This document shows positions 1 to 64,000 of a stretch of DNA of 64,000 bases, piece after piece. Made by a program: the position numbers and the translations under genes. The DNA lies in the IMG/VR virus record IMGVR_UViG_3300046373_000092, positions 1-64,000 of that record. One strand, 5' to 3'. The notes below the pieces were generated by a model. That model saw only the letters and a program-made list of their open reading frames with translations. It had not been told where the DNA came from and made no database searches. The stretch's first letter is position 1, and every line of letters begins with the position of its first letter. This stretch comes from a virus.

Positions 1-22
1 ATTTAATCTATAGGAGATAGAA

Positions 23-259
23 ATGGAAAACTCAGGAACGATCGGTAACTTCGGAACTTACTCGCTAGTGGTAGCGCCGAACGGTATTGCAACAGCTACT
101 ATGAGCGGAAAGTACCCACAAGCCGGAACCGCGGTATTGGATGCGAATACTTCAGTAAAGTTTGATCTTATCGAAGCACTGAAGCTTGCGGCTAGAGAAA
201 CTACTAATGGGGTTGATGACATTATGGTAGCCATGATTGCAAAGGCGTTTGGTCGCTAA
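23..259 (+). CDS. hypothetical protein
   Basis: 78 aa ORF with SD AGGAG upstream, followed by a hairpin. Confidence 0.7.
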   Translation: MENSGTIGNFGTYSLVVAPNGIATATMSGKYPQAGTAVLDANTSVKFDLIEALKLAARETTNGVDDIMVAMIAKAFGR

Positions 260-265
260 TTCTTC

Positions 266-283
266 GAGGGAGGAAACTCCCTC
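266..283. terminator. hairpin between convergent genes, probable terminator
   Basis: GAGGGAG-GAAA-CTCCCTC perfect 7-bp stem with GNRA loop. Confidence 0.7.
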
Positions 284-286
284 CTT

Positions 287-445
287 CTATTTAAAAATTT
301 CTTGTAGTAGCTCAGATCTAAAAACAGACATCCGCACGGAGGGAAACTTTGGATTACAACCAATCCATGGAAAATCCAGCGAACTTCCTCGTGAACATAA
401 ATACTTTATATCTGCCATACATCTAATTGAATATTTATAATCCAC
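287..445 (-). CDS. C-terminal S..EL microprotein family member (52 aa, not in ORF track)
   Basis: hand translation: MDYKYSIRC...SVRMSVFRSELLQEIFK*. Confidence 0.7.
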   Translation of the reverse strand: MDYKYSIRCMADIKYLCSRGSSLDFPWIGCNPKFPSVRMSVFRSELLQEIFK

Positions 446-582
446 TACACCACCACTAAGATTACTATTATCGGACAGATCACAATTAAGAATACTGCTA
501 GAGCCGTCACCAGAAAAGGAAGAATGCTCTTGGACCTTTTAGGTAGCCCGGCTCTATATTTGTTTAGATCTACTACAGACAC
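445..582 (-). CDS. small membrane protein (45 aa, not in ORF track)
   Basis: MSVVDLNKYR...ILPFLVTALAVFLIVICPIIVILVVV*; stop/start overlaps at both ends. Confidence 0.6.
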   Translation of the reverse strand: MSVVDLNKYRAGLPKRSKSILPFLVTALAVFLIVICPIIVILVVV

Positions 583-896
583 TATAATCTACCAAGGATC
601 ACTAACCCCAGTTTATTAAAACCCTTTACTGAAATTTTTTTCTTCTTGATTCCATCAGACTCGATGTAATTCTGTATGTTGATCCAAACTTTAGTTTCAA
701 TTGTTTCATGAGGTCTAGCAACTACTTCAGCAGATTGAATATAGATTTTTCCTTTAGCATCGATAAATGCATATTCATGATTAGTACTAAGTTTCATATG
801 TCTCCTCTTGGCTCTTTCTTTAGCCTTTAATCTTTTTAAGCGTTCCTCAGAAACGATCATTCCTTTATATCTAAATCTAGCGGGGTATGTTCTCAT
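582..896 (-). CDS. hypothetical basic protein
   Basis: 104 aa ORF in minus-strand operon. Confidence 0.65.
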   Translation of the reverse strand: MRTYPARFRYKGMIVSEERLKRLKAKERAKRRHMKLSTNHEYAFIDAKGKIYIQSAEVVARPHETIETKVWINIQNYIESDGIKKKKISVKGFNKLGLVILGRL

Positions 897-921
897 TTTG
901 CCATCTCTTTAACTCTAGGTT

Positions 922-1194
922 TCATTTTATAAACTCCGATACATTCCATTGGATTCCGACTAAACGCCAATTGTTGTTAGCCTTCCATTTCAAATATTGT
1001 ACCACGAAACCTTTCTTACGTAAAGCATCAACTATACTTTCACACACTTTTTCTTCAACAAACAATTCTACAAATTCGTGCCCCAGCAAAGCGTTAAGCT
1101 CAATTAAACTTTCGAGTTGCTTTAAACTCGTAACCGGCATAGAGTCGTGGTATTTTTTGTAGAGATCAAGAGCCTTTGCTTTATTTATAGTCAT
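922..1194 (-). CDS. hypothetical protein
   Basis: 90 aa ORF, start overlapped by upstream microprotein. Confidence 0.65.
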   Translation of the reverse strand: MTINKAKALDLYKKYHDSMPVTSLKQLESLIELNALLGHEFVELFVEEKVCESIVDALRKKGFVVQYLKWKANNNWRLVGIQWNVSEFIK

Positions 1195-1360
1195 TAAATA
1201 ATTCCTTTAGTAGTTCTGAGTAATGTGCGTCTATTCTAATTGCTGATTGATCCATGCCGTCCGAGTACCTAGTACCAGGTCTACTCATTAATCTACGGAA
1301 CCGCCGATGCTGAGTTGTATACAAGCTGGAAAAATACTCTGCTCGCTTATTTATTGCCAC
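1181..1360 (-). CDS. microprotein family member (59 aa, not in ORF track)
   Basis: GTG start; MAINKRAEY...AIRIDAHYSELLKELFNDYK*. Confidence 0.8.
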   Translation of the reverse strand: MAINKRAEYFSSLYTTQHRRFRRLMSRPGTRYSDGMDQSAIRIDAHYSELLKELFNDYK

Positions 1361-1559
1361 GAAATAACTCCTCCAATAACTCGGATTCTATCGCTCTATA
1401 GTTCACTACAAACAGTTCGCCTGTTAAAGCAGCTTGTTTCTTGGCGTCAGTGTAGAATAAATAGTCAAAAGTATAGGTTTCTCTTTTCATCGTTCTGATG
1501 GTTAACCAGTGCAAACTAACGTATTCAAATTGCTCTCTTGCTTTGCAACTAATTGCCAT
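1347..1559 (-). CDS. microprotein family member (70 aa)
   Basis: MAISCK...YRAIESELLEELFRGNK*; start reassigned to ATG at 1559. Confidence 0.8.
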   Translation of the reverse strand: MAISCKAREQFEYVSLHWLTIRTMKRETYTFDYLFYTDAKKQAALTGELFVVNYRAIESELLEELFRGNK

Positions 1560-1716
1560 AAAGTTCCTGGATAATTTTTGATTTAGCAACAGAGAGCTTA
1601 ATCCAGTGAGTGCCGAAATCTCTCCTCTTACTCCATGTTATAAGCTGAATTGTATATTGACTCATATTGTTGCGATATAAGCCAATATTCTCAACTTGCA
1701 TCCATTTATCCTTCAT
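1549..1716 (-). CDS. microprotein family member (55 aa, not in ORF track)
   Basis: MKDKWMQV...WIKLSVAKSKIIQELYGN*. Confidence 0.8.
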   Translation of the reverse strand: MKDKWMQVENIGLYRNNMSQYTIQLITWSKRRDFGTHWIKLSVAKSKIIQELYGN

Positions 1717-2518
1717 ATTGGAACTTACCGCCTACATATTTAATTCCTCTGCTAAATTCCACTAGAGGATGGCTCGCTGGGTAGTAGATGGAATAAATTT
1801 GATTTATAAAATATTCACCATATTTCTTTTTCAAACTATTAAAATATCTTTTCGCTATAAAATTAAAAACAAAATTTTGACGTTTTGAGGAAATGGCGTA
1901 TAGCTCCAGTAGGTAGAGCTTCCTACTACTAGTATCCTGCTTCGGCTTAAACGATCCGATAAACATATTTATTAGCATGCAAGGTAGCCAGTGTAGCGCC
2001 CATATTTTTTTCCCAGCCATTGCAAGCCACGGACTATAGTTCCCAGGATTAATCGGCATAACTCGTCTAGGCTTCACGTTATTGAATATTCCTAAGTTGG
2101 ACGCTCCGTAACTTACTACATCATCCTGAAAGGTATAGTCGCAGATTACTGATCCTGCGCAAATTGCATCTATGTTGTCGTGAGAAATTGATCTTCTGAT
2201 ATCGTATGGAACGTTCGTACTCTCCTTTGCCCCACGATCATAAAGCCCAGGACAAACTTGCAGATCTCGGACTAGCTTGTAGAATCTAGCGCGGTCTAGC
2301 CCGTCAAGCTCTCCGCGAATATGCAGCAGCATTAAGAACTCTGCATAATAGAGAATTCCGTTTTCTGTCGTTGTGCGCATATAAGGAAGATTGACGCCAG
2401 GTTGAAGTTCTAGCCCGTGAAAAGTTGAATAATATTCTCTATAGACTTCAGACTTCAACATTTCTGCTTTCCTTTTTACAATATAATTTGTTGTTAGAGA
2501 TTTCCAAAATGGATTCAT
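1706..2518 (-). CDS. hypothetical protein (~270 aa)
   Basis: SD AGGAGA before ATG at 2518; no family recognised. Confidence 0.75.
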   Translation of the reverse strand: MNPFWKSLTTNYIVKRKAEMLKSEVYREYYSTFHGLELQPGVNLPYMRTTTENGILYYAEFLMLLHIRGELDGLDRARFYKLVRDLQVCPGLYDRGAKESTNVPYDIRRSISHDNIDAICAGSVICDYTFQDDVVSYGASNLGIFNNVKPRRVMPINPGNYSPWLAMAGKKIWALHWLPCMLINMFIGSFKPKQDTSSRKLYLLELYAISSKRQNFVFNFIAKRYFNSLKKKYGEYFINQIYSIYYPASHPLVEFSRGIKYVGGKFQYEG

Positions 2519-2527
2519 ATATCTCCT

Positions 2528-2557
2528 AAAAAGAAAGGAACCCGTTTTAAGGGTTCC
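2528..2557 (-). terminator. intrinsic terminator-like hairpin inside a leader
   Basis: GGAACCC-7nt-GGGTTCC followed by TTTCTTTTT on minus strand. Confidence 0.55.
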
Positions 2558-2600
2558 CTGCGTATTCAAGACTCAACACGCTAAGCTGGAGGGTAATTAG

Positions 2601-2629
2601 ATTGTATCAGATTTAGTGCTCTGTGTCAA
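2601..2629 (-). promoter_or_regulatory. sigma70-type early promoter
   Basis: TTGACA-17 bp-TACAAT with extended -10 TG. Confidence 0.75.
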
Positions 2630-2799
2630 GTAAAAAGTTCTTGGAGTATTAAAGATTCTAAACACACAACCGCCACTACGGGATTATCCGACAGATCCTT
2701 ATGGCATGCATAAGAGTCTAATAAAGGTGCATAGTACTTGGATTTGAAATACGTTCTAACATCTCTAACATCTATGAATATCCCATTTTTTTTACACAC
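2626..2799 (-). CDS. microprotein family member (57 aa, not in ORF track)
   Basis: MCKKNGIF...VVCLESLILQELFT*. Confidence 0.7.
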   Translation of the reverse strand: MCKKNGIFIDVRDVRTYFKSKYYAPLLDSYACHKDLSDNPVVAVVCLESLILQELFT

Positions 2800-2989
2800 G
2801 AACTCTATCCCAAAGTCGGTCAGAAATTACAATCAAGAAAGGAGCTGCTATTAAAATAATAAAGGATGCAATAAATATCCAAGGATTATAGATAGGAGCG
2901 ACTATAGCAAAGAGCAGTAAGAACATACAGATGAAAGTCCATACAATCGCCATAGATACATTAAAAGCGTTAATCCAGTCACTATTCAT
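2792..2989 (-). CDS. small two-TM membrane protein
   Basis: two hydrophobic stretches in 65 aa. Confidence 0.7.
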   Translation of the reverse strand: MNSDWINAFNVSMAIVWTFICMFLLLFAIVAPIYNPWIFIASFIILIAAPFLIVISDRLWDRVRV

Positions 2990-3134
2990 AAAGCTCCCTC
3001 ACTATTTTAGACCGAGCAGACGCTATTCTTATTGCTAATTGGTAGCCGCTCTCTAATAACATGATGCGTTCATACCCCATATCATGGTGGTTGACATGAC
3101 CAAGCCAATGTAGTGGTACGTATTTATGTACCAC
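2982..3134 (-). CDS. microprotein family member (50 aa, not in ORF track)
   Basis: MVHKYVPL...AIRIASARSKIVRELYE*. Confidence 0.75.
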   Translation of the reverse strand: MVHKYVPLHWLGHVNHHDMGYERIMLLESGYQLAIRIASARSKIVRELYE

Positions 3135-3474
3135 GAATCTTTCCAGTAATCATCTCTGCAATTTCTAAAGCTTCCTGCTGTTTTTCTGTAGCAACTGCAA
3201 TTAGCTCATCTTTATTTTCTCTGGGAGTTTCTTCCGCATTTAAGAAATCCACGGCTTCTTCTAGAGATTGTCTAATACCTTCTACGAAGTCCTTTAAGTA
3301 TTCAGCTTCGTATTTTTTAACCTTAATATACATACTGTTTGGAGTGATACGCTTGTTTAGCTCGTCCAAAACCACTGCCACTTCAACGTCATTACCTTTA
3401 ATAGCATTGTTTCTCGCTGCGTACAATATCTCACTCAACATTTTACTCTGCTTCTGATTTAGCGTTAGCTTCAC
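3124..3474 (-). CDS. hypothetical helical protein
   Basis: 116 aa ORF coupled to neighbours. Confidence 0.7.
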   Translation of the reverse strand: MKLTLNQKQSKMLSEILYAARNNAIKGNDVEVAVVLDELNKRITPNSMYIKVKKYEAEYLKDFVEGIRQSLEEAVDFLNAEETPRENKDELIAVATEKQQEALEIAEMITGKIRGT

Positions 3475-3847
3475 GTAATTTCTCCTCTTTGAATCTTCTC
3501 TTTAAGATTGCCGATTGTTCTGATTTAGCTTTTTTATTGTTTCCGAAAATTTGTCCTTCGTACCCTTTTAAGTGAACCTTCCTGAGGGAAGTGACTGTCT
3601 GCCAAAACGTCGCAAGAAAGGGAATGCTGAATACCCAACCCTCGTATGCCATATCTCCGGATTCTTGCCCGACCACTCTGAGAATGTTCATCGCGTCTTT
3701 ATTAGAAAGAGAGAGCCTGTTCGCAATTCTGCGAGAAAGCTCTCGAGTTCCTTCAGTCTGCCATCTAGACCTCATTATAACGGGGTATCTATTATAAGGT
3801 TTTTCTAGCGGACCAAGAGGACGTAGTGGTTCTTTTTTATTTTTCAT
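3443..3847 (-). CDS. HU/IHF-like DNA-binding protein
   Basis: RELSRRIANRLSLSNKDAMNIL...FSIPFLATF resembles the HU helix-helix-sheet pattern. Confidence 0.55.
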   Translation of the reverse strand: MKNKKEPLRPLGPLEKPYNRYPVIMRSRWQTEGTRELSRRIANRLSLSNKDAMNILRVVGQESGDMAYEGWVFSIPFLATFWQTVTSLRKVHLKGYEGQIFGNNKKAKSEQSAILKRRFKEEKLREANAKSEAE

Positions 3848-3850
3848 AAA

Positions 3851-4252
3851 TTAATAGATCCAGGTGCGTTTACCGGATGGTTTTGCAGGGCGTACATCCA
3901 CATGTATAAATCCCTTAGGTCTACCGTCTCCGATGTTATCAAATATATCATAACATATTGCGTATAATTTATCAAGCTTTTCTTTAGTGCTATTTGTAGG
4001 CTTTACATCTGCCGCCAGACCGTTCGGATGCTGGGACCCGACAGCTCCACCCACAGCCTTGTTGTGTGCTGGACAGCGATATCCGGAAGTAATCGTTAGG
4101 CTTTCTCCAAATTTAACACGAACCTTTTCGAGTAGGTCGACTAGCCCTTGGTCGATGTAATTTTCTGTACATGCTCCGCAAACACAATCAAATTCTGTCG
4201 TGTCAAAATGAGTAGTAATTTGAACCTTTTCTTTTGGCTTAAATTTAATCAT
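3851..4252 (-). CDS. peptidase M15A (Zn D-Ala-D-Ala peptidase-like) endolysin
   Basis: EFDCVCG, ITSGYRCPAHN, SQHPNGLAAD, FIHVDVR motifs. Confidence 0.9.
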   Translation of the reverse strand: MIKFKPKEKVQITTHFDTTEFDCVCGACTENYIDQGLVDLLEKVRVKFGESLTITSGYRCPAHNKAVGGAVGSQHPNGLAADVKPTNSTKEKLDKLYAICYDIFDNIGDGRPKGFIHVDVRPAKPSGKRTWIY

Positions 4253-4644
4253 TATCTTCCTCCTAAAAATTCGTGGAACCACTGCCCCACTTCTGGCTCT
4301 CCAAGAAGTGTTGAGATTGCAGTACGGGACTGAGTCTGCTTCTTTGGAAGCAAGAAGGGTCCCACACCTTTATTAAGTTCAATAAAATCTCTCCATTGTT
4401 TCACAGCTATAGGCATAGCTTCTGAGATAAAATCAGCCTTATTCATAGGTATGAGATCTGTGTAATCTTGGTAGTTTATTTTGAAAACTTGAATGTCCGC
4501 CAACGATTCTATCGAAATTTCATCTGCTGTTGTAATCACTCCTTTAGTGACAAGATCGTAACCGGCTCTGTGTTGAATATCCACTGTCCGATCAACAATA
4601 AAATAATAATTGTGGAAATCTTTTTGCAGTTTGTAATAATTCAT
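4252..4644 (-). CDS. hypothetical protein
   Basis: 130 aa, first gene of the leftward operon. Confidence 0.7.
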   Translation of the reverse strand: MNYYKLQKDFHNYYFIVDRTVDIQHRAGYDLVTKGVITTADEISIESLADIQVFKINYQDYTDLIPMNKADFISEAMPIAVKQWRDFIELNKGVGPFLLPKKQTQSRTAISTLLGEPEVGQWFHEFLGGR

Positions 4645-4725
4645 TTGACATTCTCCGATAGTCCAGTATAGTAGTACTATGTTATCATAATTCTAGGGAT
4701 AACGCAAGTTTTTTCTAAATAATCC

Positions 4726-4753
4726 TTGACTTTTTTAACGCATTGAGTATAAT
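4726..4753 (+). promoter_or_regulatory. sigma70-type promoter in the divergent intergenic region
   Basis: TTGACT-16 bp-TATAAT. Confidence 0.5.
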
Positions 4754-4876
4754 GACAGCATATAAGCTAAGACAAGTAGCAAAGCCGAGTCAAAACGAGG
4801 CGATGTAGCGAACGCTTCTATGCCTGGTTAGGCAGAACCCACGTCAAATATCCACATTAATCAATATTTTCAGTAA

Positions 4877-4889
4877 TTAACAAATATAT
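4877..4889 (+). promoter_or_regulatory. putative late promoter motif, copy 1
   Basis: TTAACAAATATAT upstream of the packaging operon. Confidence 0.7.
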
Positions 4890-4990
4890 ATGAAGGACTT
4901 ATAACAAGTAGCATAGCATCTCGTGATGCATTATGTAACAGGCTTTAACGTAATACAATCCTTCTTTATTTAATAAAATTAGGAGTGTTC

Positions 4991-5257
4991 ATGAAGAACC
5001 TAAATTACTTATTTATTCTTATTTGTACATATCTCGGAAGAATCATTCTTTTTGGAGCTAATTTTCCAGAAGCAGTAGTGTTTATTGCTTGTATTTCTTA
5101 CTTACTAATTAATAAGTATTTGAAACATATTAAAATTGAAAAATATAATTCTAGCGTTGATGAAAAAATTAACAAGATCGAAGAAGAGGTCAAGAAAGTC
5201 TCTGCATCGGCAGCGGCACTTCAAATAGGTAACACCTATTCAATGCAAAGGAAATAA
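4991..5257 (+). CDS. membrane protein (holin-like?)
   Basis: two N-terminal hydrophobic segments and charged tail; SD AGGAG. Confidence 0.55.
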   Translation: MKNLNYLFILICTYLGRIILFGANFPEAVVFIACISYLLINKYLKHIKIEKYNSSVDEKINKIEEEVKKVSASAAALQIGNTYSMQRK

Positions 5258-5259
5258 TT

Positions 5260-5667
5260 ATGAAAAATAATTTAATTGACTTCTCAAAGTTCAAAACTCT
5301 AGCAGATCTACAAAGATATGCCAATGATCAATTTTCCACAATACTAAAAATGCAAGCTCAGGCGGAAGAATATCAATCTAAGATCGAGCATTTGGAAGAA
5401 TTGCTTCGAACAGGAGGATCTGCCATTACGGTTGGATCTAATGAGTTGGAAATTGCGCGGATCGAGCTGAACCGCCTCTATCAGCACTCACTAAGAGAGC
5501 CACTAGATGAGAAGCAAATAAGATCTTATAAAATCTATACAGACTGTCTCCTTGCTATTCAAGGAAAAACTCCTGAGAAAAAACCCAAACAAAAAGAAGA
5601 GCAGCTATCTACTGAAGACTTAATTAACTTAGCACTTCAGGCGATGCCAGAAGCAGATGGCAACTAA
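5260..5667 (+). CDS. putative terminase small subunit
   Basis: 135 aa helical protein overlapping the terL start; positional inference. Confidence 0.45.
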   Translation: MKNNLIDFSKFKTLADLQRYANDQFSTILKMQAQAEEYQSKIEHLEELLRTGGSAITVGSNELEIARIELNRLYQHSLREPLDEKQIRSYKIYTDCLLAIQGKTPEKKPKQKEEQLSTEDLINLALQAMPEADGN

Positions 5668-7072
5668 TGCTACATCTCCAGCCAAAGCCCGCGAGTTGCT
5701 TTGGAGACAGGGAAGAGTTGTAGACTTCTTACTAGATGCAAATCAAAAAGAAGTTTACGCTACATTTAAAAACAATAACATTAAAACACAGGTTGTGGTT
5801 TTATCTCGTCAATCAGGTAAATCCTACGGTCTTTCTACTATTGCCATTCAGGAATGTTTGACTAGACCTAACATCATAGTTACATACGTTGCCCCTAGAC
5901 TAAACCAGGTTAAGAGAATTGCTAAAGGCACACTTAGAGAAATTCTAAAGACGTGTCCCAAGGATCTGCAGCCCACATTCAATAAGCAGGATAACCAGTA
6001 CGTATTCCATAACGGATCTATTCTACAGCTAGGTGCTCTCAACAACGATAGAGCCGATGATCTTCGCGGTAGTAAGTCACATCTTATTATCGTGGATGAG
6101 GCGGGCTTCGTAGACGACCTAAATTACGTTCTAAAGTCGGTTCTTTACCCAATGCTCAACACGACCAAGGGTAATCTACTAATCTGCTCTACTCCTCCTA
6201 AATCAGCCTCTCACGAGTTCTATGGAGTTGTGAAGCAAGCCGAATTTGACAATACCCTAATCAAAAAAACAATCTATGACTGCCCTAGATACACTTCCGA
6301 TGACATAGACATGTTCGCGAAAGAAGTTGGTGGAAAAGACAGCTCGGATTTTCGTCGCGAGTATTTATGCCAATTTATTACAGACCAAGATAGTGCGGTA
6401 ATTCCAGAAGCTACAGAAGAGAACATGCAATTCATTATTTCCGACCATAAACGCCCAGCTTTCTTTGATTGCTATATTGGAATGGATATTGGGTTTAAGG
6501 ATTTAACCGTCGTTCTATTTGGTTATTATGATTTCAGATCTGGTGTTACAGTAATCGAAGATGAGTTAGTAATTAAAGGAAAGGAAGTTACGACCAGTAA
6601 GCTTGCCGCGGGAATCTTAGAAAAAGAGAATCAATTATGGGGTTTTAAGAAGCCCTACCTAAGGATTGCAGATAACAACAACCTAATACTCCTAAATGAG
6701 CTATCAGTGGACTATTCCCTTCCAATTATGGCAACAGCTAAGGATAATAAAGAAGCTGCGATTAATAATGTACGCATTGCGATATCTGATCACAGGATAA
6801 GAATCAACCCGCGATGCAGAACGTTAATATTCCATCTAAAGAACGCTACCTGGAACAAAAACAGAACAAGCTACGACAGAACTCCCGACGGAGGACATAG
6901 CGATGCTCTGGACGCGTTGGTTTACCTCATGCGAAATATCCAGCCTTCAAAAAACCCGTTTCCCTATAATTTCGATTACTCAGAGGGCGACTATTTCAAC
7001 ATAGACAATAAAAATCGCACTCCATTAGAAAATCACTTAGTTAAAATGTTTAGCGGCACAAAGAAGCGTTAA
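5657..7072 (+). CDS. terL: terminase large subunit
   Basis: Walker A SRQSGKS, Walker B IIVDEAG, STP coupling motif, FRREYLCQF, nuclease GMDIG...HSDALDA. Confidence 0.95.
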   Translation: MATNATSPAKARELLWRQGRVVDFLLDANQKEVYATFKNNNIKTQVVVLSRQSGKSYGLSTIAIQECLTRPNIIVTYVAPRLNQVKRIAKGTLREILKTCPKDLQPTFNKQDNQYVFHNGSILQLGALNNDRADDLRGSKSHLIIVDEAGFVDDLNYVLKSVLYPMLNTTKGNLLICSTPPKSASHEFYGVVKQAEFDNTLIKKTIYDCPRYTSDDIDMFAKEVGGKDSSDFRREYLCQFITDQDSAVIPEATEENMQFIISDHKRPAFFDCYIGMDIGFKDLTVVLFGYYDFRSGVTVIEDELVIKGKEVTTSKLAAGILEKENQLWGFKKPYLRIADNNNLILLNELSVDYSLPIMATAKDNKEAAINNVRIAISDHRIRINPRCRTLIFHLKNATWNKNRTSYDRTPDGGHSDALDALVYLMRNIQPSKNPFPYNFDYSEGDYFNIDNKNRTPLENHLVKMFSGTKKR

Positions 7073-7073
7073 G

Positions 7074-7086
7074 TTAACAAATATAG
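7074..7086 (+). promoter_or_regulatory. putative late promoter motif, copy 2
   Basis: TTAACAAATATAG between terL and portal. Confidence 0.7.
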
Positions 7087-7110
7087 GTAGACACACTAAC
7101 TACAGGATAT

Positions 7111-9153
7111 GTGATGGACGTTAGAAAAACCAGAAATGCCGATAATATTTATTTTGCCGCTAAAGATGCTAAAGACACTGCTAGTGTTCTAGAGGGTAAA
7201 GTTCAAAACTGGACCAATAGTCTAGTAGCTAACGGATTCCTTGAAAAACTAAAAGATGTTTGGACTATGTACCATGGAGCCTATTACACAGACGTAGGTA
7301 ATGGACATCAGGTGGCATTCTCCGGAGAGCAGGGGGAAATAGCTAATATTGCTGTTAACCATTTGCGAAACCTTGGACAGCATATGTTGGTAATGACGAC
7401 ATCAACTCGTCCAAGCCTAGAAGCTCGTGCTGCAAACACAGACTTTAAATCAGTTACTCAAACCCAACTAGCAAACGGATTACTCGACTATTACATGCGC
7501 GAAAAGCGTATGGAAAAATACATCCACAGAGCGGTGGAATATGCTATCGTGCTTGGCGCCGGTTACGTAAAGATGGAATGGGATGCCACGGCTGGAAAGG
7601 TAATTGATGAAGACGAAGAAACAGGATTAAAAATAAATGAAGGCGATGTTAAATTTAGTAATTTATCTCCCTTTGATGTTGTTTTTGATATGTCTAAAGA
7701 AGACAGTGGTGATCATGATTGGATTGTTGGAAGATCTTTCAAAAACAGATTCGACCTCATAGCAAAATATCCAGAGCATGAAGATAAGATTTTAACGCTT
7801 CCTACGAAGAGTGAACTTGAACACTTAAACATCTTCAGTCAGCAGGACTCGGACGATGTCGCAGTATTCACGTTATATCACAAGCAAACAGATGCTATGC
7901 CAGACGGAAGAGAATTAACTTTCCTATCTTCTGATATCATTCTACTAGATCAGCCTCTTCCATACAGACGCATCCCAATTTTCAGAATTTCTCCAAACGA
8001 CTTCTTAGGAACTCCGTTTGGCTACTCAAATCTTTTTGATTTGATGCCATTACAAGAATCTATCAATACTTTATACTCAAGTATCCTATCTAACCAGGTA
8101 GCATTCGGGGTTCAGAATATTTTCGTAAAGACTGGATCGAACGTAAACATTACTAACCTGTCGGGTGGACTAAATGTTATCGAAGGTCTAGAAGCCCCAA
8201 CTCCTCTAAACTTATCAGCAACAGCTCCAGAAACTTTTACGTTCTTATCGCAACTTGAACGCACGATTGAAACACTTTCAGGGGTAAACTCGGTAGCTCG
8301 TGGTAACCCAAGTGAGAGCTTAAAGTCGGGAACAGCCTTGGCGCTGGTTCAGTCTATGGCGCTACAATTCATTTCGGGACTACAACAACAGTACGTTCAG
8401 CTACTTGAAGACATGGGAACTGGATTGATCGAAGTTTTAAAAGACTACGCTCACTCTCCCCGCATAGCTTCTATAGTAGGTAAAGCAAACCGCACTAAAC
8501 TTACAGAGTTTAAGTCAGATGACATCTCAGAAATCAATAGAGTAATCGTGGATGTAGGGAACCCTCTTGCACGCACTACTGCCGGTCGTATCCAGATGGC
8601 GGAGCAAATGCTTCAGATGAAGTCAGAAAGCTTTTCTATCCAACAGTATATGCAAGTTATTAACACTGGTAAATTGGAAGTAATGACTGATCCTCTAGTT
8701 CGTGAAGAAAATCTAATCGAACAAGAAAATGAAATGTTGATGGACGGAAAGCAAGTTCGAGTCTTGGCTATTGATGCCCACTTAGAACACATCAAACAAC
8801 ACGGCTCTGTTTTGGCAGATCCTGAGTTAAGAAAGGACGAGAGAGTTACACAGGTGACTTTAGACCACATCCAAGAACATATTAACGCTTTAAAAAATAC
8901 AGACCCGGCTCTACTTCAGATTTTAGGGCAACAACCACTACAGCCACAAATGGCTCAGCCAGGTCAAGAGCAACAAGCTCCAAACATGCCGCAAGATCCT
9001 ACAGTAGGACAGATGACTGAGGATGCTGGACCAATGCCAGGACAGAAGATTCCGGAACAACCAAGAATGCCTAAGGTGCCAGCAGAAGCCCTTCCAAATC
9101 CGGAGATTCAAGCTCAAGCCATGGGTAACGTAAAACCGCCACAAGAACAATAA
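7111..9153 (+). CDS. portal protein (P22-like)
   Basis: 680 aa after terL; SPFDV, FG..NLFDLMPLQE, LSGVN.VARG..SGTA motifs; Pro/Gln-rich tail. Confidence 0.9.
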   Translation: MMDVRKTRNADNIYFAAKDAKDTASVLEGKVQNWTNSLVANGFLEKLKDVWTMYHGAYYTDVGNGHQVAFSGEQGEIANIAVNHLRNLGQHMLVMTTSTRPSLEARAANTDFKSVTQTQLANGLLDYYMREKRMEKYIHRAVEYAIVLGAGYVKMEWDATAGKVIDEDEETGLKINEGDVKFSNLSPFDVVFDMSKEDSGDHDWIVGRSFKNRFDLIAKYPEHEDKILTLPTKSELEHLNIFSQQDSDDVAVFTLYHKQTDAMPDGRELTFLSSDIILLDQPLPYRRIPIFRISPNDFLGTPFGYSNLFDLMPLQESINTLYSSILSNQVAFGVQNIFVKTGSNVNITNLSGGLNVIEGLEAPTPLNLSATAPETFTFLSQLERTIETLSGVNSVARGNPSESLKSGTALALVQSMALQFISGLQQQYVQLLEDMGTGLIEVLKDYAHSPRIASIVGKANRTKLTEFKSDDISEINRVIVDVGNPLARTTAGRIQMAEQMLQMKSESFSIQQYMQVINTGKLEVMTDPLVREENLIEQENEMLMDGKQVRVLAIDAHLEHIKQHGSVLADPELRKDERVTQVTLDHIQEHINALKNTDPALLQILGQQPLQPQMAQPGQEQQAPNMPQDPTVGQMTEDAGPMPGQKIPEQPRMPKVPAEALPNPEIQAQAMGNVKPPQEQ

Positions 9154-9165
9154 GAGGGAGATACT

Positions 9166-9804
9166 ATGTCAGACAGAAGGGTAGAACAAGCATACGAAAG
9201 AGAGCTAGCCAGAAGAGCTAAAGTAGCAGCTATGAATGAAGCCAAAGGTAGGTCCTTGGCAAATATGGCTTCCAAAGGGATTCCGATGGATGGGTTAGAT
9301 AAATCTAAGGCTGCCGATACCTTGAGTGATGTAGTAGATCAAATGCAACAAAAATCCAACCTATCTAACGTTGTAAAAAAAGCAGAGGGATTTGATCCTC
9401 GCATCAATGCTAACGTTCGAGGCGGAAAATTAGACATGATTAAAAAAGCTATGCAAGAAGCTGGAGATGTTGAGCATGCAGTAGCGCCAGAAATGGGAAT
9501 GTTAAAAAATAATAGAGGATTTGCAAAGCTACTTCCTATGCTCGGAATGGGCGGAGCAGCTCTAGCAGCGACAAGCATGTTTAATAAAGCAAATGCTGGA
9601 GATATTCCGGGGGCGGCTCTAGAAGGTGCAGACCTAGCTACAGATTATATTCCGGGAGTTAGTACAGCTAAAATGGCTCTACAGTCTGATGGTTTAAACG
9701 AAGGTGAAGATCAATTGATGGAGCAAATCAATGCGAAACAAAAAGCAGAGGCACAATCTCCCAACTCTAAATTCTCTAAACTCAAAGCTATGATGGGTAG
9801 ATAA
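9166..9804 (+). CDS. putative internal virion protein
   Basis: Ala/Gly/Met-rich; located in the head operon. Confidence 0.5.
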   Translation: MSDRRVEQAYERELARRAKVAAMNEAKGRSLANMASKGIPMDGLDKSKAADTLSDVVDQMQQKSNLSNVVKKAEGFDPRINANVRGGKLDMIKKAMQEAGDVEHAVAPEMGMLKNNRGFAKLLPMLGMGGAALAATSMFNKANAGDIPGAALEGADLATDYIPGVSTAKMALQSDGLNEGEDQLMEQINAKQKAEAQSPNSKFSKLKAMMGR

Positions 9805-10241
9805 TGAAAAAACTTCTTGAAAGATTAGCAGCCAATCCCGGAGACGAAGATTACGTTTCTGATGATAGAAAATTTAATAAGCTAAATAAAATTAGAAAGG
9901 TTGAGTCTAACGACGGAAAGTATACAGATCACGACTCTGATGCAATTGGAGAATATGGCATGCGTCCAGCAGCCATCCAAGACGCTATGAAAATAGGGAA
10001 CGTAGAGGATCTTAAGGCAGTAGTTGAGAAGATGAAAGAAGACCCGGAAATGCAGCGAGAAGCCGCCAGCAAGTATTATGACATATTAAATAAGACTGCA
10101 AAGGACGACGAAGATGCCATGGCTTATGGTTGGTTGAATGGTCCGACAGGGCTTAAGAAAGCTAAGAACGAAGGAAGAGACATTGCCAGTCATTGGCATG
10201 TAAAGAAATTTCAAAAGTTAAAAGATAAGCTAGGAAACTAA
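9804..10241 (+). CDS. lytic transglycosylase/lysozyme-like (SLT) protein
   Basis: VES catalytic Glu motif, AIGEYGM, AYGWLNGP resembling SLT motifs I-III. Confidence 0.7.
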   Translation: MKKLLERLAANPGDEDYVSDDRKFNKLNKIRKVESNDGKYTDHDSDAIGEYGMRPAAIQDAMKIGNVEDLKAVVEKMKEDPEMQREAASKYYDILNKTAKDDEDAMAYGWLNGPTGLKKAKNEGRDIASHWHVKKFQKLKDKLGN

Positions 10242-10242
10242 A

Positions 10243-10255
10243 TTAACAAATATTA
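10243..10255 (+). promoter_or_regulatory. putative late promoter motif, copy 3
   Basis: TTAACAAATATTA upstream of scaffold. Confidence 0.65.
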
Positions 10256-10333
10256 TTGAAGTGTTACCGCACTAACGCGATACACAATTAACTTGCTACT
10301 CCTAACGGAATGCAGCTTAAATAAAGAGGATAT

Positions 10334-11251
10334 ATGTCAGACGAAATCAGCAACGACTCAGGTGAGTCACAAGAATCAATCGATCAAGAACTAGGAGCAG
10401 ATCCAACACCGGAAATCACACCGGACATGAGTAAGGAAGAAGTTAAAGAATTGTGGAAAGAGTACACTTTGCGCGTCAACGGGAAAGACATAGTAGAGCG
10501 TATAAATCTAAATGACGATGCGGCGGTAAAAAAACATTTACAATTAAGTAAAGCATCAAATGAGGCTTTTCAGTCTAAGTCCCAGTATGAAAAGCAACTG
10601 AAAGAATACGAGCAGAATGTAGAAGCTCTATTTAAGAAGCTTGCAGAAAACCCAGAAGAAATTTTAAATAACCCAGATTTAGGTCTATCTCGTGAGCAGC
10701 GTAAAAAGCTTGCTGAGAAAATCTTAAATGACGAATTGGATCTTCAAGCTAAATCTCCAGAACAAATAAAATTGGAAGAGGCTCAAGCTGAACTTACAAA
10801 GCTACAAGAAGAAAAGAAGCAGATGCTAGAAGCTAAACAAGCTGCTGAATTTGAGAAACTAAAGCAAGAAGCTGCAGTTCAAATTGAAGCTGAAATCATG
10901 GAAGCTATCGATACGGGTGATTTGCCTAAGTCTAATTACATTACTAAAAAAATGGCAGATTTGGCTCATATCGCATTTAGTCATGGGATTGACATTAACA
11001 TGAAGGATCTTATTCCTCTAGTTAAAAAGCAGTATGTTGACGACATGCGCGACATGCTAGGTAAAATGCCCGACGAAATGGTTGAGGAATTAATTAGCCG
11101 TGACCGAGTTAAAAAGATGAGAAATAGCTACTTGAACAGCATTAAAAAGCAACAAGTTCAACAAGTTAAGATCGAAGACAGCGGATCTAAGCCGGCAGAA
11201 AAGGCTCCTGAGAAGAAGATGAAATTCTCGGAATTCTTTAAAGATATTTAA
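10334..11251 (+). CDS. capsid scaffolding protein
   Basis: acidic coiled coil with LRVNG motif, between portal and capsid. Confidence 0.75.
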   Translation: MSDEISNDSGESQESIDQELGADPTPEITPDMSKEEVKELWKEYTLRVNGKDIVERINLNDDAAVKKHLQLSKASNEAFQSKSQYEKQLKEYEQNVEALFKKLAENPEEILNNPDLGLSREQRKKLAEKILNDELDLQAKSPEQIKLEEAQAELTKLQEEKKQMLEAKQAAEFEKLKQEAAVQIEAEIMEAIDTGDLPKSNYITKKMADLAHIAFSHGIDINMKDLIPLVKKQYVDDMRDMLGKMPDEMVEELISRDRVKKMRNSYLNSIKKQQVQQVKIEDSGSKPAEKAPEKKMKFSEFFKDI

Positions 11252-11261
11252 TGTAAAGCGA

Positions 11262-11283
11262 TAGGGTGACGCAAGTTGCCCTA
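11262..11283 (+). terminator. stem-loop after scaffold gene
   Basis: TAGGGTGAC-GCAA-GTTGCCCTA with GU pairs and GNRA loop. Confidence 0.5.
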
Positions 11284-11285
11284 AT

Positions 11286-11298
11286 TTAACAAATATAT
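11286..11298 (+). promoter_or_regulatory. putative late promoter motif, copy 4
   Basis: TTAACAAATATAT upstream of capsid genes. Confidence 0.7.
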
Positions 11299-11414
11299 AT
11301 AGACAACGTATTGAAAGACGTCGGTTGACTTTATCCCAAGCATTTGCCGGATAGATATCTAAGACTGAAGTAGAGAGAAAGTCTAATTTTTAACAAACAA
11401 AAACAGGAGACACT

Positions 11415-11831
11415 ATGTCAGCATCAGTCTTAGAAAAAAATGAAGTTTTAGAAGCAAGAGCAATTAAGTACAAGTCAGTGCCTATTACAGTAAAAGTAGT
11501 TGGTAACGCAACTCCAGCTTCAAAAGTATTATCAACAGATCTTCCAGGCGTAGCTATCGTTATCGCTCAAGGTCAAACAGCTAACTTGCCATCAGGTGTT
11601 ACAACTGTAACTCCGGCAGACGCTACAGGTCTATACTCAGTAGTATTGGATAAAGAAGCAGTAGGAACAGTTACTAAAGTATTAAAAGTAGAAGTTACAA
11701 ACGTAACATCAACTCAAACAGCAGCAATCTCTTTGTCAAATGGTTACATCGTAATCGACATCGATTCAGCGGCTGACCTTACTGCGGCTAACTCAGAGTG
11801 TATTATTTTCGTAGATTACTTAAGCAGATAA
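11415..11831 (+). CDS. putative capsid decoration/minor capsid protein
   Basis: beta-rich 138 aa directly upstream of MCP; shares its AAAAACAGGAGA leader. Confidence 0.55.
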   Translation: MSASVLEKNEVLEARAIKYKSVPITVKVVGNATPASKVLSTDLPGVAIVIAQGQTANLPSGVTTVTPADATGLYSVVLDKEAVGTVTKVLKVEVTNVTSTQTAAISLSNGYIVIDIDSAADLTAANSECIIFVDYLSR

Positions 11832-11860
11832 TTTTAAACAAAAAAACAGGAGAACTATAA

Positions 11861-13072
11861 ATGTCTACAGCTAACAACCTTACATCGCTAAACGGTCTTT
11901 TTAAAGAAGTTTACGCAGATAAAATCGAACATTTAATTCCAGAAGGAGTTAAGGTTTATAACTTAATTAAATTCGCACAACGTAACAAGCAACCAGGTAA
12001 CTTCTACAACCAACCAGTTGTATTAGGTCTTGAGCACGGTGTTACTTTTGCTGCTGAAGATGAAGGAGCTTTCGCTCTTAACCCGGCTATCACTGGTCAA
12101 GTTAAGAACGCACAAGTTCGCGGATTCCAAATGTTACTTCGCTCGGTAATGGCTTACGATGCAGCTTACGCTTCATTGGGTGGCGGAGCAAAAGCTTTCG
12201 AAGATGGAACTAAATTCCTAGTTGCGAACATGATGAAGTCAATCGTTCGTAAAGTAGAAATCGCTCTTATCTACGGACAAATTGGTTACGGTGCTGTAGC
12301 TTCAACTGCTGCTAACGTTATCACAATCACAACTGCTGAATGGGCTCCAGGTATTTGGGCTGGTTCAGAAAAAATGAAACTTGAAATCTACTCTTCTGCT
12401 GGAACACTTCGCGGTGACTGTTCAGTAACTGCTGTAGACATGGACCTTAGAACTGTAACTGTTGATTCATTACCTGCTGGCGTAGTTGCTACAGACGTAA
12501 TTTACCACTACGGCGCTTTCCAAAAAGAAATGCCAGGTATCCATAAGATCATCAGCAACACGTCATCTCTTTTCGGGATTTCTGCTGCTACTTACTCTCT
12601 ATGGAAAGGTAACTCTTACTCTGCTGCTGGTGCTCTATCTTTCACAAAACTTTCAACTGCTCTTGCTAGATCAGTAGAGAAAGGATTGGAGTCAAGTGTA
12701 ATCTGTCTTGTTAACCCAAGAACATGGTCTACTCTTATGACAGATATGGCTGCTAACAGAAGATTTGATTCAAGCTACAAGTCATCTGTTGGATCTCAAG
12801 GTAACGAAGTAATTGAATTCTTCTCACAAAACGGTAAGATTGAAATTCACTCTTCAATCTACGTAAAAGAAGGTTACTCTTACTTAATCGCTCCAGAAGA
12901 TTTCTTAAGAATTGGTTCAACTGACATCACGTTCAAACAGCCAGGTAAATCAGACGAATTCTTCAGAGAGTTAGAAAACAATGCAGGTTTCGAACTTCGT
13001 TGTTACTCAAATCAGTCGCTATTCTGCAAAGCGCCAGGAAAGCAAACTCTTATCTCTGGTATCGTTAACTAA
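11861..13072 (+). CDS. major capsid protein (HK97 fold)
   Basis: 403 aa, LNGLFKEVY N-terminus, MPGIHKII, ELRCYSNQ; strongly biased codons; followed by terminator. Confidence 0.85.
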   Translation: MSTANNLTSLNGLFKEVYADKIEHLIPEGVKVYNLIKFAQRNKQPGNFYNQPVVLGLEHGVTFAAEDEGAFALNPAITGQVKNAQVRGFQMLLRSVMAYDAAYASLGGGAKAFEDGTKFLVANMMKSIVRKVEIALIYGQIGYGAVASTAANVITITTAEWAPGIWAGSEKMKLEIYSSAGTLRGDCSVTAVDMDLRTVTVDSLPAGVVATDVIYHYGAFQKEMPGIHKIISNTSSLFGISAATYSLWKGNSYSAAGALSFTKLSTALARSVEKGLESSVICLVNPRTWSTLMTDMAANRRFDSSYKSSVGSQGNEVIEFFSQNGKIEIHSSIYVKEGYSYLIAPEDFLRIGSTDITFKQPGKSDEFFRELENNAGFELRCYSNQSLFCKAPGKQTLISGIVN

Positions 13073-13101
13073 CTATAATTGTTAGAAAATTTCTATCCTA
13101 C

Positions 13102-13127
13102 GGGGAGGCGCAATGCCTCCCTTTTTT
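13102..13127 (+). terminator. intrinsic terminator after MCP
   Basis: GGGAGGC-GCAAT-GCCTCCC-TTTTTT. Confidence 0.85.
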
Positions 13128-13176
13128 ATTTCAAGATTGCATTTGACGTACTACACATAAAACTATCTTAGTTAGT

Positions 13177-13189
13177 TTAACAAATATAT
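13177..13189 (+). promoter_or_regulatory. putative late promoter motif, copy 5
   Basis: TTAACAAATATAT upstream of the HNH/Mom pair. Confidence 0.7.
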
Positions 13190-13254
13190 ATGAAATATGC
13201 AACATTGATGTTGCGTAATCTAACTTTGTGTGTTATCCTAACATGGGAGGATTG

Positions 13255-13902
13255 ATGCAGATTTGCAGACTTTGTAATATTGAAAAACCTTTATCTGAAT
13301 TTAGATTTAGAAATGATACTCAAAAGCATAGGTCCGATTGTAAACTATGTCATGAAGTAGTAGTTAAAAAATCTCCATCTAAAGATGCTGAAGCTAAACA
13401 AGCATATCACAGCAATTACTACCAAGAAAATAAAGAAGATATAAAGGCTGCTACAAAGAAAAATCAAGCTGCGAGACCTGATCAAGTTAGGGAATATAAG
13501 AGACTCTATCAATCTGAACGTCGTAAAACTGATCCTATTTTTGCTATGAAAGGTAGATTACGCCACAGATTAAAAGAAGCTCTTAAATATAGTTCATGGA
13601 AAAAAACAACTAAGTTCTATGACTATATAGGATGTTCAAATGAAGAATTAAAAGCTCATATTGAATCTCAATTCGTTCCTGGAATGTCTTGGGAAAATCG
13701 TTCAGAGTGGCACTTAGATCATATTATGCCGTTAAACTATGCCAATACCGCCGAAGAAATGTATGAATTATGCCACTATCAAAATCTACGCCCAATGTGG
13801 GGCACAGATAATTGTTCTAAAAATGCTGAGGTAACAAATGAAGGTTATGCCGCCCTTGCCAGAATTCGTGAGTGTAAAAAATTTACCGACAACAAGCTTT
13901 AA
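13255..13902 (+). CDS. Zn-finger + HNH/endonuclease VII-like protein
   Basis: CRLC...CKLC N-terminus; GMSWEN..WHLDHIMP...HYQNLRPMW...N; SD GGAGG before ATG 13255. Confidence 0.85.
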   Translation: MQICRLCNIEKPLSEFRFRNDTQKHRSDCKLCHEVVVKKSPSKDAEAKQAYHSNYYQENKEDIKAATKKNQAARPDQVREYKRLYQSERRKTDPIFAMKGRLRHRLKEALKYSSWKKTTKFYDYIGCSNEELKAHIESQFVPGMSWENRSEWHLDHIMPLNYANTAEEMYELCHYQNLRPMWGTDNCSKNAEVTNEGYAALARIRECKKFTDNKL

Positions 13903-14860
13903 AGTAATTGATAAATTTGTTTTTATCGACTCCCGTCATGGGGAGTTTACAACCCAATTAAGATGCCTTCTGAACGCCGGTGAATCTACTCATCCAAAAG
14001 CAATTCAATCTAGAAGAGAGACTACTAACATAAAAAAGTACGGCGTGAGAAATGTTAAAACTTCTCGGAAGCTAAAAACTACGTCAGTGTGTTGGCAGAA
14101 ACAGAAAAGAGATGAGTTGTTAGCTGAAGATTTACTTGCTGGCTGCCCGACTGGTACAGTCGTTAAGGACTATGTATTTTCTCAAGAGCGGTTCGGTTCT
14201 CAACATAGAAAATTCATTGAGCGGTATGAGTGGCTCGGAACTTGCGGTTTTGGAGTGAGGTATTGTTTTACTACTAGATATGAAGGTAGATTAGCTGGAG
14301 TTGTACTTATTGCCGAGCCTAATGCCTATCAATTTGATAAATCAAGAGAGGCACTTATTCAGCGAGGAGCGTGCGCGTCCTGGACGCCAGTAAACCTAGG
14401 TAGCTCTTTAGTAATGTTCGCCTGTAGATGGATGACAAAGAACACTACCAAAAGAATCTTTACCGCGTACTCAGATCCCGAAGCTGGAGAAATAGGAACA
14501 ATATATCAAGCTTGTAACTTCGATTACTTAGGAAAAGAATTTGGAAATACTAACGGCATATTAGTAGGAAAAAAAATAGTTGGCGAAAGACATTTTACTA
14601 GGACTTCTTCGATGAAGAAATGGGCAAAAGAACTAGGAATTAGATGGGAATTTCATTGGTGTAAAGAAAATGGTTTTCAAGATATAAAAGCCATACCCCC
14701 AGAAATAAAACAACAATTGTTAGATTACGCTAAAAAACAAATGGCTAAGTATAAGCGTGTGAAACGTGAAAAGAAGGGAAAATATGTTCTACTACTAAAT
14801 TTTGGAAATTATAAATTGAATAAAACTTGGGAAGCCAAGCCTTATCCAAAAAGAAGTTGA
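13838..14860 (+). CDS. Mom-family (GNAT-fold) adenine modification enzyme
   Basis: AYSDPEAGEIGTIYQACNFDYLG signature, RGACASWTP, C-terminal KGKY..L and PYPK. Confidence 0.75.
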   Translation: MKVMPPLPEFVSVKNLPTTSFKVIDKFVFIDSRHGEFTTQLRCLLNAGESTHPKAIQSRRETTNIKKYGVRNVKTSRKLKTTSVCWQKQKRDELLAEDLLAGCPTGTVVKDYVFSQERFGSQHRKFIERYEWLGTCGFGVRYCFTTRYEGRLAGVVLIAEPNAYQFDKSREALIQRGACASWTPVNLGSSLVMFACRWMTKNTTKRIFTAYSDPEAGEIGTIYQACNFDYLGKEFGNTNGILVGKKIVGERHFTRTSSMKKWAKELGIRWEFHWCKENGFQDIKAIPPEIKQQLLDYAKKQMAKYKRVKREKKGKYVLLLNFGNYKLNKTWEAKPYPKRS

Positions 14861-15039
14861 TACTTTCTTAATTAACAAGAAGCCTATATGGGAGTTATCA
14901 AGACTTTATATAGGAGTTTACATGTTAATGATTATCGACTTAAAATTTTTACTAACAAAAGTATCTGGGCTTATTTACCGTTTTTTGGAGAGCATACCCA
15001 ACTCCTCAATATTCCATAGACTCCTGTATTTCCTCATAT

Positions 15040-15052
15040 TTAACAAATATAT
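15040..15052 (+). promoter_or_regulatory. putative late promoter motif, copy 6
   Basis: TTAACAAATATAT upstream of the fibre island. Confidence 0.7.
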
Positions 15053-15073
15053 GTAGAGACACAGGAGAAGTTT

Positions 15074-15544
15074 ATGAGCGTTACTCTCACTATAAATAAC
15101 ACACCCTTCGAATATCCAGAACCGGGAGATCAAGCGCCCTGGGGCAGCGGGGCTACCGACTGGAGCATAGAGGTAACTCGAGTACTTAACTCACTCTCAG
15201 GTCCATCGGACATCCTAGAAACTACTGCAATTATTGATAATAACCAAACTACCCCACAGCCTATCGGAGGATTCTTCTTCGATCCTGTTTCGGTACGTTC
15301 ATTCTCTGTTCAAGTATCAATATATCGTGTTTACGGAACAAATGAAATAGCAGAACAATTGACATTCAACGGTCTTAACTTAGGTGCTTCAGGATGGCAA
15401 ATCCAGGCTGATGGAATAGGTAATGCTGGCGTGACGCTAGACATTACAAACTTAGGTCAAGTAACTTATACATCTTCTAATCTAACAGGATCTCCGTATA
15501 GCGGAATTATTAGATTTAGAGGAATTGGTATCTTAAGCGCATAA
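15074..15544 (+). CDS. virion structural protein (paralog of 22919-23431)
   Basis: shared IDNNQ..PQ.I...F.PVS.RS...NAG.T.DIT..GQ..YTS domain. Confidence 0.7.
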   Translation: MSVTLTINNTPFEYPEPGDQAPWGSGATDWSIEVTRVLNSLSGPSDILETTAIIDNNQTTPQPIGGFFFDPVSVRSFSVQVSIYRVYGTNEIAEQLTFNGLNLGASGWQIQADGIGNAGVTLDITNLGQVTYTSSNLTGSPYSGIIRFRGIGILSA

Positions 15545-15561
15545 TTTAGGGAGACATATAG

Positions 15562-18500
15562 ATGAGTATTAAATCATTCCGTTATTTTTTAAAAGGTATT
15601 GAACTTCGCGGTGAAACCACTGATCCGACAGACAATGCAGAAGGGTCGATTTTTCAGAACAGCACAGACGCTAGATTGCGCACATACATCCAGGGTGCAG
15701 TTCGTAACATTGTTACAGACTCTCAAACACAAACCCTTACTAACAAAACAATTGACGGAGATTTAAACACTCTCGTAGATATTGCTGAATCATCAATTAA
15801 AACAAACCTAACTAACGCAAATAAGTTTATTCTTCGCGACGTCACAGGTGCTGTTGTTTCAAACACAAAAGACGTTCCAACTGGAGCGGTAGTCGGTACT
15901 TCAGACACACAAACGTTCACAAATAAAACGTTTGACGCCAACGCCACAGGTAACTCTATCTCTAACTTAGAGACAGCAGATTTAGCTGCAGGAGTTTTAA
16001 ATACCAGCACATCTTTATCTGGCGCAAGTAACACACAAGTTCCTTCTGCACTAGCAGCTAAATCTTACACCGATGCAGCTATCGTAGCAGCAGCTACAGG
16101 AAACGTTATTGGTCCAGCCTCAGCCACTGATAATGCCATTGCTAGATTTGACACTACTACTGGAAAATTAATTCAAAACTCTGTTGTGACGGTAAGCGAT
16201 ACAGGAGTTGTAGTTGGCGCATCAATTGACGCAGATACAAATACTATCACTAATATTGAAAATGCTGACATTAAAGCTGGTGCCGCTATTGCTAGAAATA
16301 AACTAGCATCTGGTACAAACAACGCGGTAGTATTTAACGATGGCTCTGGAGTAATGTCTAACGCCGCCGACTTAACAGTAACAACTAATGCTTTAACATT
16401 AGCGAATACAAAACACCTTGAGCTACAAGCTGCTACAGATTCTACCACTACAGGTACTGCCGCGACTTTAACAGCATTTAATGCAAGTGCAATCAGACTT
16501 ACAAACTCATCTCTAGTTTCTCTCGCAAACATTCCTTCTGGTAACGATGGACAAGAGCTTGTTCTTTTTAACAGAACAGGAGCTAGCATTGCAATAGCAG
16601 ACGATTCTGCAAGTTTAGGAACAGCTGCCCGTAGAATTTATACAGGTACTGGAACAACTATTACTTTTGCAAATAACTCAGCACTTATTTTACAATACGA
16701 TAACACATCAGTTAGATGGCAAATTATCGGAGGGACTGGATCTGGAACAGGCGGAGCAGAATTACCTCCTTCAGTTTTAGCACAACAAACTTTTGAAACA
16801 GCAGCTATCGGAGACTTCACTCAAACAGGTCTTAACTTAATTTCAGCTCCAGCCGGTATCCTTATTAAAGGAACTAAAGTTGCGCAATTAATTCACCAAG
16901 CAGCTTCTTCACAAAGCTTTAAACAAACTATCGCAGTAGACAGGCTATTTAGAAATAAGTTAATGACAATGACTTTAGATATTAAATCTACAGCTACTGC
17001 CGGTAACTTAACCATCCTTTTTAGAGATGAAACAAACTCTGCTGATATAGGCGTTGCTCAGGCTTTCACTATAGCATCTCAGGCAATTACTATTGCAACT
17101 ACTTCAGGACTTCCAACTTTAGCTGCGCTTTCAAACTCAGTAATTAACACCCTCTTCGTAGGTATGTCCGTAACTGGTTCTGGAATTCCAACGTCTACGA
17201 CCATTTCAGCTATCAATACTTCAACTGGGGTTGTAACTCTTTCTGCCAATGCCACAGCATCTGCCACAGTTACTGCGAGATTTAGTGCTCTACCAGCTAG
17301 AAACACATTCTCGTTTACTATGCCAGTTGGATGTGCGAGCTTCAGTTATACCATCACTGCGCTTCAAGAAGCCAATCTTCCAGAAAGTTATATTGACGAT
17401 ATTTATATCCAGCTTTCTGAAGCCGCTAAAACTAGTACTTCAATTTCTGTATATAAAAATAATGATACAAACTTTTCTGCATATGTTCCAACATTTACTG
17501 GCTTTGGTTCAGTAACTACTTCAAATATTAATTGGAGAAGAGTTGGTGGAAGTGTTGAACTTGAAGGTACTTTTGTTATCGGAACTGCAACTGCGACAGA
17601 ACAAAGAATGTCTTTACCAAATTCAATCGTATCATCGACGGGCATAAATGTTCTTGAACTTGCCGGCGAAATGGATACCAATGCCAACTTGGGGACTATC
17701 TATAAATTATTAGTATTAAAAGAACCATCAGTATCTTATGTGACATTCGGCGCTCAAGCATCTGGAACTCCTGGATTGGCAAAAACAGCATCTAGTGGAC
17801 CTTATCCTTCTGCCGGTTCGATAATGACGATTAAAGCATCTATTCCAATTCAGGGATGGAGTGCTACAGATACAGAAACTAAAACAATTGATTTAACTTC
17901 TTCGGTTTTAGTAACTCAACCAGATTCTATGGTGCGCGTTCAAGGCTCTAACGGTTTTGGATCAACAAATACTAAAATTGCTAGATTTTCTAACCTACTA
18001 ACTACCGTCGGTACTTCCGTATCCTATGCCGATTCAGCTACTTTGGGTGCAAGCTTTACCGCACTAGAGTCTGGAGTATATGAAATTGGATATTCGGCTT
18101 ATAGGGGAACTGCGGGAAGTGGATTAATTGGTATTTCTCTTAACTCCGCTCAGCTTACTACAAACATTCAAAGTGCAACCGCTTCTACCGTATTAGCTAT
18201 CGGCTCTACTGAAGGTAGTGCCGGCGGATTTGATAACATTAATTGGTCTGGTTATTTGACTGCCGGTGACGTGATTAGACCTCACACGGACGGTTCTCAA
18301 GCTTCTGAATCTTACTCGTCATTCACAATGTCTAAAGCCGGATCGATGAAGCAGTTAAACCCTTCTTCAGATCAAAAAATTGATATTCCAACTCACTCAC
18401 TTAGGTTCGAAGGAGCTTCTACTAGAGGTTCTACCGATACTGCAATTGTTAAATTCGACACTCTTTCTAACGTTAAAGGAGATGGATTTTCAGTGGCGAA

Positions 18501-20682
18501 CACTGTCGCGAATGGAACCGTTGTAACGATGACTAAAGCCGGAAGATTAAGCATTTCCTCTAGCTTAGTTCAAGCCGGTACTATAGCTATTTCTAAAAAC
18601 CAAAGCGTTTTAACTGCACTACCTTCTGCATCTGAAGCTATTGCCTCAGATTCGGGGTCAACAGGCTCGAGTAACGTTTCGGCAATAATTGATGTGGTGA
18701 TTGGTGATAAAATAAGAATTGCATCGAACGTGGCAATTAGTGCCGGAAACTTAAATGTTTTCCAACTCTCTCTTTCTGAAAACTCAGTACAAGTTGCTCT
18801 TTCGAACGTGCTTCCACAGTTCACTACTGGAGATTCTTCGGTTTTAGTAAATACTGCAAACGGATCTGGCTCAACTAACACTAGAATTAGAAGATTTTCA
18901 AATATACAAACCAACTCGGGATCGGATGTAATTTATTCAGATTCTGCAACATTGGGCGCAAGTTTTGTTGCCAATTCGGATGGTGAATATTTAATAACGT
19001 ATACTGATGAATTTTCTGCCGCAGATTATTTGGGACTAAGTTTAAATACTTCGGCTCCTTCCACTTCAGTTCAATCCATTCCAACATCAGAAGTTTTGGC
19101 TATGTCAGTAACTCCTGCTGCTAACAATCCACAGACTATTTCTTGGTCTGGACCCCTTTTAAAAGGAGATGTGATAAGACCCCACACTTCAAGCTCGGGG
19201 ACTGGAACGACTGCTGCAAGAACTAAATTTACAATGGTTAAGATTGGTAAGCCAAACATCACTTCAGTAGATGTGACTCCTTTTGTAAATATTAAATCTC
19301 CGGAAGACATTACATTTAGGGCAAGTGGCGCTCCACAAACTTCTTATACGGCAAATACTCCAATTGTATTTACTAGTGTAGTGGAAGATCCGGGAACTCT
19401 TTATAATACAACAACCGGTCAATACACATCTCCTATTACTGGAAATATGACAGTTTCGTATTATTTAAACACTAACGCGGCAATTAATACGATAACTAGT
19501 ATCTACGTAAACGGAGTTTTAAGAGCACCTACTGGATATTCATACAGTGCAACTGGAAACATATTTGGATCTGGAACTGTAAAAGTATTAAAGGGCGATT
19601 TAGTAGACATTAGATCTGCAAACGCTTGGACTGCAACGGGTGGTGGTAACAGTTTAACCATATCTTACCAAAAACCGAATGATGCGGTTGCAACTCCAAT
19701 ACAGCAGATTTCATCGGACACAATTCCATTTGTATTCAAATCAACTGCAATAGTTGACGCCGATCCAGTTGGAACGTTCAACACGTACACGTATGCGATA
19801 AATACGAACACTGCTACGATCTCAGCTTCTGCTCCAACTCAAACAATTGCAAGCATGAACACCAATGGGTTTCAGTTATTTTCAAGAGCATATAACACCG
19901 CTTCTACTACAGCGTCTCCTGCCAGAGTTGAAATTAAGATTGGAAAAGGACTAAAAACTTGCCAAGTAAATGCTTATATATCTGCAGCTAAGACGACTTC
20001 TTTTTCAACGGATTTTGTATCGTTCAACGCCAATGCTGGAGAATATGGAACTTTTATTCAATACAATGAAATCACCGGAGTACTTGTATTAAACGGCGGT
20101 TTAACTTTAACCGCTTCTAATACAACTAAGGCTTTGGGAGTAGATTCAGTCGGAAACGCGGCTCCTACTTCAGGTTACTTTGTGTTCAACGCATCTATGG
20201 CTCCTACAATGGCAGCGTTGCCGACCCTTCAACCAAGAGTTGCTTATTTGAGTGATCAAAAAGCTTCTGGTACGGCAGGAGGTAGTGCAAGTGCGGGATT
20301 CCAAACTAGAACATTAAATACGATTGTAGATTCTACTGGAATTGTTACAAGCTTATCTTCAAATCAATTCACTCTACCGGCTGGAACTTACAGTATTGCT
20401 GCTTTTAGTACGATGTACACCACTACTTCAAACAGAATTAGAATCAGAAACATTACAGATTCTACCAGTCCGATCCTAGGACTTAGTATGAGAAACAATA
20501 CGACTAACGCAGATACAAGTTCGATAAGTACGGCTTCTGGAGAGATTACTATTTCTGCCCCTAAAGTTTTCGAACTACAGCATTACGCCGGTACTGCAAA
20601 GGCTACCGATGGGTTAGGTCAACCCGCTTCGTCAGGAGAGAACGAACTTTATTCTCAAGTAACAATTACTAAAATCAGATAA
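15562..20682 (+). CDS. large multi-domain tail fibre / receptor-binding protein
   Basis: 1706 aa Ser/Thr/Gly-rich; TQTLTNKT repeats, TDNAIARFD motif, duplicated beta domains, C1q-like segment. Confidence 0.8.
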   Translation: MSIKSFRYFLKGIELRGETTDPTDNAEGSIFQNSTDARLRTYIQGAVRNIVTDSQTQTLTNKTIDGDLNTLVDIAESSIKTNLTNANKFILRDVTGAVVSNTKDVPTGAVVGTSDTQTFTNKTFDANATGNSISNLETADLAAGVLNTSTSLSGASNTQVPSALAAKSYTDAAIVAAATGNVIGPASATDNAIARFDTTTGKLIQNSVVTVSDTGVVVGASIDADTNTITNIENADIKAGAAIARNKLASGTNNAVVFNDGSGVMSNAADLTVTTNALTLANTKHLELQAATDSTTTGTAATLTAFNASAIRLTNSSLVSLANIPSGNDGQELVLFNRTGASIAIADDSASLGTAARRIYTGTGTTITFANNSALILQYDNTSVRWQIIGGTGSGTGGAELPPSVLAQQTFETAAIGDFTQTGLNLISAPAGILIKGTKVAQLIHQAASSQSFKQTIAVDRLFRNKLMTMTLDIKSTATAGNLTILFRDETNSADIGVAQAFTIASQAITIATTSGLPTLAALSNSVINTLFVGMSVTGSGIPTSTTISAINTSTGVVTLSANATASATVTARFSALPARNTFSFTMPVGCASFSYTITALQEANLPESYIDDIYIQLSEAAKTSTSISVYKNNDTNFSAYVPTFTGFGSVTTSNINWRRVGGSVELEGTFVIGTATATEQRMSLPNSIVSSTGINVLELAGEMDTNANLGTIYKLLVLKEPSVSYVTFGAQASGTPGLAKTASSGPYPSAGSIMTIKASIPIQGWSATDTETKTIDLTSSVLVTQPDSMVRVQGSNGFGSTNTKIARFSNLLTTVGTSVSYADSATLGASFTALESGVYEIGYSAYRGTAGSGLIGISLNSAQLTTNIQSATASTVLAIGSTEGSAGGFDNINWSGYLTAGDVIRPHTDGSQASESYSSFTMSKAGSMKQLNPSSDQKIDIPTHSLRFEGASTRGSTDTAIVKFDTLSNVKGDGFSVANTVANGTVVTMTKAGRLSISSSLVQAGTIAISKNQSVLTALPSASEAIASDSGSTGSSNVSAIIDVVIGDKIRIASNVAISAGNLNVFQLSLSENSVQVALSNVLPQFTTGDSSVLVNTANGSGSTNTRIRRFSNIQTNSGSDVIYSDSATLGASFVANSDGEYLITYTDEFSAADYLGLSLNTSAPSTSVQSIPTSEVLAMSVTPAANNPQTISWSGPLLKGDVIRPHTSSSGTGTTAARTKFTMVKIGKPNITSVDVTPFVNIKSPEDITFRASGAPQTSYTANTPIVFTSVVEDPGTLYNTTTGQYTSPITGNMTVSYYLNTNAAINTITSIYVNGVLRAPTGYSYSATGNIFGSGTVKVLKGDLVDIRSANAWTATGGGNSLTISYQKPNDAVATPIQQISSDTIPFVFKSTAIVDADPVGTFNTYTYAINTNTATISASAPTQTIASMNTNGFQLFSRAYNTASTTASPARVEIKIGKGLKTCQVNAYISAAKTTSFSTDFVSFNANAGEYGTFIQYNEITGVLVLNGGLTLTASNTTKALGVDSVGNAAPTSGYFVFNASMAPTMAALPTLQPRVAYLSDQKASGTAGGSASAGFQTRTLNTIVDSTGIVTSLSSNQFTLPAGTYSIAAFSTMYTTTSNRIRIRNITDSTSPILGLSMRNNTTNADTSSISTASGEITISAPKVFELQHYAGTAKATDGLGQPASSGENELYSQVTITKIR

Positions 20683-20690
20683 GGATAATT

Positions 20691-21005
20691 ATGAATATTA
20701 CAGATTTAATCAATGAATATTTAAAAGATAAACAAAGAGATTTAGAAAACGACTGTTTCAACATAGTCGATAACAAAATCTTTTCATGGAACTTTACATA
20801 TGTGCCCCAGCCTACGCAGGAAGAGCTAGAAGCACTAGCTTCTTCAGTAGAGGCAGATCATCTTCAAGAGGCAATTAATGCTGAATCGGAGGCTTATTTA
20901 GCTTCTACAGATTGGTTAATCGTTAGAGAAATGGAGACAGGAATCCAGTGTCCGATTGAAGTGAAAATTGCAAGATCACAGGCTCGATTACAAATAGTTA
21001 GATAG
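20691..21005 (+). CDS. tail fibre assembly chaperone-like protein
   Basis: YLASTDW...ETG..P..VK.AR..AR pattern, directly after the fibre. Confidence 0.7.
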   Translation: MNITDLINEYLKDKQRDLENDCFNIVDNKIFSWNFTYVPQPTQEELEALASSVEADHLQEAINAESEAYLASTDWLIVREMETGIQCPIEVKIARSQARLQIVR

Positions 21006-21012
21006 GGGGCAT

Positions 21013-21861
21013 ATGGCAGATATTAAGTTTGGTGTAAATAAACAAGCTGTCGGACCGACTATACTCGGACCGTTGGAAGTTTCGGGAGAAACTAAAGTTA
21101 GGTTTATAATCGAGAACGCTACAATCAATAATACGATTGAAATAAGAGGAAGAATTAAAGGGCAAAACTCTTGGGACTTACTCACCACATTTACGGGCAA
21201 CGCTGCTCAGAATGTGAATGTTAACGTTTATGACGAATTAGAAATAGAAATAACTACTTACGAAGCAACTGGAAACTACGTCCGGATACTTGCTTCAGGT
21301 TTTAATCCAGCCGAAGGGTCTGCTATCAATACGATAGGTGTTCCATTCGGCGAAAATGTAGAAGAGAATCCTAGAGTCAATTTCACTTCTAGTGATAACT
21401 CTGTTCACATCTCTGGTACTCAAGGGACCGGCACTATAGATTTTACAGTGTCAGCATCCTCTAATCCAAACTCGTACTCTTCTTTCGTGCCAACTACAGG
21501 AAGCACTCCCACAGCTAACAGCTCCGGAGACAGTCTAACTATGTTGTCGGTAGATAACACAATTATAATTACTGGAAACAATGTCGGAGAGTCTCTAGAT
21601 TTTGGGGTTAGCTCTTTAGTTAAGAATAATTTAGTTAAGCAGGAAGCGAGAACTTTAACACTCTCAGAATACGACGGAAAGCAGTTGACTTTAGCAGCAG
21701 CTCCTTTAGTAGCCAGTAAAACAAGAATGGTTATTATCGGCGGTCCAGAACAAAAGTATTCTATAGATTTTCTAGTGTCGGGAACCACCCTTACATGGTC
21801 TAGCTTAGGAATAGATGGAATTATTGAAATAGGCGACACGTTACTAATAACATATCCATAG
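21013..21861 (+). CDS. virion structural protein
   Basis: beta-rich; C-terminal GGPEQ...DF...GDTL domain shared with next gene. Confidence 0.65.
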   Translation: MADIKFGVNKQAVGPTILGPLEVSGETKVRFIIENATINNTIEIRGRIKGQNSWDLLTTFTGNAAQNVNVNVYDELEIEITTYEATGNYVRILASGFNPAEGSAINTIGVPFGENVEENPRVNFTSSDNSVHISGTQGTGTIDFTVSASSNPNSYSSFVPTTGSTPTANSSGDSLTMLSVDNTIIITGNNVGESLDFGVSSLVKNNLVKQEARTLTLSEYDGKQLTLAAAPLVASKTRMVIIGGPEQKYSIDFLVSGTTLTWSSLGIDGIIEIGDTLLITYP

Positions 21862-21867
21862 GAATAT

Positions 21868-22905
21868 ATGACACAAATTAAAAAGAAGTTTATTGAGTCA
21901 AATGCAGTAGACGGAACTAAAATTAGGCTTAATAACGATCAGTTTTTGCGTGCAAGAAATGCTGCAAATAGTGCTGACGTAAACGTACTTAAAGTAGACG
22001 CTTCAGACACTATTCAGTTTCCTTCGGTTCCAGAAGTTTCCTCTGACCCCAGCTCGGCAAACGGGTTAGTAAGAAAATCATACGTAGACAACCTACTAAA
22101 TGGCTTAAAGTGGAAGAATCCCGTTAGAGCTGCCTCTACTGGCAACCTGACATTATCCGGTGCCCAAACTGTCGATGGAGTGTCTCTAATTGCAGGAGAT
22201 AGACTTTTAGCTAAAGACCAAACAGATCCGAAAGAGAACGGTATTTACGTTGTAGCCGCAGGGGCTTATACGAGAGCTATAGACGCCGATGCAGGCTCTG
22301 AATTAGTCAGTGCTGCAGTATTCGCTTCAGAGGGCACTGTGAATGCGGATAAGGGCTTCACATGCTCTACAGATGCCCCAATCACAATCGGTGTAACTAA
22401 CATATCATTTATTCAATTTACGTCAGCAGGATCTTATACGGCTGGAAACGGGATTAACATTACCAGTTCTACTATCTCAGTAGCTCTAGATACTAACCCA
22501 GGACTTGAGTTTAACTCTGCAGCCCTTAGAGTAAAGATCAATGCCGCAGGAGCCCTAACTAGGGATGCCAACGGCTTGGCAGTTAAGGTAGATTCAGCCA
22601 CTACTAAAATAAATGCCTCTAATCAAATTGAAGGCTTGAAAAGAGCAGAATCAATTATAACGTTAAACAGCACAGATATAACAAATCAATATATAGACTT
22701 GTCTCGAGTTGCGGCTTCTGCGGAAGGAATTGTATTTTATTGTGTGGGAGGACCCATACAAACAAATACTATTGACTACACGGTGTCTCTGACTGGAGGA
22801 GCTGGTAGCAACACAAGGATATCTTTCGCCGGAGATTTAGCTACGGCTGGAGCTGCTGCATTGGTTTCTGGAGACATATTAGTAGTAAAGTTTGAATACC
22901 TATAA
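21868..22905 (+). CDS. fibre-like virion protein
   Basis: KSYVD, WKNPVRAAST, LSGAQTVDGV..GDRLL.KDQ..ENGIY domain typical of phage fibres. Confidence 0.75.
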   Translation: MTQIKKKFIESNAVDGTKIRLNNDQFLRARNAANSADVNVLKVDASDTIQFPSVPEVSSDPSSANGLVRKSYVDNLLNGLKWKNPVRAASTGNLTLSGAQTVDGVSLIAGDRLLAKDQTDPKENGIYVVAAGAYTRAIDADAGSELVSAAVFASEGTVNADKGFTCSTDAPITIGVTNISFIQFTSAGSYTAGNGINITSSTISVALDTNPGLEFNSAALRVKINAAGALTRDANGLAVKVDSATTKINASNQIEGLKRAESIITLNSTDITNQYIDLSRVAASAEGIVFYCVGGPIQTNTIDYTVSLTGGAGSNTRISFAGDLATAGAAALVSGDILVVKFEYL

Positions 22906-22918
22906 TTAGGAATTTTAA

Positions 22919-23431
22919 GTGAGCCGAATAAGCAAAAAATTTATAAAGTTTGGAACGGGTACAGAAGAGGTTAATTCCCAGTCTATACCCGCCAATTATA
23001 CACCAACCAACTATACACCCAGTCAAGTGTCTTCAGAAGGTACAGATAAAATATCTGCCCATTTGAAAGGCATAAATGCGGCGTTAGCGGGCACCGCCAC
23101 TATTTACGTGGATAGTATCGATAATAACCAATCGTCTCCACAGAGCATCACCAACGCTCTTTTTAATCCAGTCTCAATAAGATCTGTTGAGATTACGTTT
23201 AGTATACGCAGAACAACAAATATAAGTGAGAAAGTATCAACAGGAACAATATACCTGTCATATTTGCCTATAGCGGCAACGTGGGACATCAGCTATGACA
23301 GCACGTCTTCAAATGCGGGAATTACTTTCGATATTACAGATGCAGGACAATTAAACTACACGAGTACTAATATTTCCGGAACAGGATATGCTGGAAACAT
23401 TAAATACACATTTATAACATTCCCTTCATAG
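22919..23431 (+). CDS. virion structural protein (paralog of 15074-15544)
   Basis: C-terminal domain aligns by eye with 15074-15544. Confidence 0.65.
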   Translation: MSRISKKFIKFGTGTEEVNSQSIPANYTPTNYTPSQVSSEGTDKISAHLKGINAALAGTATIYVDSIDNNQSSPQSITNALFNPVSIRSVEITFSIRRTTNISEKVSTGTIYLSYLPIAATWDISYDSTSSNAGITFDITDAGQLNYTSTNISGTGYAGNIKYTFITFPS

Positions 23432-23441
23432 GATATGAAGT

Positions 23442-24428
23442 ATGAGCAAACAAAATGGATTGAGTATGCTAGACTCTGGGCAAGTCATCCAAGAAGTCCA
23501 CAACGAGTCAGAAAAAGCTTTAGACGTAATCTCAGCCAATAGCTTGGTCCCTAAGCGTTACGGAAAAGTAGAGTTAGAATATATACAATCTGCAGACGGA
23601 ACTTGTAAAGCAGTTAGCACCGCTAAGTATTATTCAAATGGAGCCTACCAGTCACAGACTGCAATAGTTCACGGAGACGTAATTGGAACTCCTCATAAAA
23701 CCACTGTAAATTTCTTTAATCGAACTCCTTCAAATTTAGCAAACAATTACCTCAATATTTTTGATAGTAACGGCTCTGTGTTGGTGTGGTTCAATTTAGA
23801 TGGAACGGGAACTCCTCCCGACAGCGAAGACAGGTTAATAGAAGTTTCCATAGCTTCGTCAGATACAGAACCCCAGCTTGCCCAAAAATTAAATGCGGCA
23901 ATCAATACAGACATTAGCTTTTTCTCAGTAGTTCAAGATGTAATGGCTATGATCGTTAATTACGAATCCGGTATTAGACAAAATAGCGTAGACATTAATT
24001 CTGGGCTAGTTTTAAAAAATATTCAAGGCGTAGATACGAATCGTTTAGATGGTAAATTTTTTTACTTGAATAATGTGGGAATTTCCACACAATATTACGT
24101 CTGGTATAACGTAGATAATCTAAGCACTGATCCAATGGTTCCTGGAAGAACTGGAATCCAAGTAAACATCCCCTATGGAGCCTCGGAAGAGCTAGTAAGT
24201 CTAAATACTGCATTCGCTATTGCTCAAACCACAGACTTCACAACAGAGAATTTCGACAATAAAATCTGTATTAATAACAAATATATAGGTACGGCAGATA
24301 TTATAAAGGATGTGAATTCTGCATTTTCTTTCAAGATAAATACGAAGGGAATGGACCGAGAATTGATAGCGCAACTTGTAATGACGTATGACGTTAATAA
24401 CGACTTAGTTTCCGTGGAAAGGTTATGA
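23442..24428 (+). CDS. virion structural protein with tandem duplicated domain
   Basis: two copies of a VW[FY]N[LV]D....P......[IV].I unit. Confidence 0.6.
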   Translation: MSKQNGLSMLDSGQVIQEVHNESEKALDVISANSLVPKRYGKVELEYIQSADGTCKAVSTAKYYSNGAYQSQTAIVHGDVIGTPHKTTVNFFNRTPSNLANNYLNIFDSNGSVLVWFNLDGTGTPPDSEDRLIEVSIASSDTEPQLAQKLNAAINTDISFFSVVQDVMAMIVNYESGIRQNSVDINSGLVLKNIQGVDTNRLDGKFFYLNNVGISTQYYVWYNVDNLSTDPMVPGRTGIQVNIPYGASEELVSLNTAFAIAQTTDFTTENFDNKICINNKYIGTADIIKDVNSAFSFKINTKGMDRELIAQLVMTYDVNNDLVSVERL

Positions 24429-24796
24429 AGTTCAATTTTAATCCTTTGAGTGCACAGTTTGAGCTACAAGCCGGCAACTGTAACACTTCATCGGGAGGGG
24501 CAGCGCAGACCTTTGCTAGCGTCCCAGTTATTCAAAACATTCCAATAGCGAATGCAGATGAAGAAGTGGTCATTACGCTACCAGTAGGTACCAGAAAGCT
24601 AATGTTGAAAGTTAGAAACTACTCTTCAACAGTAAAGTTTAGCTACTCTCAAGGAGATAGCGGCACCAACTACATGACAATTACTAGAGGCTGTTCTTAC
24701 AGTGAAGACAATATTCTCACAGTTACTGGAAATACAAAAATATACATTCAATCGACCAAACCAAATGTCGTAATTGAATGCTTAACATGGGCTTAA
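24425..24796 (+). CDS. small beta-sandwich virion protein
   Basis: 123 aa in structural operon. Confidence 0.6.
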   Translation: MKFNFNPLSAQFELQAGNCNTSSGGAAQTFASVPVIQNIPIANADEEVVITLPVGTRKLMLKVRNYSSTVKFSYSQGDSGTNYMTITRGCSYSEDNILTVTGNTKIYIQSTKPNVVIECLTWA

Positions 24797-24806
24797 TGGA
24801 GGTTTT

Positions 24807-25733
24807 ATGAGTGGTTTAAACAAAGACAGGATTATTTTTGATCCAACTGATCCGACAGTTTCGGAAGACATTGGAGCCTACATTCGCGCAAGCGACGGCA
24901 CTCTAATTACACACACCAATGTTGGTGGAAAAGATGGGTTAGATGTTAACATCATAAATCCAATTACTGTAAATTCTGCATCTGATCGTGCAGAGGATTC
25001 AGCACACACTTCAGGAGATGTAGGATCTTATATTCTAGCTGTAAGGCAGGATACGTTGACATCTTCTACATCGGCTGATGGAGATTATGCTTCATTTAAA
25101 GTGGATTCAGTAGGGTCCCTTTATACTCGCGACACTGGAGTAAAGGCAAGTTTAGATTCTGTAATTAAAACAGATAATGGAGCTTTCACAGATGGAGCTT
25201 CGATGGGGCTAGCTATGTTTGGGGTAGACGCTGCAAACACATACCAGCCGTTTAAATTAAACGCAGCAGGTGAGCTATTAGTAGCTGCAGATGTTTCAGT
25301 TACTACAGGTTCGGATAAAGTAGAGGACTCTGCTCACGCAAATGCGGACGTTGGTACTTACATTCTTTCTGTAAGAGAAGACACTCTAACAAGTTCTACT
25401 TCAGCTTCTGGAGATTATCAATCAATAAAAACAGACGCCCTAGGACGTATGTACACTAACGATGCTCACCAATCAATGTTAGTCACTCCTAAGTCTGTAA
25501 CAACTACAGCCTCTGCTTTAGTAGCTTCAAGTTTAGCAAATAGAAAACAAATTCTTGTTCAGAATATTTCAAGTAAGAACGTTTATCTTGGAACTTCAGC
25601 GGCTGTAACAGATGTTAACGGATTTAAGCTTGGAGCTGGTATGTCAATAGAATTAGATTTGGCAGCAGCGGTAGCATTGTTCGCTATTTCCGTAGGTGCT
25701 GCAGCAGACGTAAGAATAATTGAATTAGCATAA
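24807..25733 (+). CDS. virion spike-like protein with internal repeat
   Basis: two EDSAH...DVG.YIL.VR.DTLTSSTSA.GDY repeats; C-terminal domain ending DVRIIELA. Confidence 0.65.
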   Translation: MSGLNKDRIIFDPTDPTVSEDIGAYIRASDGTLITHTNVGGKDGLDVNIINPITVNSASDRAEDSAHTSGDVGSYILAVRQDTLTSSTSADGDYASFKVDSVGSLYTRDTGVKASLDSVIKTDNGAFTDGASMGLAMFGVDAANTYQPFKLNAAGELLVAADVSVTTGSDKVEDSAHANADVGTYILSVREDTLTSSTSASGDYQSIKTDALGRMYTNDAHQSMLVTPKSVTTTASALVASSLANRKQILVQNISSKNVYLGTSAAVTDVNGFKLGAGMSIELDLAAAVALFAISVGAAADVRIIELA

Positions 25734-25740
25734 GGATTAT

Positions 25741-25938
25741 ATGGATAAAAAACAAGAAGCCGCATTAATTGATTCTACTTTAAAACTTCTTCGCAGAGGT
25801 AAATTCGAGTTGTCGGGAGATGAGGCTCTTGTTTTCCATTCCTGCTTTCAATATCTAGTTAAGAAACTAAATGATCTTAATAAACCAGAAGTAGTAATAT
25901 CTCCAGTTGTTGAACCAGTTAAGGGTAAGAAAAAATGA
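25741..25938 (+). CDS. hypothetical protein
   Basis: 65 aa, coupled to neighbours. Confidence 0.6.
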   Translation: MDKKQEAALIDSTLKLLRRGKFELSGDEALVFHSCFQYLVKKLNDLNKPEVVISPVVEPVKGKKK

Positions 25939-26246
25939 GCGGGTTAAACGGTGGAGCAGAATATGCAGATGTCTTTACTGACGGATACGTAGCTGGACCA
26001 ATTTCAGTTTCTACTACTCAAGTAGAGGCTAAAGTTGGAGCTACTCGATTTGCATTAAGAGAAAATCTTCGTATATTTAATAACAGCACTACTACTATTT
26101 ACTTTGGTCCGTCAGGAGTATCCTCTACAACAGGGGAGCCTCTTTTAAAAAATCAATGGGTAAATATTCCCATTGGAGATATTGCAGTATTCCTAATTAC
26201 AGCTTCTGGAACAGCGGCTGATGTTCGCATACAAGAGATGGGATAA
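25935..26246 (+). CDS. small spike/vertex-like protein
   Basis: resembles the C-terminal domain of 24807-25733 (SV.TT...DVRI.E). Confidence 0.6.
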   Translation: MSGLNGGAEYADVFTDGYVAGPISVSTTQVEAKVGATRFALRENLRIFNNSTTTIYFGPSGVSSTTGEPLLKNQWVNIPIGDIAVFLITASGTAADVRIQEMG

Positions 26247-26707
26247 TGAGTAGAGTAGAAAAATCTGCAGTAGCTGGAAGCGTGCCTTTTGACAATTCGA
26301 CTAATGGGTTCACCTCTACTGATGTACAAGGAGCTATAGAAGAAATAGGAGCATCCGCTTCCCCCGGCTTTTCTTTCTCTAGATCGGGAACTTCTAATGC
26401 AGGGACATATCTGCAAGTAGACGCCGTTCCCTCAAATCAAGCAGGAAGAATTGTTCCACTAAATACAGGATTTGTTACTGATGTATTTATATCTTGTCAG
26501 ACAGCTTCTACGTTTACTGTAGAGTTTCAAAAAAGAGTAGGAACTACTTTCACCACATTTCTAACTGTAACAGTAACTTCAGCAAGAAAATTAACTCAAA
26601 GTTTAACAGCTACTCCAGTTGCTCTGAACGATGAAATATGCGCAAGAATAGGCACAGGAAGTGTCTCCAACATTGTAGTTGGATTAATCATTCGCGGAGG
26701 AACGTAA
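26246..26707 (+). CDS. virion structural protein
   Basis: DVQGAIEEI fibre-type motif. Confidence 0.6.
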   Translation: MSRVEKSAVAGSVPFDNSTNGFTSTDVQGAIEEIGASASPGFSFSRSGTSNAGTYLQVDAVPSNQAGRIVPLNTGFVTDVFISCQTASTFTVEFQKRVGTTFTTFLTVTVTSARKLTQSLTATPVALNDEICARIGTGSVSNIVVGLIIRGGT

Positions 26708-27744
26708 TGGCTAAAATAGTAAAAAACACAACAGCATCAGCAATATTAGTTTCAGACACTGGAGTTAGTATTCCGGCAACCTCGTCTTACACGATACCGG
26801 GAGTGGATTACCCACTTTGGTCATACTCCTCTGATATAGTTACTCACATCGGATCAGGAGCCATAGTAATCAATGATGGATCTTTTGATTTATCTAAGGC
26901 AGATGGAATTAGTTTATTACAAGGTAATTTTAAGCAGTCTGATTTTATTCCCTCTTTAAAAACTAACGATAGATTGCGCGTAGATGTTAGCGGACTATCA
27001 ACTGATAATTTAGTAGAAGGTACAAACCAATTCTTCACAAATGAAAGAGCGCAGGATGCTGTGGGCAATAGTCTCTTAGATACGGCTTCAGTGGATTTTA
27101 CTTACGACGATGCAGGAAATAGTATTTCTGCGGCGGTCTTGCCGGCAGGAGTAAATCACAATGCACTATCAAACTACGTAGCTAATCAGCACATCGACCA
27201 CTCTGCTGTCAACGTCACCGCAGGCACTGGACTTACTGGAGGAGGAACCATAGCCGCCTCTAGAACTTTATCAATCTCCAATACTACGGTTACGGCAGCA
27301 GCTTATGGATCTTCATCTCAAGTACCGACCTACACAGTAAATGCCCAAGGACAATTGACAGCAGCGGCTAACGTCACAGTTGATAAATTATACGATCATT
27401 GGAACGGAACTACTCAATACAACGCCTCTCAGCTTCGTAAATATACAAATGTGGGAACAACCGATGCGAATGGAAGAGTTACTGTAAACTTAACTCAAAA
27501 CGGGCTAGTCGGAGGCACAGCACTCTTCTCTACTGTGTTTAGTGCTCAGGCAATTGGGGTAGATGGATCTGGGGTAGCAATCCAAGCAATCAACATGTTC
27601 GTAGAATCAATATCTGCCACACAAGTAGTTTTTAGAGCCACTAGAGGAACTTCAGTCGGAGTTCTGGTAGGTGGGACGATAATATCAATTCAATTCGCAG
27701 GAGCTGGCTATACAGTTTATGTGATAGTAGAAGGAGCAAAATAA
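26707..27744 (+). CDS. fibre-like virion protein
   Basis: TDNLVEGTNQFFTNERAQDAV, AGTGLTGGG, YGSSSQVP..TVNAQG motifs; start reassigned to 26707. Confidence 0.7.
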   Translation: MAKIVKNTTASAILVSDTGVSIPATSSYTIPGVDYPLWSYSSDIVTHIGSGAIVINDGSFDLSKADGISLLQGNFKQSDFIPSLKTNDRLRVDVSGLSTDNLVEGTNQFFTNERAQDAVGNSLLDTASVDFTYDDAGNSISAAVLPAGVNHNALSNYVANQHIDHSAVNVTAGTGLTGGGTIAASRTLSISNTTVTAAAYGSSSQVPTYTVNAQGQLTAAANVTVDKLYDHWNGTTQYNASQLRKYTNVGTTDANGRVTVNLTQNGLVGGTALFSTVFSAQAIGVDGSGVAIQAINMFVESISATQVVFRATRGTSVGVLVGGTIISIQFAGAGYTVYVIVEGAK

Positions 27745-27899
27745 TGACTAAACAAGAAAAACTAGACCAACTTTCAACACTTTTAGAAATACCCGGCAAC
27801 ACTACAAGAGTTATACGACACTTTTTACTTGCTGCATTGGGAAATATTGAAGATGACACCAAGTTAGATGCAATAATCGCTCTCCTATCTGTTGAATAA
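27744..27899 (+). CDS. small hypothetical protein (51 aa, not in ORF track)
   Basis: MTKQEKLDQL...IALLSVE*; TAATG overlap and SD AGGAG. Confidence 0.55.
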   Translation: MTKQEKLDQLSTLLEIPGNTTRVIRHFLLAALGNIEDDTKLDAIIALLSVE

Positions 27900-27939
27900 T
27901 CAATAACATACATATTATTTTATGAGTAATATCCAGTAA

Positions 27940-27952
27940 TTAACAAATATAT
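27940..27952 (+). promoter_or_regulatory. putative late promoter motif, copy 7
   Basis: TTAACAAATATAT; the 22-mer CAGTAATTAACAAATATATATG is identical to copy 1. Confidence 0.75.
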
Positions 27953-27984
27953 ATGTAACAGCCCCACTAAAGGAGAGGAGCCGA

Positions 27985-28353
27985 ATGGAAAAAGAATTCA
28001 AAGAAATGTTGATGAAGCGCATGCAGGAACAAGGAAAAGTTGATCCTAAAAAGCTTGAAGCAAAAGCTTCTATGATGAAAGAACTTTCTGACATGTTAGG
28101 AACTGACATGAAAGATAGCATCTCAAAAGGCATGAACAAAGTTACTGTAGCCTCGGATAGTCCAGAAGGCTTAGAAACTGGTTTAGATTTGGCTAAAAAA
28201 AAATTAAATGCTGAAGAGAACTCTGAAGACATGCCAGAAATGGAAGAGTCTGACGAAGAAAACTATTCAGATGATATGCCAGAATCAGATGATGCAGAAC
28301 TTGCTGAACTTGAAAAAAAGATTGCAGAATTAAAAGCTAAAAAATTAAAATAA
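27985..28353 (+). CDS. hypothetical acidic protein
   Basis: 122 aa, SD GAGGAG. Confidence 0.7.
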   Translation: MEKEFKEMLMKRMQEQGKVDPKKLEAKASMMKELSDMLGTDMKDSISKGMNKVTVASDSPEGLETGLDLAKKKLNAEENSEDMPEMEESDEENYSDDMPESDDAELAELEKKIAELKAKKLK

Positions 28354-28369
28354 TATAAGGCGGTACTCC

Positions 28370-29335
28370 ATGGCTACAAGCGGGGCGCTCACCACTAAAA
28401 AACTCATAGCGTCTATTAAACGTAGATGTATGATTCCTACATCTCAAGATACATTCACGGATGCTGATTTGATTGACTTCTTAAATGAAGAAATGATGAT
28501 TGGCATTGTTCCTAAATTAATGCAGCTCAAAGAAGAATACTTAGTATTCGATGAGTACGTTAAAATAGAATCTAACACTTCAGCCTATACTGTTCCAGAA
28601 AGAGCTTTGGGAAGTAAACTAAGAGAAGCCTCTTACGTTGACAGTCTAGATCAAGGAACTGCTAATGCTAACGAATACGAGCTTACTCAGATCGGAGTAG
28701 ACGAGCGTTATTCACTAGCAAACAACACAATTGAAACTAGTAATTGGAAAAGATTTTACATGGAAGGATCAGACCTAGTTCTATTTCCAGATGTAGGATC
28801 TAACCCCTCTGGTTATATAAGATTTTTCTACCACATCCGCCCAGGCACATTAGTTGCCGACACTGAAGTTGCAGTAATCTCAAACATAGACAGAACTACT
28901 GGAGTTATTCTACTGGCTAACGCGCCAACTAAATTTCAAACTGGAAAGCAGTATGATTTCGTAAGAGCACGTTCGCCTCATAACATTATATCAATAGATA
29001 AAATGGCTAGTAACTACAGCACGGGTACTAAGACTATTCAATTTGCAATAGACGACATTCCCGCCAATCTTCAAGTTGGAGATTATATTTCTGCAGCAGG
29101 AGAGAGCTGTATTCCAAGCGTTCCCACAGAGCTTCACTCTATTCTTGCGCAACGTGTTGCGCAAAGGGTGTTGGAGTCTATTGGAGATACTCAAGGCTTA
29201 ACAAACGCTACCGCTAAGCTGGCAGAAATGGAATCTAACATGGCGATCATGCTCCAATCTCGCGTTGAAGGTGCTCCAAGAAAAGTAGTAAATAGAAACA
29301 ATACCATGAGAAGAAACGGTAGAGGATATTTCTAA
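28370..29335 (+). CDS. head-tail adaptor / tail tubular protein A
   Basis: LIASIKRR...D.DLIDFLNE...P..LH.IL pattern, position before nozzle. Confidence 0.7.
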   Translation: MATSGALTTKKLIASIKRRCMIPTSQDTFTDADLIDFLNEEMMIGIVPKLMQLKEEYLVFDEYVKIESNTSAYTVPERALGSKLREASYVDSLDQGTANANEYELTQIGVDERYSLANNTIETSNWKRFYMEGSDLVLFPDVGSNPSGYIRFFYHIRPGTLVADTEVAVISNIDRTTGVILLANAPTKFQTGKQYDFVRARSPHNIISIDKMASNYSTGTKTIQFAIDDIPANLQVGDYISAAGESCIPSVPTELHSILAQRVAQRVLESIGDTQGLTNATAKLAEMESNMAIMLQSRVEGAPRKVVNRNNTMRRNGRGYF

Positions 29336-32300
29336 TGTCTCAATACTTAAACTTAAACCCAAAAGGTTTATTTACATACTACAATAACCTATCGGAGGTT
29401 TCTCCGGGAGCCCTTCTGAAGGGAACTAATACCGTTTTAAATAGAAACGGAGTTATTAATCCTAGACGTGGTATAAAGTATTACGGTCCTACTCTGCCGA
29501 ATCTTGCTGATAGAGCAAAGCAATTAATGCAATATAAAGATACCCTCATCCGCCACGTTAATGATAAATTAGCGTTTGAAGTCGGAGCTGGAGTATTTAC
29601 TGATTTTGAAGGTGACTTTACAGAAGTAATTACTGGAGAAAGAACAAAGTATTTAGAAAATAAGGGTAACTTATATTTCACATCGTCAGAAGGAGTTCAA
29701 AAGATTTCTGTAAAGGACGCTAGTGAATTTGGAGATGCAGTAATTACACAAACAGGGGCTCCGGCTGCTTTGGGTGGATACGCTCTTCCAAACTATTCGA
29801 CATTAGGATTTTTAAATCTTGGGTCACAAGTTCCATACCAAGTTACATGGTCTATAAAAGATGCAAATAATTTACTTATAGAAGGAGTTCCTTCGGAAAT
29901 AATTGTTTGTAAAAATGAATCTCCAACCTCAGATGTTTCTGTAGACCTAACAGTTCAGATTCCTTCTGGAGTAAATGAAGATTATATTTTAAGAATATAC
30001 AGAGCCGAGCAGTCTCTCTTAACAGATCCACTCAAAGTAACTTATAATTTAGTATTCGAAGGTAATCCGGAGACAGTAGATATTATTTTAGGATATATCA
30101 CATACACTGATTTTGTTAACGAATCTTTTAGAAATGCGGGGGAGCCTCTTTACACAAACGCTACTTCAGAGGGTATTTCTCAAGCTAACTATAGACCTCC
30201 AAGTGCTCGTGACATTGAACTATTCAATAACTCCGTATTCTATGCAAATACCAGAGAAGCTCACCAAAAAAACTTTTCAATGATTACGTCAGAAGATTTA
30301 CTTGCAACTACTAAAATTACGATTGCGGATAATGATGGCACATACACTGTCCAATTTAGAGGACAAACGGAACAATCTACTATAGTTGTTCAACAGTCTA
30401 GTTTAATTACTGACCATTCCTTTTTCTTGGTAAACTCAGCAAATAATGAAAGAAGATATTTTGTATGGTTCGATAAAAGTGGAGATAATATTACTCCAGA
30501 ATATCCAGAACACGTAGGAAGATTCCCTCTTCGCATTGACGTATCTACTCCAATGACGGCAATTCAAGTTGGAACTGAAATCGAAAATACATTAGCCAAT
30601 TTACTAGACTTTGCAGTAACTAGTTTGCTGGGAATTGTATCCTTTTTCAATCTTTATAATGGATATGCCGATGCTACCGCAGACAGCGTAGGGCAGCCTA
30701 CTAACTTTACATTCACGACTTTGCAACAAGGTTTAGGACAAGATGCAAGTTTAGGCTTCGCATTACTAAGTAACAAAACTACAGACGCAGAAAGAATCGC
30801 AGAAATGACTAAAAGTTTAGTAGATACCTTTACTCAGATGCAGAATAAATATATCGTAAAATATACGAGTACTTTTGATAGCATTCCTGGTATATTCTCA
30901 GTCATGTCTTCAAGTTTAGTGGATATGCCGTTCTACATCACCACAAATGAATTCGACGCCTCAACTTCGTTTAGTCCAGCCCTAAATGTTGCATTTACTA
31001 ACACTACAGCTACGGTAAGTCCTTTGGCGTGTACTCTAACAACTTCAGCCCCGCATGGTTTAGTAGTTGGAGATAAAGTTTTCATCTATAACTTCAAAAC
31101 TAATACTTCCACAGTTAGCGGTCAATACACAGTTACAGCGGTTCCGACTTCTACTACATATACAATTAATTTGACTATACTAAGCTTACTTAGCGCGGGG
31201 TTTGTTACTAAAGCCGCTGGAGCTAGTGAGAACAACGCTACAATCAATAGCTTATATTTTTCTAAAGATAATCAGCCAGAGTCTGTTCCTTTAGTTAATC
31301 AAATTTTAGTGGGGTCTTCAGATGCTCCAATCTTAAGAATTAAGGCTCTCAGAGAATCCCTATTTATTTTTAAGACCGACGGGCTATTCCGCCTAAGCGG
31401 GTTCAGTGCGAGTGATTTCGTAGTACAGTTATTCGACAACACAGTAATCTTAAAATGCCCGGACAGTGTAGCTAGTTTGAGCAACGAGATCTACTGCTTT
31501 GCTAATCAGGGAGTCGTAAAGATTTCTGAGGTTGGAAAAGACGTAATATCTAAGCCAATCTACGACAAGTTAATCCCATTCATCACTACTAACACTAATC
31601 TAGCGAAGGCTACGTTTGGGGTGGCATATGAATCGGATAGATCGTACATTCTGTTTACGGTTAAGTCTAAATTAGATACTACTTCTACAGTGGCGTATCG
31701 CTACAATGTGGACACAGATTCTTGGACTGACTGGGATGTACACAAGACTTGTGGGATCTTAAAACAACTAGACGATAAACTTTATTTTGGTTCAGCCATT
31801 GCCAATACACTTGAGCAGGAAAGAAAGGACTTTAACAGGTTCGACTATGCTGACAGAGAAATTATTCTAAGCTTAGCAGCCTCTTCATTAACTGGCAACA
31901 TAATCAAGCCTTCTAATTTTGAAACAGTTGCTGTTAACGATGTTATTACTCAAACTCAGTATGTAACACTTTACCAATTTAACCAATTGTTAAAAAAATT
32001 AGATCTAGACAATGGAATAAACAGCTACAGCTTTTTTGCAAACTTAGCAGCAGCCCCAGGAGGAAACCTTTCTTCTTATTTTACTTCTTTAGTAACTAGA
32101 TTGAATATTCAAGACACGAATCCGTTTGTAGATACTCATGGAAATACTTCGTATGTGTTCAATGGATCGAGTGATTTTGCATCTATCCAAACTCAATACA
32201 ATGCAGTTATAGATAGATTAAATGAATCTCCAACGTTGTTTCTGAGCAACTACGCTAAGTCGCTAACTACGACATTACAAGAAGCTATTGTCTTAGAAAA

Positions 32301-32757
32301 AGACACAACCCTAAAGCAATTTACATTAGAGAAAAGTCCTTCGTTCATTCAAGGTCCAATCTTAATTTATAAGGGAATTAATACAGAGATTGAATTTGTT
32401 CCTCAACATGGAGGAGATCCTTCAACTTTAAAACAATTTAGCAGCGGTACGATCCTTCTTGAAAATAGAAGCTTTTATTCTGCTTACGTAGGGTTTAACA
32501 GTGACCTAAGTGTGAACTACGACAACGTACTCATTTCTCCAGTATCATACGGTAATTGGGGAGATTTTACTTGGGGAACTGGCGCTATCTGGGGCGGTCA
32601 AGGAGATCGTGCTCCACTAAGAACTTATATCCCTGCTAAGAAGCAAAGATGTAGATTTATTGGAGCTAGATTCTCTCACGGGATTGCATTGCAGTCATTT
32701 TCACTATATGGACTTAGCTTGACGTTTACCGTTAGTAGCGAAAGAGCGTATAAATAA
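29335..32757 (+). CDS. tail nozzle / tubular protein B (stabilisation protein) with inserted domains
   Basis: 1140 aa; PRRG N-terminus, LYFSK...PESVP, LFIFKTDG beta-propeller-type motifs. Confidence 0.75.
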   Translation: MSQYLNLNPKGLFTYYNNLSEVSPGALLKGTNTVLNRNGVINPRRGIKYYGPTLPNLADRAKQLMQYKDTLIRHVNDKLAFEVGAGVFTDFEGDFTEVITGERTKYLENKGNLYFTSSEGVQKISVKDASEFGDAVITQTGAPAALGGYALPNYSTLGFLNLGSQVPYQVTWSIKDANNLLIEGVPSEIIVCKNESPTSDVSVDLTVQIPSGVNEDYILRIYRAEQSLLTDPLKVTYNLVFEGNPETVDIILGYITYTDFVNESFRNAGEPLYTNATSEGISQANYRPPSARDIELFNNSVFYANTREAHQKNFSMITSEDLLATTKITIADNDGTYTVQFRGQTEQSTIVVQQSSLITDHSFFLVNSANNERRYFVWFDKSGDNITPEYPEHVGRFPLRIDVSTPMTAIQVGTEIENTLANLLDFAVTSLLGIVSFFNLYNGYADATADSVGQPTNFTFTTLQQGLGQDASLGFALLSNKTTDAERIAEMTKSLVDTFTQMQNKYIVKYTSTFDSIPGIFSVMSSSLVDMPFYITTNEFDASTSFSPALNVAFTNTTATVSPLACTLTTSAPHGLVVGDKVFIYNFKTNTSTVSGQYTVTAVPTSTTYTINLTILSLLSAGFVTKAAGASENNATINSLYFSKDNQPESVPLVNQILVGSSDAPILRIKALRESLFIFKTDGLFRLSGFSASDFVVQLFDNTVILKCPDSVASLSNEIYCFANQGVVKISEVGKDVISKPIYDKLIPFITTNTNLAKATFGVAYESDRSYILFTVKSKLDTTSTVAYRYNVDTDSWTDWDVHKTCGILKQLDDKLYFGSAIANTLEQERKDFNRFDYADREIILSLAASSLTGNIIKPSNFETVAVNDVITQTQYVTLYQFNQLLKKLDLDNGINSYSFFANLAAAPGGNLSSYFTSLVTRLNIQDTNPFVDTHGNTSYVFNGSSDFASIQTQYNAVIDRLNESPTLFLSNYAKSLTTTLQEAIVLEKDTTLKQFTLEKSPSFIQGPILIYKGINTEIEFVPQHGGDPSTLKQFSSGTILLENRSFYSAYVGFNSDLSVNYDNVLISPVSYGNWGDFTWGTGAIWGGQGDRAPLRTYIPAKKQRCRFIGARFSHGIALQSFSLYGLSLTFTVSSERAYK

Positions 32758-33161
32758 TGGCTAAACTACAGACTAAAAAAATTAATGTAAACGACTTTTC
32801 TCCAGATGCTCGTCAGGATATAGCGAAGATTGCAAGGTCTTTAAACCCTTTTTTTGACGACGTGGAGAGAGCTTTTAGGAAGGGCTTGTCTGTGGAAGAC
32901 AACCTACCATTTCAATACATTACAGTAACTCTAGAAGTTGATGCAAACGGCAAGCCAAAACAGCAGGTAAGCACATCTTTTAACTTGACAAATTTGAAAG
33001 GCTGCGTTATAATTAATGCTAAAGCTGCCGATACTACTGTGTTCCCCACAGCCACGCCTTTTGCAAGTTTCAATACTTCAGGCTCTGTATTTACAGTAAC
33101 GAATGTTGCCGGTTTACCCGCAGATAAATCATTCACACTAACCCTTTTATTGATGGCGTAA
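32757..33161 (+). CDS. tail-associated structural protein
   Basis: 134 aa directly after nozzle. Confidence 0.55.
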   Translation: MAKLQTKKINVNDFSPDARQDIAKIARSLNPFFDDVERAFRKGLSVEDNLPFQYITVTLEVDANGKPKQQVSTSFNLTNLKGCVIINAKAADTTVFPTATPFASFNTSGSVFTVTNVAGLPADKSFTLTLLLMA

Positions 33162-33162
33162 T

Positions 33163-35613
33163 ATGACACAAGAAGAACAAGACGTAGTAAATTTAGCCAC
33201 TCCTGAAAACTTCCTGGGTTTTGACGATAAGGGCAGCGCTATTATCAGAAATGCCAGTGGACAGTTACAAGCTTACGGAGGCTCCGACTGGACCGCAGTT
33301 ACCGATGCTTTAAAAGCTAAGCACGGAGAAAAATCATTTAACGACTATATTGGTAATGAACAATTAAAAGCTTTGGGTGGAGAATTCCAAGGTATTGATG
33401 AAGAGTCTGGAGCTGCTGTCTTTACAAAAGACGGAGAGACTTTCGGTATTGCAAAAGATGACCCTGACTACAAAAATCTATTTAATGTAGCTAAGAATTC
33501 TGCTCCGGCTAAAACTTGGTTTAACCCAAATTACGAAAAACAATTTAATCAAATTCAAGAAAAGGGAACTCAGTTTTCTGGATTCGATGATCAGGGAAAT
33601 GCTCTATTTAAAAACAAAGTAGGACAATACGAAACAGTAACTAATAAAGATGCTGGATTTTACAAGTATGCTCAGAAGTTTAAATCTGATCAAAAATTCC
33701 AAGGTGTTCAAGGTGTATCTAATGCAGTAAAGGGAGAGAACGTTGCTCCTATTGGAAACATGAATTCTAATGTAGCCTCTACTTCTGCCGACGCCAATAG
33801 AAAAGCATTAGGTGCTCAAGGTGGAGGATTTAGTCGATTTTCTGCAAGCTCAACCACCCCAGGTAAATTACAAAACAATGCTCCCAGTGCTAATCAACCG
33901 ACTACTGTGGGAGGAGCTAAGCCGCCAGTCAATATCGCTCCACCTACTACAGCTTCAGCAGCTCAACAGCAGCCAGTTGGATCGTACAATGCTCAAGCCC
34001 TAAATACAGGAGCTAAAGTTAAAAAAGCTAAAGCTCAGCCAGTACAAGCTCCTCCTTCGATGAGTGTTTCTGACATTGCTGTAAAGATGGGTAAAGAATA
34101 CGCTACGAACTTTGCTAATCAAAAATTAGCTGAAGTAAAAACTGCTGCTAAAGAAGGAGCTACAAACTTCGTCAAAACAGCAACACAGCCATACAGAGAT
34201 TTAGCTAGTGGACAAATAAAAGAAGCCACTGGATTTGACCCTTCAAAGTCTTTATCTGAACAAGCGGCAGAACAGGCAGGAAAGGCAACTGGAGTAGATT
34301 CACAATATTTCGTTGATCCAAAAAATGCAGCAATAAACCAAGCTAGTAGTGCTATAAATGATAAACTAGGATTCGATGCAGTAGCTGCAGCCCGAGATCC
34401 TAAAGCATATTTAAAGCAACAAGCTGAAGAGCAGTTATCAAAACAACTGGGCTTCAACGTTGCTGAGTTAGCCAAAGATCCAAAGCAGTTTGCAATCAAC
34501 CAAGGTGTAAACATGCTCGCCAATTATACGGGTGCCGACGCTGGGACTTTAGCCGGAGCTGCCGGAGCCTTATTTAAAGGCGGAAACATGGTTGAGAACG
34601 CTAAGGAATATGCAAAAGAAGAAGCTAAAAGACAAGCTAAGCAAGCTGCTCTAAATCAAATCGCAAGTTATTACGGAGTAGATGCCAACGCAGTAGGTGG
34701 AGCTTACGACGTAGGTAAAGACGTATTGAAGGGCGGAGTAAGCGAAGACACGGCTAGAAAGGCTGGAGAGACTGCGGCTAGAGCTGCCGTAATGTACTAC
34801 ACGGGAGGAACAGTAACCCCAGAAAATTTAGAGTTGGCATCTAACGTATTACTAAAAGGATATGAAGGAGCTTCTAATAAGTTTGGAACGGTTGGAACAC
34901 TAGCTGCCCACCCTTTAAAAACTTATGGTGAGATGTATGGAGCAGCCGGAGATATCCTAGATTACGGAATTAAAGATGTCGGACAAATGGGAGCTGACAT
35001 GTATAGCAACGGTAAGAATGATATTGGTGGTCTTAAAATGATTGCTAAAGGTAACATTGGCGATGGTATTTCTCAAATAGCCAAAGGCTCTTTAGACATG
35101 GTTACAAAAAATATCGCAGCATCCCCCGTAGCTGCTGTTAAAAAGATTGTATCTTCAGTAGGTAGCGCAGTTAAAAACATTTTCTGTTTTGACGGTAACA
35201 CTGAAATTTTAATGGAAGATGGCAGCTATAAAAAAATTAAGCTAATTAAACTAGGGGATAAAATTGCTCTAGGTGGATTAGTAACGGCTATCGGACAATC
35301 AGCCTCTACTGAAATCTACAACTACAACGGAGTAAAGGTAGCTGGCGGACATGCGGTTTTTGAAGATGGAAAATGGGTACGAGTCTTCGATAGTAAGAAA
35401 GGTGAGTTACTGGAAGGGGAAGAGCTTATAGTTTATCCAATGTCGACAGAACACCACTTAATCGTAACTAAAGACCAGATCTGGGCTGACTTACTGGAAG
35501 TAGACGACAAGCAAAACAAAACTGAAGCTGAGTCTTTAAAAGAACTCAACAAGCAGACAGTAAAAAATAAAATGTTGAAATCTTACCTGAAGGTTAAATT
35601 TGGAATTAGTTAA
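33163..35613 (+). CDS. putative ejection (internal virion) protein with C-terminal Hint domain
   Basis: Ala/Gln/Gly-rich repeats; Hint begins CFDGNTEILMEDG (Cys675), IKLGD, VAGGHAV, VYPMST. Confidence 0.75.
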   Translation: MTQEEQDVVNLATPENFLGFDDKGSAIIRNASGQLQAYGGSDWTAVTDALKAKHGEKSFNDYIGNEQLKALGGEFQGIDEESGAAVFTKDGETFGIAKDDPDYKNLFNVAKNSAPAKTWFNPNYEKQFNQIQEKGTQFSGFDDQGNALFKNKVGQYETVTNKDAGFYKYAQKFKSDQKFQGVQGVSNAVKGENVAPIGNMNSNVASTSADANRKALGAQGGGFSRFSASSTTPGKLQNNAPSANQPTTVGGAKPPVNIAPPTTASAAQQQPVGSYNAQALNTGAKVKKAKAQPVQAPPSMSVSDIAVKMGKEYATNFANQKLAEVKTAAKEGATNFVKTATQPYRDLASGQIKEATGFDPSKSLSEQAAEQAGKATGVDSQYFVDPKNAAINQASSAINDKLGFDAVAAARDPKAYLKQQAEEQLSKQLGFNVAELAKDPKQFAINQGVNMLANYTGADAGTLAGAAGALFKGGNMVENAKEYAKEEAKRQAKQAALNQIASYYGVDANAVGGAYDVGKDVLKGGVSEDTARKAGETAARAAVMYYTGGTVTPENLELASNVLLKGYEGASNKFGTVGTLAAHPLKTYGEMYGAAGDILDYGIKDVGQMGADMYSNGKNDIGGLKMIAKGNIGDGISQIAKGSLDMVTKNIAASPVAAVKKIVSSVGSAVKNIFCFDGNTEILMEDGSYKKIKLIKLGDKIALGGLVTAIGQSASTEIYNYNGVKVAGGHAVFEDGKWVRVFDSKKGELLEGEELIVYPMSTEHHLIVTKDQIWADLLEVDDKQNKTEAESLKELNKQTVKNKMLKSYLKVKFGIS

Positions 35614-36028
35614 ATACGAAAATGAGGATTATCCACTAATTTTAGAATGGTTTGCCAAGTACAACTGGGCTCCTTGCGATGCTGACTGCTTCCCAGTGAA
35701 CACTTACTTCGCTGTTAAAGACGGACGTAAGCTAGCACTATCTTGCTTCATGGCTACAGATTCTACCATAGCCTTTATGGGAATTACCCTCACCAATAGA
35801 GATGAAGGTTCTCCCGCAGAGCAATCAGAAGCTGTTGATTTTTTGTTGAAGGAAATTGCCCAAAAAGCCAAAGAACAAGGTTACAACTACTTATACAATT
35901 TCACTGAAAGTAGAGCTATGGTCTATAGATTTAGAAAACAGGGATTCAGAGTGGCTAACCGAGGAATATCTTACAGTATCGTGGGGGATTTAACAAATAC
36001 CGGACGTACTAAATTTTTCGAAGAATAA
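35600..36028 (+). CDS. GNAT-like protein (position of T7 gp13 / P22 gp14)
   Basis: 142 aa; AKEQGY..LY...RF.KQGF GNAT pattern among ejection genes. Confidence 0.6.
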   Translation: MELVKYENEDYPLILEWFAKYNWAPCDADCFPVNTYFAVKDGRKLALSCFMATDSTIAFMGITLTNRDEGSPAEQSEAVDFLLKEIAQKAKEQGYNYLYNFTESRAMVYRFRKQGFRVANRGISYSIVGDLTNTGRTKFFEE

Positions 36029-36034
36029 GCTAAG

Positions 36035-36047
36035 TTAACAAATATAT
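36035..36047 (+). promoter_or_regulatory. putative late promoter motif, copy 8
   Basis: TTAACAAATATAT upstream of ejection genes. Confidence 0.7.
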
Positions 36048-36061
36048 GTAGAGGTTCACAC

Positions 36062-37372
36062 ATGGGATTATTCGATTCACTATTAAAATCAGTATCTAAC
36101 TATATACCTGACGAATACGAAGACGATGTTGCGGCTGCCGCACAAGAATATGCTCCTCAAGCCAAAGAGCTTGGATCTAGTGCTTTGTCGAGTATTGGCA
36201 GTTCTTTAAGTGGATTATTCAACTCAAACCCTACCAACGGCAGAATGTCTGACGAAGACTACGCTAAGTGGAAAGCGGCTGGGAATGACGACTCAAAACC
36301 TGGCTTTTGGGAAAACCTATTTACGGACGATCCAAACTCTGGATGGTACGATACAATGAACCAAGTTCCAGACAATGAAAAATACACTACTCGTGCTGAG
36401 CTAGAGGCTGCTAAACTTGCTAATGCAAATAAAGCTAAGTCTCCCGGAATAATGGATAGTATTAAGAATTATTTCACCGACGATCCTAATTCTGGATGGT
36501 ATGATGAAATGACGAACAACAATGCACTAAGAAGCGGAGAAGCTGATTACGATGCATATCTAAAAAATCTTAGAAGTGGGGAAGCAGCATACGCATCTAA
36601 CCCTACAAACAGTAACATGCTTGAAAGCGCCTATAAAACAGCTCTATCTGGAATTGGAAAGGCAGCCCCTACGTTAGGTGCCCTTGCCCCAGTGCTAGGC
36701 TCAGGACTTGGATATTTAGCCTCTAGTGGCTTAAGAGATCAATCTCAGTCCGCTTACAACAACTCATTAAATTCCGCAGGAACTCAAGTTTCTATGGGAC
36801 CATCAGCTTCTGAAAATCTTCAAGACAGTCAACAGGATTTAGCAAACAGAGCTACAGCTACTCAAATGATTGCACAACGTGCGAATATGGGATTAACTGA
36901 CGAAGATAAGGCTATGTTCGAAAAGGCTAGGCAACAAGCTGACGAAGGATTCCAAGCTAATCAATCTAAAATTACTACAGACCTAAACAGACGCGGCATG
37001 GGACTATCTCCAGCTTTAGTAATGGCTCAACAACAACAAGCTGCTCAAGACAACGCAAAACGTCAGAATGACGCTCAACTAGCTCAGACTGCAGAATCAT
37101 TTAAAGCTAAACAAGCGGCTGCTACAGCACTCGGTACAATGGCTAACGCAAACCTACAAGGTGACTTTAGCAGAGGTTTAGCTAAGGCTAACAATCAAGA
37201 TGCTATCTCTAGATTCAATGCTGAACAAGAACGTGCTCGCGCAAATGCCCTTACTCAAGCTCAACAGACTCAAGGAAATCAACTTGGAAATGCTGCAGCA
37301 GATAAGGCAGGAGCTATCACTAATATTGGAAGCGGGATTGGAACGGCTATCGGCGCTCTACTAAAAAAATAA
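36062..37372 (+). CDS. putative ejection protein
   Basis: Gln/Ala coiled coil, glycine-zipper segments, duplicated FTDDPNSGWYD.M. Confidence 0.65.
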   Translation: MGLFDSLLKSVSNYIPDEYEDDVAAAAQEYAPQAKELGSSALSSIGSSLSGLFNSNPTNGRMSDEDYAKWKAAGNDDSKPGFWENLFTDDPNSGWYDTMNQVPDNEKYTTRAELEAAKLANANKAKSPGIMDSIKNYFTDDPNSGWYDEMTNNNALRSGEADYDAYLKNLRSGEAAYASNPTNSNMLESAYKTALSGIGKAAPTLGALAPVLGSGLGYLASSGLRDQSQSAYNNSLNSAGTQVSMGPSASENLQDSQQDLANRATATQMIAQRANMGLTDEDKAMFEKARQQADEGFQANQSKITTDLNRRGMGLSPALVMAQQQQAAQDNAKRQNDAQLAQTAESFKAKQAAATALGTMANANLQGDFSRGLAKANNQDAISRFNAEQERARANALTQAQQTQGNQLGNAAADKAGAITNIGSGIGTAIGALLKK

Positions 37373-37381
37373 GGAATTAAT

Positions 37382-38710
37382 ATGGCATCATTTGACGACT
37401 TTTTAAAAATGTTTAAAGACTCCCAAGGAATAGATCAGCCTGCTGTAACCATTCCATACAGACCTGATGAATCTGCTGTTATGCCTCCTCTAGGATTGGC
37501 TATTGGCGGACAACAAGAAATAGTAGGTATGCCTAGTGGATCAACTCCAGATGAGTCTATGCCTGCAGAAATGCCAGCAGCTCCCCCACAAATTACTCCA
37601 GATGTAATCAATAAGCTCAAGGCAATGTCAGCTTCTCGCGCTCCCACAGCAGTTCCGCAAGCTATGCCAATTCCCGCTAAGCCTCCAGTAGATTTAGAAG
37701 ATAAGCAATACCTAGGTGCTCAGGACGAAGCTCGTAAAAATAGAAAGTATGCAGAGTTACTTGCAGCTTCTAACCAAATGGCTCAAGGTGTGGCATCTTT
37801 AGGTGCGGGTAAAAAAGTAGACGTTAACAATGCCGGCGCGGAAATGTTAATGAAGTCTGCCGATGCTCCAGTAAAGGATTTAACTGAGCAAAGAAAACAA
37901 GAGAAAGAATTCTTAGATTTAATGGATGACAAGAAAAAGAACGATCCAACATCTGAAGTTTCTCAACTATACAGAAAAGCATTTAAAGATTTGGGAGTGC
38001 AGTTAGGTGACGGAGCTACGGCTTCTGAACTTGAAAAAGCATCTCCAGTAATCGCGCAAGCTATCAACACTCAGCTAAACAGAGAAGCTCAAAAACTCCG
38101 TTACGCAGAACTAGCGGACAACAAAGCCGAAAGAAATAACGATAAGAAGCGTGAACTTGACGATAAGTATATGTCAAAGTTTAACGACACTATCAACAAG
38201 TTTGAAAAAGAAAAAGTAGAAGGGGACAAGTACTTCGACACAGCATTAACTCTTGCTGACGACGCTACTAAGTCACCTACAGCCGCAGTAAACTTAGCCC
38301 GATCTTTGATTAAGTCAATTGAAGGTGCTGGAGCCAGAGTTTCTGATAAGGATATTGAAACTACTCTAAGAGCCGGAGGTGTTAGTGACAACGCCATCGC
38401 TCAACTACAGACAGCGGAAAGCGGAACTATCCCTCCATTTCAAGCTGAAGACGTAAAAAAACTAATGAGAGCAATGAAGGCTATTTCAGATACTAAATTT
38501 AATGAAAGAAAAGAGCAGATGGTTTACCGCCAAGCTCAGTTGTTAAAAACTACTCCGGAAAGAATTAAAGAAGCTACGTTTATGCCAGAAGCTAAGAAAG
38601 AGTCTACTGAATCAAACACAGTAAGAGTTATTTCTCCGGCAGGAAAAACGGGAACAATTCCAAGATCAAACTTAGAAGCGGCTAAAAAACAAGGCTTCAA
38701 GGAAATATAA
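37382..38710 (+). CDS. putative ejection protein
   Basis: helical, ARVSDKD motif, position. Confidence 0.6.
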   Translation: MASFDDFLKMFKDSQGIDQPAVTIPYRPDESAVMPPLGLAIGGQQEIVGMPSGSTPDESMPAEMPAAPPQITPDVINKLKAMSASRAPTAVPQAMPIPAKPPVDLEDKQYLGAQDEARKNRKYAELLAASNQMAQGVASLGAGKKVDVNNAGAEMLMKSADAPVKDLTEQRKQEKEFLDLMDDKKKNDPTSEVSQLYRKAFKDLGVQLGDGATASELEKASPVIAQAINTQLNREAQKLRYAELADNKAERNNDKKRELDDKYMSKFNDTINKFEKEKVEGDKYFDTALTLADDATKSPTAAVNLARSLIKSIEGAGARVSDKDIETTLRAGGVSDNAIAQLQTAESGTIPPFQAEDVKKLMRAMKAISDTKFNERKEQMVYRQAQLLKTTPERIKEATFMPEAKKESTESNTVRVISPAGKTGTIPRSNLEAAKKQGFKEI

Positions 38711-40491
38711 TGAAAGACTTTAAAGATTTAGGATTTCAGGAAGACGATCACTCAGATTTGGGATTCCAAGCTGATGATCACGCACAATCTTCTCCGGCGA
38801 GTGAAGCTCCAGGATATTTAGAATCTTTTGGCAGAGGTGCAGCTCAGGGAGCTAGCATGGGATTTGCAGACGAAGCAACTGCAGGAATTGAGTCACTACT
38901 TACTAATAAAAAATATGAAGATGCTTTAGCAGAGTCTAGAGCTAATTATAAGGCAGCAGAAGAGACCAATCCTAAAATGTCACTAGCGGGTAACTTGACT
39001 GGTGGTGTGGCAGGTGGAGCAGCTCTATCAGCCGCAGCAGCCCCATTAGCAGGTGTTGCCGGAATTAGCAAGGCAGCTCAAGCTATTAGCACTTTAGACA
39101 AGCTTAAAAAGGCTGCAGCACTAGGTGCAGGTATGGGAGCTATTACTTCTGCAGGAACTTCAGAAGAGCCTCTAATGACTCGTCCAGTAGAGTTGGCTAA
39201 AGACGTAGCAACGGGAGCCGCTCTAGGTGGAGTCGGTGGAGCAGTGTTTAGTAAGGCTGGGGATTTGGCTGGTAAAGCCGCTTCAAAGGCACGCGAAATA
39301 GGAGCTATCGATGATATGTTTAGGGCTTTTAACGTGGGCGAAAGAGGTTATAACTATTTTAAGCCTGGAGATATGGAAAAACTCGAAGGAGAAGCTACAG
39401 AAGCTGCAGCTAAAACTAGAGACACTGTTCAACAAAAACTAGCTAACTTTGCAAATGCAAAAAAGCAGATACTAAATACAGCAGAACAACAAGGAAAGAC
39501 GATTGATATTCTTCCTATGTTTAACAAAGCTAAAGTTGAAATAGAAAACTTAACATTAGATGAAATTGGTGCCGCCGACAAAAGGAAGTTACAAAGTGTT
39601 TTAAACGGTCTTCCTCAACAGTTGGATTACCAAAATATTTCTCCATCTCAAGCAGACAGAATTAAGCAGATGTTTTCAAACTACACGTCTTTTGGGGACG
39701 AGTCTTTAAAAACTAAAGAAGCTAAAAAGATCGCTATGGACATGGTTAAAGCCCTGGACGCACAAGTATTAAATTCAGTAGACGACGTAACTACTACTGC
39801 CGCCATCTCAGGAATGCAGCAAGAATTGGGTAACGAAGTAACAGATTACCTAGCTCGTGCTCAGGCTCCTGGACAATCTAGTATGAAGACTGTGAATAAA
39901 GGCTTGAGTGATCTAATGACTACTCAAGAAATACTAGGTCAAGACAGCGGTAATGCTGCTGATAGAATTAAACAAATTCAAAAGCTACGCACCATGCTCG
40001 GACGTACAGCTTCTGAGGGTGACGGCGGTATTACTGCCCGCGAAACAATAAAAGAAACTAAGAAAGTACTCCAGAATATTGCCCCGGAAATTGCTGAGCA
40101 AACAATCGGGAAAGCGGAAGATCTGGCAGACGATCTATATTTAAAGAAGCTTGCCAAAGGACAGATTCAGTCTGGGGTTGGTAGCTTGTGGGGTATTGGT
40201 AACATTGCTTCAGTGGGTGGATCAAACATCGCAGGGAGCGTTTATGGAGCTTCTAAGGGACTTGCCACTCCAGACAGTACAGGCTTTAGAATGATGGCTA
40301 AATATGCTAGCAAAGGCGGAGACAACGCTCTAAGTTCAGCATTAGATAAGATTGCAAATACAGTAGATGATAGTAGACGTAAGGCTATGGTAAACACATT
40401 AATGCAAACTCCGTATTACAGAAAGAAAATTGAAGAAATACAAAACAAACTTGAAGGGATGATGGGCGACGACGATGGATCAAAGAATTAA
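38710..40491 (+). CDS. putative ejection protein
   Basis: RGAAQGASMGFADE motif and Ala/Gly-rich hydrophobic helices. Confidence 0.65.
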   Translation: MKDFKDLGFQEDDHSDLGFQADDHAQSSPASEAPGYLESFGRGAAQGASMGFADEATAGIESLLTNKKYEDALAESRANYKAAEETNPKMSLAGNLTGGVAGGAALSAAAAPLAGVAGISKAAQAISTLDKLKKAAALGAGMGAITSAGTSEEPLMTRPVELAKDVATGAALGGVGGAVFSKAGDLAGKAASKAREIGAIDDMFRAFNVGERGYNYFKPGDMEKLEGEATEAAAKTRDTVQQKLANFANAKKQILNTAEQQGKTIDILPMFNKAKVEIENLTLDEIGAADKRKLQSVLNGLPQQLDYQNISPSQADRIKQMFSNYTSFGDESLKTKEAKKIAMDMVKALDAQVLNSVDDVTTTAAISGMQQELGNEVTDYLARAQAPGQSSMKTVNKGLSDLMTTQEILGQDSGNAADRIKQIQKLRTMLGRTASEGDGGITARETIKETKKVLQNIAPEIAEQTIGKAEDLADDLYLKKLAKGQIQSGVGSLWGIGNIASVGGSNIAGSVYGASKGLATPDSTGFRMMAKYASKGGDNALSSALDKIANTVDDSRRKAMVNTLMQTPYYRKKIEEIQNKLEGMMGDDDGSKN

Positions 40492-40777
40492 TCGACTTGA
40501 AGAGAAGTTAGACACTAAGTTAGATTCTATCGTGGAAAAGCTCCATGATATTAACATAACTTTAATTAGAAACACTGACTCTCTGGAAGTGCACGAAATG
40601 CGCACAGACATCGCCGAAAAGAAGCTTTCTCTTTACGAAGATCGATTAGACCAGCTAGAAGCAAAAGATAAATTGATCACATCAATAGTTACAAAAATTA
40701 TTCCCGGAGTGGCGGCATGTGTAATGTTCGTTTACAAAATGGGGTGGTTTGAAAAATTAATTAAACTTTTTTCTTAA
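40475..40777 (+). CDS. XhlA-like coiled-coil + C-terminal TM protein (holin/lysis-associated?)
   Basis: RINRLEEKLD...HEMR...; one C-terminal hydrophobic helix; last late gene. Confidence 0.55.
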   Translation: MDQRINRLEEKLDTKLDSIVEKLHDINITLIRNTDSLEVHEMRTDIAEKKLSLYEDRLDQLEAKDKLITSIVTKIIPGVAACVMFVYKMGWFEKLIKLFS

Positions 40778-41195
40778 CGTCATCCAGCACGGCAATCATA
40801 AGAGTTTCGAAGTCATTTAACTCAGCATAAGTTGATTCATCTACTGCTTCAATTAAATCAGTTGGATATAACATCTCACCCTTAGCCTTAGCCACCGACA
40901 AGTAGTCCATGTTATTATGATTGTTTCTGTCATAACACTCCTTACGTGTTGCAGCATCTGTGGGATGAATACAGCTCTTCAGGTACTTACCATCTCCTCT
41001 AACGCTGCCTTCTTCCTTTTTGAAGTCCCCAGAATAATATTCTCCGCTAAATCTATTCAGCCAGTCCATTTCGTCCGGCGTCAATTTATCAAGGTAATCG
41101 TAATCAATTTTATCGAATTTAGTTCGAGAATTAACTCTTGGATTTAAAGCTGGGTATTTTGTTGAAGCGCGTTTCTTTTTTTTGTCGGAAGACAT
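40761..41195 (-). CDS. hypothetical protein
   Basis: 144 aa, last gene of the right-arm minus operon. Confidence 0.7.
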   Translation of the reverse strand: MSSDKKKKRASTKYPALNPRVNSRTKFDKIDYDYLDKLTPDEMDWLNRFSGEYYSGDFKKEEGSVRGDGKYLKSCIHPTDAATRKECYDRNNHNNMDYLSVAKAKGEMLYPTDLIEAVDESTYAELNDFETLMIAVLDDVKKKV

Positions 41196-41460
41196 AGGCT
41201 AGGTTTCTCTCTCTGAAGAAGGACGGATTGTTGCAATTAAAAACAACAACAGTTCTTCTGTGATTGGTAGTACCTACAATTATAGCACAAAACGTGCCAA
41301 AGTCAAGCAAATTATCTGACTGTTCGCAATATATTTCATAAAGGCAACGTAAATCAATACTTACCTCTTGTTTTTTAGTTAGGTCGATTCCATGATAGGC
41401 GATGAACTCGTCTAAAGACTGGAATACTGTTTTGGCTAAATCAACTAAAGAGTGTGTCAA
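41131..41460 (-). CDS. hypothetical protein
   Basis: ORF with SD GGAGG before TTG at 41460; start uncertain. Confidence 0.5.
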   Translation of the reverse strand: MTHSLVDLAKTVFQSLDEFIAYHGIDLTKKQEVSIDLRCLYEIYCEQSDNLLDFGTFCAIIVGTTNHRRTVVVFNCNNPSFFRERNLAYVFRQKKETRFNKIPSFKSKS

Positions 41461-41638
41461 TAATACCTCCCGGAGAAACTTCGACGAAATACACGTTTCT
41501 CGTTCCATTTTCAGCCCTGGACCACTCCACAAATTCCTCATTGTACCGCACCGAATAGTATATAATACTATATTTTCTATTTACACAGATGTATACTTTT
41601 GGAATTGGTTTTTCAAATAATCTAGTGAAGAAGCTCAT
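41441..41638 (-). CDS. hypothetical protein
   Basis: SD GGAGG before ATG 41638. Confidence 0.55.
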   Translation of the reverse strand: MSFFTRLFEKPIPKVYICVNRKYSIIYYSVRYNEEFVEWSRAENGTRNVYFVEVSPGGIIDTLFS

Positions 41639-41813
41639 ATAGAAGTCCTCCAAATGCAAACAATTCTGCGCGAACAAGGTACATGCCGTCCCGCCTAAAA
41701 TCTTCAGCGTTCCTTTCATTATGGGTGGAGTAGTTCTGCCAGCAATCAGAATACTTATTTTTATGTGCGTATAGAAAGTGGGAGCGGGACATAAAAATCT
41801 TATAACATTTCAT
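41622..41813 (-). CDS. microprotein family member (divergent)
   Basis: ...AFGGLLYELLH*. Confidence 0.55.
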   Translation of the reverse strand: MKCYKIFMSRSHFLYAHKNKYSDCWQNYSTHNERNAEDFRRDGMYLVRAELFAFGGLLYELLH

Positions 41814-41992
41814 TTGCAAAGTTCCCTAATAAGTTCCGATTTTAGAGTAGCTTCTTTTATAACGAGCCAAGATCCTCTATCTACTATTTTTCTATGTGAA
41901 TAGTTTAACACCAACATGTTATTCCAATTTCTTAAACTGTCCATTAAATTGTTTTTAGTAATTAGTCTATATCTTAATTTATCCTTCGACAT
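41810..41992 (-). CDS. microprotein family member
   Basis: ...ATLKSELIRELCK*. Confidence 0.8.
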   Translation of the reverse strand: MSKDKLRYRLITKNNLMDSLRNWNNMLVLNYSHRKIVDRGSWLVIKEATLKSELIRELCK

Positions 41993-42231
41993 TTTAGATC
42001 CAGGTAAAGTTTGAAAGCCTCTAAGGGGCAATCAGTGCTATATACCAAATCTCCATTCTGCCAGATTTCAGCTTCTTCCGACTCTGAGCAATAGGAAAAT
42101 ACATAGCGCTTATCCTGAGAATAGAACTCGATGGCTCCAATGTCAAGCTTTTTCACTGAACGAGGGGAAAATGATGCTATTAGTTTTTCTCCCGGAGTTC
42201 GGAAGAATCGGTAGTAAAGTTTTTTAAACAT
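41974..42231 (-). CDS. hypothetical protein
   Basis: 85 aa ORF. Confidence 0.6.
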   Translation of the reverse strand: MFKKLYYRFFRTPGEKLIASFSPRSVKKLDIGAIEFYSQDKRYVFSYCSESEEAEIWQNGDLVYSTDCPLEAFKLYLDLKCRRIN

Positions 42232-42254
42232 AGCAAATCCTTTGCAGTGTTAAT

Positions 42255-42509
42255 TTAGTAGCGTGACTTTATTTCTTTTTTAAGTTGCCCTAATTTTAAG
42301 TCTAATTCTTTTAGCGAAAATTCTTTGTCAGCTTCGAAAGAATAGTAGTCCAGAATTGCGTCTTCCGCATCATACCCAATACTGCGGCAAGTCATCGAAG
42401 ATATTTCTGAGATTCTTTTATTTAGAAAAGTAATACTATTTATTAAGTGCATATTGGACATTTCAGATATATTTAAAACTTCTCCACTTTTAGTTTTCCA
42501 AGTACTCAT
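42255..42509 (-). CDS. conserved-type phage hypothetical protein
   Basis: WKTKSG..L.ISEMS..HL.N pattern common in phage small proteins. Confidence 0.65.
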   Translation of the reverse strand: MSTWKTKSGEVLNISEMSNMHLINSITFLNKRISEISSMTCRSIGYDAEDAILDYYSFEADKEFSLKELDLKLGQLKKEIKSRY

Positions 42510-42736
42510 CTTCTCTTTCCTTTTAGTATAACTTTAGATCCAGATTTTTTTAATAGAGGCTTGAAATTCAATATTAAGTAGATTATAAACGAAAGCAACA
42601 AGGCTCCCCAAGACATGGCAGAAATAACCAGTATAGAAGCTAAAGATGCTCCGTCGATGTCGTTGCCCAAAACCCTACTCACGTAAAATGTAAGTATGAT
42701 AAAAGTAAGTATGAACCCAGATAAGTAAATAATCAT
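42506..42736 (-). CDS. two-TM membrane protein (paralog of 43154-43360)
   Basis: IYL.GF.L...SW......K.V(I)L. Confidence 0.7.
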   Translation of the reverse strand: MIIYLSGFILTFIILTFYVSRVLGNDIDGASLASILVISAMSWGALLLSFIIYLILNFKPLLKKSGSKVILKGKRR

Positions 42737-42984
42737 TCTTCCTCTTCCTCAAATTCCTCGTCAATAATTCCAGAAATGACCGCAGGACTAATACCATTAG
42801 TCGGACAGTCTACGGAGCAGCTCCACTCCAGTCTCCCGGTAGGGGCTCCCAAGCTAATGCCCTTTATAAAGTATTCTTTGCAATTGTTAGAATGTACAGG
42901 TTTAAAAACTTCAAATTTACTTACACTAGTCTGATCAAAAGCATATTCTAAAAAATCAATGTAAAGCTTTGTTTTTAGATTCAT
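42733..42984 (-). CDS. hypothetical protein
   Basis: 83 aa, acidic tail. Confidence 0.6.
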   Translation of the reverse strand: MNLKTKLYIDFLEYAFDQTSVSKFEVFKPVHSNNCKEYFIKGISLGAPTGRLEWSCSVDCPTNGISPAVISGIIDEEFEEEEE

Positions 42985-43154
42985 TAAAGGTATCCTATTA
43001 GTTCGTAGTGATTTTTAACTAACTTTTCTACAGTAACTTTATCATCAAGTATCCACTCGTCTGGAGCGCACCATCTATCTTGAGATTCTATGCCGTTTTC
43101 AGTAATTCTAAATATTAGTAAATAATCTGTTACTTCGCTGTAATAAATAGCCAT
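42984..43154 (-). CDS. hypothetical protein (56 aa, not in ORF track)
   Basis: MAIYYSEV...HYELIGYL*; TAATG overlaps at both ends. Confidence 0.65.
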   Translation of the reverse strand: MAIYYSEVTDYLLIFRITENGIESQDRWCAPDEWILDDKVTVEKLVKNHYELIGYL

Positions 43155-43360
43155 TATTTTTTAGCCTTGATAAGTACGATTTTAGAAAGTGCTGATATAT
43201 AATACAATGCAAATACAACCGTTACCCAAGAAAATATCCCTATAAGTATACAAAAAATTAAATTTTTAATAGTTAGATCTTCTTTATCTTCAACTACAGA
43301 GCAAAAAATTGCACTAATTATTGCTAATACAAATCCTATTAAGTAAATAGTTAGTCCCAT
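43154..43360 (-). CDS. two-TM membrane protein
   Basis: hydrophobic; similar to 42506-42736. Confidence 0.7.
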   Translation of the reverse strand: MGLTIYLIGFVLAIISAIFCSVVEDKEDLTIKNLIFCILIGIFSWVTVVFALYYISALSKIVLIKAKK

Positions 43361-43780
43361 CTAAAACTCCAGTCCTAAGGTTAAGCCGATCTTCTTATCT
43401 GTCGTCGCCATTGCCCCGACCACAACATTACTGAAAACTCTCTTAGAAACTATAACACCGTAGTCACGCTGTGTCAAGTCATTAATTGGAACGTAAGCTA
43501 AAGCCTGTAGCGTCAATCCGACTCTGTTCTCCACCACTTTAGAAGACTCTTGTTTAGCCTCTACCACAGTGCGCGTGTCTTCTCTTTCGTGCTCAGTCTC
43601 AGTAATGGTGCCATCTGGTTTAGTGATCTTCTCTCTATAGACGACCTTAGTCTTAGCCTCTTCCTTTACATACTCTTTTTTGACTACTTCAACAGTCTTA
43701 GTTGGCTTTGTGAAATATCCAGCTCCAAAAGCTAAGCCTAGGGCTAATACAGAAAAGATAATTTTATTAGTTGTTGTCAT
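43361..43780 (-). CDS. envelope protein with N-terminal TM and C-terminal amphipathic beta strands (spanin-like?)
   Basis: TM helix, charged linker, ends IGLTLGLEF with terminal Phe. Confidence 0.55.
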   Translation of the reverse strand: MTTTNKIIFSVLALGLAFGAGYFTKPTKTVEVVKKEYVKEEAKTKVVYREKITKPDGTITETEHEREDTRTVVEAKQESSKVVENRVGLTLQALAYVPINDLTQRDYGVIVSKRVFSNVVVGAMATTDKKIGLTLGLEF

Positions 43781-43986
43781 GAGAATAATTCCTTAATTAA
43801 ATTGGAGTGTAGAACTTTGATATTCGCTACAAATATTCCATCGGAGGTAGAGTAATTATCGCTGTAATTTTTAGATTCGCTGTACGCCCTACCCGTGGGT
43901 GCTCCCACGTCTCTGCCCGTGTGATAGACTTGGAAATGCTCTAAGTAGAACCAGTTGAATTGTTTTTTATTCTTATTACTAATCAT
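43777..43986 (-). CDS. microprotein family member
   Basis: MISNKNK...VLHSNLIKELFS*. Confidence 0.8.
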   Translation of the reverse strand: MISNKNKKQFNWFYLEHFQVYHTGRDVGAPTGRAYSESKNYSDNYSTSDGIFVANIKVLHSNLIKELFS

Positions 43987-44000
43987 AAGATTCCAAAGAG

Positions 44001-44021
44001 AAAAGGAGCCTTTCGGCTCCT
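44001..44021 (-). terminator. intrinsic terminator
   Basis: AGGAGCC-GAAA-GGCTCCT-TTT on minus strand. Confidence 0.7.
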
Positions 44022-44028
44022 AGAAGGT

Positions 44029-44961
44029 TTAGTATTTGGGAGTAGAGATTGTCTTAGGACCCCTGAATTCTCTGTTAACGTAGAACATTAATGTTTTGTA
44101 AGCATTGTTTTTCTGAGCAGCAGAAATGATATCGCCAGTTATAGACTTGCCACTAAGGGAATTACTGCCGTCTGATTTTTGAGCAGGAAGATCGTAACCT
44201 ACGCTAGTTAAAATATAAACATCACCAGTAACTACGTTGACGAATCTAATTTGGTATCTCAATACTGAGGTACTTAGTGGACAACTTGACATATCATACT
44301 TTATCTCTAAAGAAATAGGTCCTTCTAAATAATATCTAGATTGTGTAGACTTGATAGAACTTGATAGGTTTGAAGCACAAGACAAGTCCACCACTTTATC
44401 AGCGTATCCGCCCGAGACAGCATAATCCCCAGTAGTCCATAGCTCATTATCATACTGTTTTCTGTAGCTCTCCAGAGTTTGTTTGCCGTTAGTTCTAGCT
44501 ACGACTCCAGAATCCATAGTAGTGATGATTTGTTTTAGATAAGCAATTCTATTATCAATAGACATGCCCTCTCCAAATTCTCCGCCCTCCATTCCAGAAA
44601 CTGGGTGAGACATTAGAACTCCAGTATTAGTGATAAGTCTTTCTCCTGGATTAGCCTGAGCAATTTGAAATCCCATTGAGGCTGAAAAAATGTTTACAGT
44701 CTTAACTGGTTTTTTGTATCCCTTTAGGTACTGAATAAGATCTAATCCGTCGAATACACTTCCGCCGGGAGTGTTTAAAACAAGATAAATAACAGGCTCT
44801 TGATTTGATTCTAGTTTAGCCAGACTTAAGATAGTCTCCGTCACAGAGTTAGCAGAAACTGCATCGTTTAAAGTAACAGTGTTGTTTAAATTTAGGTCAA
44901 TGACCTCAGCACTTAAAGCTGTTACACTAAACAGCAATAGCATTCCCAGGATAAATTTCAT
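44029..44961 (-). CDS. ClpP-like serine protease with signal peptide
   Basis: LNTPGGSVFDG, SASMG (Ser), LMSHP (His), ELW..G..AV..GYAD; N-terminal MKFILGMLLLFSVTALSA. Confidence 0.85.
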   Translation of the reverse strand: MKFILGMLLLFSVTALSAEVIDLNLNNTVTLNDAVSANSVTETILSLAKLESNQEPVIYLVLNTPGGSVFDGLDLIQYLKGYKKPVKTVNIFSASMGFQIAQANPGERLITNTGVLMSHPVSGMEGGEFGEGMSIDNRIAYLKQIITTMDSGVVARTNGKQTLESYRKQYDNELWTTGDYAVSGGYADKVVDLSCASNLSSSIKSTQSRYYLEGPISLEIKYDMSSCPLSTSVLRYQIRFVNVVTGDVYILTSVGYDLPAQKSDGSNSLSGKSITGDIISAAQKNNAYKTLMFYVNREFRGPKTISTPKY

Positions 44962-45227
44962 TAAGACTCCTTGTCTATTTTCTTAGCTCGTCGTGAGCCA
45001 ACTTGCAGGTTTTTTGTGCGAAAAGCAAAGCGCCTTCCAAAATAAAGGAAACAGCTCGAATAAAATACATCAGTAAGCATAGAGGAAGTTTTAACTTCTC
45101 TATCCAAGTAGAGCGCTCTGCCGTTTAAGAAGAGGATAAAGTAGAATGACACCATTACTAAAAACTTAGAGGTGCTGAATTTATCAGTAGCTTCGTCGTG
45201 AGATAAGTATACTAGTAATCTTCTCAT
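44961..45227 (-). CDS. two-TM holin-like protein
   Basis: S.SKFL..TM1...TM2-GRR and basic tail. Confidence 0.5.
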   Translation of the reverse strand: MRRLLVYLSHDEATDKFSTSKFLVMVSFYFILFLNGRALYLDREVKTSSMLTDVFYSSCFLYFGRRFAFRTKNLQVGSRRAKKIDKES

Positions 45228-45369
45228 ACGTGTGCCGCCATATAAAGCCCGATGCCGATAAACATCCAAATGCATCCGTAAGTAGAGTTAAGAGACTCAT
45301 CTTTATTTTTATTCCATTGGTCCAAAAATGCTACGTGTGCAATGTATAGTGCCATAAAAATTATAATGC

Positions 45370-45765
45370 TCATTTCTTTTTCCCTTTTTTAACCTTCTTT
45401 AGTATACTCTTTTTGTTGGGTCGCGTCAAGACCTTTTTTCGACTTCTTGCTAATTCTCTTTCTTCTCGCGTCTTTGCGTCGTGATGCGTTTTGCAGATTA
45501 CTTGGAGCCCAAACACGTCACAAAACAATCTGAGGATAAAGCTGTCGAATCCCTGCCACCCCACGTTAGGATCTACCGCTGGCTCTATATGATCTACTTG
45601 CACGTCCTTGGCACGATGTAACACGTCAGGACCGCAAATGGCACAATGATACAGTCCGCGCTCTACACGAGCAGCTCGCAATGCGTCACCTCGTGCGGGA
45701 GAACGCAGCCAAGCGCGGCGGAGAGTTGAGACGCAGTAGGATTTTAGTTTAGAATCGATAGCCAT
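45370..45765 (-). CDS. HNH endonuclease
   Basis: CAICG, VQVDHIEP, LQVICKTHH. Confidence 0.85.
   Translation of the reverse strand: MAIDSKLKSYCVSTLRRAWLRSPARGDALRAARVERGLYHCAICGPDVLHRAKDVQVDHIEPAVDPNVGWQGFDSFILRLFCDVFGLQVICKTHHDAKTREERELARSRKKVLTRPNKKSILKKVKKGKKK
45401..45429 (-). promoter_or_regulatory. sigma70-type promoter
   Basis: TTGACG-17 bp-TATACT. Confidence 0.6.
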
Positions 45766-45953
45766 TATTTTTTCCTAGTTAGTTCTTTAATTAATTTTGA
45801 GTTTATAGCCCCTTTACAGATATACCATTGATTGGAAGATATATGAAATGACCCATATTTTCCAAACTTCAAAGGACCGAGGCGGGTTAATTCTAGAAGA
45901 TAGTACATGTTTAACCACGTGAAAGAGGGCTTATCTTTATTGCTAATAGCCAT
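45765..45953 (-). CDS. microprotein family member
   Basis: MAISNKDK...AINSKLIKELTRKK*. Confidence 0.8.
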   Translation of the reverse strand: MAISNKDKPSFTWLNMYYLLELTRLGPLKFGKYGSFHISSNQWYICKGAINSKLIKELTRKK

Positions 45954-46128
45954 ATAACTCTCTTAGTAGCTCTGATTTATAGACAGATTCGGAGATAACA
46001 AAACAGTCTTCAAGACACTCATATTTTGAAGATTTATAATTATTAATAAAGCTGTGAGATATTCCTTCCGATAATATTTCCTGATTAGTCCAGTCAAATT
46101 TAAAGTCCTTTTTATTGCTAATTGCCAC
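45943..46128 (-). CDS. microprotein family member
   Basis: MAISNKK...VYKSELLRELYGY*. Confidence 0.8.
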   Translation of the reverse strand: MAISNKKDFKFDWTNQEILSEGISHSFINNYKSSKYECLEDCFVISESVYKSELLRELYGY

Positions 46129-46276
46129 GGAACAACTCCTGAAAAATGTCAGTGCCTAATAGCTGTATTTTGTGGGTTCCTCTACTGTGAGACAGATAGG
46201 CTATCTCATCACCTCCGTATCTAGAGTGAAGTGCTATGTTGAATTGCATAAATTTAGGAGAATAAATAAATTTCAC
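46118..46276 (-). CDS. microprotein family member
   Basis: GTG start; ...LLGTDIFQELFRGN*. Confidence 0.75.
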   Translation of the reverse strand: MKFIYSPKFMQFNIALHSRYGGDEIAYLSHSRGTHKIQLLGTDIFQELFRGN

Positions 46277-46449
46277 GATAATAGTTCCTTGTAAACGGCA
46301 GATCTGAACACATCTAAGTGGAGCACATAGCGAGTTCTCCAAGGACGAGTCCTAGCATAGTCGTAAGTTCCAGACTGGATTAGACCACTGTTAAAAGCTT
46401 GAATTGAATGAACAGGAAAAAACCAAGCATCAGTCTTGTTTATCGCCAT
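46273..46449 (-). CDS. microprotein family member
   Basis: MAINK...VFRSAVYKELLS*. Confidence 0.8.
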   Translation of the reverse strand: MAINKTDAWFFPVHSIQAFNSGLIQSGTYDYARTRPWRTRYVLHLDVFRSAVYKELLS

Positions 46450-46591
46450 TTTCGTTTTCCTTAAAAAAGTCAATCATTTCTTTAGAAAAGTAATCGAGGA
46501 AGATTTCTGTTTCTAAGTCCAGCTCGTCGTCCTGAGGGATCTTGTGGATCATTTTAATTTTAGCGATTAGTTTTTTCTTAAGCTCTTCCAT
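46430..46591 (-). CDS. hypothetical protein (53 aa, not in ORF track)
   Basis: MEELKKKL...NGDKQD*; fills the gap with coupled ends. Confidence 0.55.
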   Translation of the reverse strand: MEELKKKLIAKIKMIHKIPQDDELDLETEIFLDYFSKEMIDFFKENENGDKQD

Positions 46592-46775
46592 ATAGCTCCT
46601 CTAGTAGTGTAGAATATATTACTCGGTGATTTAAAATTATGAATTCATTTTTATACCAGAAAAGCTCGGAAACCGCCTCTTCAAATGTGTAAGATCCGAC
46701 CTTGTAATCTAAATCCAGCAGCCACTCTGCATACATCCAATCAAAAGTATCTGTGTCTTTATTACTTATCGCCAT
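46578..46775 (-). CDS. microprotein family member
   Basis: MAISNKD...VIYSTLLEELYGRA*. Confidence 0.8.
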   Translation of the reverse strand: MAISNKDTDTFDWMYAEWLLDLDYKVGSYTFEEAVSELFWYKNEFIILNHRVIYSTLLEELYGRA

Positions 46776-46956
46776 ACAATTCCTTAAAAATTGGAGTCCT
46801 CAATGTTGCGTAGCGAACTATGAATGTCGGAGGAGTGTGGTGAGTTCCAATTCTATAATGATCCTTTATCTCCTCAAAACTGCCCCGAGCTGGGTGAAGG
46901 GTCCATCCGCCATACCCTTTGTAAAAAAATCTATGTTGAAGCTCCGGTCTTTTCAC
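46762..46956 (-). CDS. microprotein family member
   Basis: ...TLRTPIFKELYGDK*; full-length paralog of 47132-47317. Confidence 0.8.
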   Translation of the reverse strand: MKRPELQHRFFYKGYGGWTLHPARGSFEEIKDHYRIGTHHTPPTFIVRYATLRTPIFKELYGDK

Positions 46957-47135
46957 AACCACAATTCCTTAAATAAATCACTGTGAACAGACTTTAGTCT
47001 GTAGATGTAAACGGGATATACCCAAGGAGTGTATTTATTAATTTTGTAGTATTGTAACCTAGCATGAGATCCATCTATCAATTTATGAAAAGCTTGTTTG
47101 CCAAAATGTCCCAAGACAAATCTATGCCTTTTCAT
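46953..47135 (-). CDS. microprotein family member
   Basis: ...SVHSDLFKELWL*. Confidence 0.8.
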   Translation of the reverse strand: MKRHRFVLGHFGKQAFHKLIDGSHARLQYYKINKYTPWVYPVYIYRLKSVHSDLFKELWL

Positions 47136-47317
47136 TTAAATAACTCCGCAAATATTTCAGCTCTACAGACGCCGGCTCTAACAATGAATGCTGAAACAAA
47201 TGTTGAATAATGAGGATATAATTCTTTAATTTCTTGGTATTTTCCGGAATGAGGATGAAGTCGCCACTTGTTGTAATTATAAAAATAAAGTTTATGAATT
47301 AAGTTAGGTTTTTTCAT
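47132..47317 (-). CDS. microprotein family member
   Basis: ...VCRAEIFAELFK*. Confidence 0.8.
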   Translation of the reverse strand: MKKPNLIHKLYFYNYNKWRLHPHSGKYQEIKELYPHYSTFVSAFIVRAGVCRAEIFAELFK

Positions 47318-47603
47318 TACTAATAGTCTCTCTGTGGTTACAAACTTTGCAAACTCTAAGCTCTCTGTTTCCAGGAATAGGTATCTTTAGGTAAGGTCCT
47401 CTTGCACAGTTAGGGCAAGTTAACTCCTGACGTCGTTCGGACTTCTCTTCCGAAAAGTCGGCAAAAGCTTCTTGCATTTCCTCCAGATTTCTCTGAATAT
47501 TTTGAAGCTGTTTCAGCTCGCGTTTTAAGCGACGATTCTCGCTCTCCAGTTTACGGATTTCTCCACGATAATGTTCAGACTCAGAGCGATCTTTATTTCT
47601 CAA
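47304..47603 (-). CDS. coiled-coil + Zn-ribbon protein
   Basis: heptad N-terminus, CPNC...CKVC. Confidence 0.7.
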   Translation of the reverse strand: MRNKDRSESEHYRGEIRKLESENRRLKRELKQLQNIQRNLEEMQEAFADFSEEKSERRQELTCPNCARGPYLKIPIPGNRELRVCKVCNHRETISNEKT

Positions 47604-47793
47604 AAAATTTTACCTCTAAAAAAAGAGATGAAACTATAGAAGATTCGGGAACATCAAGTCTTAGAAAAATAGCACCAGTAAATGTGCCTTTAAATTTCAC
47701 TCCTTGGTAGGAGGGATCTAAATTCCAAGCTCCAACCATAAGTCCCTTGGAATTAATCCAACAAATTCTAAAATCACGAGTAATTGGTATCAT
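47593..47793 (-). CDS. microprotein family member (divergent)
   Basis: ...SIVSSLFLEVKFFEK*. Confidence 0.55.
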   Translation of the reverse strand: MIPITRDFRICWINSKGLMVGAWNLDPSYQGVKFKGTFTGAIFLRLDVPESSIVSSLFLEVKFFEK

Positions 47794-48182
47794 TTCTTAG
47801 CCTTAACCTTAATACAGTAGCCATCCTGAAATATTACAGGTAAATCTCTATCTATCATTATGTCATAAAAGCGTTTGTGCGTCAAGTTATCTTTTAATAA
47901 TTGCACTCTATGCTCGTTACTGCCGCAAAGTATTAGGCTATGTCTAACGGGGCAAATTAAGCCGCTGGGAGACAGAAGTAGGGTGTTGGTAGCTAAGGTT
48001 AGGTTCGGGCTGCCAGATAGGCTAATGGTGAAATTACTGGAATATAGGGGGATGATGGATTTTACTGTCGCCTCAGTAATTGTATTGTCTTCGTCCAAAA
48101 CATTAATTTTGTCGCCAATGCTTATTTTAGTAATAGAGGTAGCCACTTTGTTTTTCCAAACTACATAATTACTTAATATCAT
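47790..48182 (-). CDS. stand-alone degenerate Hint-like domain protein
   Basis: ITKISIGDKI (block A-like), LTLATNTLL (block B-like, no His), FYDIMID...FQDG (block F-like); no Cys1 or terminal Asn. Confidence 0.55.
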   Translation of the reverse strand: MILSNYVVWKNKVATSITKISIGDKINVLDEDNTITEATVKSIIPLYSSNFTISLSGSPNLTLATNTLLLSPSGLICPVRHSLILCGSNEHRVQLLKDNLTHKRFYDIMIDRDLPVIFQDGYCIKVKAKK

Positions 48183-48354
48183 AAAGTGCCTGGATTATTT
48201 TAGACTTTACAGACTTTTCGTTTACAAACTTAGGATTAGCCATAAATCCATTTTGCCAGTAATCTGCAGAGTAGTCTAAGCTGAAGTTTAGAAATATATG
48301 CATGCGCACAGTTTCGAGGCTATCAAAAAATATCCCACGAGTTGAGCGTTTCAT
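48169..48354 (-). CDS. microprotein family member
   Basis: ...SVKSKIIQALYDIK*. Confidence 0.75.
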   Translation of the reverse strand: MKRSTRGIFFDSLETVRMHIFLNFSLDYSADYWQNGFMANPKFVNEKSVKSKIIQALYDIK

Positions 48355-48557
48355 TTTAGCAGACCCTCAATAACAGAACTCCGGAAAACTCTAACATCTA
48401 TTGCGGTATCATGGGTGGAATAGGGATCGTAAACTTCACGAAGAGGCACGAATTCAGATATCTCGTGTTCTAAATAATCTCTATCCTTTAAATATCTATA
48501 AATAAAACTTTCCTCGTTATCTACCCAAAAATATTTATTATCGAGAATACGTTTCAT
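48351..48557 (-). CDS. microprotein family member
   Basis: ...VFRSSVIEGLLK*. Confidence 0.75.
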   Translation of the reverse strand: MKRILDNKYFWVDNEESFIYRYLKDRDYLEHEISEFVPLREVYDPYSTHDTAIDVRVFRSSVIEGLLK

Positions 48558-48733
48558 TTTACAATTCCTATAGTAGGAAACAGTTCTTGTATCAGGGCAG
48601 AATTAATAGTGTTTTGACAAGCTAAAAATATATCTTCGGGATAGAGAGGTAAACTGAAATCATACCTAGGATGCCCGCCAGTAATGAGTACTTCATCTGA
48701 AAAAAATGTTTTGTATACTAGATAATATTTCAT
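48554..48733 (-). CDS. microprotein family member (59 aa, not in ORF track)
   Basis: MKYYLVYK...TINSALIQELFPTIGIVK*. Confidence 0.75.
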   Translation of the reverse strand: MKYYLVYKTFFSDEVLITGGHPRYDFSLPLYPEDIFLACQNTINSALIQELFPTIGIVK

Positions 48734-49362
48734 GATCTTTTGAATCTCTCAGAATGCCAAAGTTTAACGTCTAACTCCAGTCTAGTTAAAGTATCGTCAT
48801 TGTTAATAATAACGTCATAGTCTTTATCTTCCCCTATAGACAGTTCAGAGACGTGTCCCGACCCTTCGTATCCTGCACGCTTAATTCTGATCAGAGTAGC
48901 CCCTAGAGACTTTAGCGCGGCTCTTTCGTTGGGAAATCTAGCGTCAGTAATTACAATGTGCCCTTCCGTTTTTTTAACAACGTCTAGCGCCAAGTTAACA
49001 AGAAAGTCTTCGGCGATACAGTTACGTAACAGCTCTGTTCCGATAAACTGCAGTATCTCTCGGGGGGTGTTAAAAAACTTGTCTCTGCCATGCTGCATTA
49101 GTAGCTGGGTCTGCATTTCGTCAGCATTAACTAACTTAGCCAAAATCTCCACATTTTCAATTCTCATAATTACTGGAGAATTAAAGCTAAGGTCTTTAAG
49201 CGCATCATCTGTAAAATGGATTAGGGGGAGCTGCATACACTCGGCAGAAAGCTTACGCAGAGGATCTGCAAAGGCTACTCTTTGATAATTGAAGTGACGT
49301 TTTAATATATCAGCGACGACATCTTTACCTGAGCGTTTAGGAGCAGAGAGTACGATAATCAT
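48730..49362 (-). CDS. deoxynucleoside monophosphate kinase
   Basis: P-loop SAPKRSGKD, FADPLR, TPREILQFIGTE, ITDARFPNE, HVSE. Confidence 0.9.
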   Translation of the reverse strand: MIIVLSAPKRSGKDVVADILKRHFNYQRVAFADPLRKLSAECMQLPLIHFTDDALKDLSFNSPVIMRIENVEILAKLVNADEMQTQLLMQHGRDKFFNTPREILQFIGTELLRNCIAEDFLVNLALDVVKKTEGHIVITDARFPNERAALKSLGATLIRIKRAGYEGSGHVSELSIGEDKDYDVIINNDDTLTRLELDVKLWHSERFKRS

Positions 49363-49541
49363 AAGTATAATTCCTTTAGTAGTTGTGATTTGAAGATTTT
49401 ATTATTAAGAATAACCGACCCGTGAAACGGGTTTTTGCAGAAAGAGTAGGGCATATTCCTATAGATAGATGATGCAATTGCATCACTTAAATAGAGGAAT
49501 GCGTAGTAGTCGAACTGGGATTTGTTTTTTCCGCTAATCAT
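49359..49541 (-). CDS. microprotein family member
   Basis: MISGKNK...IFKSQLLKELYL*. Confidence 0.8.
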   Translation of the reverse strand: MISGKNKSQFDYYAFLYLSDAIASSIYRNMPYSFCKNPFHGSVILNNKIFKSQLLKELYL

Positions 49542-49723
49542 GACAATAGCTCCTTCATAATTGAGGATTGGAATACGTCAATTAGAGTTATTCTCCAATT
49601 TCTAGCCTTAGCAATATCCGGAGTGTGTATGCACAAATCTAAATTTCTAGTTGCAGCTTTTAAGTCTGAGTACGTTAGGGGGCTATCGGAGCTATACCCC
49701 CTCTTAGTATTATCTATCGCCAC
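49538..49723 (-). CDS. microprotein family member
   Basis: GTG start MAIDN...VFQSSIMKELLS*. Confidence 0.8.
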   Translation of the reverse strand: MAIDNTKRGYSSDSPLTYSDLKAATRNLDLCIHTPDIAKARNWRITLIDVFQSSIMKELLS

Positions 49724-49916
49724 GAAATAGCTCCTGGATAATCTTAGATTCAAGCATGTCGTATAGCCAAATACTGAATCCGTATTCTTCTGCCATTAAA
49801 GAGTCGTGTCTTTGATGTATCCCATACCTCGAACTGTCCAAAGCTCTTTTAAAAACATCCATTGAACCGCGCTTAAATCTATAGGTGTAGCCTAGTTTGT
49901 TTTTATTTATTGCCAT
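49710..49916 (-). CDS. microprotein family member
   Basis: MAINKNK...MLESKIIQELFRGDR*. Confidence 0.8.
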   Translation of the reverse strand: MAINKNKLGYTYRFKRGSMDVFKRALDSSRYGIHQRHDSLMAEEYGFSIWLYDMLESKIIQELFRGDR

Positions 49917-50115
49917 TAGATGCCTCAAATAATTCTAAAAATATCTCAGATTGAAAGTATTCATTGCGAACAAAATATCCATATTGCCCTCCCGTATTCG
50001 GAGTGTGACACCCATCAAATGGATTATCGGAATACTCGAGATAATCAGAGTAGAAATCTTTAGTCTCAGAGAAATTATAAAATCTACAGCCCAGCAAGTC
50101 TTTTCTTGTCGCCAT
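49903..50115 (-). CDS. microprotein family member
   Basis: ...YFQSEIFLELFEASNGNK*. Confidence 0.8.
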   Translation of the reverse strand: MATRKDLLGCRFYNFSETKDFYSDYLEYSDNPFDGCHTPNTGGQYGYFVRNEYFQSEIFLELFEASNGNK

Positions 50116-50116
50116 A

Positions 50117-50293
50117 CTAGTCCTTAAATAAAGCTATGAATAATTCTGAGTTGAGTGTTTCATTGCAAAAAAATCGGTCTTTGTTTATAATCCCAGGGTC
50201 ACTCGACAGCCATCGACCGTAAGAGCTTCCGACATAATTCTTTAGACAGTACGGCAGTACCGCAAACTTACTAAATACAAATCCTTGCTTCAT
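50117..50293 (-). CDS. microprotein family member (58 aa, not in ORF track)
   Basis: MKQGFVFS...TLNSELFIALFKD*. Confidence 0.7.
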   Translation of the reverse strand: MKQGFVFSKFAVLPYCLKNYVGSSYGRWLSSDPGIINKDRFFCNETLNSELFIALFKD

Positions 50294-50634
50294 TTTTTAC
50301 TCGATACAGTGGCGACGTAATCTAAAACATTGCGGGTCCAATTTCCAATTTCGAAGTAATGTTCCTCTAGCAGTTCAAAGATTAATTCTTCCATCTGTGC
50401 AGCAGTAATGTTGGCAGAGGTTGTTCCAGAAGATTCCACCATAGCGTGTCCAATTTCATGCATTACCAATCCGAACTTAACTCTATCCGTGCAAAAGTAA
50501 ATTTCACGTTCCTCGGGATACGTTATTGCCGCACTGTCTGAGCCATGTTTACGCTTATACAAAGCAGGAGACTGGACAAATATCTTCCAGTCAAGTCCTT
50601 TAATGTTAATTGTCATATATTGTTTTTTAGTCAT
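50290..50634 (-). CDS. small HExxH zinc metallopeptidase-like protein
   Basis: VMHEIGHA...MEE. Confidence 0.75.
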   Translation of the reverse strand: MTKKQYMTINIKGLDWKIFVQSPALYKRKHGSDSAAITYPEEREIYFCTDRVKFGLVMHEIGHAMVESSGTTSANITAAQMEELIFELLEEHYFEIGNWTRNVLDYVATVSSKK

Positions 50635-50647
50635 AACGTCCTCAGTA

Positions 50648-50677
50648 ATTGTAGCACAGTGTCATTGCTAATTGCAA
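50648..50677 (-). promoter_or_regulatory. sigma70-type promoter
   Basis: TTGCAA-18 bp-TACAAT with TG extension. Confidence 0.5.
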
Positions 50678-50841
50678 CAAAGTTCTTGAATAAGTTCTGA
50701 TTTAATACAAGACTCAGATAGTGCATATTTCCAATGATGCTTCACAAAGTGGAAGTCATATTGGTATTCCAACCCATTAATGAGGGGTAGTTCATATAAA
50801 ATATCGTCCACTCCAATATACAATCTCTTTTTGTCTATCAC
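50668..50841 (-). CDS. microprotein family member (57 aa, not in ORF track)
   Basis: MIDKKRLY...CIKSELIQELCCN*. Confidence 0.75.
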   Translation of the reverse strand: MIDKKRLYIGVDDILYELPLINGLEYQYDFHFVKHHWKYALSESCIKSELIQELCCN

Positions 50842-51773
50842 TTTAGCAATGCCTTACGTTTTGATTTCGCTAATAGGTTAACATTATCCTTAAACTCTTT
50901 CTGACAGTTAGTGCAAACATAACGCTGGAACTTCCCAGAGTTGCTGTAGATAAAGCCCTTCGACTTGAACTCTTCATTGCCGCAAGTACAACGTTCTTTC
51001 GCATCATCTGAAGAAAAGATGTTAAACTGGATAGTCTTGTCCCATGGGGCTAGTACAAAGTAGAGTTCTTCCAAAGATAGGATATCAAACTTGTTGTATC
51101 TCTCCATTGATTTCCAAGCCTTCAGATTACCCTTCAAACACTCTCTCCAAAGTGAGAATCCCGGGAAGTCACTATGATCTTGCTTCTTGTATTTGGTGCA
51201 AAGTTTATCGGTCATATAGGCTAGTTTATTACTAGTGAAGCCGAAATGTTTTTTTGCAATGCGAAGTGTATCAATATTTCTAAAACTAGTTACAGGAGGC
51301 ATGCCGTTAAGAATAAAACGAGCGTTGAGTTTCTTAATGTCAAACTTGATACCATTTTGAGTAAGCAGGATATCCGCCTCGTCCATTAAACTGTGGATAG
51401 TTTTTAGTAGCTTGAGGTCATTTCTGGGATCTTTCTCATCCCTGTTATCAGCATAGAATATCTCATTTTCGGGAGAGCCTAGCCACTTTGCTGAGAAGCT
51501 GGCAATCGACCAATCCACTTTAACCATCTCCAATCCAATGTTCTGGTCAAATAACCCCCAAGTGTAGCACTCAAGAGGAAAAGTCTCAATGTCCACTACA
51601 AGTACCTTAGCGCCCTGTGTAACGCTATTAGCCGTCTCTAAATGTCTATAGTAGGTCTTGCGTAATGCATTAGCAGAATATCCCGAAAAATGATCGGTGA
51701 GCTGCTTCCACGTCAATTTATCGTTATCCCTTAAATTGATTAGTTCCATTACTTTGTCTAGTGATAAGCTCAT
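50838..51773 (-). CDS. RNase H-like (DEDD) exonuclease with C-terminal Zn ribbon
   Basis: VVDIET, QNGIKFD, IDTL, YNKFD; CTCG...CTNC. Confidence 0.85.
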   Translation of the reverse strand: MSLSLDKVMELINLRDNDKLTWKQLTDHFSGYSANALRKTYYRHLETANSVTQGAKVLVVDIETFPLECYTWGLFDQNIGLEMVKVDWSIASFSAKWLGSPENEIFYADNRDEKDPRNDLKLLKTIHSLMDEADILLTQNGIKFDIKKLNARFILNGMPPVTSFRNIDTLRIAKKHFGFTSNKLAYMTDKLCTKYKKQDHSDFPGFSLWRECLKGNLKAWKSMERYNKFDILSLEELYFVLAPWDKTIQFNIFSSDDAKERCTCGNEEFKSKGFIYSNSGKFQRYVCTNCQKEFKDNVNLLAKSKRKALLK

Positions 51774-51776
51774 TAA

Positions 51777-52121
51777 TTACTCCTGTAATTCCCATTCGTT
51801 ATGGATTGTGCATATTTCTTTGGGAACATATTCCATTTTTCCCATATATCTAAATTTGTTAAATACTCTTTTCGGATTAGTATCATATTCGCCAATTATT
51901 AAATAACAATCGCTGTCAGCAGCAGAATCTACTAAATAAGTTTTGCCGAACATTTCATTTTTAACACGGTCATAGCGGAGGGCGACAAGCGCCTCCGGTT
52001 TAATTTTATCGTAGACATCTTGACTGATTACCAACTCTCCGCTATCTCCGATATAACTGTTTGGAAAAAGATTCAATGCGTCACGAAGGGTGGCAACTGT
52101 TATTTTTCTTAGCTTAGGCAT
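51777..52121 (-). CDS. hypothetical protein
   Basis: 114 aa. Confidence 0.65.
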   Translation of the reverse strand: MPKLRKITVATLRDALNLFPNSYIGDSGELVISQDVYDKIKPEALVALRYDRVKNEMFGKTYLVDSAADSDCYLIIGEYDTNPKRVFNKFRYMGKMEYVPKEICTIHNEWELQE

Positions 52122-52297
52122 AATTCCCTCACAATTTCAGAATAGAAAACATCTACGTCTATATAAATACCAACAATTCTCTTATAAGAATAAGAATTAC
52201 CCCAAGTACACTGCTTTACAGGCTTGTAGCTAGCTATACTGATTATAGAAGCGCCAGTAGAAACGGCAACGTAATATTTATCGTCAAATCTCTTCAT
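52109..52297 (-). CDS. microprotein family member
   Basis: ...VFYSEIVRELCLS*. Confidence 0.8.
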   Translation of the reverse strand: MKRFDDKYYVAVSTGASIISIASYKPVKQCTWGNSYSYKRIVGIYIDVDVFYSEIVRELCLS

Positions 52298-52476
52298 TGA
52301 ACCATTCCACTATCTGTTGATTCAGTAATCATTTTAAAATATAATGCTACAGACAGAGCTACTATATCCGTAAGTACTTCGCGCTGCTCTAAGTCCATAC
52401 TAACTACTTCTAATTTATCGGCTACGATAGTAACAATTTCTGCAACAATGTCTGAGTTAAGTGAGTATGTTTTCAT
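52294..52476 (-). CDS. hypothetical protein
   Basis: 60 aa, coupled. Confidence 0.6.
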   Translation of the reverse strand: MKTYSLNSDIVAEIVTIVADKLEVVSMDLEQREVLTDIVALSVALYFKMITESTDSGMVQ

Positions 52477-52878
52477 TTATTCCTTAATTTTACGAGTATG
52501 GATTTCTCTGCAAACTTCTATAGTGGCTGAGTGAGTTCTGACATAATCAATTTTACTGATTTCGTTACAGTTTAAAGTTCCTGATCCATTTGGAAATTGA
52601 AATGATAATAATCTACTATATCTCAACTCCTCAACATAATTTCTAACTGTATAATGATCGTAGTCGTATATATTCTTATCCTCATAAGAAATATTAGGAA
52701 GTAATTGTTTAGTAAGTCTCTCTGAAAATGGAACCGTGATTACATCCCCATTTTTAGTAGTAATGGTTACAACATACTCTCCAATAGTAACGTCACGTTT
52801 ATTAGTCTGTTCGATTTCCCAAACATATTCAGCAGGAGTTTTTTTGAATCCAAAGAATGCTAAAATTTTATCTTTCAT
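52477..52878 (-). CDS. hypothetical protein
   Basis: start reassigned to ATG 52878 (TAATG overlap). Confidence 0.6.
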   Translation of the reverse strand: MKDKILAFFGFKKTPAEYVWEIEQTNKRDVTIGEYVVTITTKNGDVITVPFSERLTKQLLPNISYEDKNIYDYDHYTVRNYVEELRYSRLLSFQFPNGSGTLNCNEISKIDYVRTHSATIEVCREIHTRKIKE

Positions 52879-53069
52879 TATTTCCTCATGTCTAAAGTTA
52901 CGCGACAAGCTAGTAGCAAATCTGCCATATGAGAGGCGTCGTCCACAGCCTTGGCGGAGTATCGGTTCATTACTACAAGTCTTTCGCTGTAATATTTCGT
53001 AGCAAGGGTTCCTCCGCAGACCACTCCAGTAAACAATACTAGTGTGTATACAATAATTTTTATGAGCAT
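52878..53069 (-). CDS. small membrane/secreted protein
   Basis: N-terminal hydrophobic helix; SD GGAGG. Confidence 0.6.
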   Translation of the reverse strand: MLIKIIVYTLVLFTGVVCGGTLATKYYSERLVVMNRYSAKAVDDASHMADLLLACRVTLDMRK

Positions 53070-53094
53070 GATTCCTCCAAGAAAGCTTAGTATA

Positions 53095-53334
53095 TTATAA
53101 CACAGTTAGTCGTGTTTTGCAATGGAATTTTAAAATGTCAACATTTATTTTATCAATTCTTACTTCATAAAGTCCGGAGTATAAATGCCACTTAGTAGAG
53201 CCATCCAACTTAAATGTGAATGGTATATTTAATTCATTTAGTCTATTTTCACCAATCACTATATACTCTATAGTAGTTCCGGGATGAAATAGTGCGTCCA
53301 CTTCCAACATTGCAAGTCTAATCCACGGCGACAT
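53095..53334 (-). CDS. hypothetical protein
   Basis: 79 aa. Confidence 0.55.
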   Translation of the reverse strand: MSPWIRLAMLEVDALFHPGTTIEYIVIGENRLNELNIPFTFKLDGSTKWHLYSGLYEVRIDKINVDILKFHCKTRLTVL

Positions 53335-53335
53335 A

Positions 53336-55633
53336 TTATTTTCCCTCTCTTAAATTATAAGCTACTGTCGGCTCCGCAATTAACGGCATCAGTAGTGTGT
53401 TTGTATTCTCCATACAGTCTTTAACAATTTCGCAAGATCTATCTAATTCTTGTTTATTAGCAGTAGCTACCCATTCGTCGTGAACCTGCAAACTTAACCA
53501 AGCGTCCGTCCCCTCTTCCAGAAACTTCTTAGCCATAGCTATTCCGGCTCTGTTTACTAAACTGGCAGCGGCAGATTGAATCGGGAAGTTAAGGGCGTTA
53601 TTTAATAGACCGTTGTAAGTCTTGCTAATGTCTTTAGCTTCTTGATATGTTATGCCGTGACGTTTTGCGATTAGCCCAAGTTTTTTGTAGTCGAGGATGC
53701 CGTCGCCGTAAGTGTCGTATATTTCTTTCACTCTCGGTAAATGGCGGACACGTCCAAACTTACTAGTTACTTTCCCAGTGGTCTTGGCTTCACGTAAATA
53801 CTGGTCCATCTTCTTCTTCAGTCCGGGGAAAGCTTTAAAATAGTTATCAATAATGACCTGAGCCTCCTCCATACTGATGTTGAGAGTCTTGGATAGTTTC
53901 CCAGCCTTCATTCCATAGCGAATTCCCAAAGCATAAGCCTTGGCATCTTGACGCTTTTTTGGAAACAACTTCTTCAAAAAGTTAGCAGCCTTTTTATCAG
54001 CAGAGACCCCTTGAATATTTTCAGCATTAATCGCCACTACTGAGTACATGTCTAAGCTGTCTGTGAAGATTTTAATTAAAGCTTCGTCTCCAGCATCGTC
54101 AGCAAAGACTCTCGGCTCCAAAGATTCATAATCGTCATCAATGTAAGCGTAGCCCGGTTTAGGAATTAGCAGTTCCCTAATAATATCGTTAAACTTCGCG
54201 ATAGTTGGATGCTCTTCTTCCTCGTCTTCTTTCGGCTTCGGAAATTGTTGAGCATCCGATCCGTAGCGCCCAGAGGTAGTTCCGTGCTGTTTAAAGCTTG
54301 GATACCAGATGCCATCTTCTTGTTGATCAATCAGACGTTGGTAATAACTACTTTGTATTTTTGTAAGTTTATTAAATATTCTAAGTTGAGTTGCCCAGTC
54401 AAAGCCATATTTTTCGGCGATATGTTCAACCACTTTTTCGTCAAATTGATCTCCGCCGGTCTTTGTTTTCGAAAGAGAAGCAATTCCCATGTAATCAAAA
54501 ACAATCCTTTTAAGATGATGTTTGGAGCTAATGTTGATGAAGTTTTCGGAGTCATCAGATTCTTTTAGTAGCTGTAGTTGTATTTCTCTTGTGACATACT
54601 CTGGAAGATCTTCTAGTCCCAATAGAAATTTAAGACCCGCACCTCCCCTCGGAAGTATATCAGAGTTAAGGCTTTCTAAATTTTTTTTAGTGATGCTAAA
54701 TTTACCGGCAGCAGTTCGAGGTAGTGGCAAATCATAATATGTTGCAACTTTCTGAGCAAAACCTCCACTATTTTTGGGAGCAAATTCTTGTTCAAGTCGT
54801 TCCTGAACAAATCTCTGCCCTGCCGGAGTAGCCATCAAAGCATCAATTACTATTTTTTCGTAGTTTGCCAATTCAATAGTTATTTCTGCATTTGCCTTTA
54901 GTAGTTTTGGCATGTCGAGGTATACCCCTCGGTGCTCCATCTTCACCGTGCAATATTTATATAGCGGCATAACCTCATCTTCGTAAAAAAAGCCGTGTAA
55001 ACTTTCAACGTGCAGTCTAACTTCTAAAAACTTGAACAATCGAATAGTCATATCTACATCGGCACAGCAGTAGTAGCCTATAAGCTCCATATCGCCTTTG
55101 TAGATGTCTTTCTGAGTCTTCAGCCATTTACCTCCGTTGCGTTTAACAGACTCCGCCAGTTCTAATTGCTCCTGGTTAGAAGCGTCCTGTTCGTCGAGTC
55201 CAATCTCAACTTTGTATTTTTCTGCAAGGAACTTCAAACCAACGTTAGATTCCTCGTCTAGTGTGTGCTCCATTAGCTGAGTATCGGCGTGTAACGATCC
55301 GAGATAATTTACCTTTAAGTCATTCATGGTAATGCGAATATCGTAACTAGCGTTGTGCATTACAAGCTTTTTCGACTTCATAGCATCAAGCAGTAGTTTG
55401 TGATTAAAGGGCAGGGCGAAATCGACAAGAGTGTCAGTCTCGACATCAAATTTGAAGAGAGGATAGTAGTAACCCATGCCCTCTTGCCCAGTGAAGCCAT
55501 ACCCAATTACTGTGTCTTTGCGAACGTTTAGTCCAGTAGTCTCTGTATCATAGGCAATGAATTCATGCGACTTAATGTGGTCCAAGGCTTCTTGAAAAAG
55601 TTCTGGAGTGTTAATAATCAAATAATTCTTCAT
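53336..55633 (-). CDS. polA: family A DNA polymerase with 3'-5' exonuclease
   Basis: DTETTG, HNASYD, YCCAD; TTSGRY, DYESLEPR, KAYALGIRYG, NFPIQSAAA, QVHDE. Confidence 0.95.
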   Translation of the reverse strand: MKNYLIINTPELFQEALDHIKSHEFIAYDTETTGLNVRKDTVIGYGFTGQEGMGYYYPLFKFDVETDTLVDFALPFNHKLLLDAMKSKKLVMHNASYDIRITMNDLKVNYLGSLHADTQLMEHTLDEESNVGLKFLAEKYKVEIGLDEQDASNQEQLELAESVKRNGGKWLKTQKDIYKGDMELIGYYCCADVDMTIRLFKFLEVRLHVESLHGFFYEDEVMPLYKYCTVKMEHRGVYLDMPKLLKANAEITIELANYEKIVIDALMATPAGQRFVQERLEQEFAPKNSGGFAQKVATYYDLPLPRTAAGKFSITKKNLESLNSDILPRGGAGLKFLLGLEDLPEYVTREIQLQLLKESDDSENFINISSKHHLKRIVFDYMGIASLSKTKTGGDQFDEKVVEHIAEKYGFDWATQLRIFNKLTKIQSSYYQRLIDQQEDGIWYPSFKQHGTTSGRYGSDAQQFPKPKEDEEEEHPTIAKFNDIIRELLIPKPGYAYIDDDYESLEPRVFADDAGDEALIKIFTDSLDMYSVVAINAENIQGVSADKKAANFLKKLFPKKRQDAKAYALGIRYGMKAGKLSKTLNISMEEAQVIIDNYFKAFPGLKKKMDQYLREAKTTGKVTSKFGRVRHLPRVKEIYDTYGDGILDYKKLGLIAKRHGITYQEAKDISKTYNGLLNNALNFPIQSAAASLVNRAGIAMAKKFLEEGTDAWLSLQVHDEWVATANKQELDRSCEIVKDCMENTNTLLMPLIAEPTVAYNLREGK

Positions 55634-55808
55634 CTATTAATTCCTTAAAAACTTCAGACGTTATTGCTAAATATTTCACATAGTCATTATTTAAGAGGGT
55701 GTATGCAAAATTAGCGGAATCGCCTATGAACCAAGTTCCGGTTTCATCGCGATACCCAACTAGCTCTGAGCCGTCCTTATTTATCTTATATCCTTTCACA
55801 GTGCTCAT
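55611..55808 (-). CDS. microprotein family member
   Basis: ...AITSEVFKELIDEELFDY*. Confidence 0.75.
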   Translation of the reverse strand: MSTVKGYKINKDGSELVGYRDETGTWFIGDSANFAYTLLNNDYVKYLAITSEVFKELIDEELFDY

Positions 55809-56065
55809 GATGGACCCAAAGGCAAATCCTTTCTTCGAGGACGAGATTCAGCGTCCTGCGCTCTAGGGGCGGCAGACACTAGATAGCCGCTCTGAACTAA
55901 CTCTTGTTCAAGTTCCTCGTGTAATAATGTGCGTTTATGAGGATTTTTTTCATACGCTACAAATTCTTTAACCTCACATACGAATTCAATAAACTCCACC
56001 CCAGCCATCATAGCCATAAAAAAAAGAACCGCGTATCCAACCCATTGAGCTATTTCATTTAACAT
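55805..56065 (-). CDS. membrane protein
   Basis: N-terminal TM. Confidence 0.6.
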   Translation of the reverse strand: MLNEIAQWVGYAVLFFMAMMAGVEFIEFVCEVKEFVAYEKNPHKRTLLHEELEQELVQSGYLVSAAPRAQDAESRPRRKDLPLGPS

Positions 56066-56220
56066 AAAATCTCCTGTAAGATTCTAGAATTATATGCTGA
56101 AGGTTTCAGGAATAGGGATTTGGGGCATTCGTAATCCCAATGCACCCCTAAAGCCCAATACTTAATCCTACCTCGAAGAGACCAATAGTTTTCTGCCCAG
56201 CCAGACGTATCAATTTTCAT
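56059..56220 (-). CDS. microprotein family member (53 aa, not in ORF track)
   Basis: MKIDTSGW...AYNSRILQEILC*. Confidence 0.75.
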   Translation of the reverse strand: MKIDTSGWAENYWSLRGRIKYWALGVHWDYECPKSLFLKPSAYNSRILQEILC

Positions 56221-56699
56221 TGTGCCAAATCCCCCTGCACTGAGAATAGTTCCTTCCAGTAATGTTTCACGTTACGCTGGTAATCAGAATCCTGCATTAA
56301 ATTAGGATTCATAATACTGAACGGTGACTTATCCAAAAATTTCTCTTCTGTGTGCTTTCTGTGCAAAACAGCATGTCCCAATTCGTGCGCAATAGTATTC
56401 TCTCTTTGCGAAGCAGAAGACTTACTCCAAAGGAACTTGTTTATAAAAATAAATTTTTGATGTGTACTGTAAGAGTCTGGAGCGCGTCCTTGCACATCTA
56501 TAGGTAGTTTATCAGAAAAACGAATATATAGCAAGTAAAAAGGTTCAAACTTAACGTTTTGCGATTTTGCCTCTTGCATAAATTTATCAACATATGGACG
56601 GAATTCATCTGAACAGATTACTCGGTTATGCATGTAAGCATAGGCTGCCACTAAAAAGAGGAGGTGTAGCGTGATGCTTGCGCAGGCTGTTCTAAACAT
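56217..56699 (-). CDS. exported metzincin (matrixin-like) metalloprotease
   Basis: N-terminal hydrophobic segment; HELGHAVLHRKH and Met-turn SIMNP. Confidence 0.8.
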   Translation of the reverse strand: MFRTACASITLHLLFLVAAYAYMHNRVICSDEFRPYVDKFMQEAKSQNVKFEPFYLLYIRFSDKLPIDVQGRAPDSYSTHQKFIFINKFLWSKSSASQRENTIAHELGHAVLHRKHTEEKFLDKSPFSIMNPNLMQDSDYQRNVKHYWKELFSVQGDLAQ

Positions 56700-56884
56700 A
56701 ATAATTCCTTTATTACGGCAGTATATTTAAGGCGCTCAATCAGTGAAAGCTGTGTTAAAGTGATGGTATCTGAACCTTTACTTCCTGAAAATTGAAGGCA
56801 ATGATAATTATTTCTGCAGTGTCTAGCGACTTCTCTGAAATCAAAATTGTATCTAAAAATTTCAACTAAGTTTTTAAAGTTCAT
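56651..56884 (-). CDS. microprotein family member (extended C-terminus)
   Basis: ...LKYTAVIKELLCL... Confidence 0.6.
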   Translation of the reverse strand: MNFKNLVEIFRYNFDFREVARHCRNNYHCLQFSGSKGSDTITLTQLSLIERLKYTAVIKELLCLEQPAQASRYTSSF

Positions 56885-57393
56885 ATATGTCTCCAAATCT
56901 CTCTTCTAACTAATTTTCCAACGTGCTTATATTGAAGATTCATTTTGGTAGCGATGTCTCTCTTGGACATTCCCTCTTCGTGGAGTTTTCTAACCTCCAA
57001 AACAATCTCATTAGTAACTATAGAATCTGGGTGCTGTTCTCCTTGGACGTGTGGTATAAACATCCTTCCTTGTTTAAGGCAGTGATCCATGTTCATTTTT
57101 CTAGTACACCACTGAAGATTATCAAATCTATTGTTTAAAGGATTATTATCGATATGATTAATCTCTTTATAATTATTCATATTAGAAATAAAATGCTTAG
57201 CTACTAATTGATGCACTCTCCATTCAACAGCCTTCCCATCTTTTCTAAGAGCCACCTGCTCATAGCCTTTTTTAGTAATTCTCGCTTTTAAAAATTTATT
57301 ACTTTTCAAGCTAAACAGTCTTCCTAGATTTGAAATTTCATACCCAGAAAAACCATTTACAGCCTTAAATATTTCCCCACTAAAACAAGTCAT
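56881..57393 (-). CDS. NUMOD4-HNH homing endonuclease
   Basis: YEISNLGRL, VHQLVAKHFI, INHIDNNPLNN..NLQW. Confidence 0.9.
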   Translation of the reverse strand: MTCFSGEIFKAVNGFSGYEISNLGRLFSLKSNKFLKARITKKGYEQVALRKDGKAVEWRVHQLVAKHFISNMNNYKEINHIDNNPLNNRFDNLQWCTRKMNMDHCLKQGRMFIPHVQGEQHPDSIVTNEIVLEVRKLHEEGMSKRDIATKMNLQYKHVGKLVRREIWRHI

Positions 57394-59332
57394 TATCTGC
57401 CTTTTTCTTATTTGCCTTCTGTACTCTCAATTCCTCTAAATTAATCTTCTCTATAGCCTCTAACTCTCGGATACTTCCAGTTACTCCATCCCAGGCAAAA
57501 TCGAGAGAAAACATAGCTCCATGTCGATTTTTTAGACAATCGAGGGAATAGTACTTATCATTTTCGAATGTTCTAGGGCTGGCTCCAGGTCTTGAAACCC
57601 AGAGCATAGCATTCGATAGCTCAGCAAGTGCTCCAGACCCCTTAAAAGCAGCGTATGTTTCCGCAGGTTCATCCATTCTTTGGTTAGCTTTGTTTGGCTG
57701 TCCAAGAAATACAACACACTTACGAAGTGCTGAAGCTATCTCTTTTAGCCCCTGAACAGAGTACATTGAGCGTTGAGTAGGGTCGCTGTAGTCGGACCTA
57801 ATCAAGTCTAAGTAGTCTACTAAAATAAATTTAATGTCTGTGCCAAGAGCTTGTTCTGTTCTGATAATTCTATCTTTCATCTCTTCGATGGACATTCCGG
57901 CGGAACGAACAAAATTAACGTTGCTGTAATTTTCCGCAAGACAGAGTCTGAATTTCTCTCTCCAAGACGGATCTTCCATTCTAGTATAAACTTCCTTAGC
58001 AGAAATTTTATAATGCTTTTGAATTAGCTTTTGATAAACATCTTCTAAAGACATGTCGAAAGAAAAGAACATACTGTTAACAGCTTGCTTAGAAGTATTG
58101 TTTAGTAGCTGAAGAGATAGCGAGGTCTTCCCAGAACCAGGGCTACCTCCAATTGCATACACTCTTCCTACTTGCGCTTCCAGAGCTGCATCCAAAGATT
58201 TAATCCCGAATTCCAATCTGTTTTTGCCGATATTAGCAGCGTAGTCCTCAAAAATGTTTCCAACTTGTTCTACTGAAATAACATCTTCTTTTGACTTCAC
58301 AATGTGTTTAGCTGGGATGCTTGCCGCTAACGACATCAGTAGTTCGTCTGACTTCTCAGAGTAAGTGCCGCCGTTCCAGCTCGGACTGTAAACTTGACGA
58401 ATAATGTTACTCCAAATCTCAGACTTTGGAAATTTATCACACCCCATTAGTAAGGATTGTTTTTCCATTGCTGATTTAATTAAGTAATACGCCTTATTCT
58501 CGTCATATCCAAGGTTACGATAAGTAGAGGCTAAGATCATTCCTGCGTGAGAACGAGATCCAGCCGGGAAGAAACCCAACTCTACTAGCCATTTAGCTGG
58601 AGATAAGTCTGTGGGCTTTTTAGTCCAATCAACGTCATTGATGTTAATTACTGTAACTTCTTTTAGGGGCTTCACAGAGGGAGTTTTTGCCTTTAAATCC
58701 TTCATTAGCGTAGTAAGCTTAACTGGAGCCCATGCGTCTTTAATAGCTGAATACTCCAGCTCTTGCTTTGCTACTTCCGCAATTTCAGTTGCCGATAGTG
58801 TGCGAAGATCCTCAACTCCCAACGGATATTTAAATAATCCGGATTTCTGGTGTTTTGTGAGGGGCAATCTAAAAATGCGAGTGGCGTTGTATATTTTAGA
58901 ATCTACAGTGGTCAGTCCTTCTGCAATGTTCATGCAAATATTTTTTGTTTCGGATGGCGTTAAACGTTCTCCGTCAAGTTGCACAGACACTTCAAATCCT
59001 TTATTTCCGCTAAAGAAAATACGAATGTTCTCTTCTGTGTAGCCCTGAGACTGAAGCCTCTTAACAAGCTCTACCGCGTCGATACGAGCCTCTTCAACGT
59101 GCTTCTCACTGTCGAAGTCCCATGTTAACTTGTCAGTCGTTACGTCGGTCATCCCAGCTACAGATCCAGTAGTTTGGAATGTTTTGAATTGGGCATCGTT
59201 AAAATAGAATAAGGAAGTGTAGGCATCCTTGTTTTTGTTTAGTGATTTATACACGCCAGTAAGGTCGTTGCCAATTACTGGAATTAAAGTACCTTTATCT
59301 GCTAAGTCTTTGCAAAGTCTGATGTAATCCAT
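57380..59332 (-). CDS. primase-polymerase fused to DnaB-like helicase
   Basis: WDFD and FSGNKGF (AEP), RIFRLP; Walker A GSPGSGKT, VDYLD, KNRHG. Confidence 0.9.
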   Translation of the reverse strand: MDYIRLCKDLADKGTLIPVIGNDLTGVYKSLNKNKDAYTSLFYFNDAQFKTFQTTGSVAGMTDVTTDKLTWDFDSEKHVEEARIDAVELVKRLQSQGYTEENIRIFFSGNKGFEVSVQLDGERLTPSETKNICMNIAEGLTTVDSKIYNATRIFRLPLTKHQKSGLFKYPLGVEDLRTLSATEIAEVAKQELEYSAIKDAWAPVKLTTLMKDLKAKTPSVKPLKEVTVININDVDWTKKPTDLSPAKWLVELGFFPAGSRSHAGMILASTYRNLGYDENKAYYLIKSAMEKQSLLMGCDKFPKSEIWSNIIRQVYSPSWNGGTYSEKSDELLMSLAASIPAKHIVKSKEDVISVEQVGNIFEDYAANIGKNRLEFGIKSLDAALEAQVGRVYAIGGSPGSGKTSLSLQLLNNTSKQAVNSMFFSFDMSLEDVYQKLIQKHYKISAKEVYTRMEDPSWREKFRLCLAENYSNVNFVRSAGMSIEEMKDRIIRTEQALGTDIKFILVDYLDLIRSDYSDPTQRSMYSVQGLKEIASALRKCVVFLGQPNKANQRMDEPAETYAAFKGSGALAELSNAMLWVSRPGASPRTFENDKYYSLDCLKNRHGAMFSLDFAWDGVTGSIRELEAIEKINLEELRVQKANKKKADNDLF

Positions 59333-59520
59333 TTTATTTTATCCTCTAGTAATGTTTGAAATATGTCTGATTGAAAAATTCTCTTAGTAATAACTGTATA
59401 ATTTGTTCTGTCTCCGAACCATCGGTGAGCTTTGGTAAACTGGATGCCCTCTCGGTGCCCAATCTCCAGCAAAGTTTCTAAAAAATTAGGATAGATCAGC
59501 TCATGTGGATTTCTTTTCAT
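59302..59520 (-). CDS. microprotein family member
   Basis: ...IFQSDIFQTLLEDK... Confidence 0.7.
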   Translation of the reverse strand: MKRNPHELIYPNFLETLLEIGHREGIQFTKAHRWFGDRTNYTVITKRIFQSDIFQTLLEDKIKWITSDFAKT

Positions 59521-59710
59521 TTAGTAATTCCTGAAAAATTTCAGTAAAGAATACTCTTTTGCAAATAGCGGCTCTGTCCCAAACGCGATAATTATGAGTC
59601 GAGAATGTCCACCCACTCCACCAAGTAGTTTTTTTAACTAAAACTCTGTCCAAGAAGTCGGAATTAACTTTATCCCCGTCTTTTAATTTATAACCGGTGT
59701 ATTTCAGCAC
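59501..59710 (-). CDS. microprotein family member
   Basis: ...VFFTEIFQELLNEKKST*. Confidence 0.75.
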   Translation of the reverse strand: MLKYTGYKLKDGDKVNSDFLDRVLVKKTTWWSGWTFSTHNYRVWDRAAICKRVFFTEIFQELLNEKKST

Positions 59711-60003
59711 AACAATTCTCCAATTAAATCAGAAGTAGTAACTGTTAATTTTACGTTCACTGGAGTAAACTTTCCGATCCAAATGTTAGTAATAATCTTG
59801 CCAATATAAGATCCAATAAAATTGGCATCACTACAAGCTTGATACGGGATACTTTGCGTTTGCATTTTTCTAGTAGTCATGTTTTGTATTGTTAACTGTA
59901 TGTAATAACTCTCTTGCCGATCTGTAAGATGTATTCGATACAAATCCCCCCTAAAGTATATGGGATCTTGGAATTCACGAAGCGCATTGATAATGACACC
60001 CAT
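59704..60003 (-). CDS. longer microprotein family member (99 aa)
   Basis: ...VTTSDLIGELLC*. Confidence 0.6.
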   Translation of the reverse strand: MGVIINALREFQDPIYFRGDLYRIHLTDRQESYYIQLTIQNMTTRKMQTQSIPYQACSDANFIGSYIGKIITNIWIGKFTPVNVKLTVTTSDLIGELLC

Positions 60004-60005
60004 TA

Positions 60006-61178
60006 CTAAGTTCCATACTCGTTAATGAAGATCTTTCTTCCCCAAGGAATTCCGTCCCAAGTGTGCTTTCCGATAATTGTCCAAAGAGTGGGCAGATTGC
60101 TTTTGGGAACTTCCTCGTAGAAGTCTCCGTCGGTAAAACAGACAATAACATCAGCTCCCAATTCTTCGGCTTTCTTAAATCCCGGAGACATTACTGTCCC
60201 TCCACGACCCTGAATTTCAGGCTTCATTCTAGGATTAAACTCTCTCACGTTCTGAACATCACTGTCACACTCAATAAGAGTAATTTGCATGTTGGGGTAG
60301 AACTGTTGAAGTTTAGCCATTTCGCTCCAGCCCTGGGCTAGATATTCATCTGACATAGACCCTGAAGTATCGAGTAGGAAAGCTAAGTGCATCTCCCATT
60401 CTTTCTTTTTACCGGCAAACATCGTCCCGTAACGTCTGTTACGCTTCTTGCGAGAGCCTGTTCTAGTAAAGTTAACTGCATTGTTTACAAATTTTCTCAG
60501 CTCAGACTTCCAATTGATTTTAGAAGCAAAGAGCTGGTCCAAGATTACTGAAAGACCGTTAGACATGTTCCCAGCTCCTCCAGCAGCATCCGAAGCCTTT
60601 TTAGCGGCTTTCTTTACGAGGTGCTCTTTGTAGGCTTGAGAGATATCTTTTCCATCTGATTCTTCCCAAACGTCGTGATCATCAAATTGATCTCCAGCTC
60701 CAGACTCATCAAACTTGTCCTGACATTTTTCGATGATGCGAGCATAGTAGTCGAATGACTGTAGAGCTTGGATAGAAGACGGTTCCACGAACTCAGAACA
60801 AGCCTCGCGGAACCTAGCAAGAGTGACGCCGCCGATTTCATCAACCGACTCCTCAATTCCTTCCATTTGATTAATAGTACAATCCATCGCAATGTTTTTT
60901 TGCTTGTGAGTAAGCTTGTCGAAATCCATGCGATCTTTAGAGAGGGTGCAATGATTTAGAATCAAGTGAAGACACTCATGTTTTAAAATGTCTTCTTGCT
61001 GCTTATTAGTCTTAGAATCGAACCATTCGCTGTTAACATACAGATTGATTTGATCTGTTACACTTACTCCCAGAGTAGGGCATTTAGTAGTGTAAACACG
61101 ACGACAACTTTGCAAAATTGAAGCGTAGAAAATATTTTGAGACATAATAAGTCTTGAGATAGCTGATTCTAATGACAT
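60006..61178 (-). CDS. DUF2201-type metallopeptidase + vWA domain protein
   Basis: KHECLH, MIDAS DTSGS, GRGGT, FTDG; SD GAGGG before ATG 61178. Confidence 0.9.
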   Translation of the reverse strand: MSLESAISRLIMSQNIFYASILQSCRRVYTTKCPTLGVSVTDQINLYVNSEWFDSKTNKQQEDILKHECLHLILNHCTLSKDRMDFDKLTHKQKNIAMDCTINQMEGIEESVDEIGGVTLARFREACSEFVEPSSIQALQSFDYYARIIEKCQDKFDESGAGDQFDDHDVWEESDGKDISQAYKEHLVKKAAKKASDAAGGAGNMSNGLSVILDQLFASKINWKSELRKFVNNAVNFTRTGSRKKRNRRYGTMFAGKKKEWEMHLAFLLDTSGSMSDEYLAQGWSEMAKLQQFYPNMQITLIECDSDVQNVREFNPRMKPEIQGRGGTVMSPGFKKAEELGADVIVCFTDGDFYEEVPKSNLPTLWTIIGKHTWDGIPWGRKIFINEYGT

Positions 61179-61191
61179 AAACACCCTCATG

Positions 61192-61314
61192 TTATTTATA
61201 GAGACAGTTGCAGTGCTTGCAATTTTTAAGATCCTTGAACCAACGAAATTTACCGTCGTGCGAATGGAGCCCAAAAAAGCAAGCTATTAATTGAATCAAT
61301 TTATCCTGATCCAC
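61192..61314 (-). CDS. small Zn-binding protein (40 aa, DUF1660-like, not in ORF track)
   Basis: MDQDKLIQLIACFFGLH...CKHC. Confidence 0.55.
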   Translation of the reverse strand: MDQDKLIQLIACFFGLHSHDGKFRWFKDLKNCKHCNCLYK

Positions 61315-62423
61315 TACTTGCTTTCTTCAGTAAGCGAAGATTGAACTTTCTCAACAACTCCAGCAGCCTTTTGTTGCTTCACAAGGTTTAGCAATCTGTC
61401 GTTCTTATTTAAGAATCCTTCGATAACGATGTCGTCATTAATAAAGTTTTCAACTTTGATTAAGTTAAACAAATTCGCAATAGCCAAGTCACCTGGAATA
61501 GCTAGTAGGAATTCATTTACCTGGGCAACGTTGTGTTCAGTGATGATTGTTGTTTCCAACGCTAGAAGCGCCATAAGCTCTTCTGAAGCAAGAGAAAGCA
61601 TCGGCATGTTGTGCTGAGCTACTAGATCCTTAACATTGTTAAAGTCGCGCAACATAGCTTCAACGTCAATTTTCTTAGGCTTTTCACGAACGTATGACTC
61701 GAAAGCTGCCGCAGCTTCAGATCCTACCATTCCTTGCCCAATTTCGAATCTAATAGACTCCGGCAATCCTAAATTGATTAGGGATTGAAATCTAATTGCA
61801 GAACGTCTAGACGGCTTGATGTCTGCGTAGCTTAGAGGTGCTAAGTCCTGCTCGATCATGTTCTTGTGTTCTTGTAGGAACGAAATGAAGTCTCCGTTAG
61901 TTGTAGACTTTGCGTACGAGATGAACTCTTCTTTAGAAGGTTCGAAGTTGATGTGGCAAAATCTGTCTGAGAAAGCTGGGTCAGTGAGGTCTAGTACCGA
62001 GTAGTCCCCGTTTGGTGGGTTCATCGCTGCGATGACCTTAGTATTTACAAGCTTGTGCGGTCCAAGTTGAGAGCCCGTCTCTACTGCCTGGAAAATAGCT
62101 TGGATCAAATCTTTATGTGATCTATTTACTTCGTCGAAAAATAGGATGGTTTCTTGTTCCTCAGAACCATTTAAAAACTCAGGAGCAGCAAAAACAGTGT
62201 TGATAGCTCTGCCCGCGTCATTTCTAACGAAGTCAGCTAGACCAATTAAGTCACCTGCGTCAGAAAGTTGCCCAAGACGGATAACTACTAGACGAGATCC
62301 CCTAGCCTGCGCAATTTGCTCTACTACAGTAGTCTTTCCTACGCCGTGGTACCCGCGAAGTAATGGTGTGATTTTTGCTTTGAAAAGAAAGTCTACTGCT
62401 GTTGTAATGTCTGAAATCTTCAT
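61314..62423 (-). CDS. MoxR-like AAA+ ATPase
   Basis: GYHGVGKT, DLIG, FFDEVNR, AAMNP, LTDPAFSDRF. Confidence 0.9.
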   Translation of the reverse strand: MKISDITTAVDFLFKAKITPLLRGYHGVGKTTVVEQIAQARGSRLVVIRLGQLSDAGDLIGLADFVRNDAGRAINTVFAAPEFLNGSEEQETILFFDEVNRSHKDLIQAIFQAVETGSQLGPHKLVNTKVIAAMNPPNGDYSVLDLTDPAFSDRFCHINFEPSKEEFISYAKSTTNGDFISFLQEHKNMIEQDLAPLSYADIKPSRRSAIRFQSLINLGLPESIRFEIGQGMVGSEAAAAFESYVREKPKKIDVEAMLRDFNNVKDLVAQHNMPMLSLASEELMALLALETTIITEHNVAQVNEFLLAIPGDLAIANLFNLIKVENFINDDIVIEGFLNKNDRLLNLVKQQKAAGVVEKVQSSLTEESK

Positions 62424-62470
62424 TATCCCTCCTGGAATATTTTATTGTAGGAAACCTTGTCCTGGTTAAA

Positions 62471-62499
62471 TTTATAGCACAGCGTTAATTATTTGTCAA
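62471..62499 (-). promoter_or_regulatory. sigma70-type promoter
   Basis: TTGACA-17 bp-TATAAA with TG extension. Confidence 0.7.
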
Positions 62500-62665
62500 G
62501 CGAAAATAATTCTTTTATTAAAGCAGAATTTCTTGTGTCATATTTAATTAAATATGCTCCCGGATCGGAGCCAACGTTGGCTATTCCATTTTCATCCACT
62601 AGAAATGAACCATCATATTCTAAATGATCAATCCAAAAAACATAGTCTCCAATTTCAATTTTCAT
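62489..62665 (-). CDS. microprotein family member (58 aa, not in ORF track)
   Basis: MKIEIGDYVFW...TRNSALIKELFSLDK*. Confidence 0.8.
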   Translation of the reverse strand: MKIEIGDYVFWIDHLEYDGSFLVDENGIANVGSDPGAYLIKYDTRNSALIKELFSLDK

Positions 62666-62851
62666 AAAAACAATCCCATTATTACTGCAGATTTCAATGC
62701 AACTACTCTAACGGGCTGTGTTTGTTCTATACCGTATAAGTCCGAGGCGCGCATCTGCCACCTCGATCTACTGGTTTCATAGAAGTCTCGGAGTTCTTCC
62801 GCAGAATCATGATATAGCCCCCCAGCACCAGTCTCCAACTTTAATCTTCAT
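62662..62851 (-). pseudogene. microprotein family member with +1 frameshift in a G6 run
   Basis: 190 nt; removing one G at 62818-62823 restores the 62 aa MKIKVGDWCWGLYH...ALKSAVIMGLFL*. Confidence 0.7.
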
Positions 62852-63002
62852 CTAGCAACTCCTGAAAAATTACAGACTCGTAAACAGTAACTCTAATGTG
62901 AAAATAATCCTCGTGCTTTTGAAAATTAAATCCTCCGTGATGTTTCCAATAAAGATCAACAGGAGTCTTATAGTAGAATGGCTTGGATATATCAATTTTC
63001 AT
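62841..63002 (-). CDS. microprotein family member (53 aa, not in ORF track)
   Basis: MKIDISKP...VYESVIFQELLDED*. Confidence 0.8.
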   Translation of the reverse strand: MKIDISKPFYYKTPVDLYWKHHGGFNFQKHEDYFHIRVTVYESVIFQELLDED

Positions 63003-63006
63003 CTAG

Positions 63007-63168
63007 CTAACTCCTGTAGCAGCGAAGAGCAGAAATTTTTACCACCGGCAGGTGTTTTGAAAAAACATTATTCATGGGAAGTATCCAGCCGGAGCTTTTA
63101 GCAACGCTAGCTCTTATATCAATTAAGTTTCGGTAATACCAACATGAGTCACCTGGTTTAGCTTTCAC
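63007..63168 (-). pseudogene. microprotein family member with C-terminal motif lost by frameshift
   Basis: MKAKPGDSCWYY...KISALRCYRS*; LQELAR* lies in a shifted frame; paralog 63158-63334 ends AMRSELLQELA. Confidence 0.65.
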
Positions 63169-63334
63169 ACGCCAACTCCTGTAATAGTTCAGAACGCATA
63201 GCTATTATTTTTACAAAGGGGTAAGCAAGGGGTAACGGCTTTTTCAGTACCCATCCAGCTTTATTGTTAGTACTTTGCCTAATATCAAGAGTACTGGCGT
63301 AATACCAACACAAATCACCAGTTTTAGCTTTCAT
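63158..63334 (-). CDS. microprotein family member
   Basis: MKAKTGDLCWYY...AMRSELLQELACES*. Confidence 0.8.
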   Translation of the reverse strand: MKAKTGDLCWYYASTLDIRQSTNNKAGWVLKKPLPLAYPFVKIIAMRSELLQELACES

Positions 63335-63450
63335 CTTTACTCCAATAAAACAGTTAGTAGCATAATCCCAATCCATAGGAAAAATAACGTCATAAGCACC
63401 TCTTGTGTTTTTAGTAGTATAAACTAAAAACAATAGGATGCAAGTGGAAA

Positions 63451-63630
63451 TTACTTCGGAGACTGAGGAAGCAAAGCCTCTAATATATCTGACTCAACAC
63501 TGTCTACTCTAATTCTAAATCTATTTGGTAAGAAGCTGGAACTCCCTTTAAATGTGCGCACCCAATAAATAGGATGAAAGCAATCTTCCCACAGGCTGTA
63601 GTAGTGGAAGTGTCCCTGTTTAAGCTTCAT
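63451..63630 (-). CDS. microprotein family member
   Basis: ...IRVDSVESDILEALLPQSPK*. Confidence 0.7.
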   Translation of the reverse strand: MKLKQGHFHYYSLWEDCFHPIYWVRTFKGSSSFLPNRFRIRVDSVESDILEALLPQSPK

Positions 63631-63830
63631 TTGAATGCTCTCCAAATTTCTGCGTTAACAGCATCTACTCTAATTACAAAGTTTCCTGCCGTGTACGAAA
63701 GAATCAGATCTTGAAAACGGACTCCATAGCGATAAGAGCCCCTATTTCTATAGCCCGCACTGTAAGATATCCAAGCACAACCTCTCTGAGAAGATAGAAT
63801 TACGCACTTGTCTGTTGGTCTAATTTTCAT
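63627..63830 (-). CDS. microprotein family member (divergent)
   Basis: ...IRVDAVNAEIWRAFK*. Confidence 0.6.
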   Translation of the reverse strand: MKIRPTDKCVILSSQRGCAWISYSAGYRNRGSYRYGVRFQDLILSYTAGNFVIRVDAVNAEIWRAFK

Positions 63831-63907
63831 CCTACAAACTCACGCCTAATGAATAACTCTTCTGTACAAAATATAATATAATATGGCTCCATACTCACCT
63901 CCAGCAC

Positions 63908-63935
63908 AGTATAGCACAATTATGCCGTATGTCAA
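63908..63935 (-). promoter_or_regulatory. sigma70-type promoter
   Basis: TTGACA-16 bp-TATACT with TGTG extension. Confidence 0.65.
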
Positions 63936-63937
63936 TT

Positions 63938-63960
63938 AAAAAAGCCCTCTTTCGAGGGCT
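63938..63960 (-). terminator. intrinsic terminator
   Basis: AGCCCTC-GAAA-GAGGGCT-TTTTT on minus strand. Confidence 0.85.
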
Positions 63961-64000
63961 ATGCTTAACGTGAAGTAGAAACTTTTTTCTTGACAGCCTC

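Follow-up and report, generated by a model that had tools for sequence, protein, structure and literature searches.

A microprotein family with a shared C-terminal strand-helix block in an uncultured soil phage and its relatives

Family members in the window and the genome

The window (the whole 64,000-nt stretch analysed, from an uncultured soil phage) encodes 38 clear and 3 degenerate members of a family of small minus-strand genes. The clear members form two clusters, 6 at 0.3-3.1 kb and 32 at 41.8-63.8 kb, the degenerate ones are at 41622-41819, 56651-56896 and 63007-63168, and the plus-strand late block has no members. This agrees with the initial annotation, which had counted about 41 such ORFs in two arms and none in the late region. 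The members are as follows (C-terminal motif in parentheses).

287-445, minus: member, 52 aa, ends SELLQEIFK; uncoupled, a terminator-like hairpin then follows
1181-1360, minus: member, 59 aa (SELLKELF + NDYK)
1347-1589, minus: member, longest ORF 80 aa; likely start is the MAIS... codon near 1559
1549-1716, minus: member, 55 aa (SKIIQELY)
2626-2799, minus: member, 57 aa (SLILQELF); uncoupled, end overlaps a strong sigma70-like promoter (2629-2601)
2982-3134, minus: member, 50 aa (SKIVRELY)
41622-41819, minus: degenerate member (GGLLYELLH; Ser replaced)
41810-42031, minus: member (SELIRELC)
43777-43986, minus: member, 69 aa (SNLIKELF)
45765-45953, minus: member, 62 aa (SKLIKELT); codons AAA GAA, 20 nt to next start
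45943-46128, minus: member, 61 aa (SELLRELY)
46118-46342, minus: member (TDIFQELF)
46273-46473, minus: member (SAVYKELL)
46578-46775, minus: member, 65 aa (STLLEELY)
46762-46962, minus: member (TPIFKELY)
46953-47135, minus: member, 60 aa (SDLFKELW; Ser codon AGT)
47132-47317, minus: member (AEIFAELF)
47593-47793, minus: weak member (SSLFLEVK)
48169-48354, minus: member (SKIIQALY; Ala in place of Glu)
48351-48557, minus: member (SSVIEGLL)
48554-48733, minus: member (SALIQELF + 7-aa tail); codons CAA GAA, 29 nt to next start
49359-49541, minus: member, 60 aa (SQLLKELY)
49538-49753, minus: member (SSIMKELL); textbook joint AAGGAG-N8-ATGA
49710-49928, minus: member (SKIIQELF)
49903-50115, minus: member (SEIFLELF + 7-aa tail)
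50117-50293, minus: weak member (SELFIALF)
50668-50841, minus: member, 57 aa (SELIQELC); uncoupled, codons CAA GAA
52109-52297, minus: member, 62 aa (SEIVRELC)
55611-55808, minus: member, 65 aa (SEVFKELI); directly upstream of PolA, 3' end overlaps the PolA start
56059-56220, minus: member, 53 aa (SRILQEIL)
56651-56896, minus: degenerate member (TAVIKELL); usual distance to next start (56699), frame continues 16 codons into next gene
59302-59520, minus: weak member (SDIFQTLL + 14-aa tail)
59501-59710, minus: member, 69 aa (TEIFQELL)
59704-60003, minus: member, longest ORF 99 aa (SDLIGELL)
62489-62665, minus: member, 58 aa (SALIKELF); uncoupled, codons AAA GAA, AlphaFold2-modelled
62662-62838, minus: member (SAVIMGLF)
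62841-63002, minus: member, 53 aa (SVIFQELL)
63007-63168, minus: degenerate paralogue of 63158-63433; MKAKPGD start retained, helix motif gone after ...KISALR
63158-63433, minus: member (SELLQELA); likely start MKAKTGD (63331)
63451-63645, minus: member (SDILEALL)
63627-63830, minus: member, 67 aa (AEIWRAFK)

The family is larger than first described: 21 further members, one on the plus strand, lie outside the window at 64-82 kb. The whole 82,065-bp genome thus has 59 (58 on the minus strand; median length 62 aa), which take up about 14% of it. The genome also carries a 127-bp terminal repeat, so the two arms form one contiguous block on the circular map.

Of the genome's 615 ORFs with 30 aa or more, 41 matched a strict pattern (S-x-[LIVMF]2-x-E-[LIVMF], at most 16 residues from the C-terminus), every one of them on the minus strand; a profile search followed by anchoring gave the set of 59. 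In these, ~17 residues form an ungapped alignment block, h-[KR]-h-x-[AVS]-h-x-S-x-[ILV]-[ILVF]-x-E-L-[FLY], with 0 to 14 residues after the helix motif. The bodies vary and the strand-helix end is constant, as originally noted. Shuffled ORFs score at most 8.6 bits against the profile, versus up to 27.6 bits for true members. A profile built solely from the 21 members at 64-82 kb, with a threshold of ~1 false match per 455 ORFs, recovered 34 of the 38 window members (~1 false match expected), and 36 of its 37 matches are on the minus strand.

The initial remark that no described family carries this signature is upheld by our searches: none of the 59 members matched Pfam, one matched PHROGs weakly, a PDB sequence search gave no match, and a profile search of 1.84 billion representative proteins returned the genome's own members alone. 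The only sequencing run containing the phage DNA was that of the source soil metagenome.

Selection acts on the protein

The second codon base is a (near-)invariant T at motif columns +2, +3 and +6, counted from the Ser (2.0, 1.75 and 2.0 bits), while the first and third bases are nearly free. Codons for the motif Ser are TCT (27), TCA (15), TCC (4), TCG (3) and AGT (3), plus one further Ser codon; the third base of the TCN codons matches genome codon usage, and in relatives both Ser positions alternate freely between TCN and AGY. The Leu at +6 is specific (54 of 59 members). These data bear on the possibility that the shared ending is a reiterated Shine-Dalgarno (SD)/spacer/start, promoter or RNA element whose peptide is unselected. 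In its favour, the K/Q/R-E codons supply the following gene's SD site and are enriched in G only where such a gene exists, and in relatives unrelated proteins too end in ...KELE ahead of a coupled start. Against this, the hydrophobic columns constrain the second codon base only, Ser is drawn from both codon families and Leu +6 from five codons, the uncoupled members at 287, 2626, 50668 and 62489 keep the motif, non-SD codons (CAA GAA or AAA GAA) encode it in uncoupled members, conservation of a strand-like pattern reaches 8 residues upstream of the motif, and orthologue dN/dS is below 1. A nucleotide-level artefact is largely refuted by the codon analysis, and we regard it as highly improbable. 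We conclude that the family is genuine and that its Ser N-cap and hydrophobic helix face are selected at the protein level; the initial annotation had argued for protein-level selection from the mixed Ser codons and the persistence of the motif where no coupled gene follows, and both observations stand.

The conserved end overlaps the start signals of the next gene

Codons +4 and +5 (xxG GAR; K/Q/R-E) double as the SD site for the gene that follows. Counted from the Glu codon's first base, that gene starts 7-11 nt further on in about 44 of the 59 members, its start usually overlapping the stop (ATGA, or GTGAAAGCTAA-type overlaps). Codon +4 has G as its third base in 34/44 coupled vs 3/15 uncoupled members (Fisher p = 1.3e-4), and the Glu codon is GAG in 22/38 vs 2/9. 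Glu itself is retained in 38/44 coupled vs 9/15 uncoupled members (p = 0.057), and its conservation is partly accounted for by the SD role. AGGAG-type SD sites also occur in late genes. Sigma70-like promoter and terminator matches show no enrichment across 44-64 kb.

With an SD site in the tail and a start overlapping the stop, we propose that translation proceeds by coupling at these joints, ribosomes being handed from gene to gene along long operons that are co-directional with the replication genes and presumably early. Alternatively, the last ~20 residues could act as a nascent peptide in the exit tunnel at termination, promoting re-initiation on the overlapping start. The conserved block is approximately the portion of the chain inside the tunnel when the ribosome meets the stop codon, and it is tightly tied to coupled joints. 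However, the motif lies at a variable distance from the stop (0-14 residues), uncoupled members retain it, the pattern is that of a folded strand-helix, and the block is not known to resemble any arrest peptide; we give this mechanism very little credence.

Distribution and turnover in related phages

The family is restricted to one clade of ~80-kb uncultured phages. Copy number is 3-15 in relatives with PolA 53-57% identical, which have motif versions of their own; G001 has 15 and G002 about 8, and G003-G005 have none. In 80 related loci, small ORFs ending in the motif number 75 on the PolA strand vs 3 on the other. Between a conserved 83-aa gene and PolA, five relatives have 1, 1, 1, 2 or 3 members; whole genes have been gained and lost at the joints in these more distant relatives. 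Family orthologues are 38-53% identical where neighbours are 80-95% identical, with dN/dS of 0.2-0.45 vs 0.02-0.16 for most neighbours, and selection on the family is purifying but relaxed.

This turnover resembles that of the PeSL cassettes in the hyperplastic regions of T4-type phages, where, according to Arbiol et al. (2010, PMC2839356), a short reiterated element flanks many small early genes that are non-essential, and entire small genes have been inserted, deleted or replaced at this element between related phages. The PeSL is described there as an intergenic unit of a sigma70 promoter and a terminator stem-loop, flanking unrelated ORFs and acting via DNA recombination and transcription. 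In contrast, the reiterated element here lies inside coding sequence, consists of an SD/stop/start joint whose parts overlap, and has little nucleotide identity; its genes all belong to one protein family, and promoter and terminator matches are not enriched in their region.

Predicted fold and candidate functions

The conserved helix features are the Ser N-cap and a single hydrophobic face (+2, +3, +6, +7), while positions +1, +4 and +8 on the polar face differ between the members in G000; the helix therefore looks like a buried core element, and this conservation pattern suggests that it packs against its own fold. Two AlphaFold2 models (pLDDT 74 and 77) have one strand at the N-terminus and, at the C-terminus, another strand and the final helix; these elements are the confident parts of the first, and the middle is low-confidence in both. 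Fold matches (PWWP, Tudor, a designed SH3, L24-type barrels) are weak and do not rise above noise (Z ≤3.5, Foldseek E >1), and the bodies in relatives plainly follow an xVGDxVxI... pattern of SH3/KOW-like type. The products are probably small beta-barrels (SH3/KOW/chromo-like), each with a hydrophobic core that its last strand and a two-turn amphipathic helix with a Ser N-cap would complete. The strands and loops in between, rich in Trp/Tyr/His/Arg and diverged almost past alignment, would provide different binding surfaces.

Such barrels could be small basic DNA or RNA binders (Sso7d/chromo/PWWP-like) that act in early infection to remodel the nucleic acids of host or phage, a functional reading that is compatible with the cassette model given below. 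The median pI is 9.0 (39 of 59 members above 8.5), the bodies are richer than the large proteins of the phage in Trp (4.1x), His (2.4x), Tyr (2.3x) and Arg (1.7x), and the top Foldseek matches, although non-significant, are an ssDNA-bound PWWP domain and Tudor domains. Sso7d/Sac7d, chromo, Tudor and PWWP domains are, like the family, ~60 residues long, often basic and aromatic-rich, with 3-5 strands followed by an amphipathic C-terminal helix; the barrel and C-terminal helix of Sso7d/Sac7d resemble the family's architecture. However, 13 members are acidic (pI <6), no structural (Z ≤3.5) or sequence match is significant, the model centres are low-confidence, and a phage's need for 59 divergent binders is not obvious. 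We think this function rather improbable.

The initial annotation had inferred an adaptor or effector library. On this reading, an exposed constant strand-helix would dock all members on one hub, which could be a phage protein or, in the host, a chaperone, protease, polymerase or clamp, and the variable body would pick substrates or targets. Multigene families of large eukaryotic viruses, such as the poxvirus ankyrin/PRANC (F-box-like) proteins, offer a parallel: one viral genome has many paralogues, whose bodies vary and whose C-terminus carries a short conserved helical motif. The end is indeed constant while the bodies vary, and Glu +5 and Leu +6 are conserved beyond simple packing needs, Glu persisting in 9/15 uncoupled members. 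The motif version is uniform within each genome (E-L in G000 and G001, x-I in G002), and in one relative (L009) position +1 is Pro in 7/8 paralogues vs 0/21 in three sister lineages (p = 5e-6), a concerted S-to-P change in syntenic orthologues with synonymously varied codons. Concerted change would follow from a shared partner co-evolving with the motif, and the L009 sequences point to a possible shared trans-acting reader. A purely structural role leaves both the L009 switch and the per-genome uniformity unexplained.

Docking on one partner is nevertheless unsupported so far, since conservation is limited to the N-cap and one helix face, which fits a buried core. Glu is retained less often without coupling and is not conserved in G002, and the tail after the motif varies in length. 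No phage gene is confined to family-bearing genomes; genomes that lack the family also have the MoxR/vWA pair, a partner candidate of the initial annotation, and the ClpP-like gene. The suggested likeness to F-box or SOCS-box finds no counterpart, as there is no similarity to these or other known docking motif models. Nor is there sequence similarity to PRANC/F-box motifs, whose docking on Skp1/cullin ligases (absent from bacteria) is known, whereas docking in the family is putative. The analogy with the T4 capsid-targeting signal fails on position, that signal being N-terminal and the family motif C-terminal. A common hub is, on this evidence, unlikely but worth keeping in view.

A proposed model of portable cassettes

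On balance, we consider it probable that the family is a lineage-specific expansion of microproteins, beta-barrels whose C-terminal block would be dual-coded as fold core and translational-coupling joint. Each gene would be a self-contained cassette because its neighbour's start signals sit in its own tail; it could duplicate, insert between essential genes or vanish with translation intact. Portability of this kind would explain both the expansion and the scattered positions of the members. The best reading is an extreme, lineage-specific expansion of a fast-evolving family, and our guess is that it may supply a set of early proteins that bind various targets for host takeover or anti-defence.

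Genome organization and the minus-strand block

The IMG/VR record (82,065 bp), of which the window covers the first 64 kb, is rated complete by CheckV and carries a direct terminal repeat of 127 bp (window positions 1-127 and the genome end); the genome was probably circularly assembled. Given this repeat, the minus-strand arms (0.3-4.6 kb and 41-82 kb) form a single block on a circular map. A single sequencing run, a soil metagenome that is probably the source of the record, contains the phage DNA, and no RNA run is listed as containing it. The layout is as follows:

5-41 kb, plus strand: terminase, portal and other large virion proteins
Minus-strand block: PolA, DnaB-type helicase, dNMP kinase, RNase H-like protein, ClpP-like protein, M78 peptidase, HNH endonuclease and a MoxR/vWA pair
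53336-55633, minus strand: PolA

Late genes have AGGAG-type Shine-Dalgarno (SD) sites, indicating that initiation in the host is SD-dependent. A near-consensus extended -10 promoter (TTGACA-16-TATACT with TG; 63908-63960, minus strand) lies directly after a strong terminator hairpin and is likely the start of a long coupled operon running down the 63-41 kb block. The ClpP-family protein (310 aa; 44029-44961, minus strand), which may be a prohead protease or have another role, is encoded among replication-arm genes, away from the head genes, and is kept in all five related genomes (33-39% identity). An IrrE/M78 peptidase-domain protein is encoded at 56217-56699 (minus strand), and a NUMOD4 + HNH_3 homing-endonuclease-like gene (56881-57393, minus strand) adjoins the gene for the DnaB-type helicase. 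A MoxR-type AAA+ ATPase (61314-62423, minus strand) and a DUF2201 metallopeptidase/VWA protein (60006-61274, minus strand) form a pair.

A family of 59 microproteins with a common C-terminus

The initial annotation described a set of microproteins that share one C-terminal helix motif, and profile searches, shuffling and held-out training all support this family as real. Across the whole genome the strict C-terminal pattern occurs in 41 of 615 ORFs, every one of the 41 on the minus strand. Profile searching extended the set to 59 ORFs (38 in the window, 21 at 64-82 kb), which align without gaps over h-[KR]-h-x-[AVS]-h-x-S-x-[ILV]-[ILVF]-x-E-L-[FLY], followed by a tail of 0-14 residues. With a median length of 62 aa, the members sum to 11.5 kb, or 14% of the genome. 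Members beyond the window and those with unusual features are listed here:

66192-68708, 69849-70206, 78389-78481 and 79430-80869: members beyond the window (genome 64001-82065)
81152-81382, plus strand: the sole plus-strand member
41622-41819, minus strand: decayed member
56651-56896, minus strand: decayed member, stop lost, frame entering the next gene
63007-63168, minus strand: decayed member, helix lost

Members score up to 27.6 bits against the family profile and residue-shuffled ORFs no higher than 8.6 bits, a comparison that the initial annotation had proposed. As a control for circularity, a profile trained on the 21 out-of-window members only finds 34 of the 38 window members, and 36 of its 37 matches are on the minus strand at a threshold expecting one false hit. 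The family alignment has no conserved stretch of 7-10 columns. The best full-length identity between paralogues within this genome is 38% and most pairs are undetectable by BLAST; the paralogues are old or fast-evolving. Recent duplication or gene conversion was rejected as the origin of the common ending, given this low identity and the synonymous differences among the motif codons.

Searches for known families

None of the 59 members matches Pfam-A at E ≤ 0.01, so the family is not one already characterized there, and this lack of any kind of Pfam match leaves the suggested likeness to F-box/SOCS-box adaptors without support at the sequence level. One member has a weak PHROGs match (E = 0.0025), and ten members and ten members from relatives gave matches to curated profiles only at E > 0.01. 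A PDB sequence search with the family alignment A4 returned no match. Against 1.84 billion representative proteins, A4 recovered five proteins of its own genome and two spurious repeat proteins only, in a short-profile search of such low power that only 5 of the 59 known members pass its threshold. A second family profile (A1) gave 917 word candidates among 5.8 billion proteins and none at E ≤ 0.01, being too short for a database of this size; a single member used as query against the same set (P0122) recovered itself alone. No close relative was found by a terminase-based search for related loci, a megablast of 7 kb against cultured phages gave no match, and a 42-kb region of Flavobacterium phage immuto contains zero family members.

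Protein- and nucleotide-level constraint at the joints

The conservation is both protein-level and nucleotide-level, and the two can be separated codon by codon (motif positions are counted from the N-cap Ser, with Glu at +5 and Leu at +6). In the hydrophobic columns +2, +3 and +6, T is fixed at the second codon base (2.0, 1.75 and 2.0 bits, respectively) while bases 1 and 3 vary. Leu at +6 is present in 54 of the 59 members and is written with five codons; for Ser, TCN codons predominate, their third bases matching genome proportions, and AGY occurs in a few members. Constraint purely at the SD level, with no synonymous freedom, is thus not what is seen. Seven members that lack a closely following start (287, 2626, 45765, 48554, 50668, 62489 and 66192) keep the motif with CAA GAA or AAA GAA codons, which argues that the peptide is selected in its own right. 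The protein-level selection claimed in the initial annotation from varied Ser codons and uncoupled members is borne out by this codon analysis.

The nucleotide-level component is centered on positions +4 and +5. The amino acid at +4 is variable (K, Q, R, E and others); its codon ends in G in 34 of the 44 members whose next start lies 5-13 nt past the first Glu base, vs. 3 of the 15 without such a start (p = 1.3e-4). In about 44 of the 59 members, xxG-GAR precedes an ATG, GTG or TTG placed 7-11 nt beyond the first Glu base, and the next gene starts 7, 8, 10 or 11 nt past that base. The Glu codon is GAG in 22 of 38 coupled vs. 2 of 9 uncoupled members, and Glu itself is retained in 38 of 44 coupled vs. 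9 of 15 uncoupled members (p = 0.057). Neighboring genes meet in three types of joint: ATGA or GTGA overlaps, 8-nt overlaps with the upstream TAA lying inside the downstream M-K-x-K codons, and 11-nt overlaps that produce M-A-I-(S)-N-K. By sequence, the joints have the hallmark of an SD within an upstream ORF, namely a purine run 5-9 nt ahead of a start that overlaps or abuts the upstream stop. The tie between G at +4 and a following start suggests that xxG-GAR is the SD of the neighboring gene, with tail residues dual-coded with the neighbor's N-terminus, and we infer that translational coupling at these joints is functional. A conserved protein of ~98 aa with a hydrophobic N-terminus, which is not a family member, ends in ...KKTG[LI]LKELE before a coupled start in five related loci (L009, L017, L008, L010 and L006), indicating that SD-in-ORF coupling alone can yield K-E-L endings in unrelated proteins.

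Predicted structure and composition

Two AlphaFold2 runs with alignments of paralogues and relatives gave pLDDT values of 74 and 77 (pTM 0.53 for the second), with a weak middle region. Both models place one strand at the N-terminus and another immediately ahead of the Ser, and both end in a helix; these strands and the terminal helix are the confident parts of the first model, and the second has three strands followed by the helix. Fold matches are at noise level (PWWP, Tudor, a designed SH3 barrel and L24-type barrels; Z ≤ 3.5, E > 1), and a BFVD fold search with the first model gave a lowest E of 1.8. Searches of the ESM Atlas returned unnamed viral clusters (0.86) and the SH3-like DfrB, DsrB and DUF4314 (0.81-0.83), which are leads only; members from relatives match DUF1918 weakly (E = 0.012). 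Plotted on a helical wheel, conserved residues (+2, +3, +6 and +7) share one face and the polar, variable positions +1, +4 and +8 fall elsewhere, a signature of a helix that would pack on its own sheet. A homodimer prediction with two copies (A4) scored 0.01, which speaks neither for nor against a dimer. Trp, His, Tyr, Cys and Arg are overrepresented in the bodies, and the median pI is 9.0, with 13 acidic members.

The family in related phages

More than 1,000 proteins are related to the phage PolA at E ≤ 1e-50, many of them on contigs of 78-87 kb. The best listed relatives are 54-74% identical, the closest being protein P0002 (74%) on a 70.6-kb contig, and the nearest cultured PolA is that of Flavobacterium phage immuto (42% identity); PolA defines a very large clade of uncultured phages. 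For comparison we used 80 IMG/VR loci around PolA together with five complete or nearly complete genomes (G001 to G005). Of the small ORFs that end in a related motif, 75 lie on the PolA strand vs. 3 on the opposite one. The motif reads S-S-L-x-x-E-L-L-stop in L017 and G001 (15 in G001), [ST]-P-L-h-x-E-L-[FL]-stop in L009 (8) and S-[Px]-L-[IL]-x-x-I-[FY] in G002 (about 8), where Glu is not conserved. It is absent from G003, G004, G005 and every locus with a PolA of ≤44% identity. The bodies in relatives have a plainly SH3/KOW-like sequence pattern (xVGDxVxI... at the N-terminus, G-x-V-V, W-V-x-G). Both Ser positions alternate there between TCN and AGY codons, which points to selection on the protein rather than gene conversion.

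The interval from a conserved 83-aa gene to PolA holds one member in L008, L010 and L012, two in L017 and three in L009; joints are sites of whole-gene gain and loss, as seen in the relatives rather than in this genome itself. Orthologous members are 38-53% identical vs. 80-95% for their neighbors, with dN/dS of 0.2-0.45 vs. 0.02-0.16 for most neighbors. These values indicate that the members are real genes, evolving fast under purifying selection.

Proposed readings: a portable cassette or docking to a single partner

The best-supported reading is of a fast-diverging small-barrel family in which the constant end would serve both as fold core and as translational-coupling joint. With a coupling joint built into its constant end, each gene would become a portable cassette; we infer early timing for the members. 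The initial annotation instead took the constant helix to bring all members to one partner, which we consider unlikely: neither the pattern of conservation nor the behavior of Glu, less often kept in uncoupled members and not conserved in G002, supports such docking, and none of the genes compared across the five related genomes occurs exclusively together with the family. The MoxR/vWA pair, a partner proposed there, occurs in G001 and G002 and also in G004 and G005, which lack the family, and is absent from G003, and so does not correlate with the microproteins. A C-terminal degron of the ClpXP type or a PDZ ligand was set aside in view of the 0-14-residue tail after the motif. The capsid targeting sequence of T4 internal proteins, offered as an analogy, is a short signal at the N-terminus that the prohead protease removes, whereas the conserved block is C-terminal in 59 of 59 members.

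A hint of a common reader comes from L009, where position +1 is Pro instead of Ser in 7 of 8 paralogues vs. 0 of 21 in three equally distant lineages (p = 5e-6), and the codons vary. The difference spans syntenic paralogues (relative to L017, L008 and L010), and the motif version is uniform within each genome; a shared trans-acting reader would explain both the Pro at +1 and the genome-specific versions. A founder effect or compositional pressure is a possible alternative, and the GC content is 42% in L009 vs. 32-35% in the other lineages. The strand-helix could thus be a handle for one host or phage hub, the 59 proteins a combinatorial adaptor or decoy library and the motif a partner in co-evolution with that hub across lineages, a reading to which we give a rather low probability. 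If it were true, the family would be to bacterial viruses what the F-box/PRANC multigene families are to eukaryotic viruses.

For the cassette reading, the nearest published analogue is the PeSL cassettes of T4-type phages, described in that account as intergenic promoter-terminator units (a sigma70 promoter plus a terminator stem-loop) flanking unrelated ORFs; reiterated boundaries and whole-gene shuffling are common to both (PMC2839356). In contrast to PeSL, the family genes overlap and leave no intergenic space. Membership in PeSL was rejected, as a promoter plus stem-loop reiterated between small genes was not found in 44-64 kb, where promoter-like sites are not enriched (50 vs. 52.4 expected) and terminator-like sites number 17 (11.9 ± 3.6 expected). 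Whole small genes gained or lost at a reiterated element, as in PeSL, are found in the relatives.

Implications

Large paralogue families are not generally expected in phage genomes, which are regarded as too compact for them. In this phage, about one seventh of an 82-kb genome is given over to a single undescribed microprotein family that lies between essential replication genes; these microprotein genes are currently missed by standard gene callers and family databases. The family also provides a worked example of how protein-level can be told from SD-level constraint where the two signals overlap. An ending that encodes the ribosome site and start of its neighbor would make each gene a self-sufficient translational cassette, a concrete route to a large paralogue family. 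If the members are a binder or anti-defense repertoire, they would amount to tens of natural variants on a ~60-residue scaffold and explain some of the small genes that are still unannotated in a large clade of uncultured phages.
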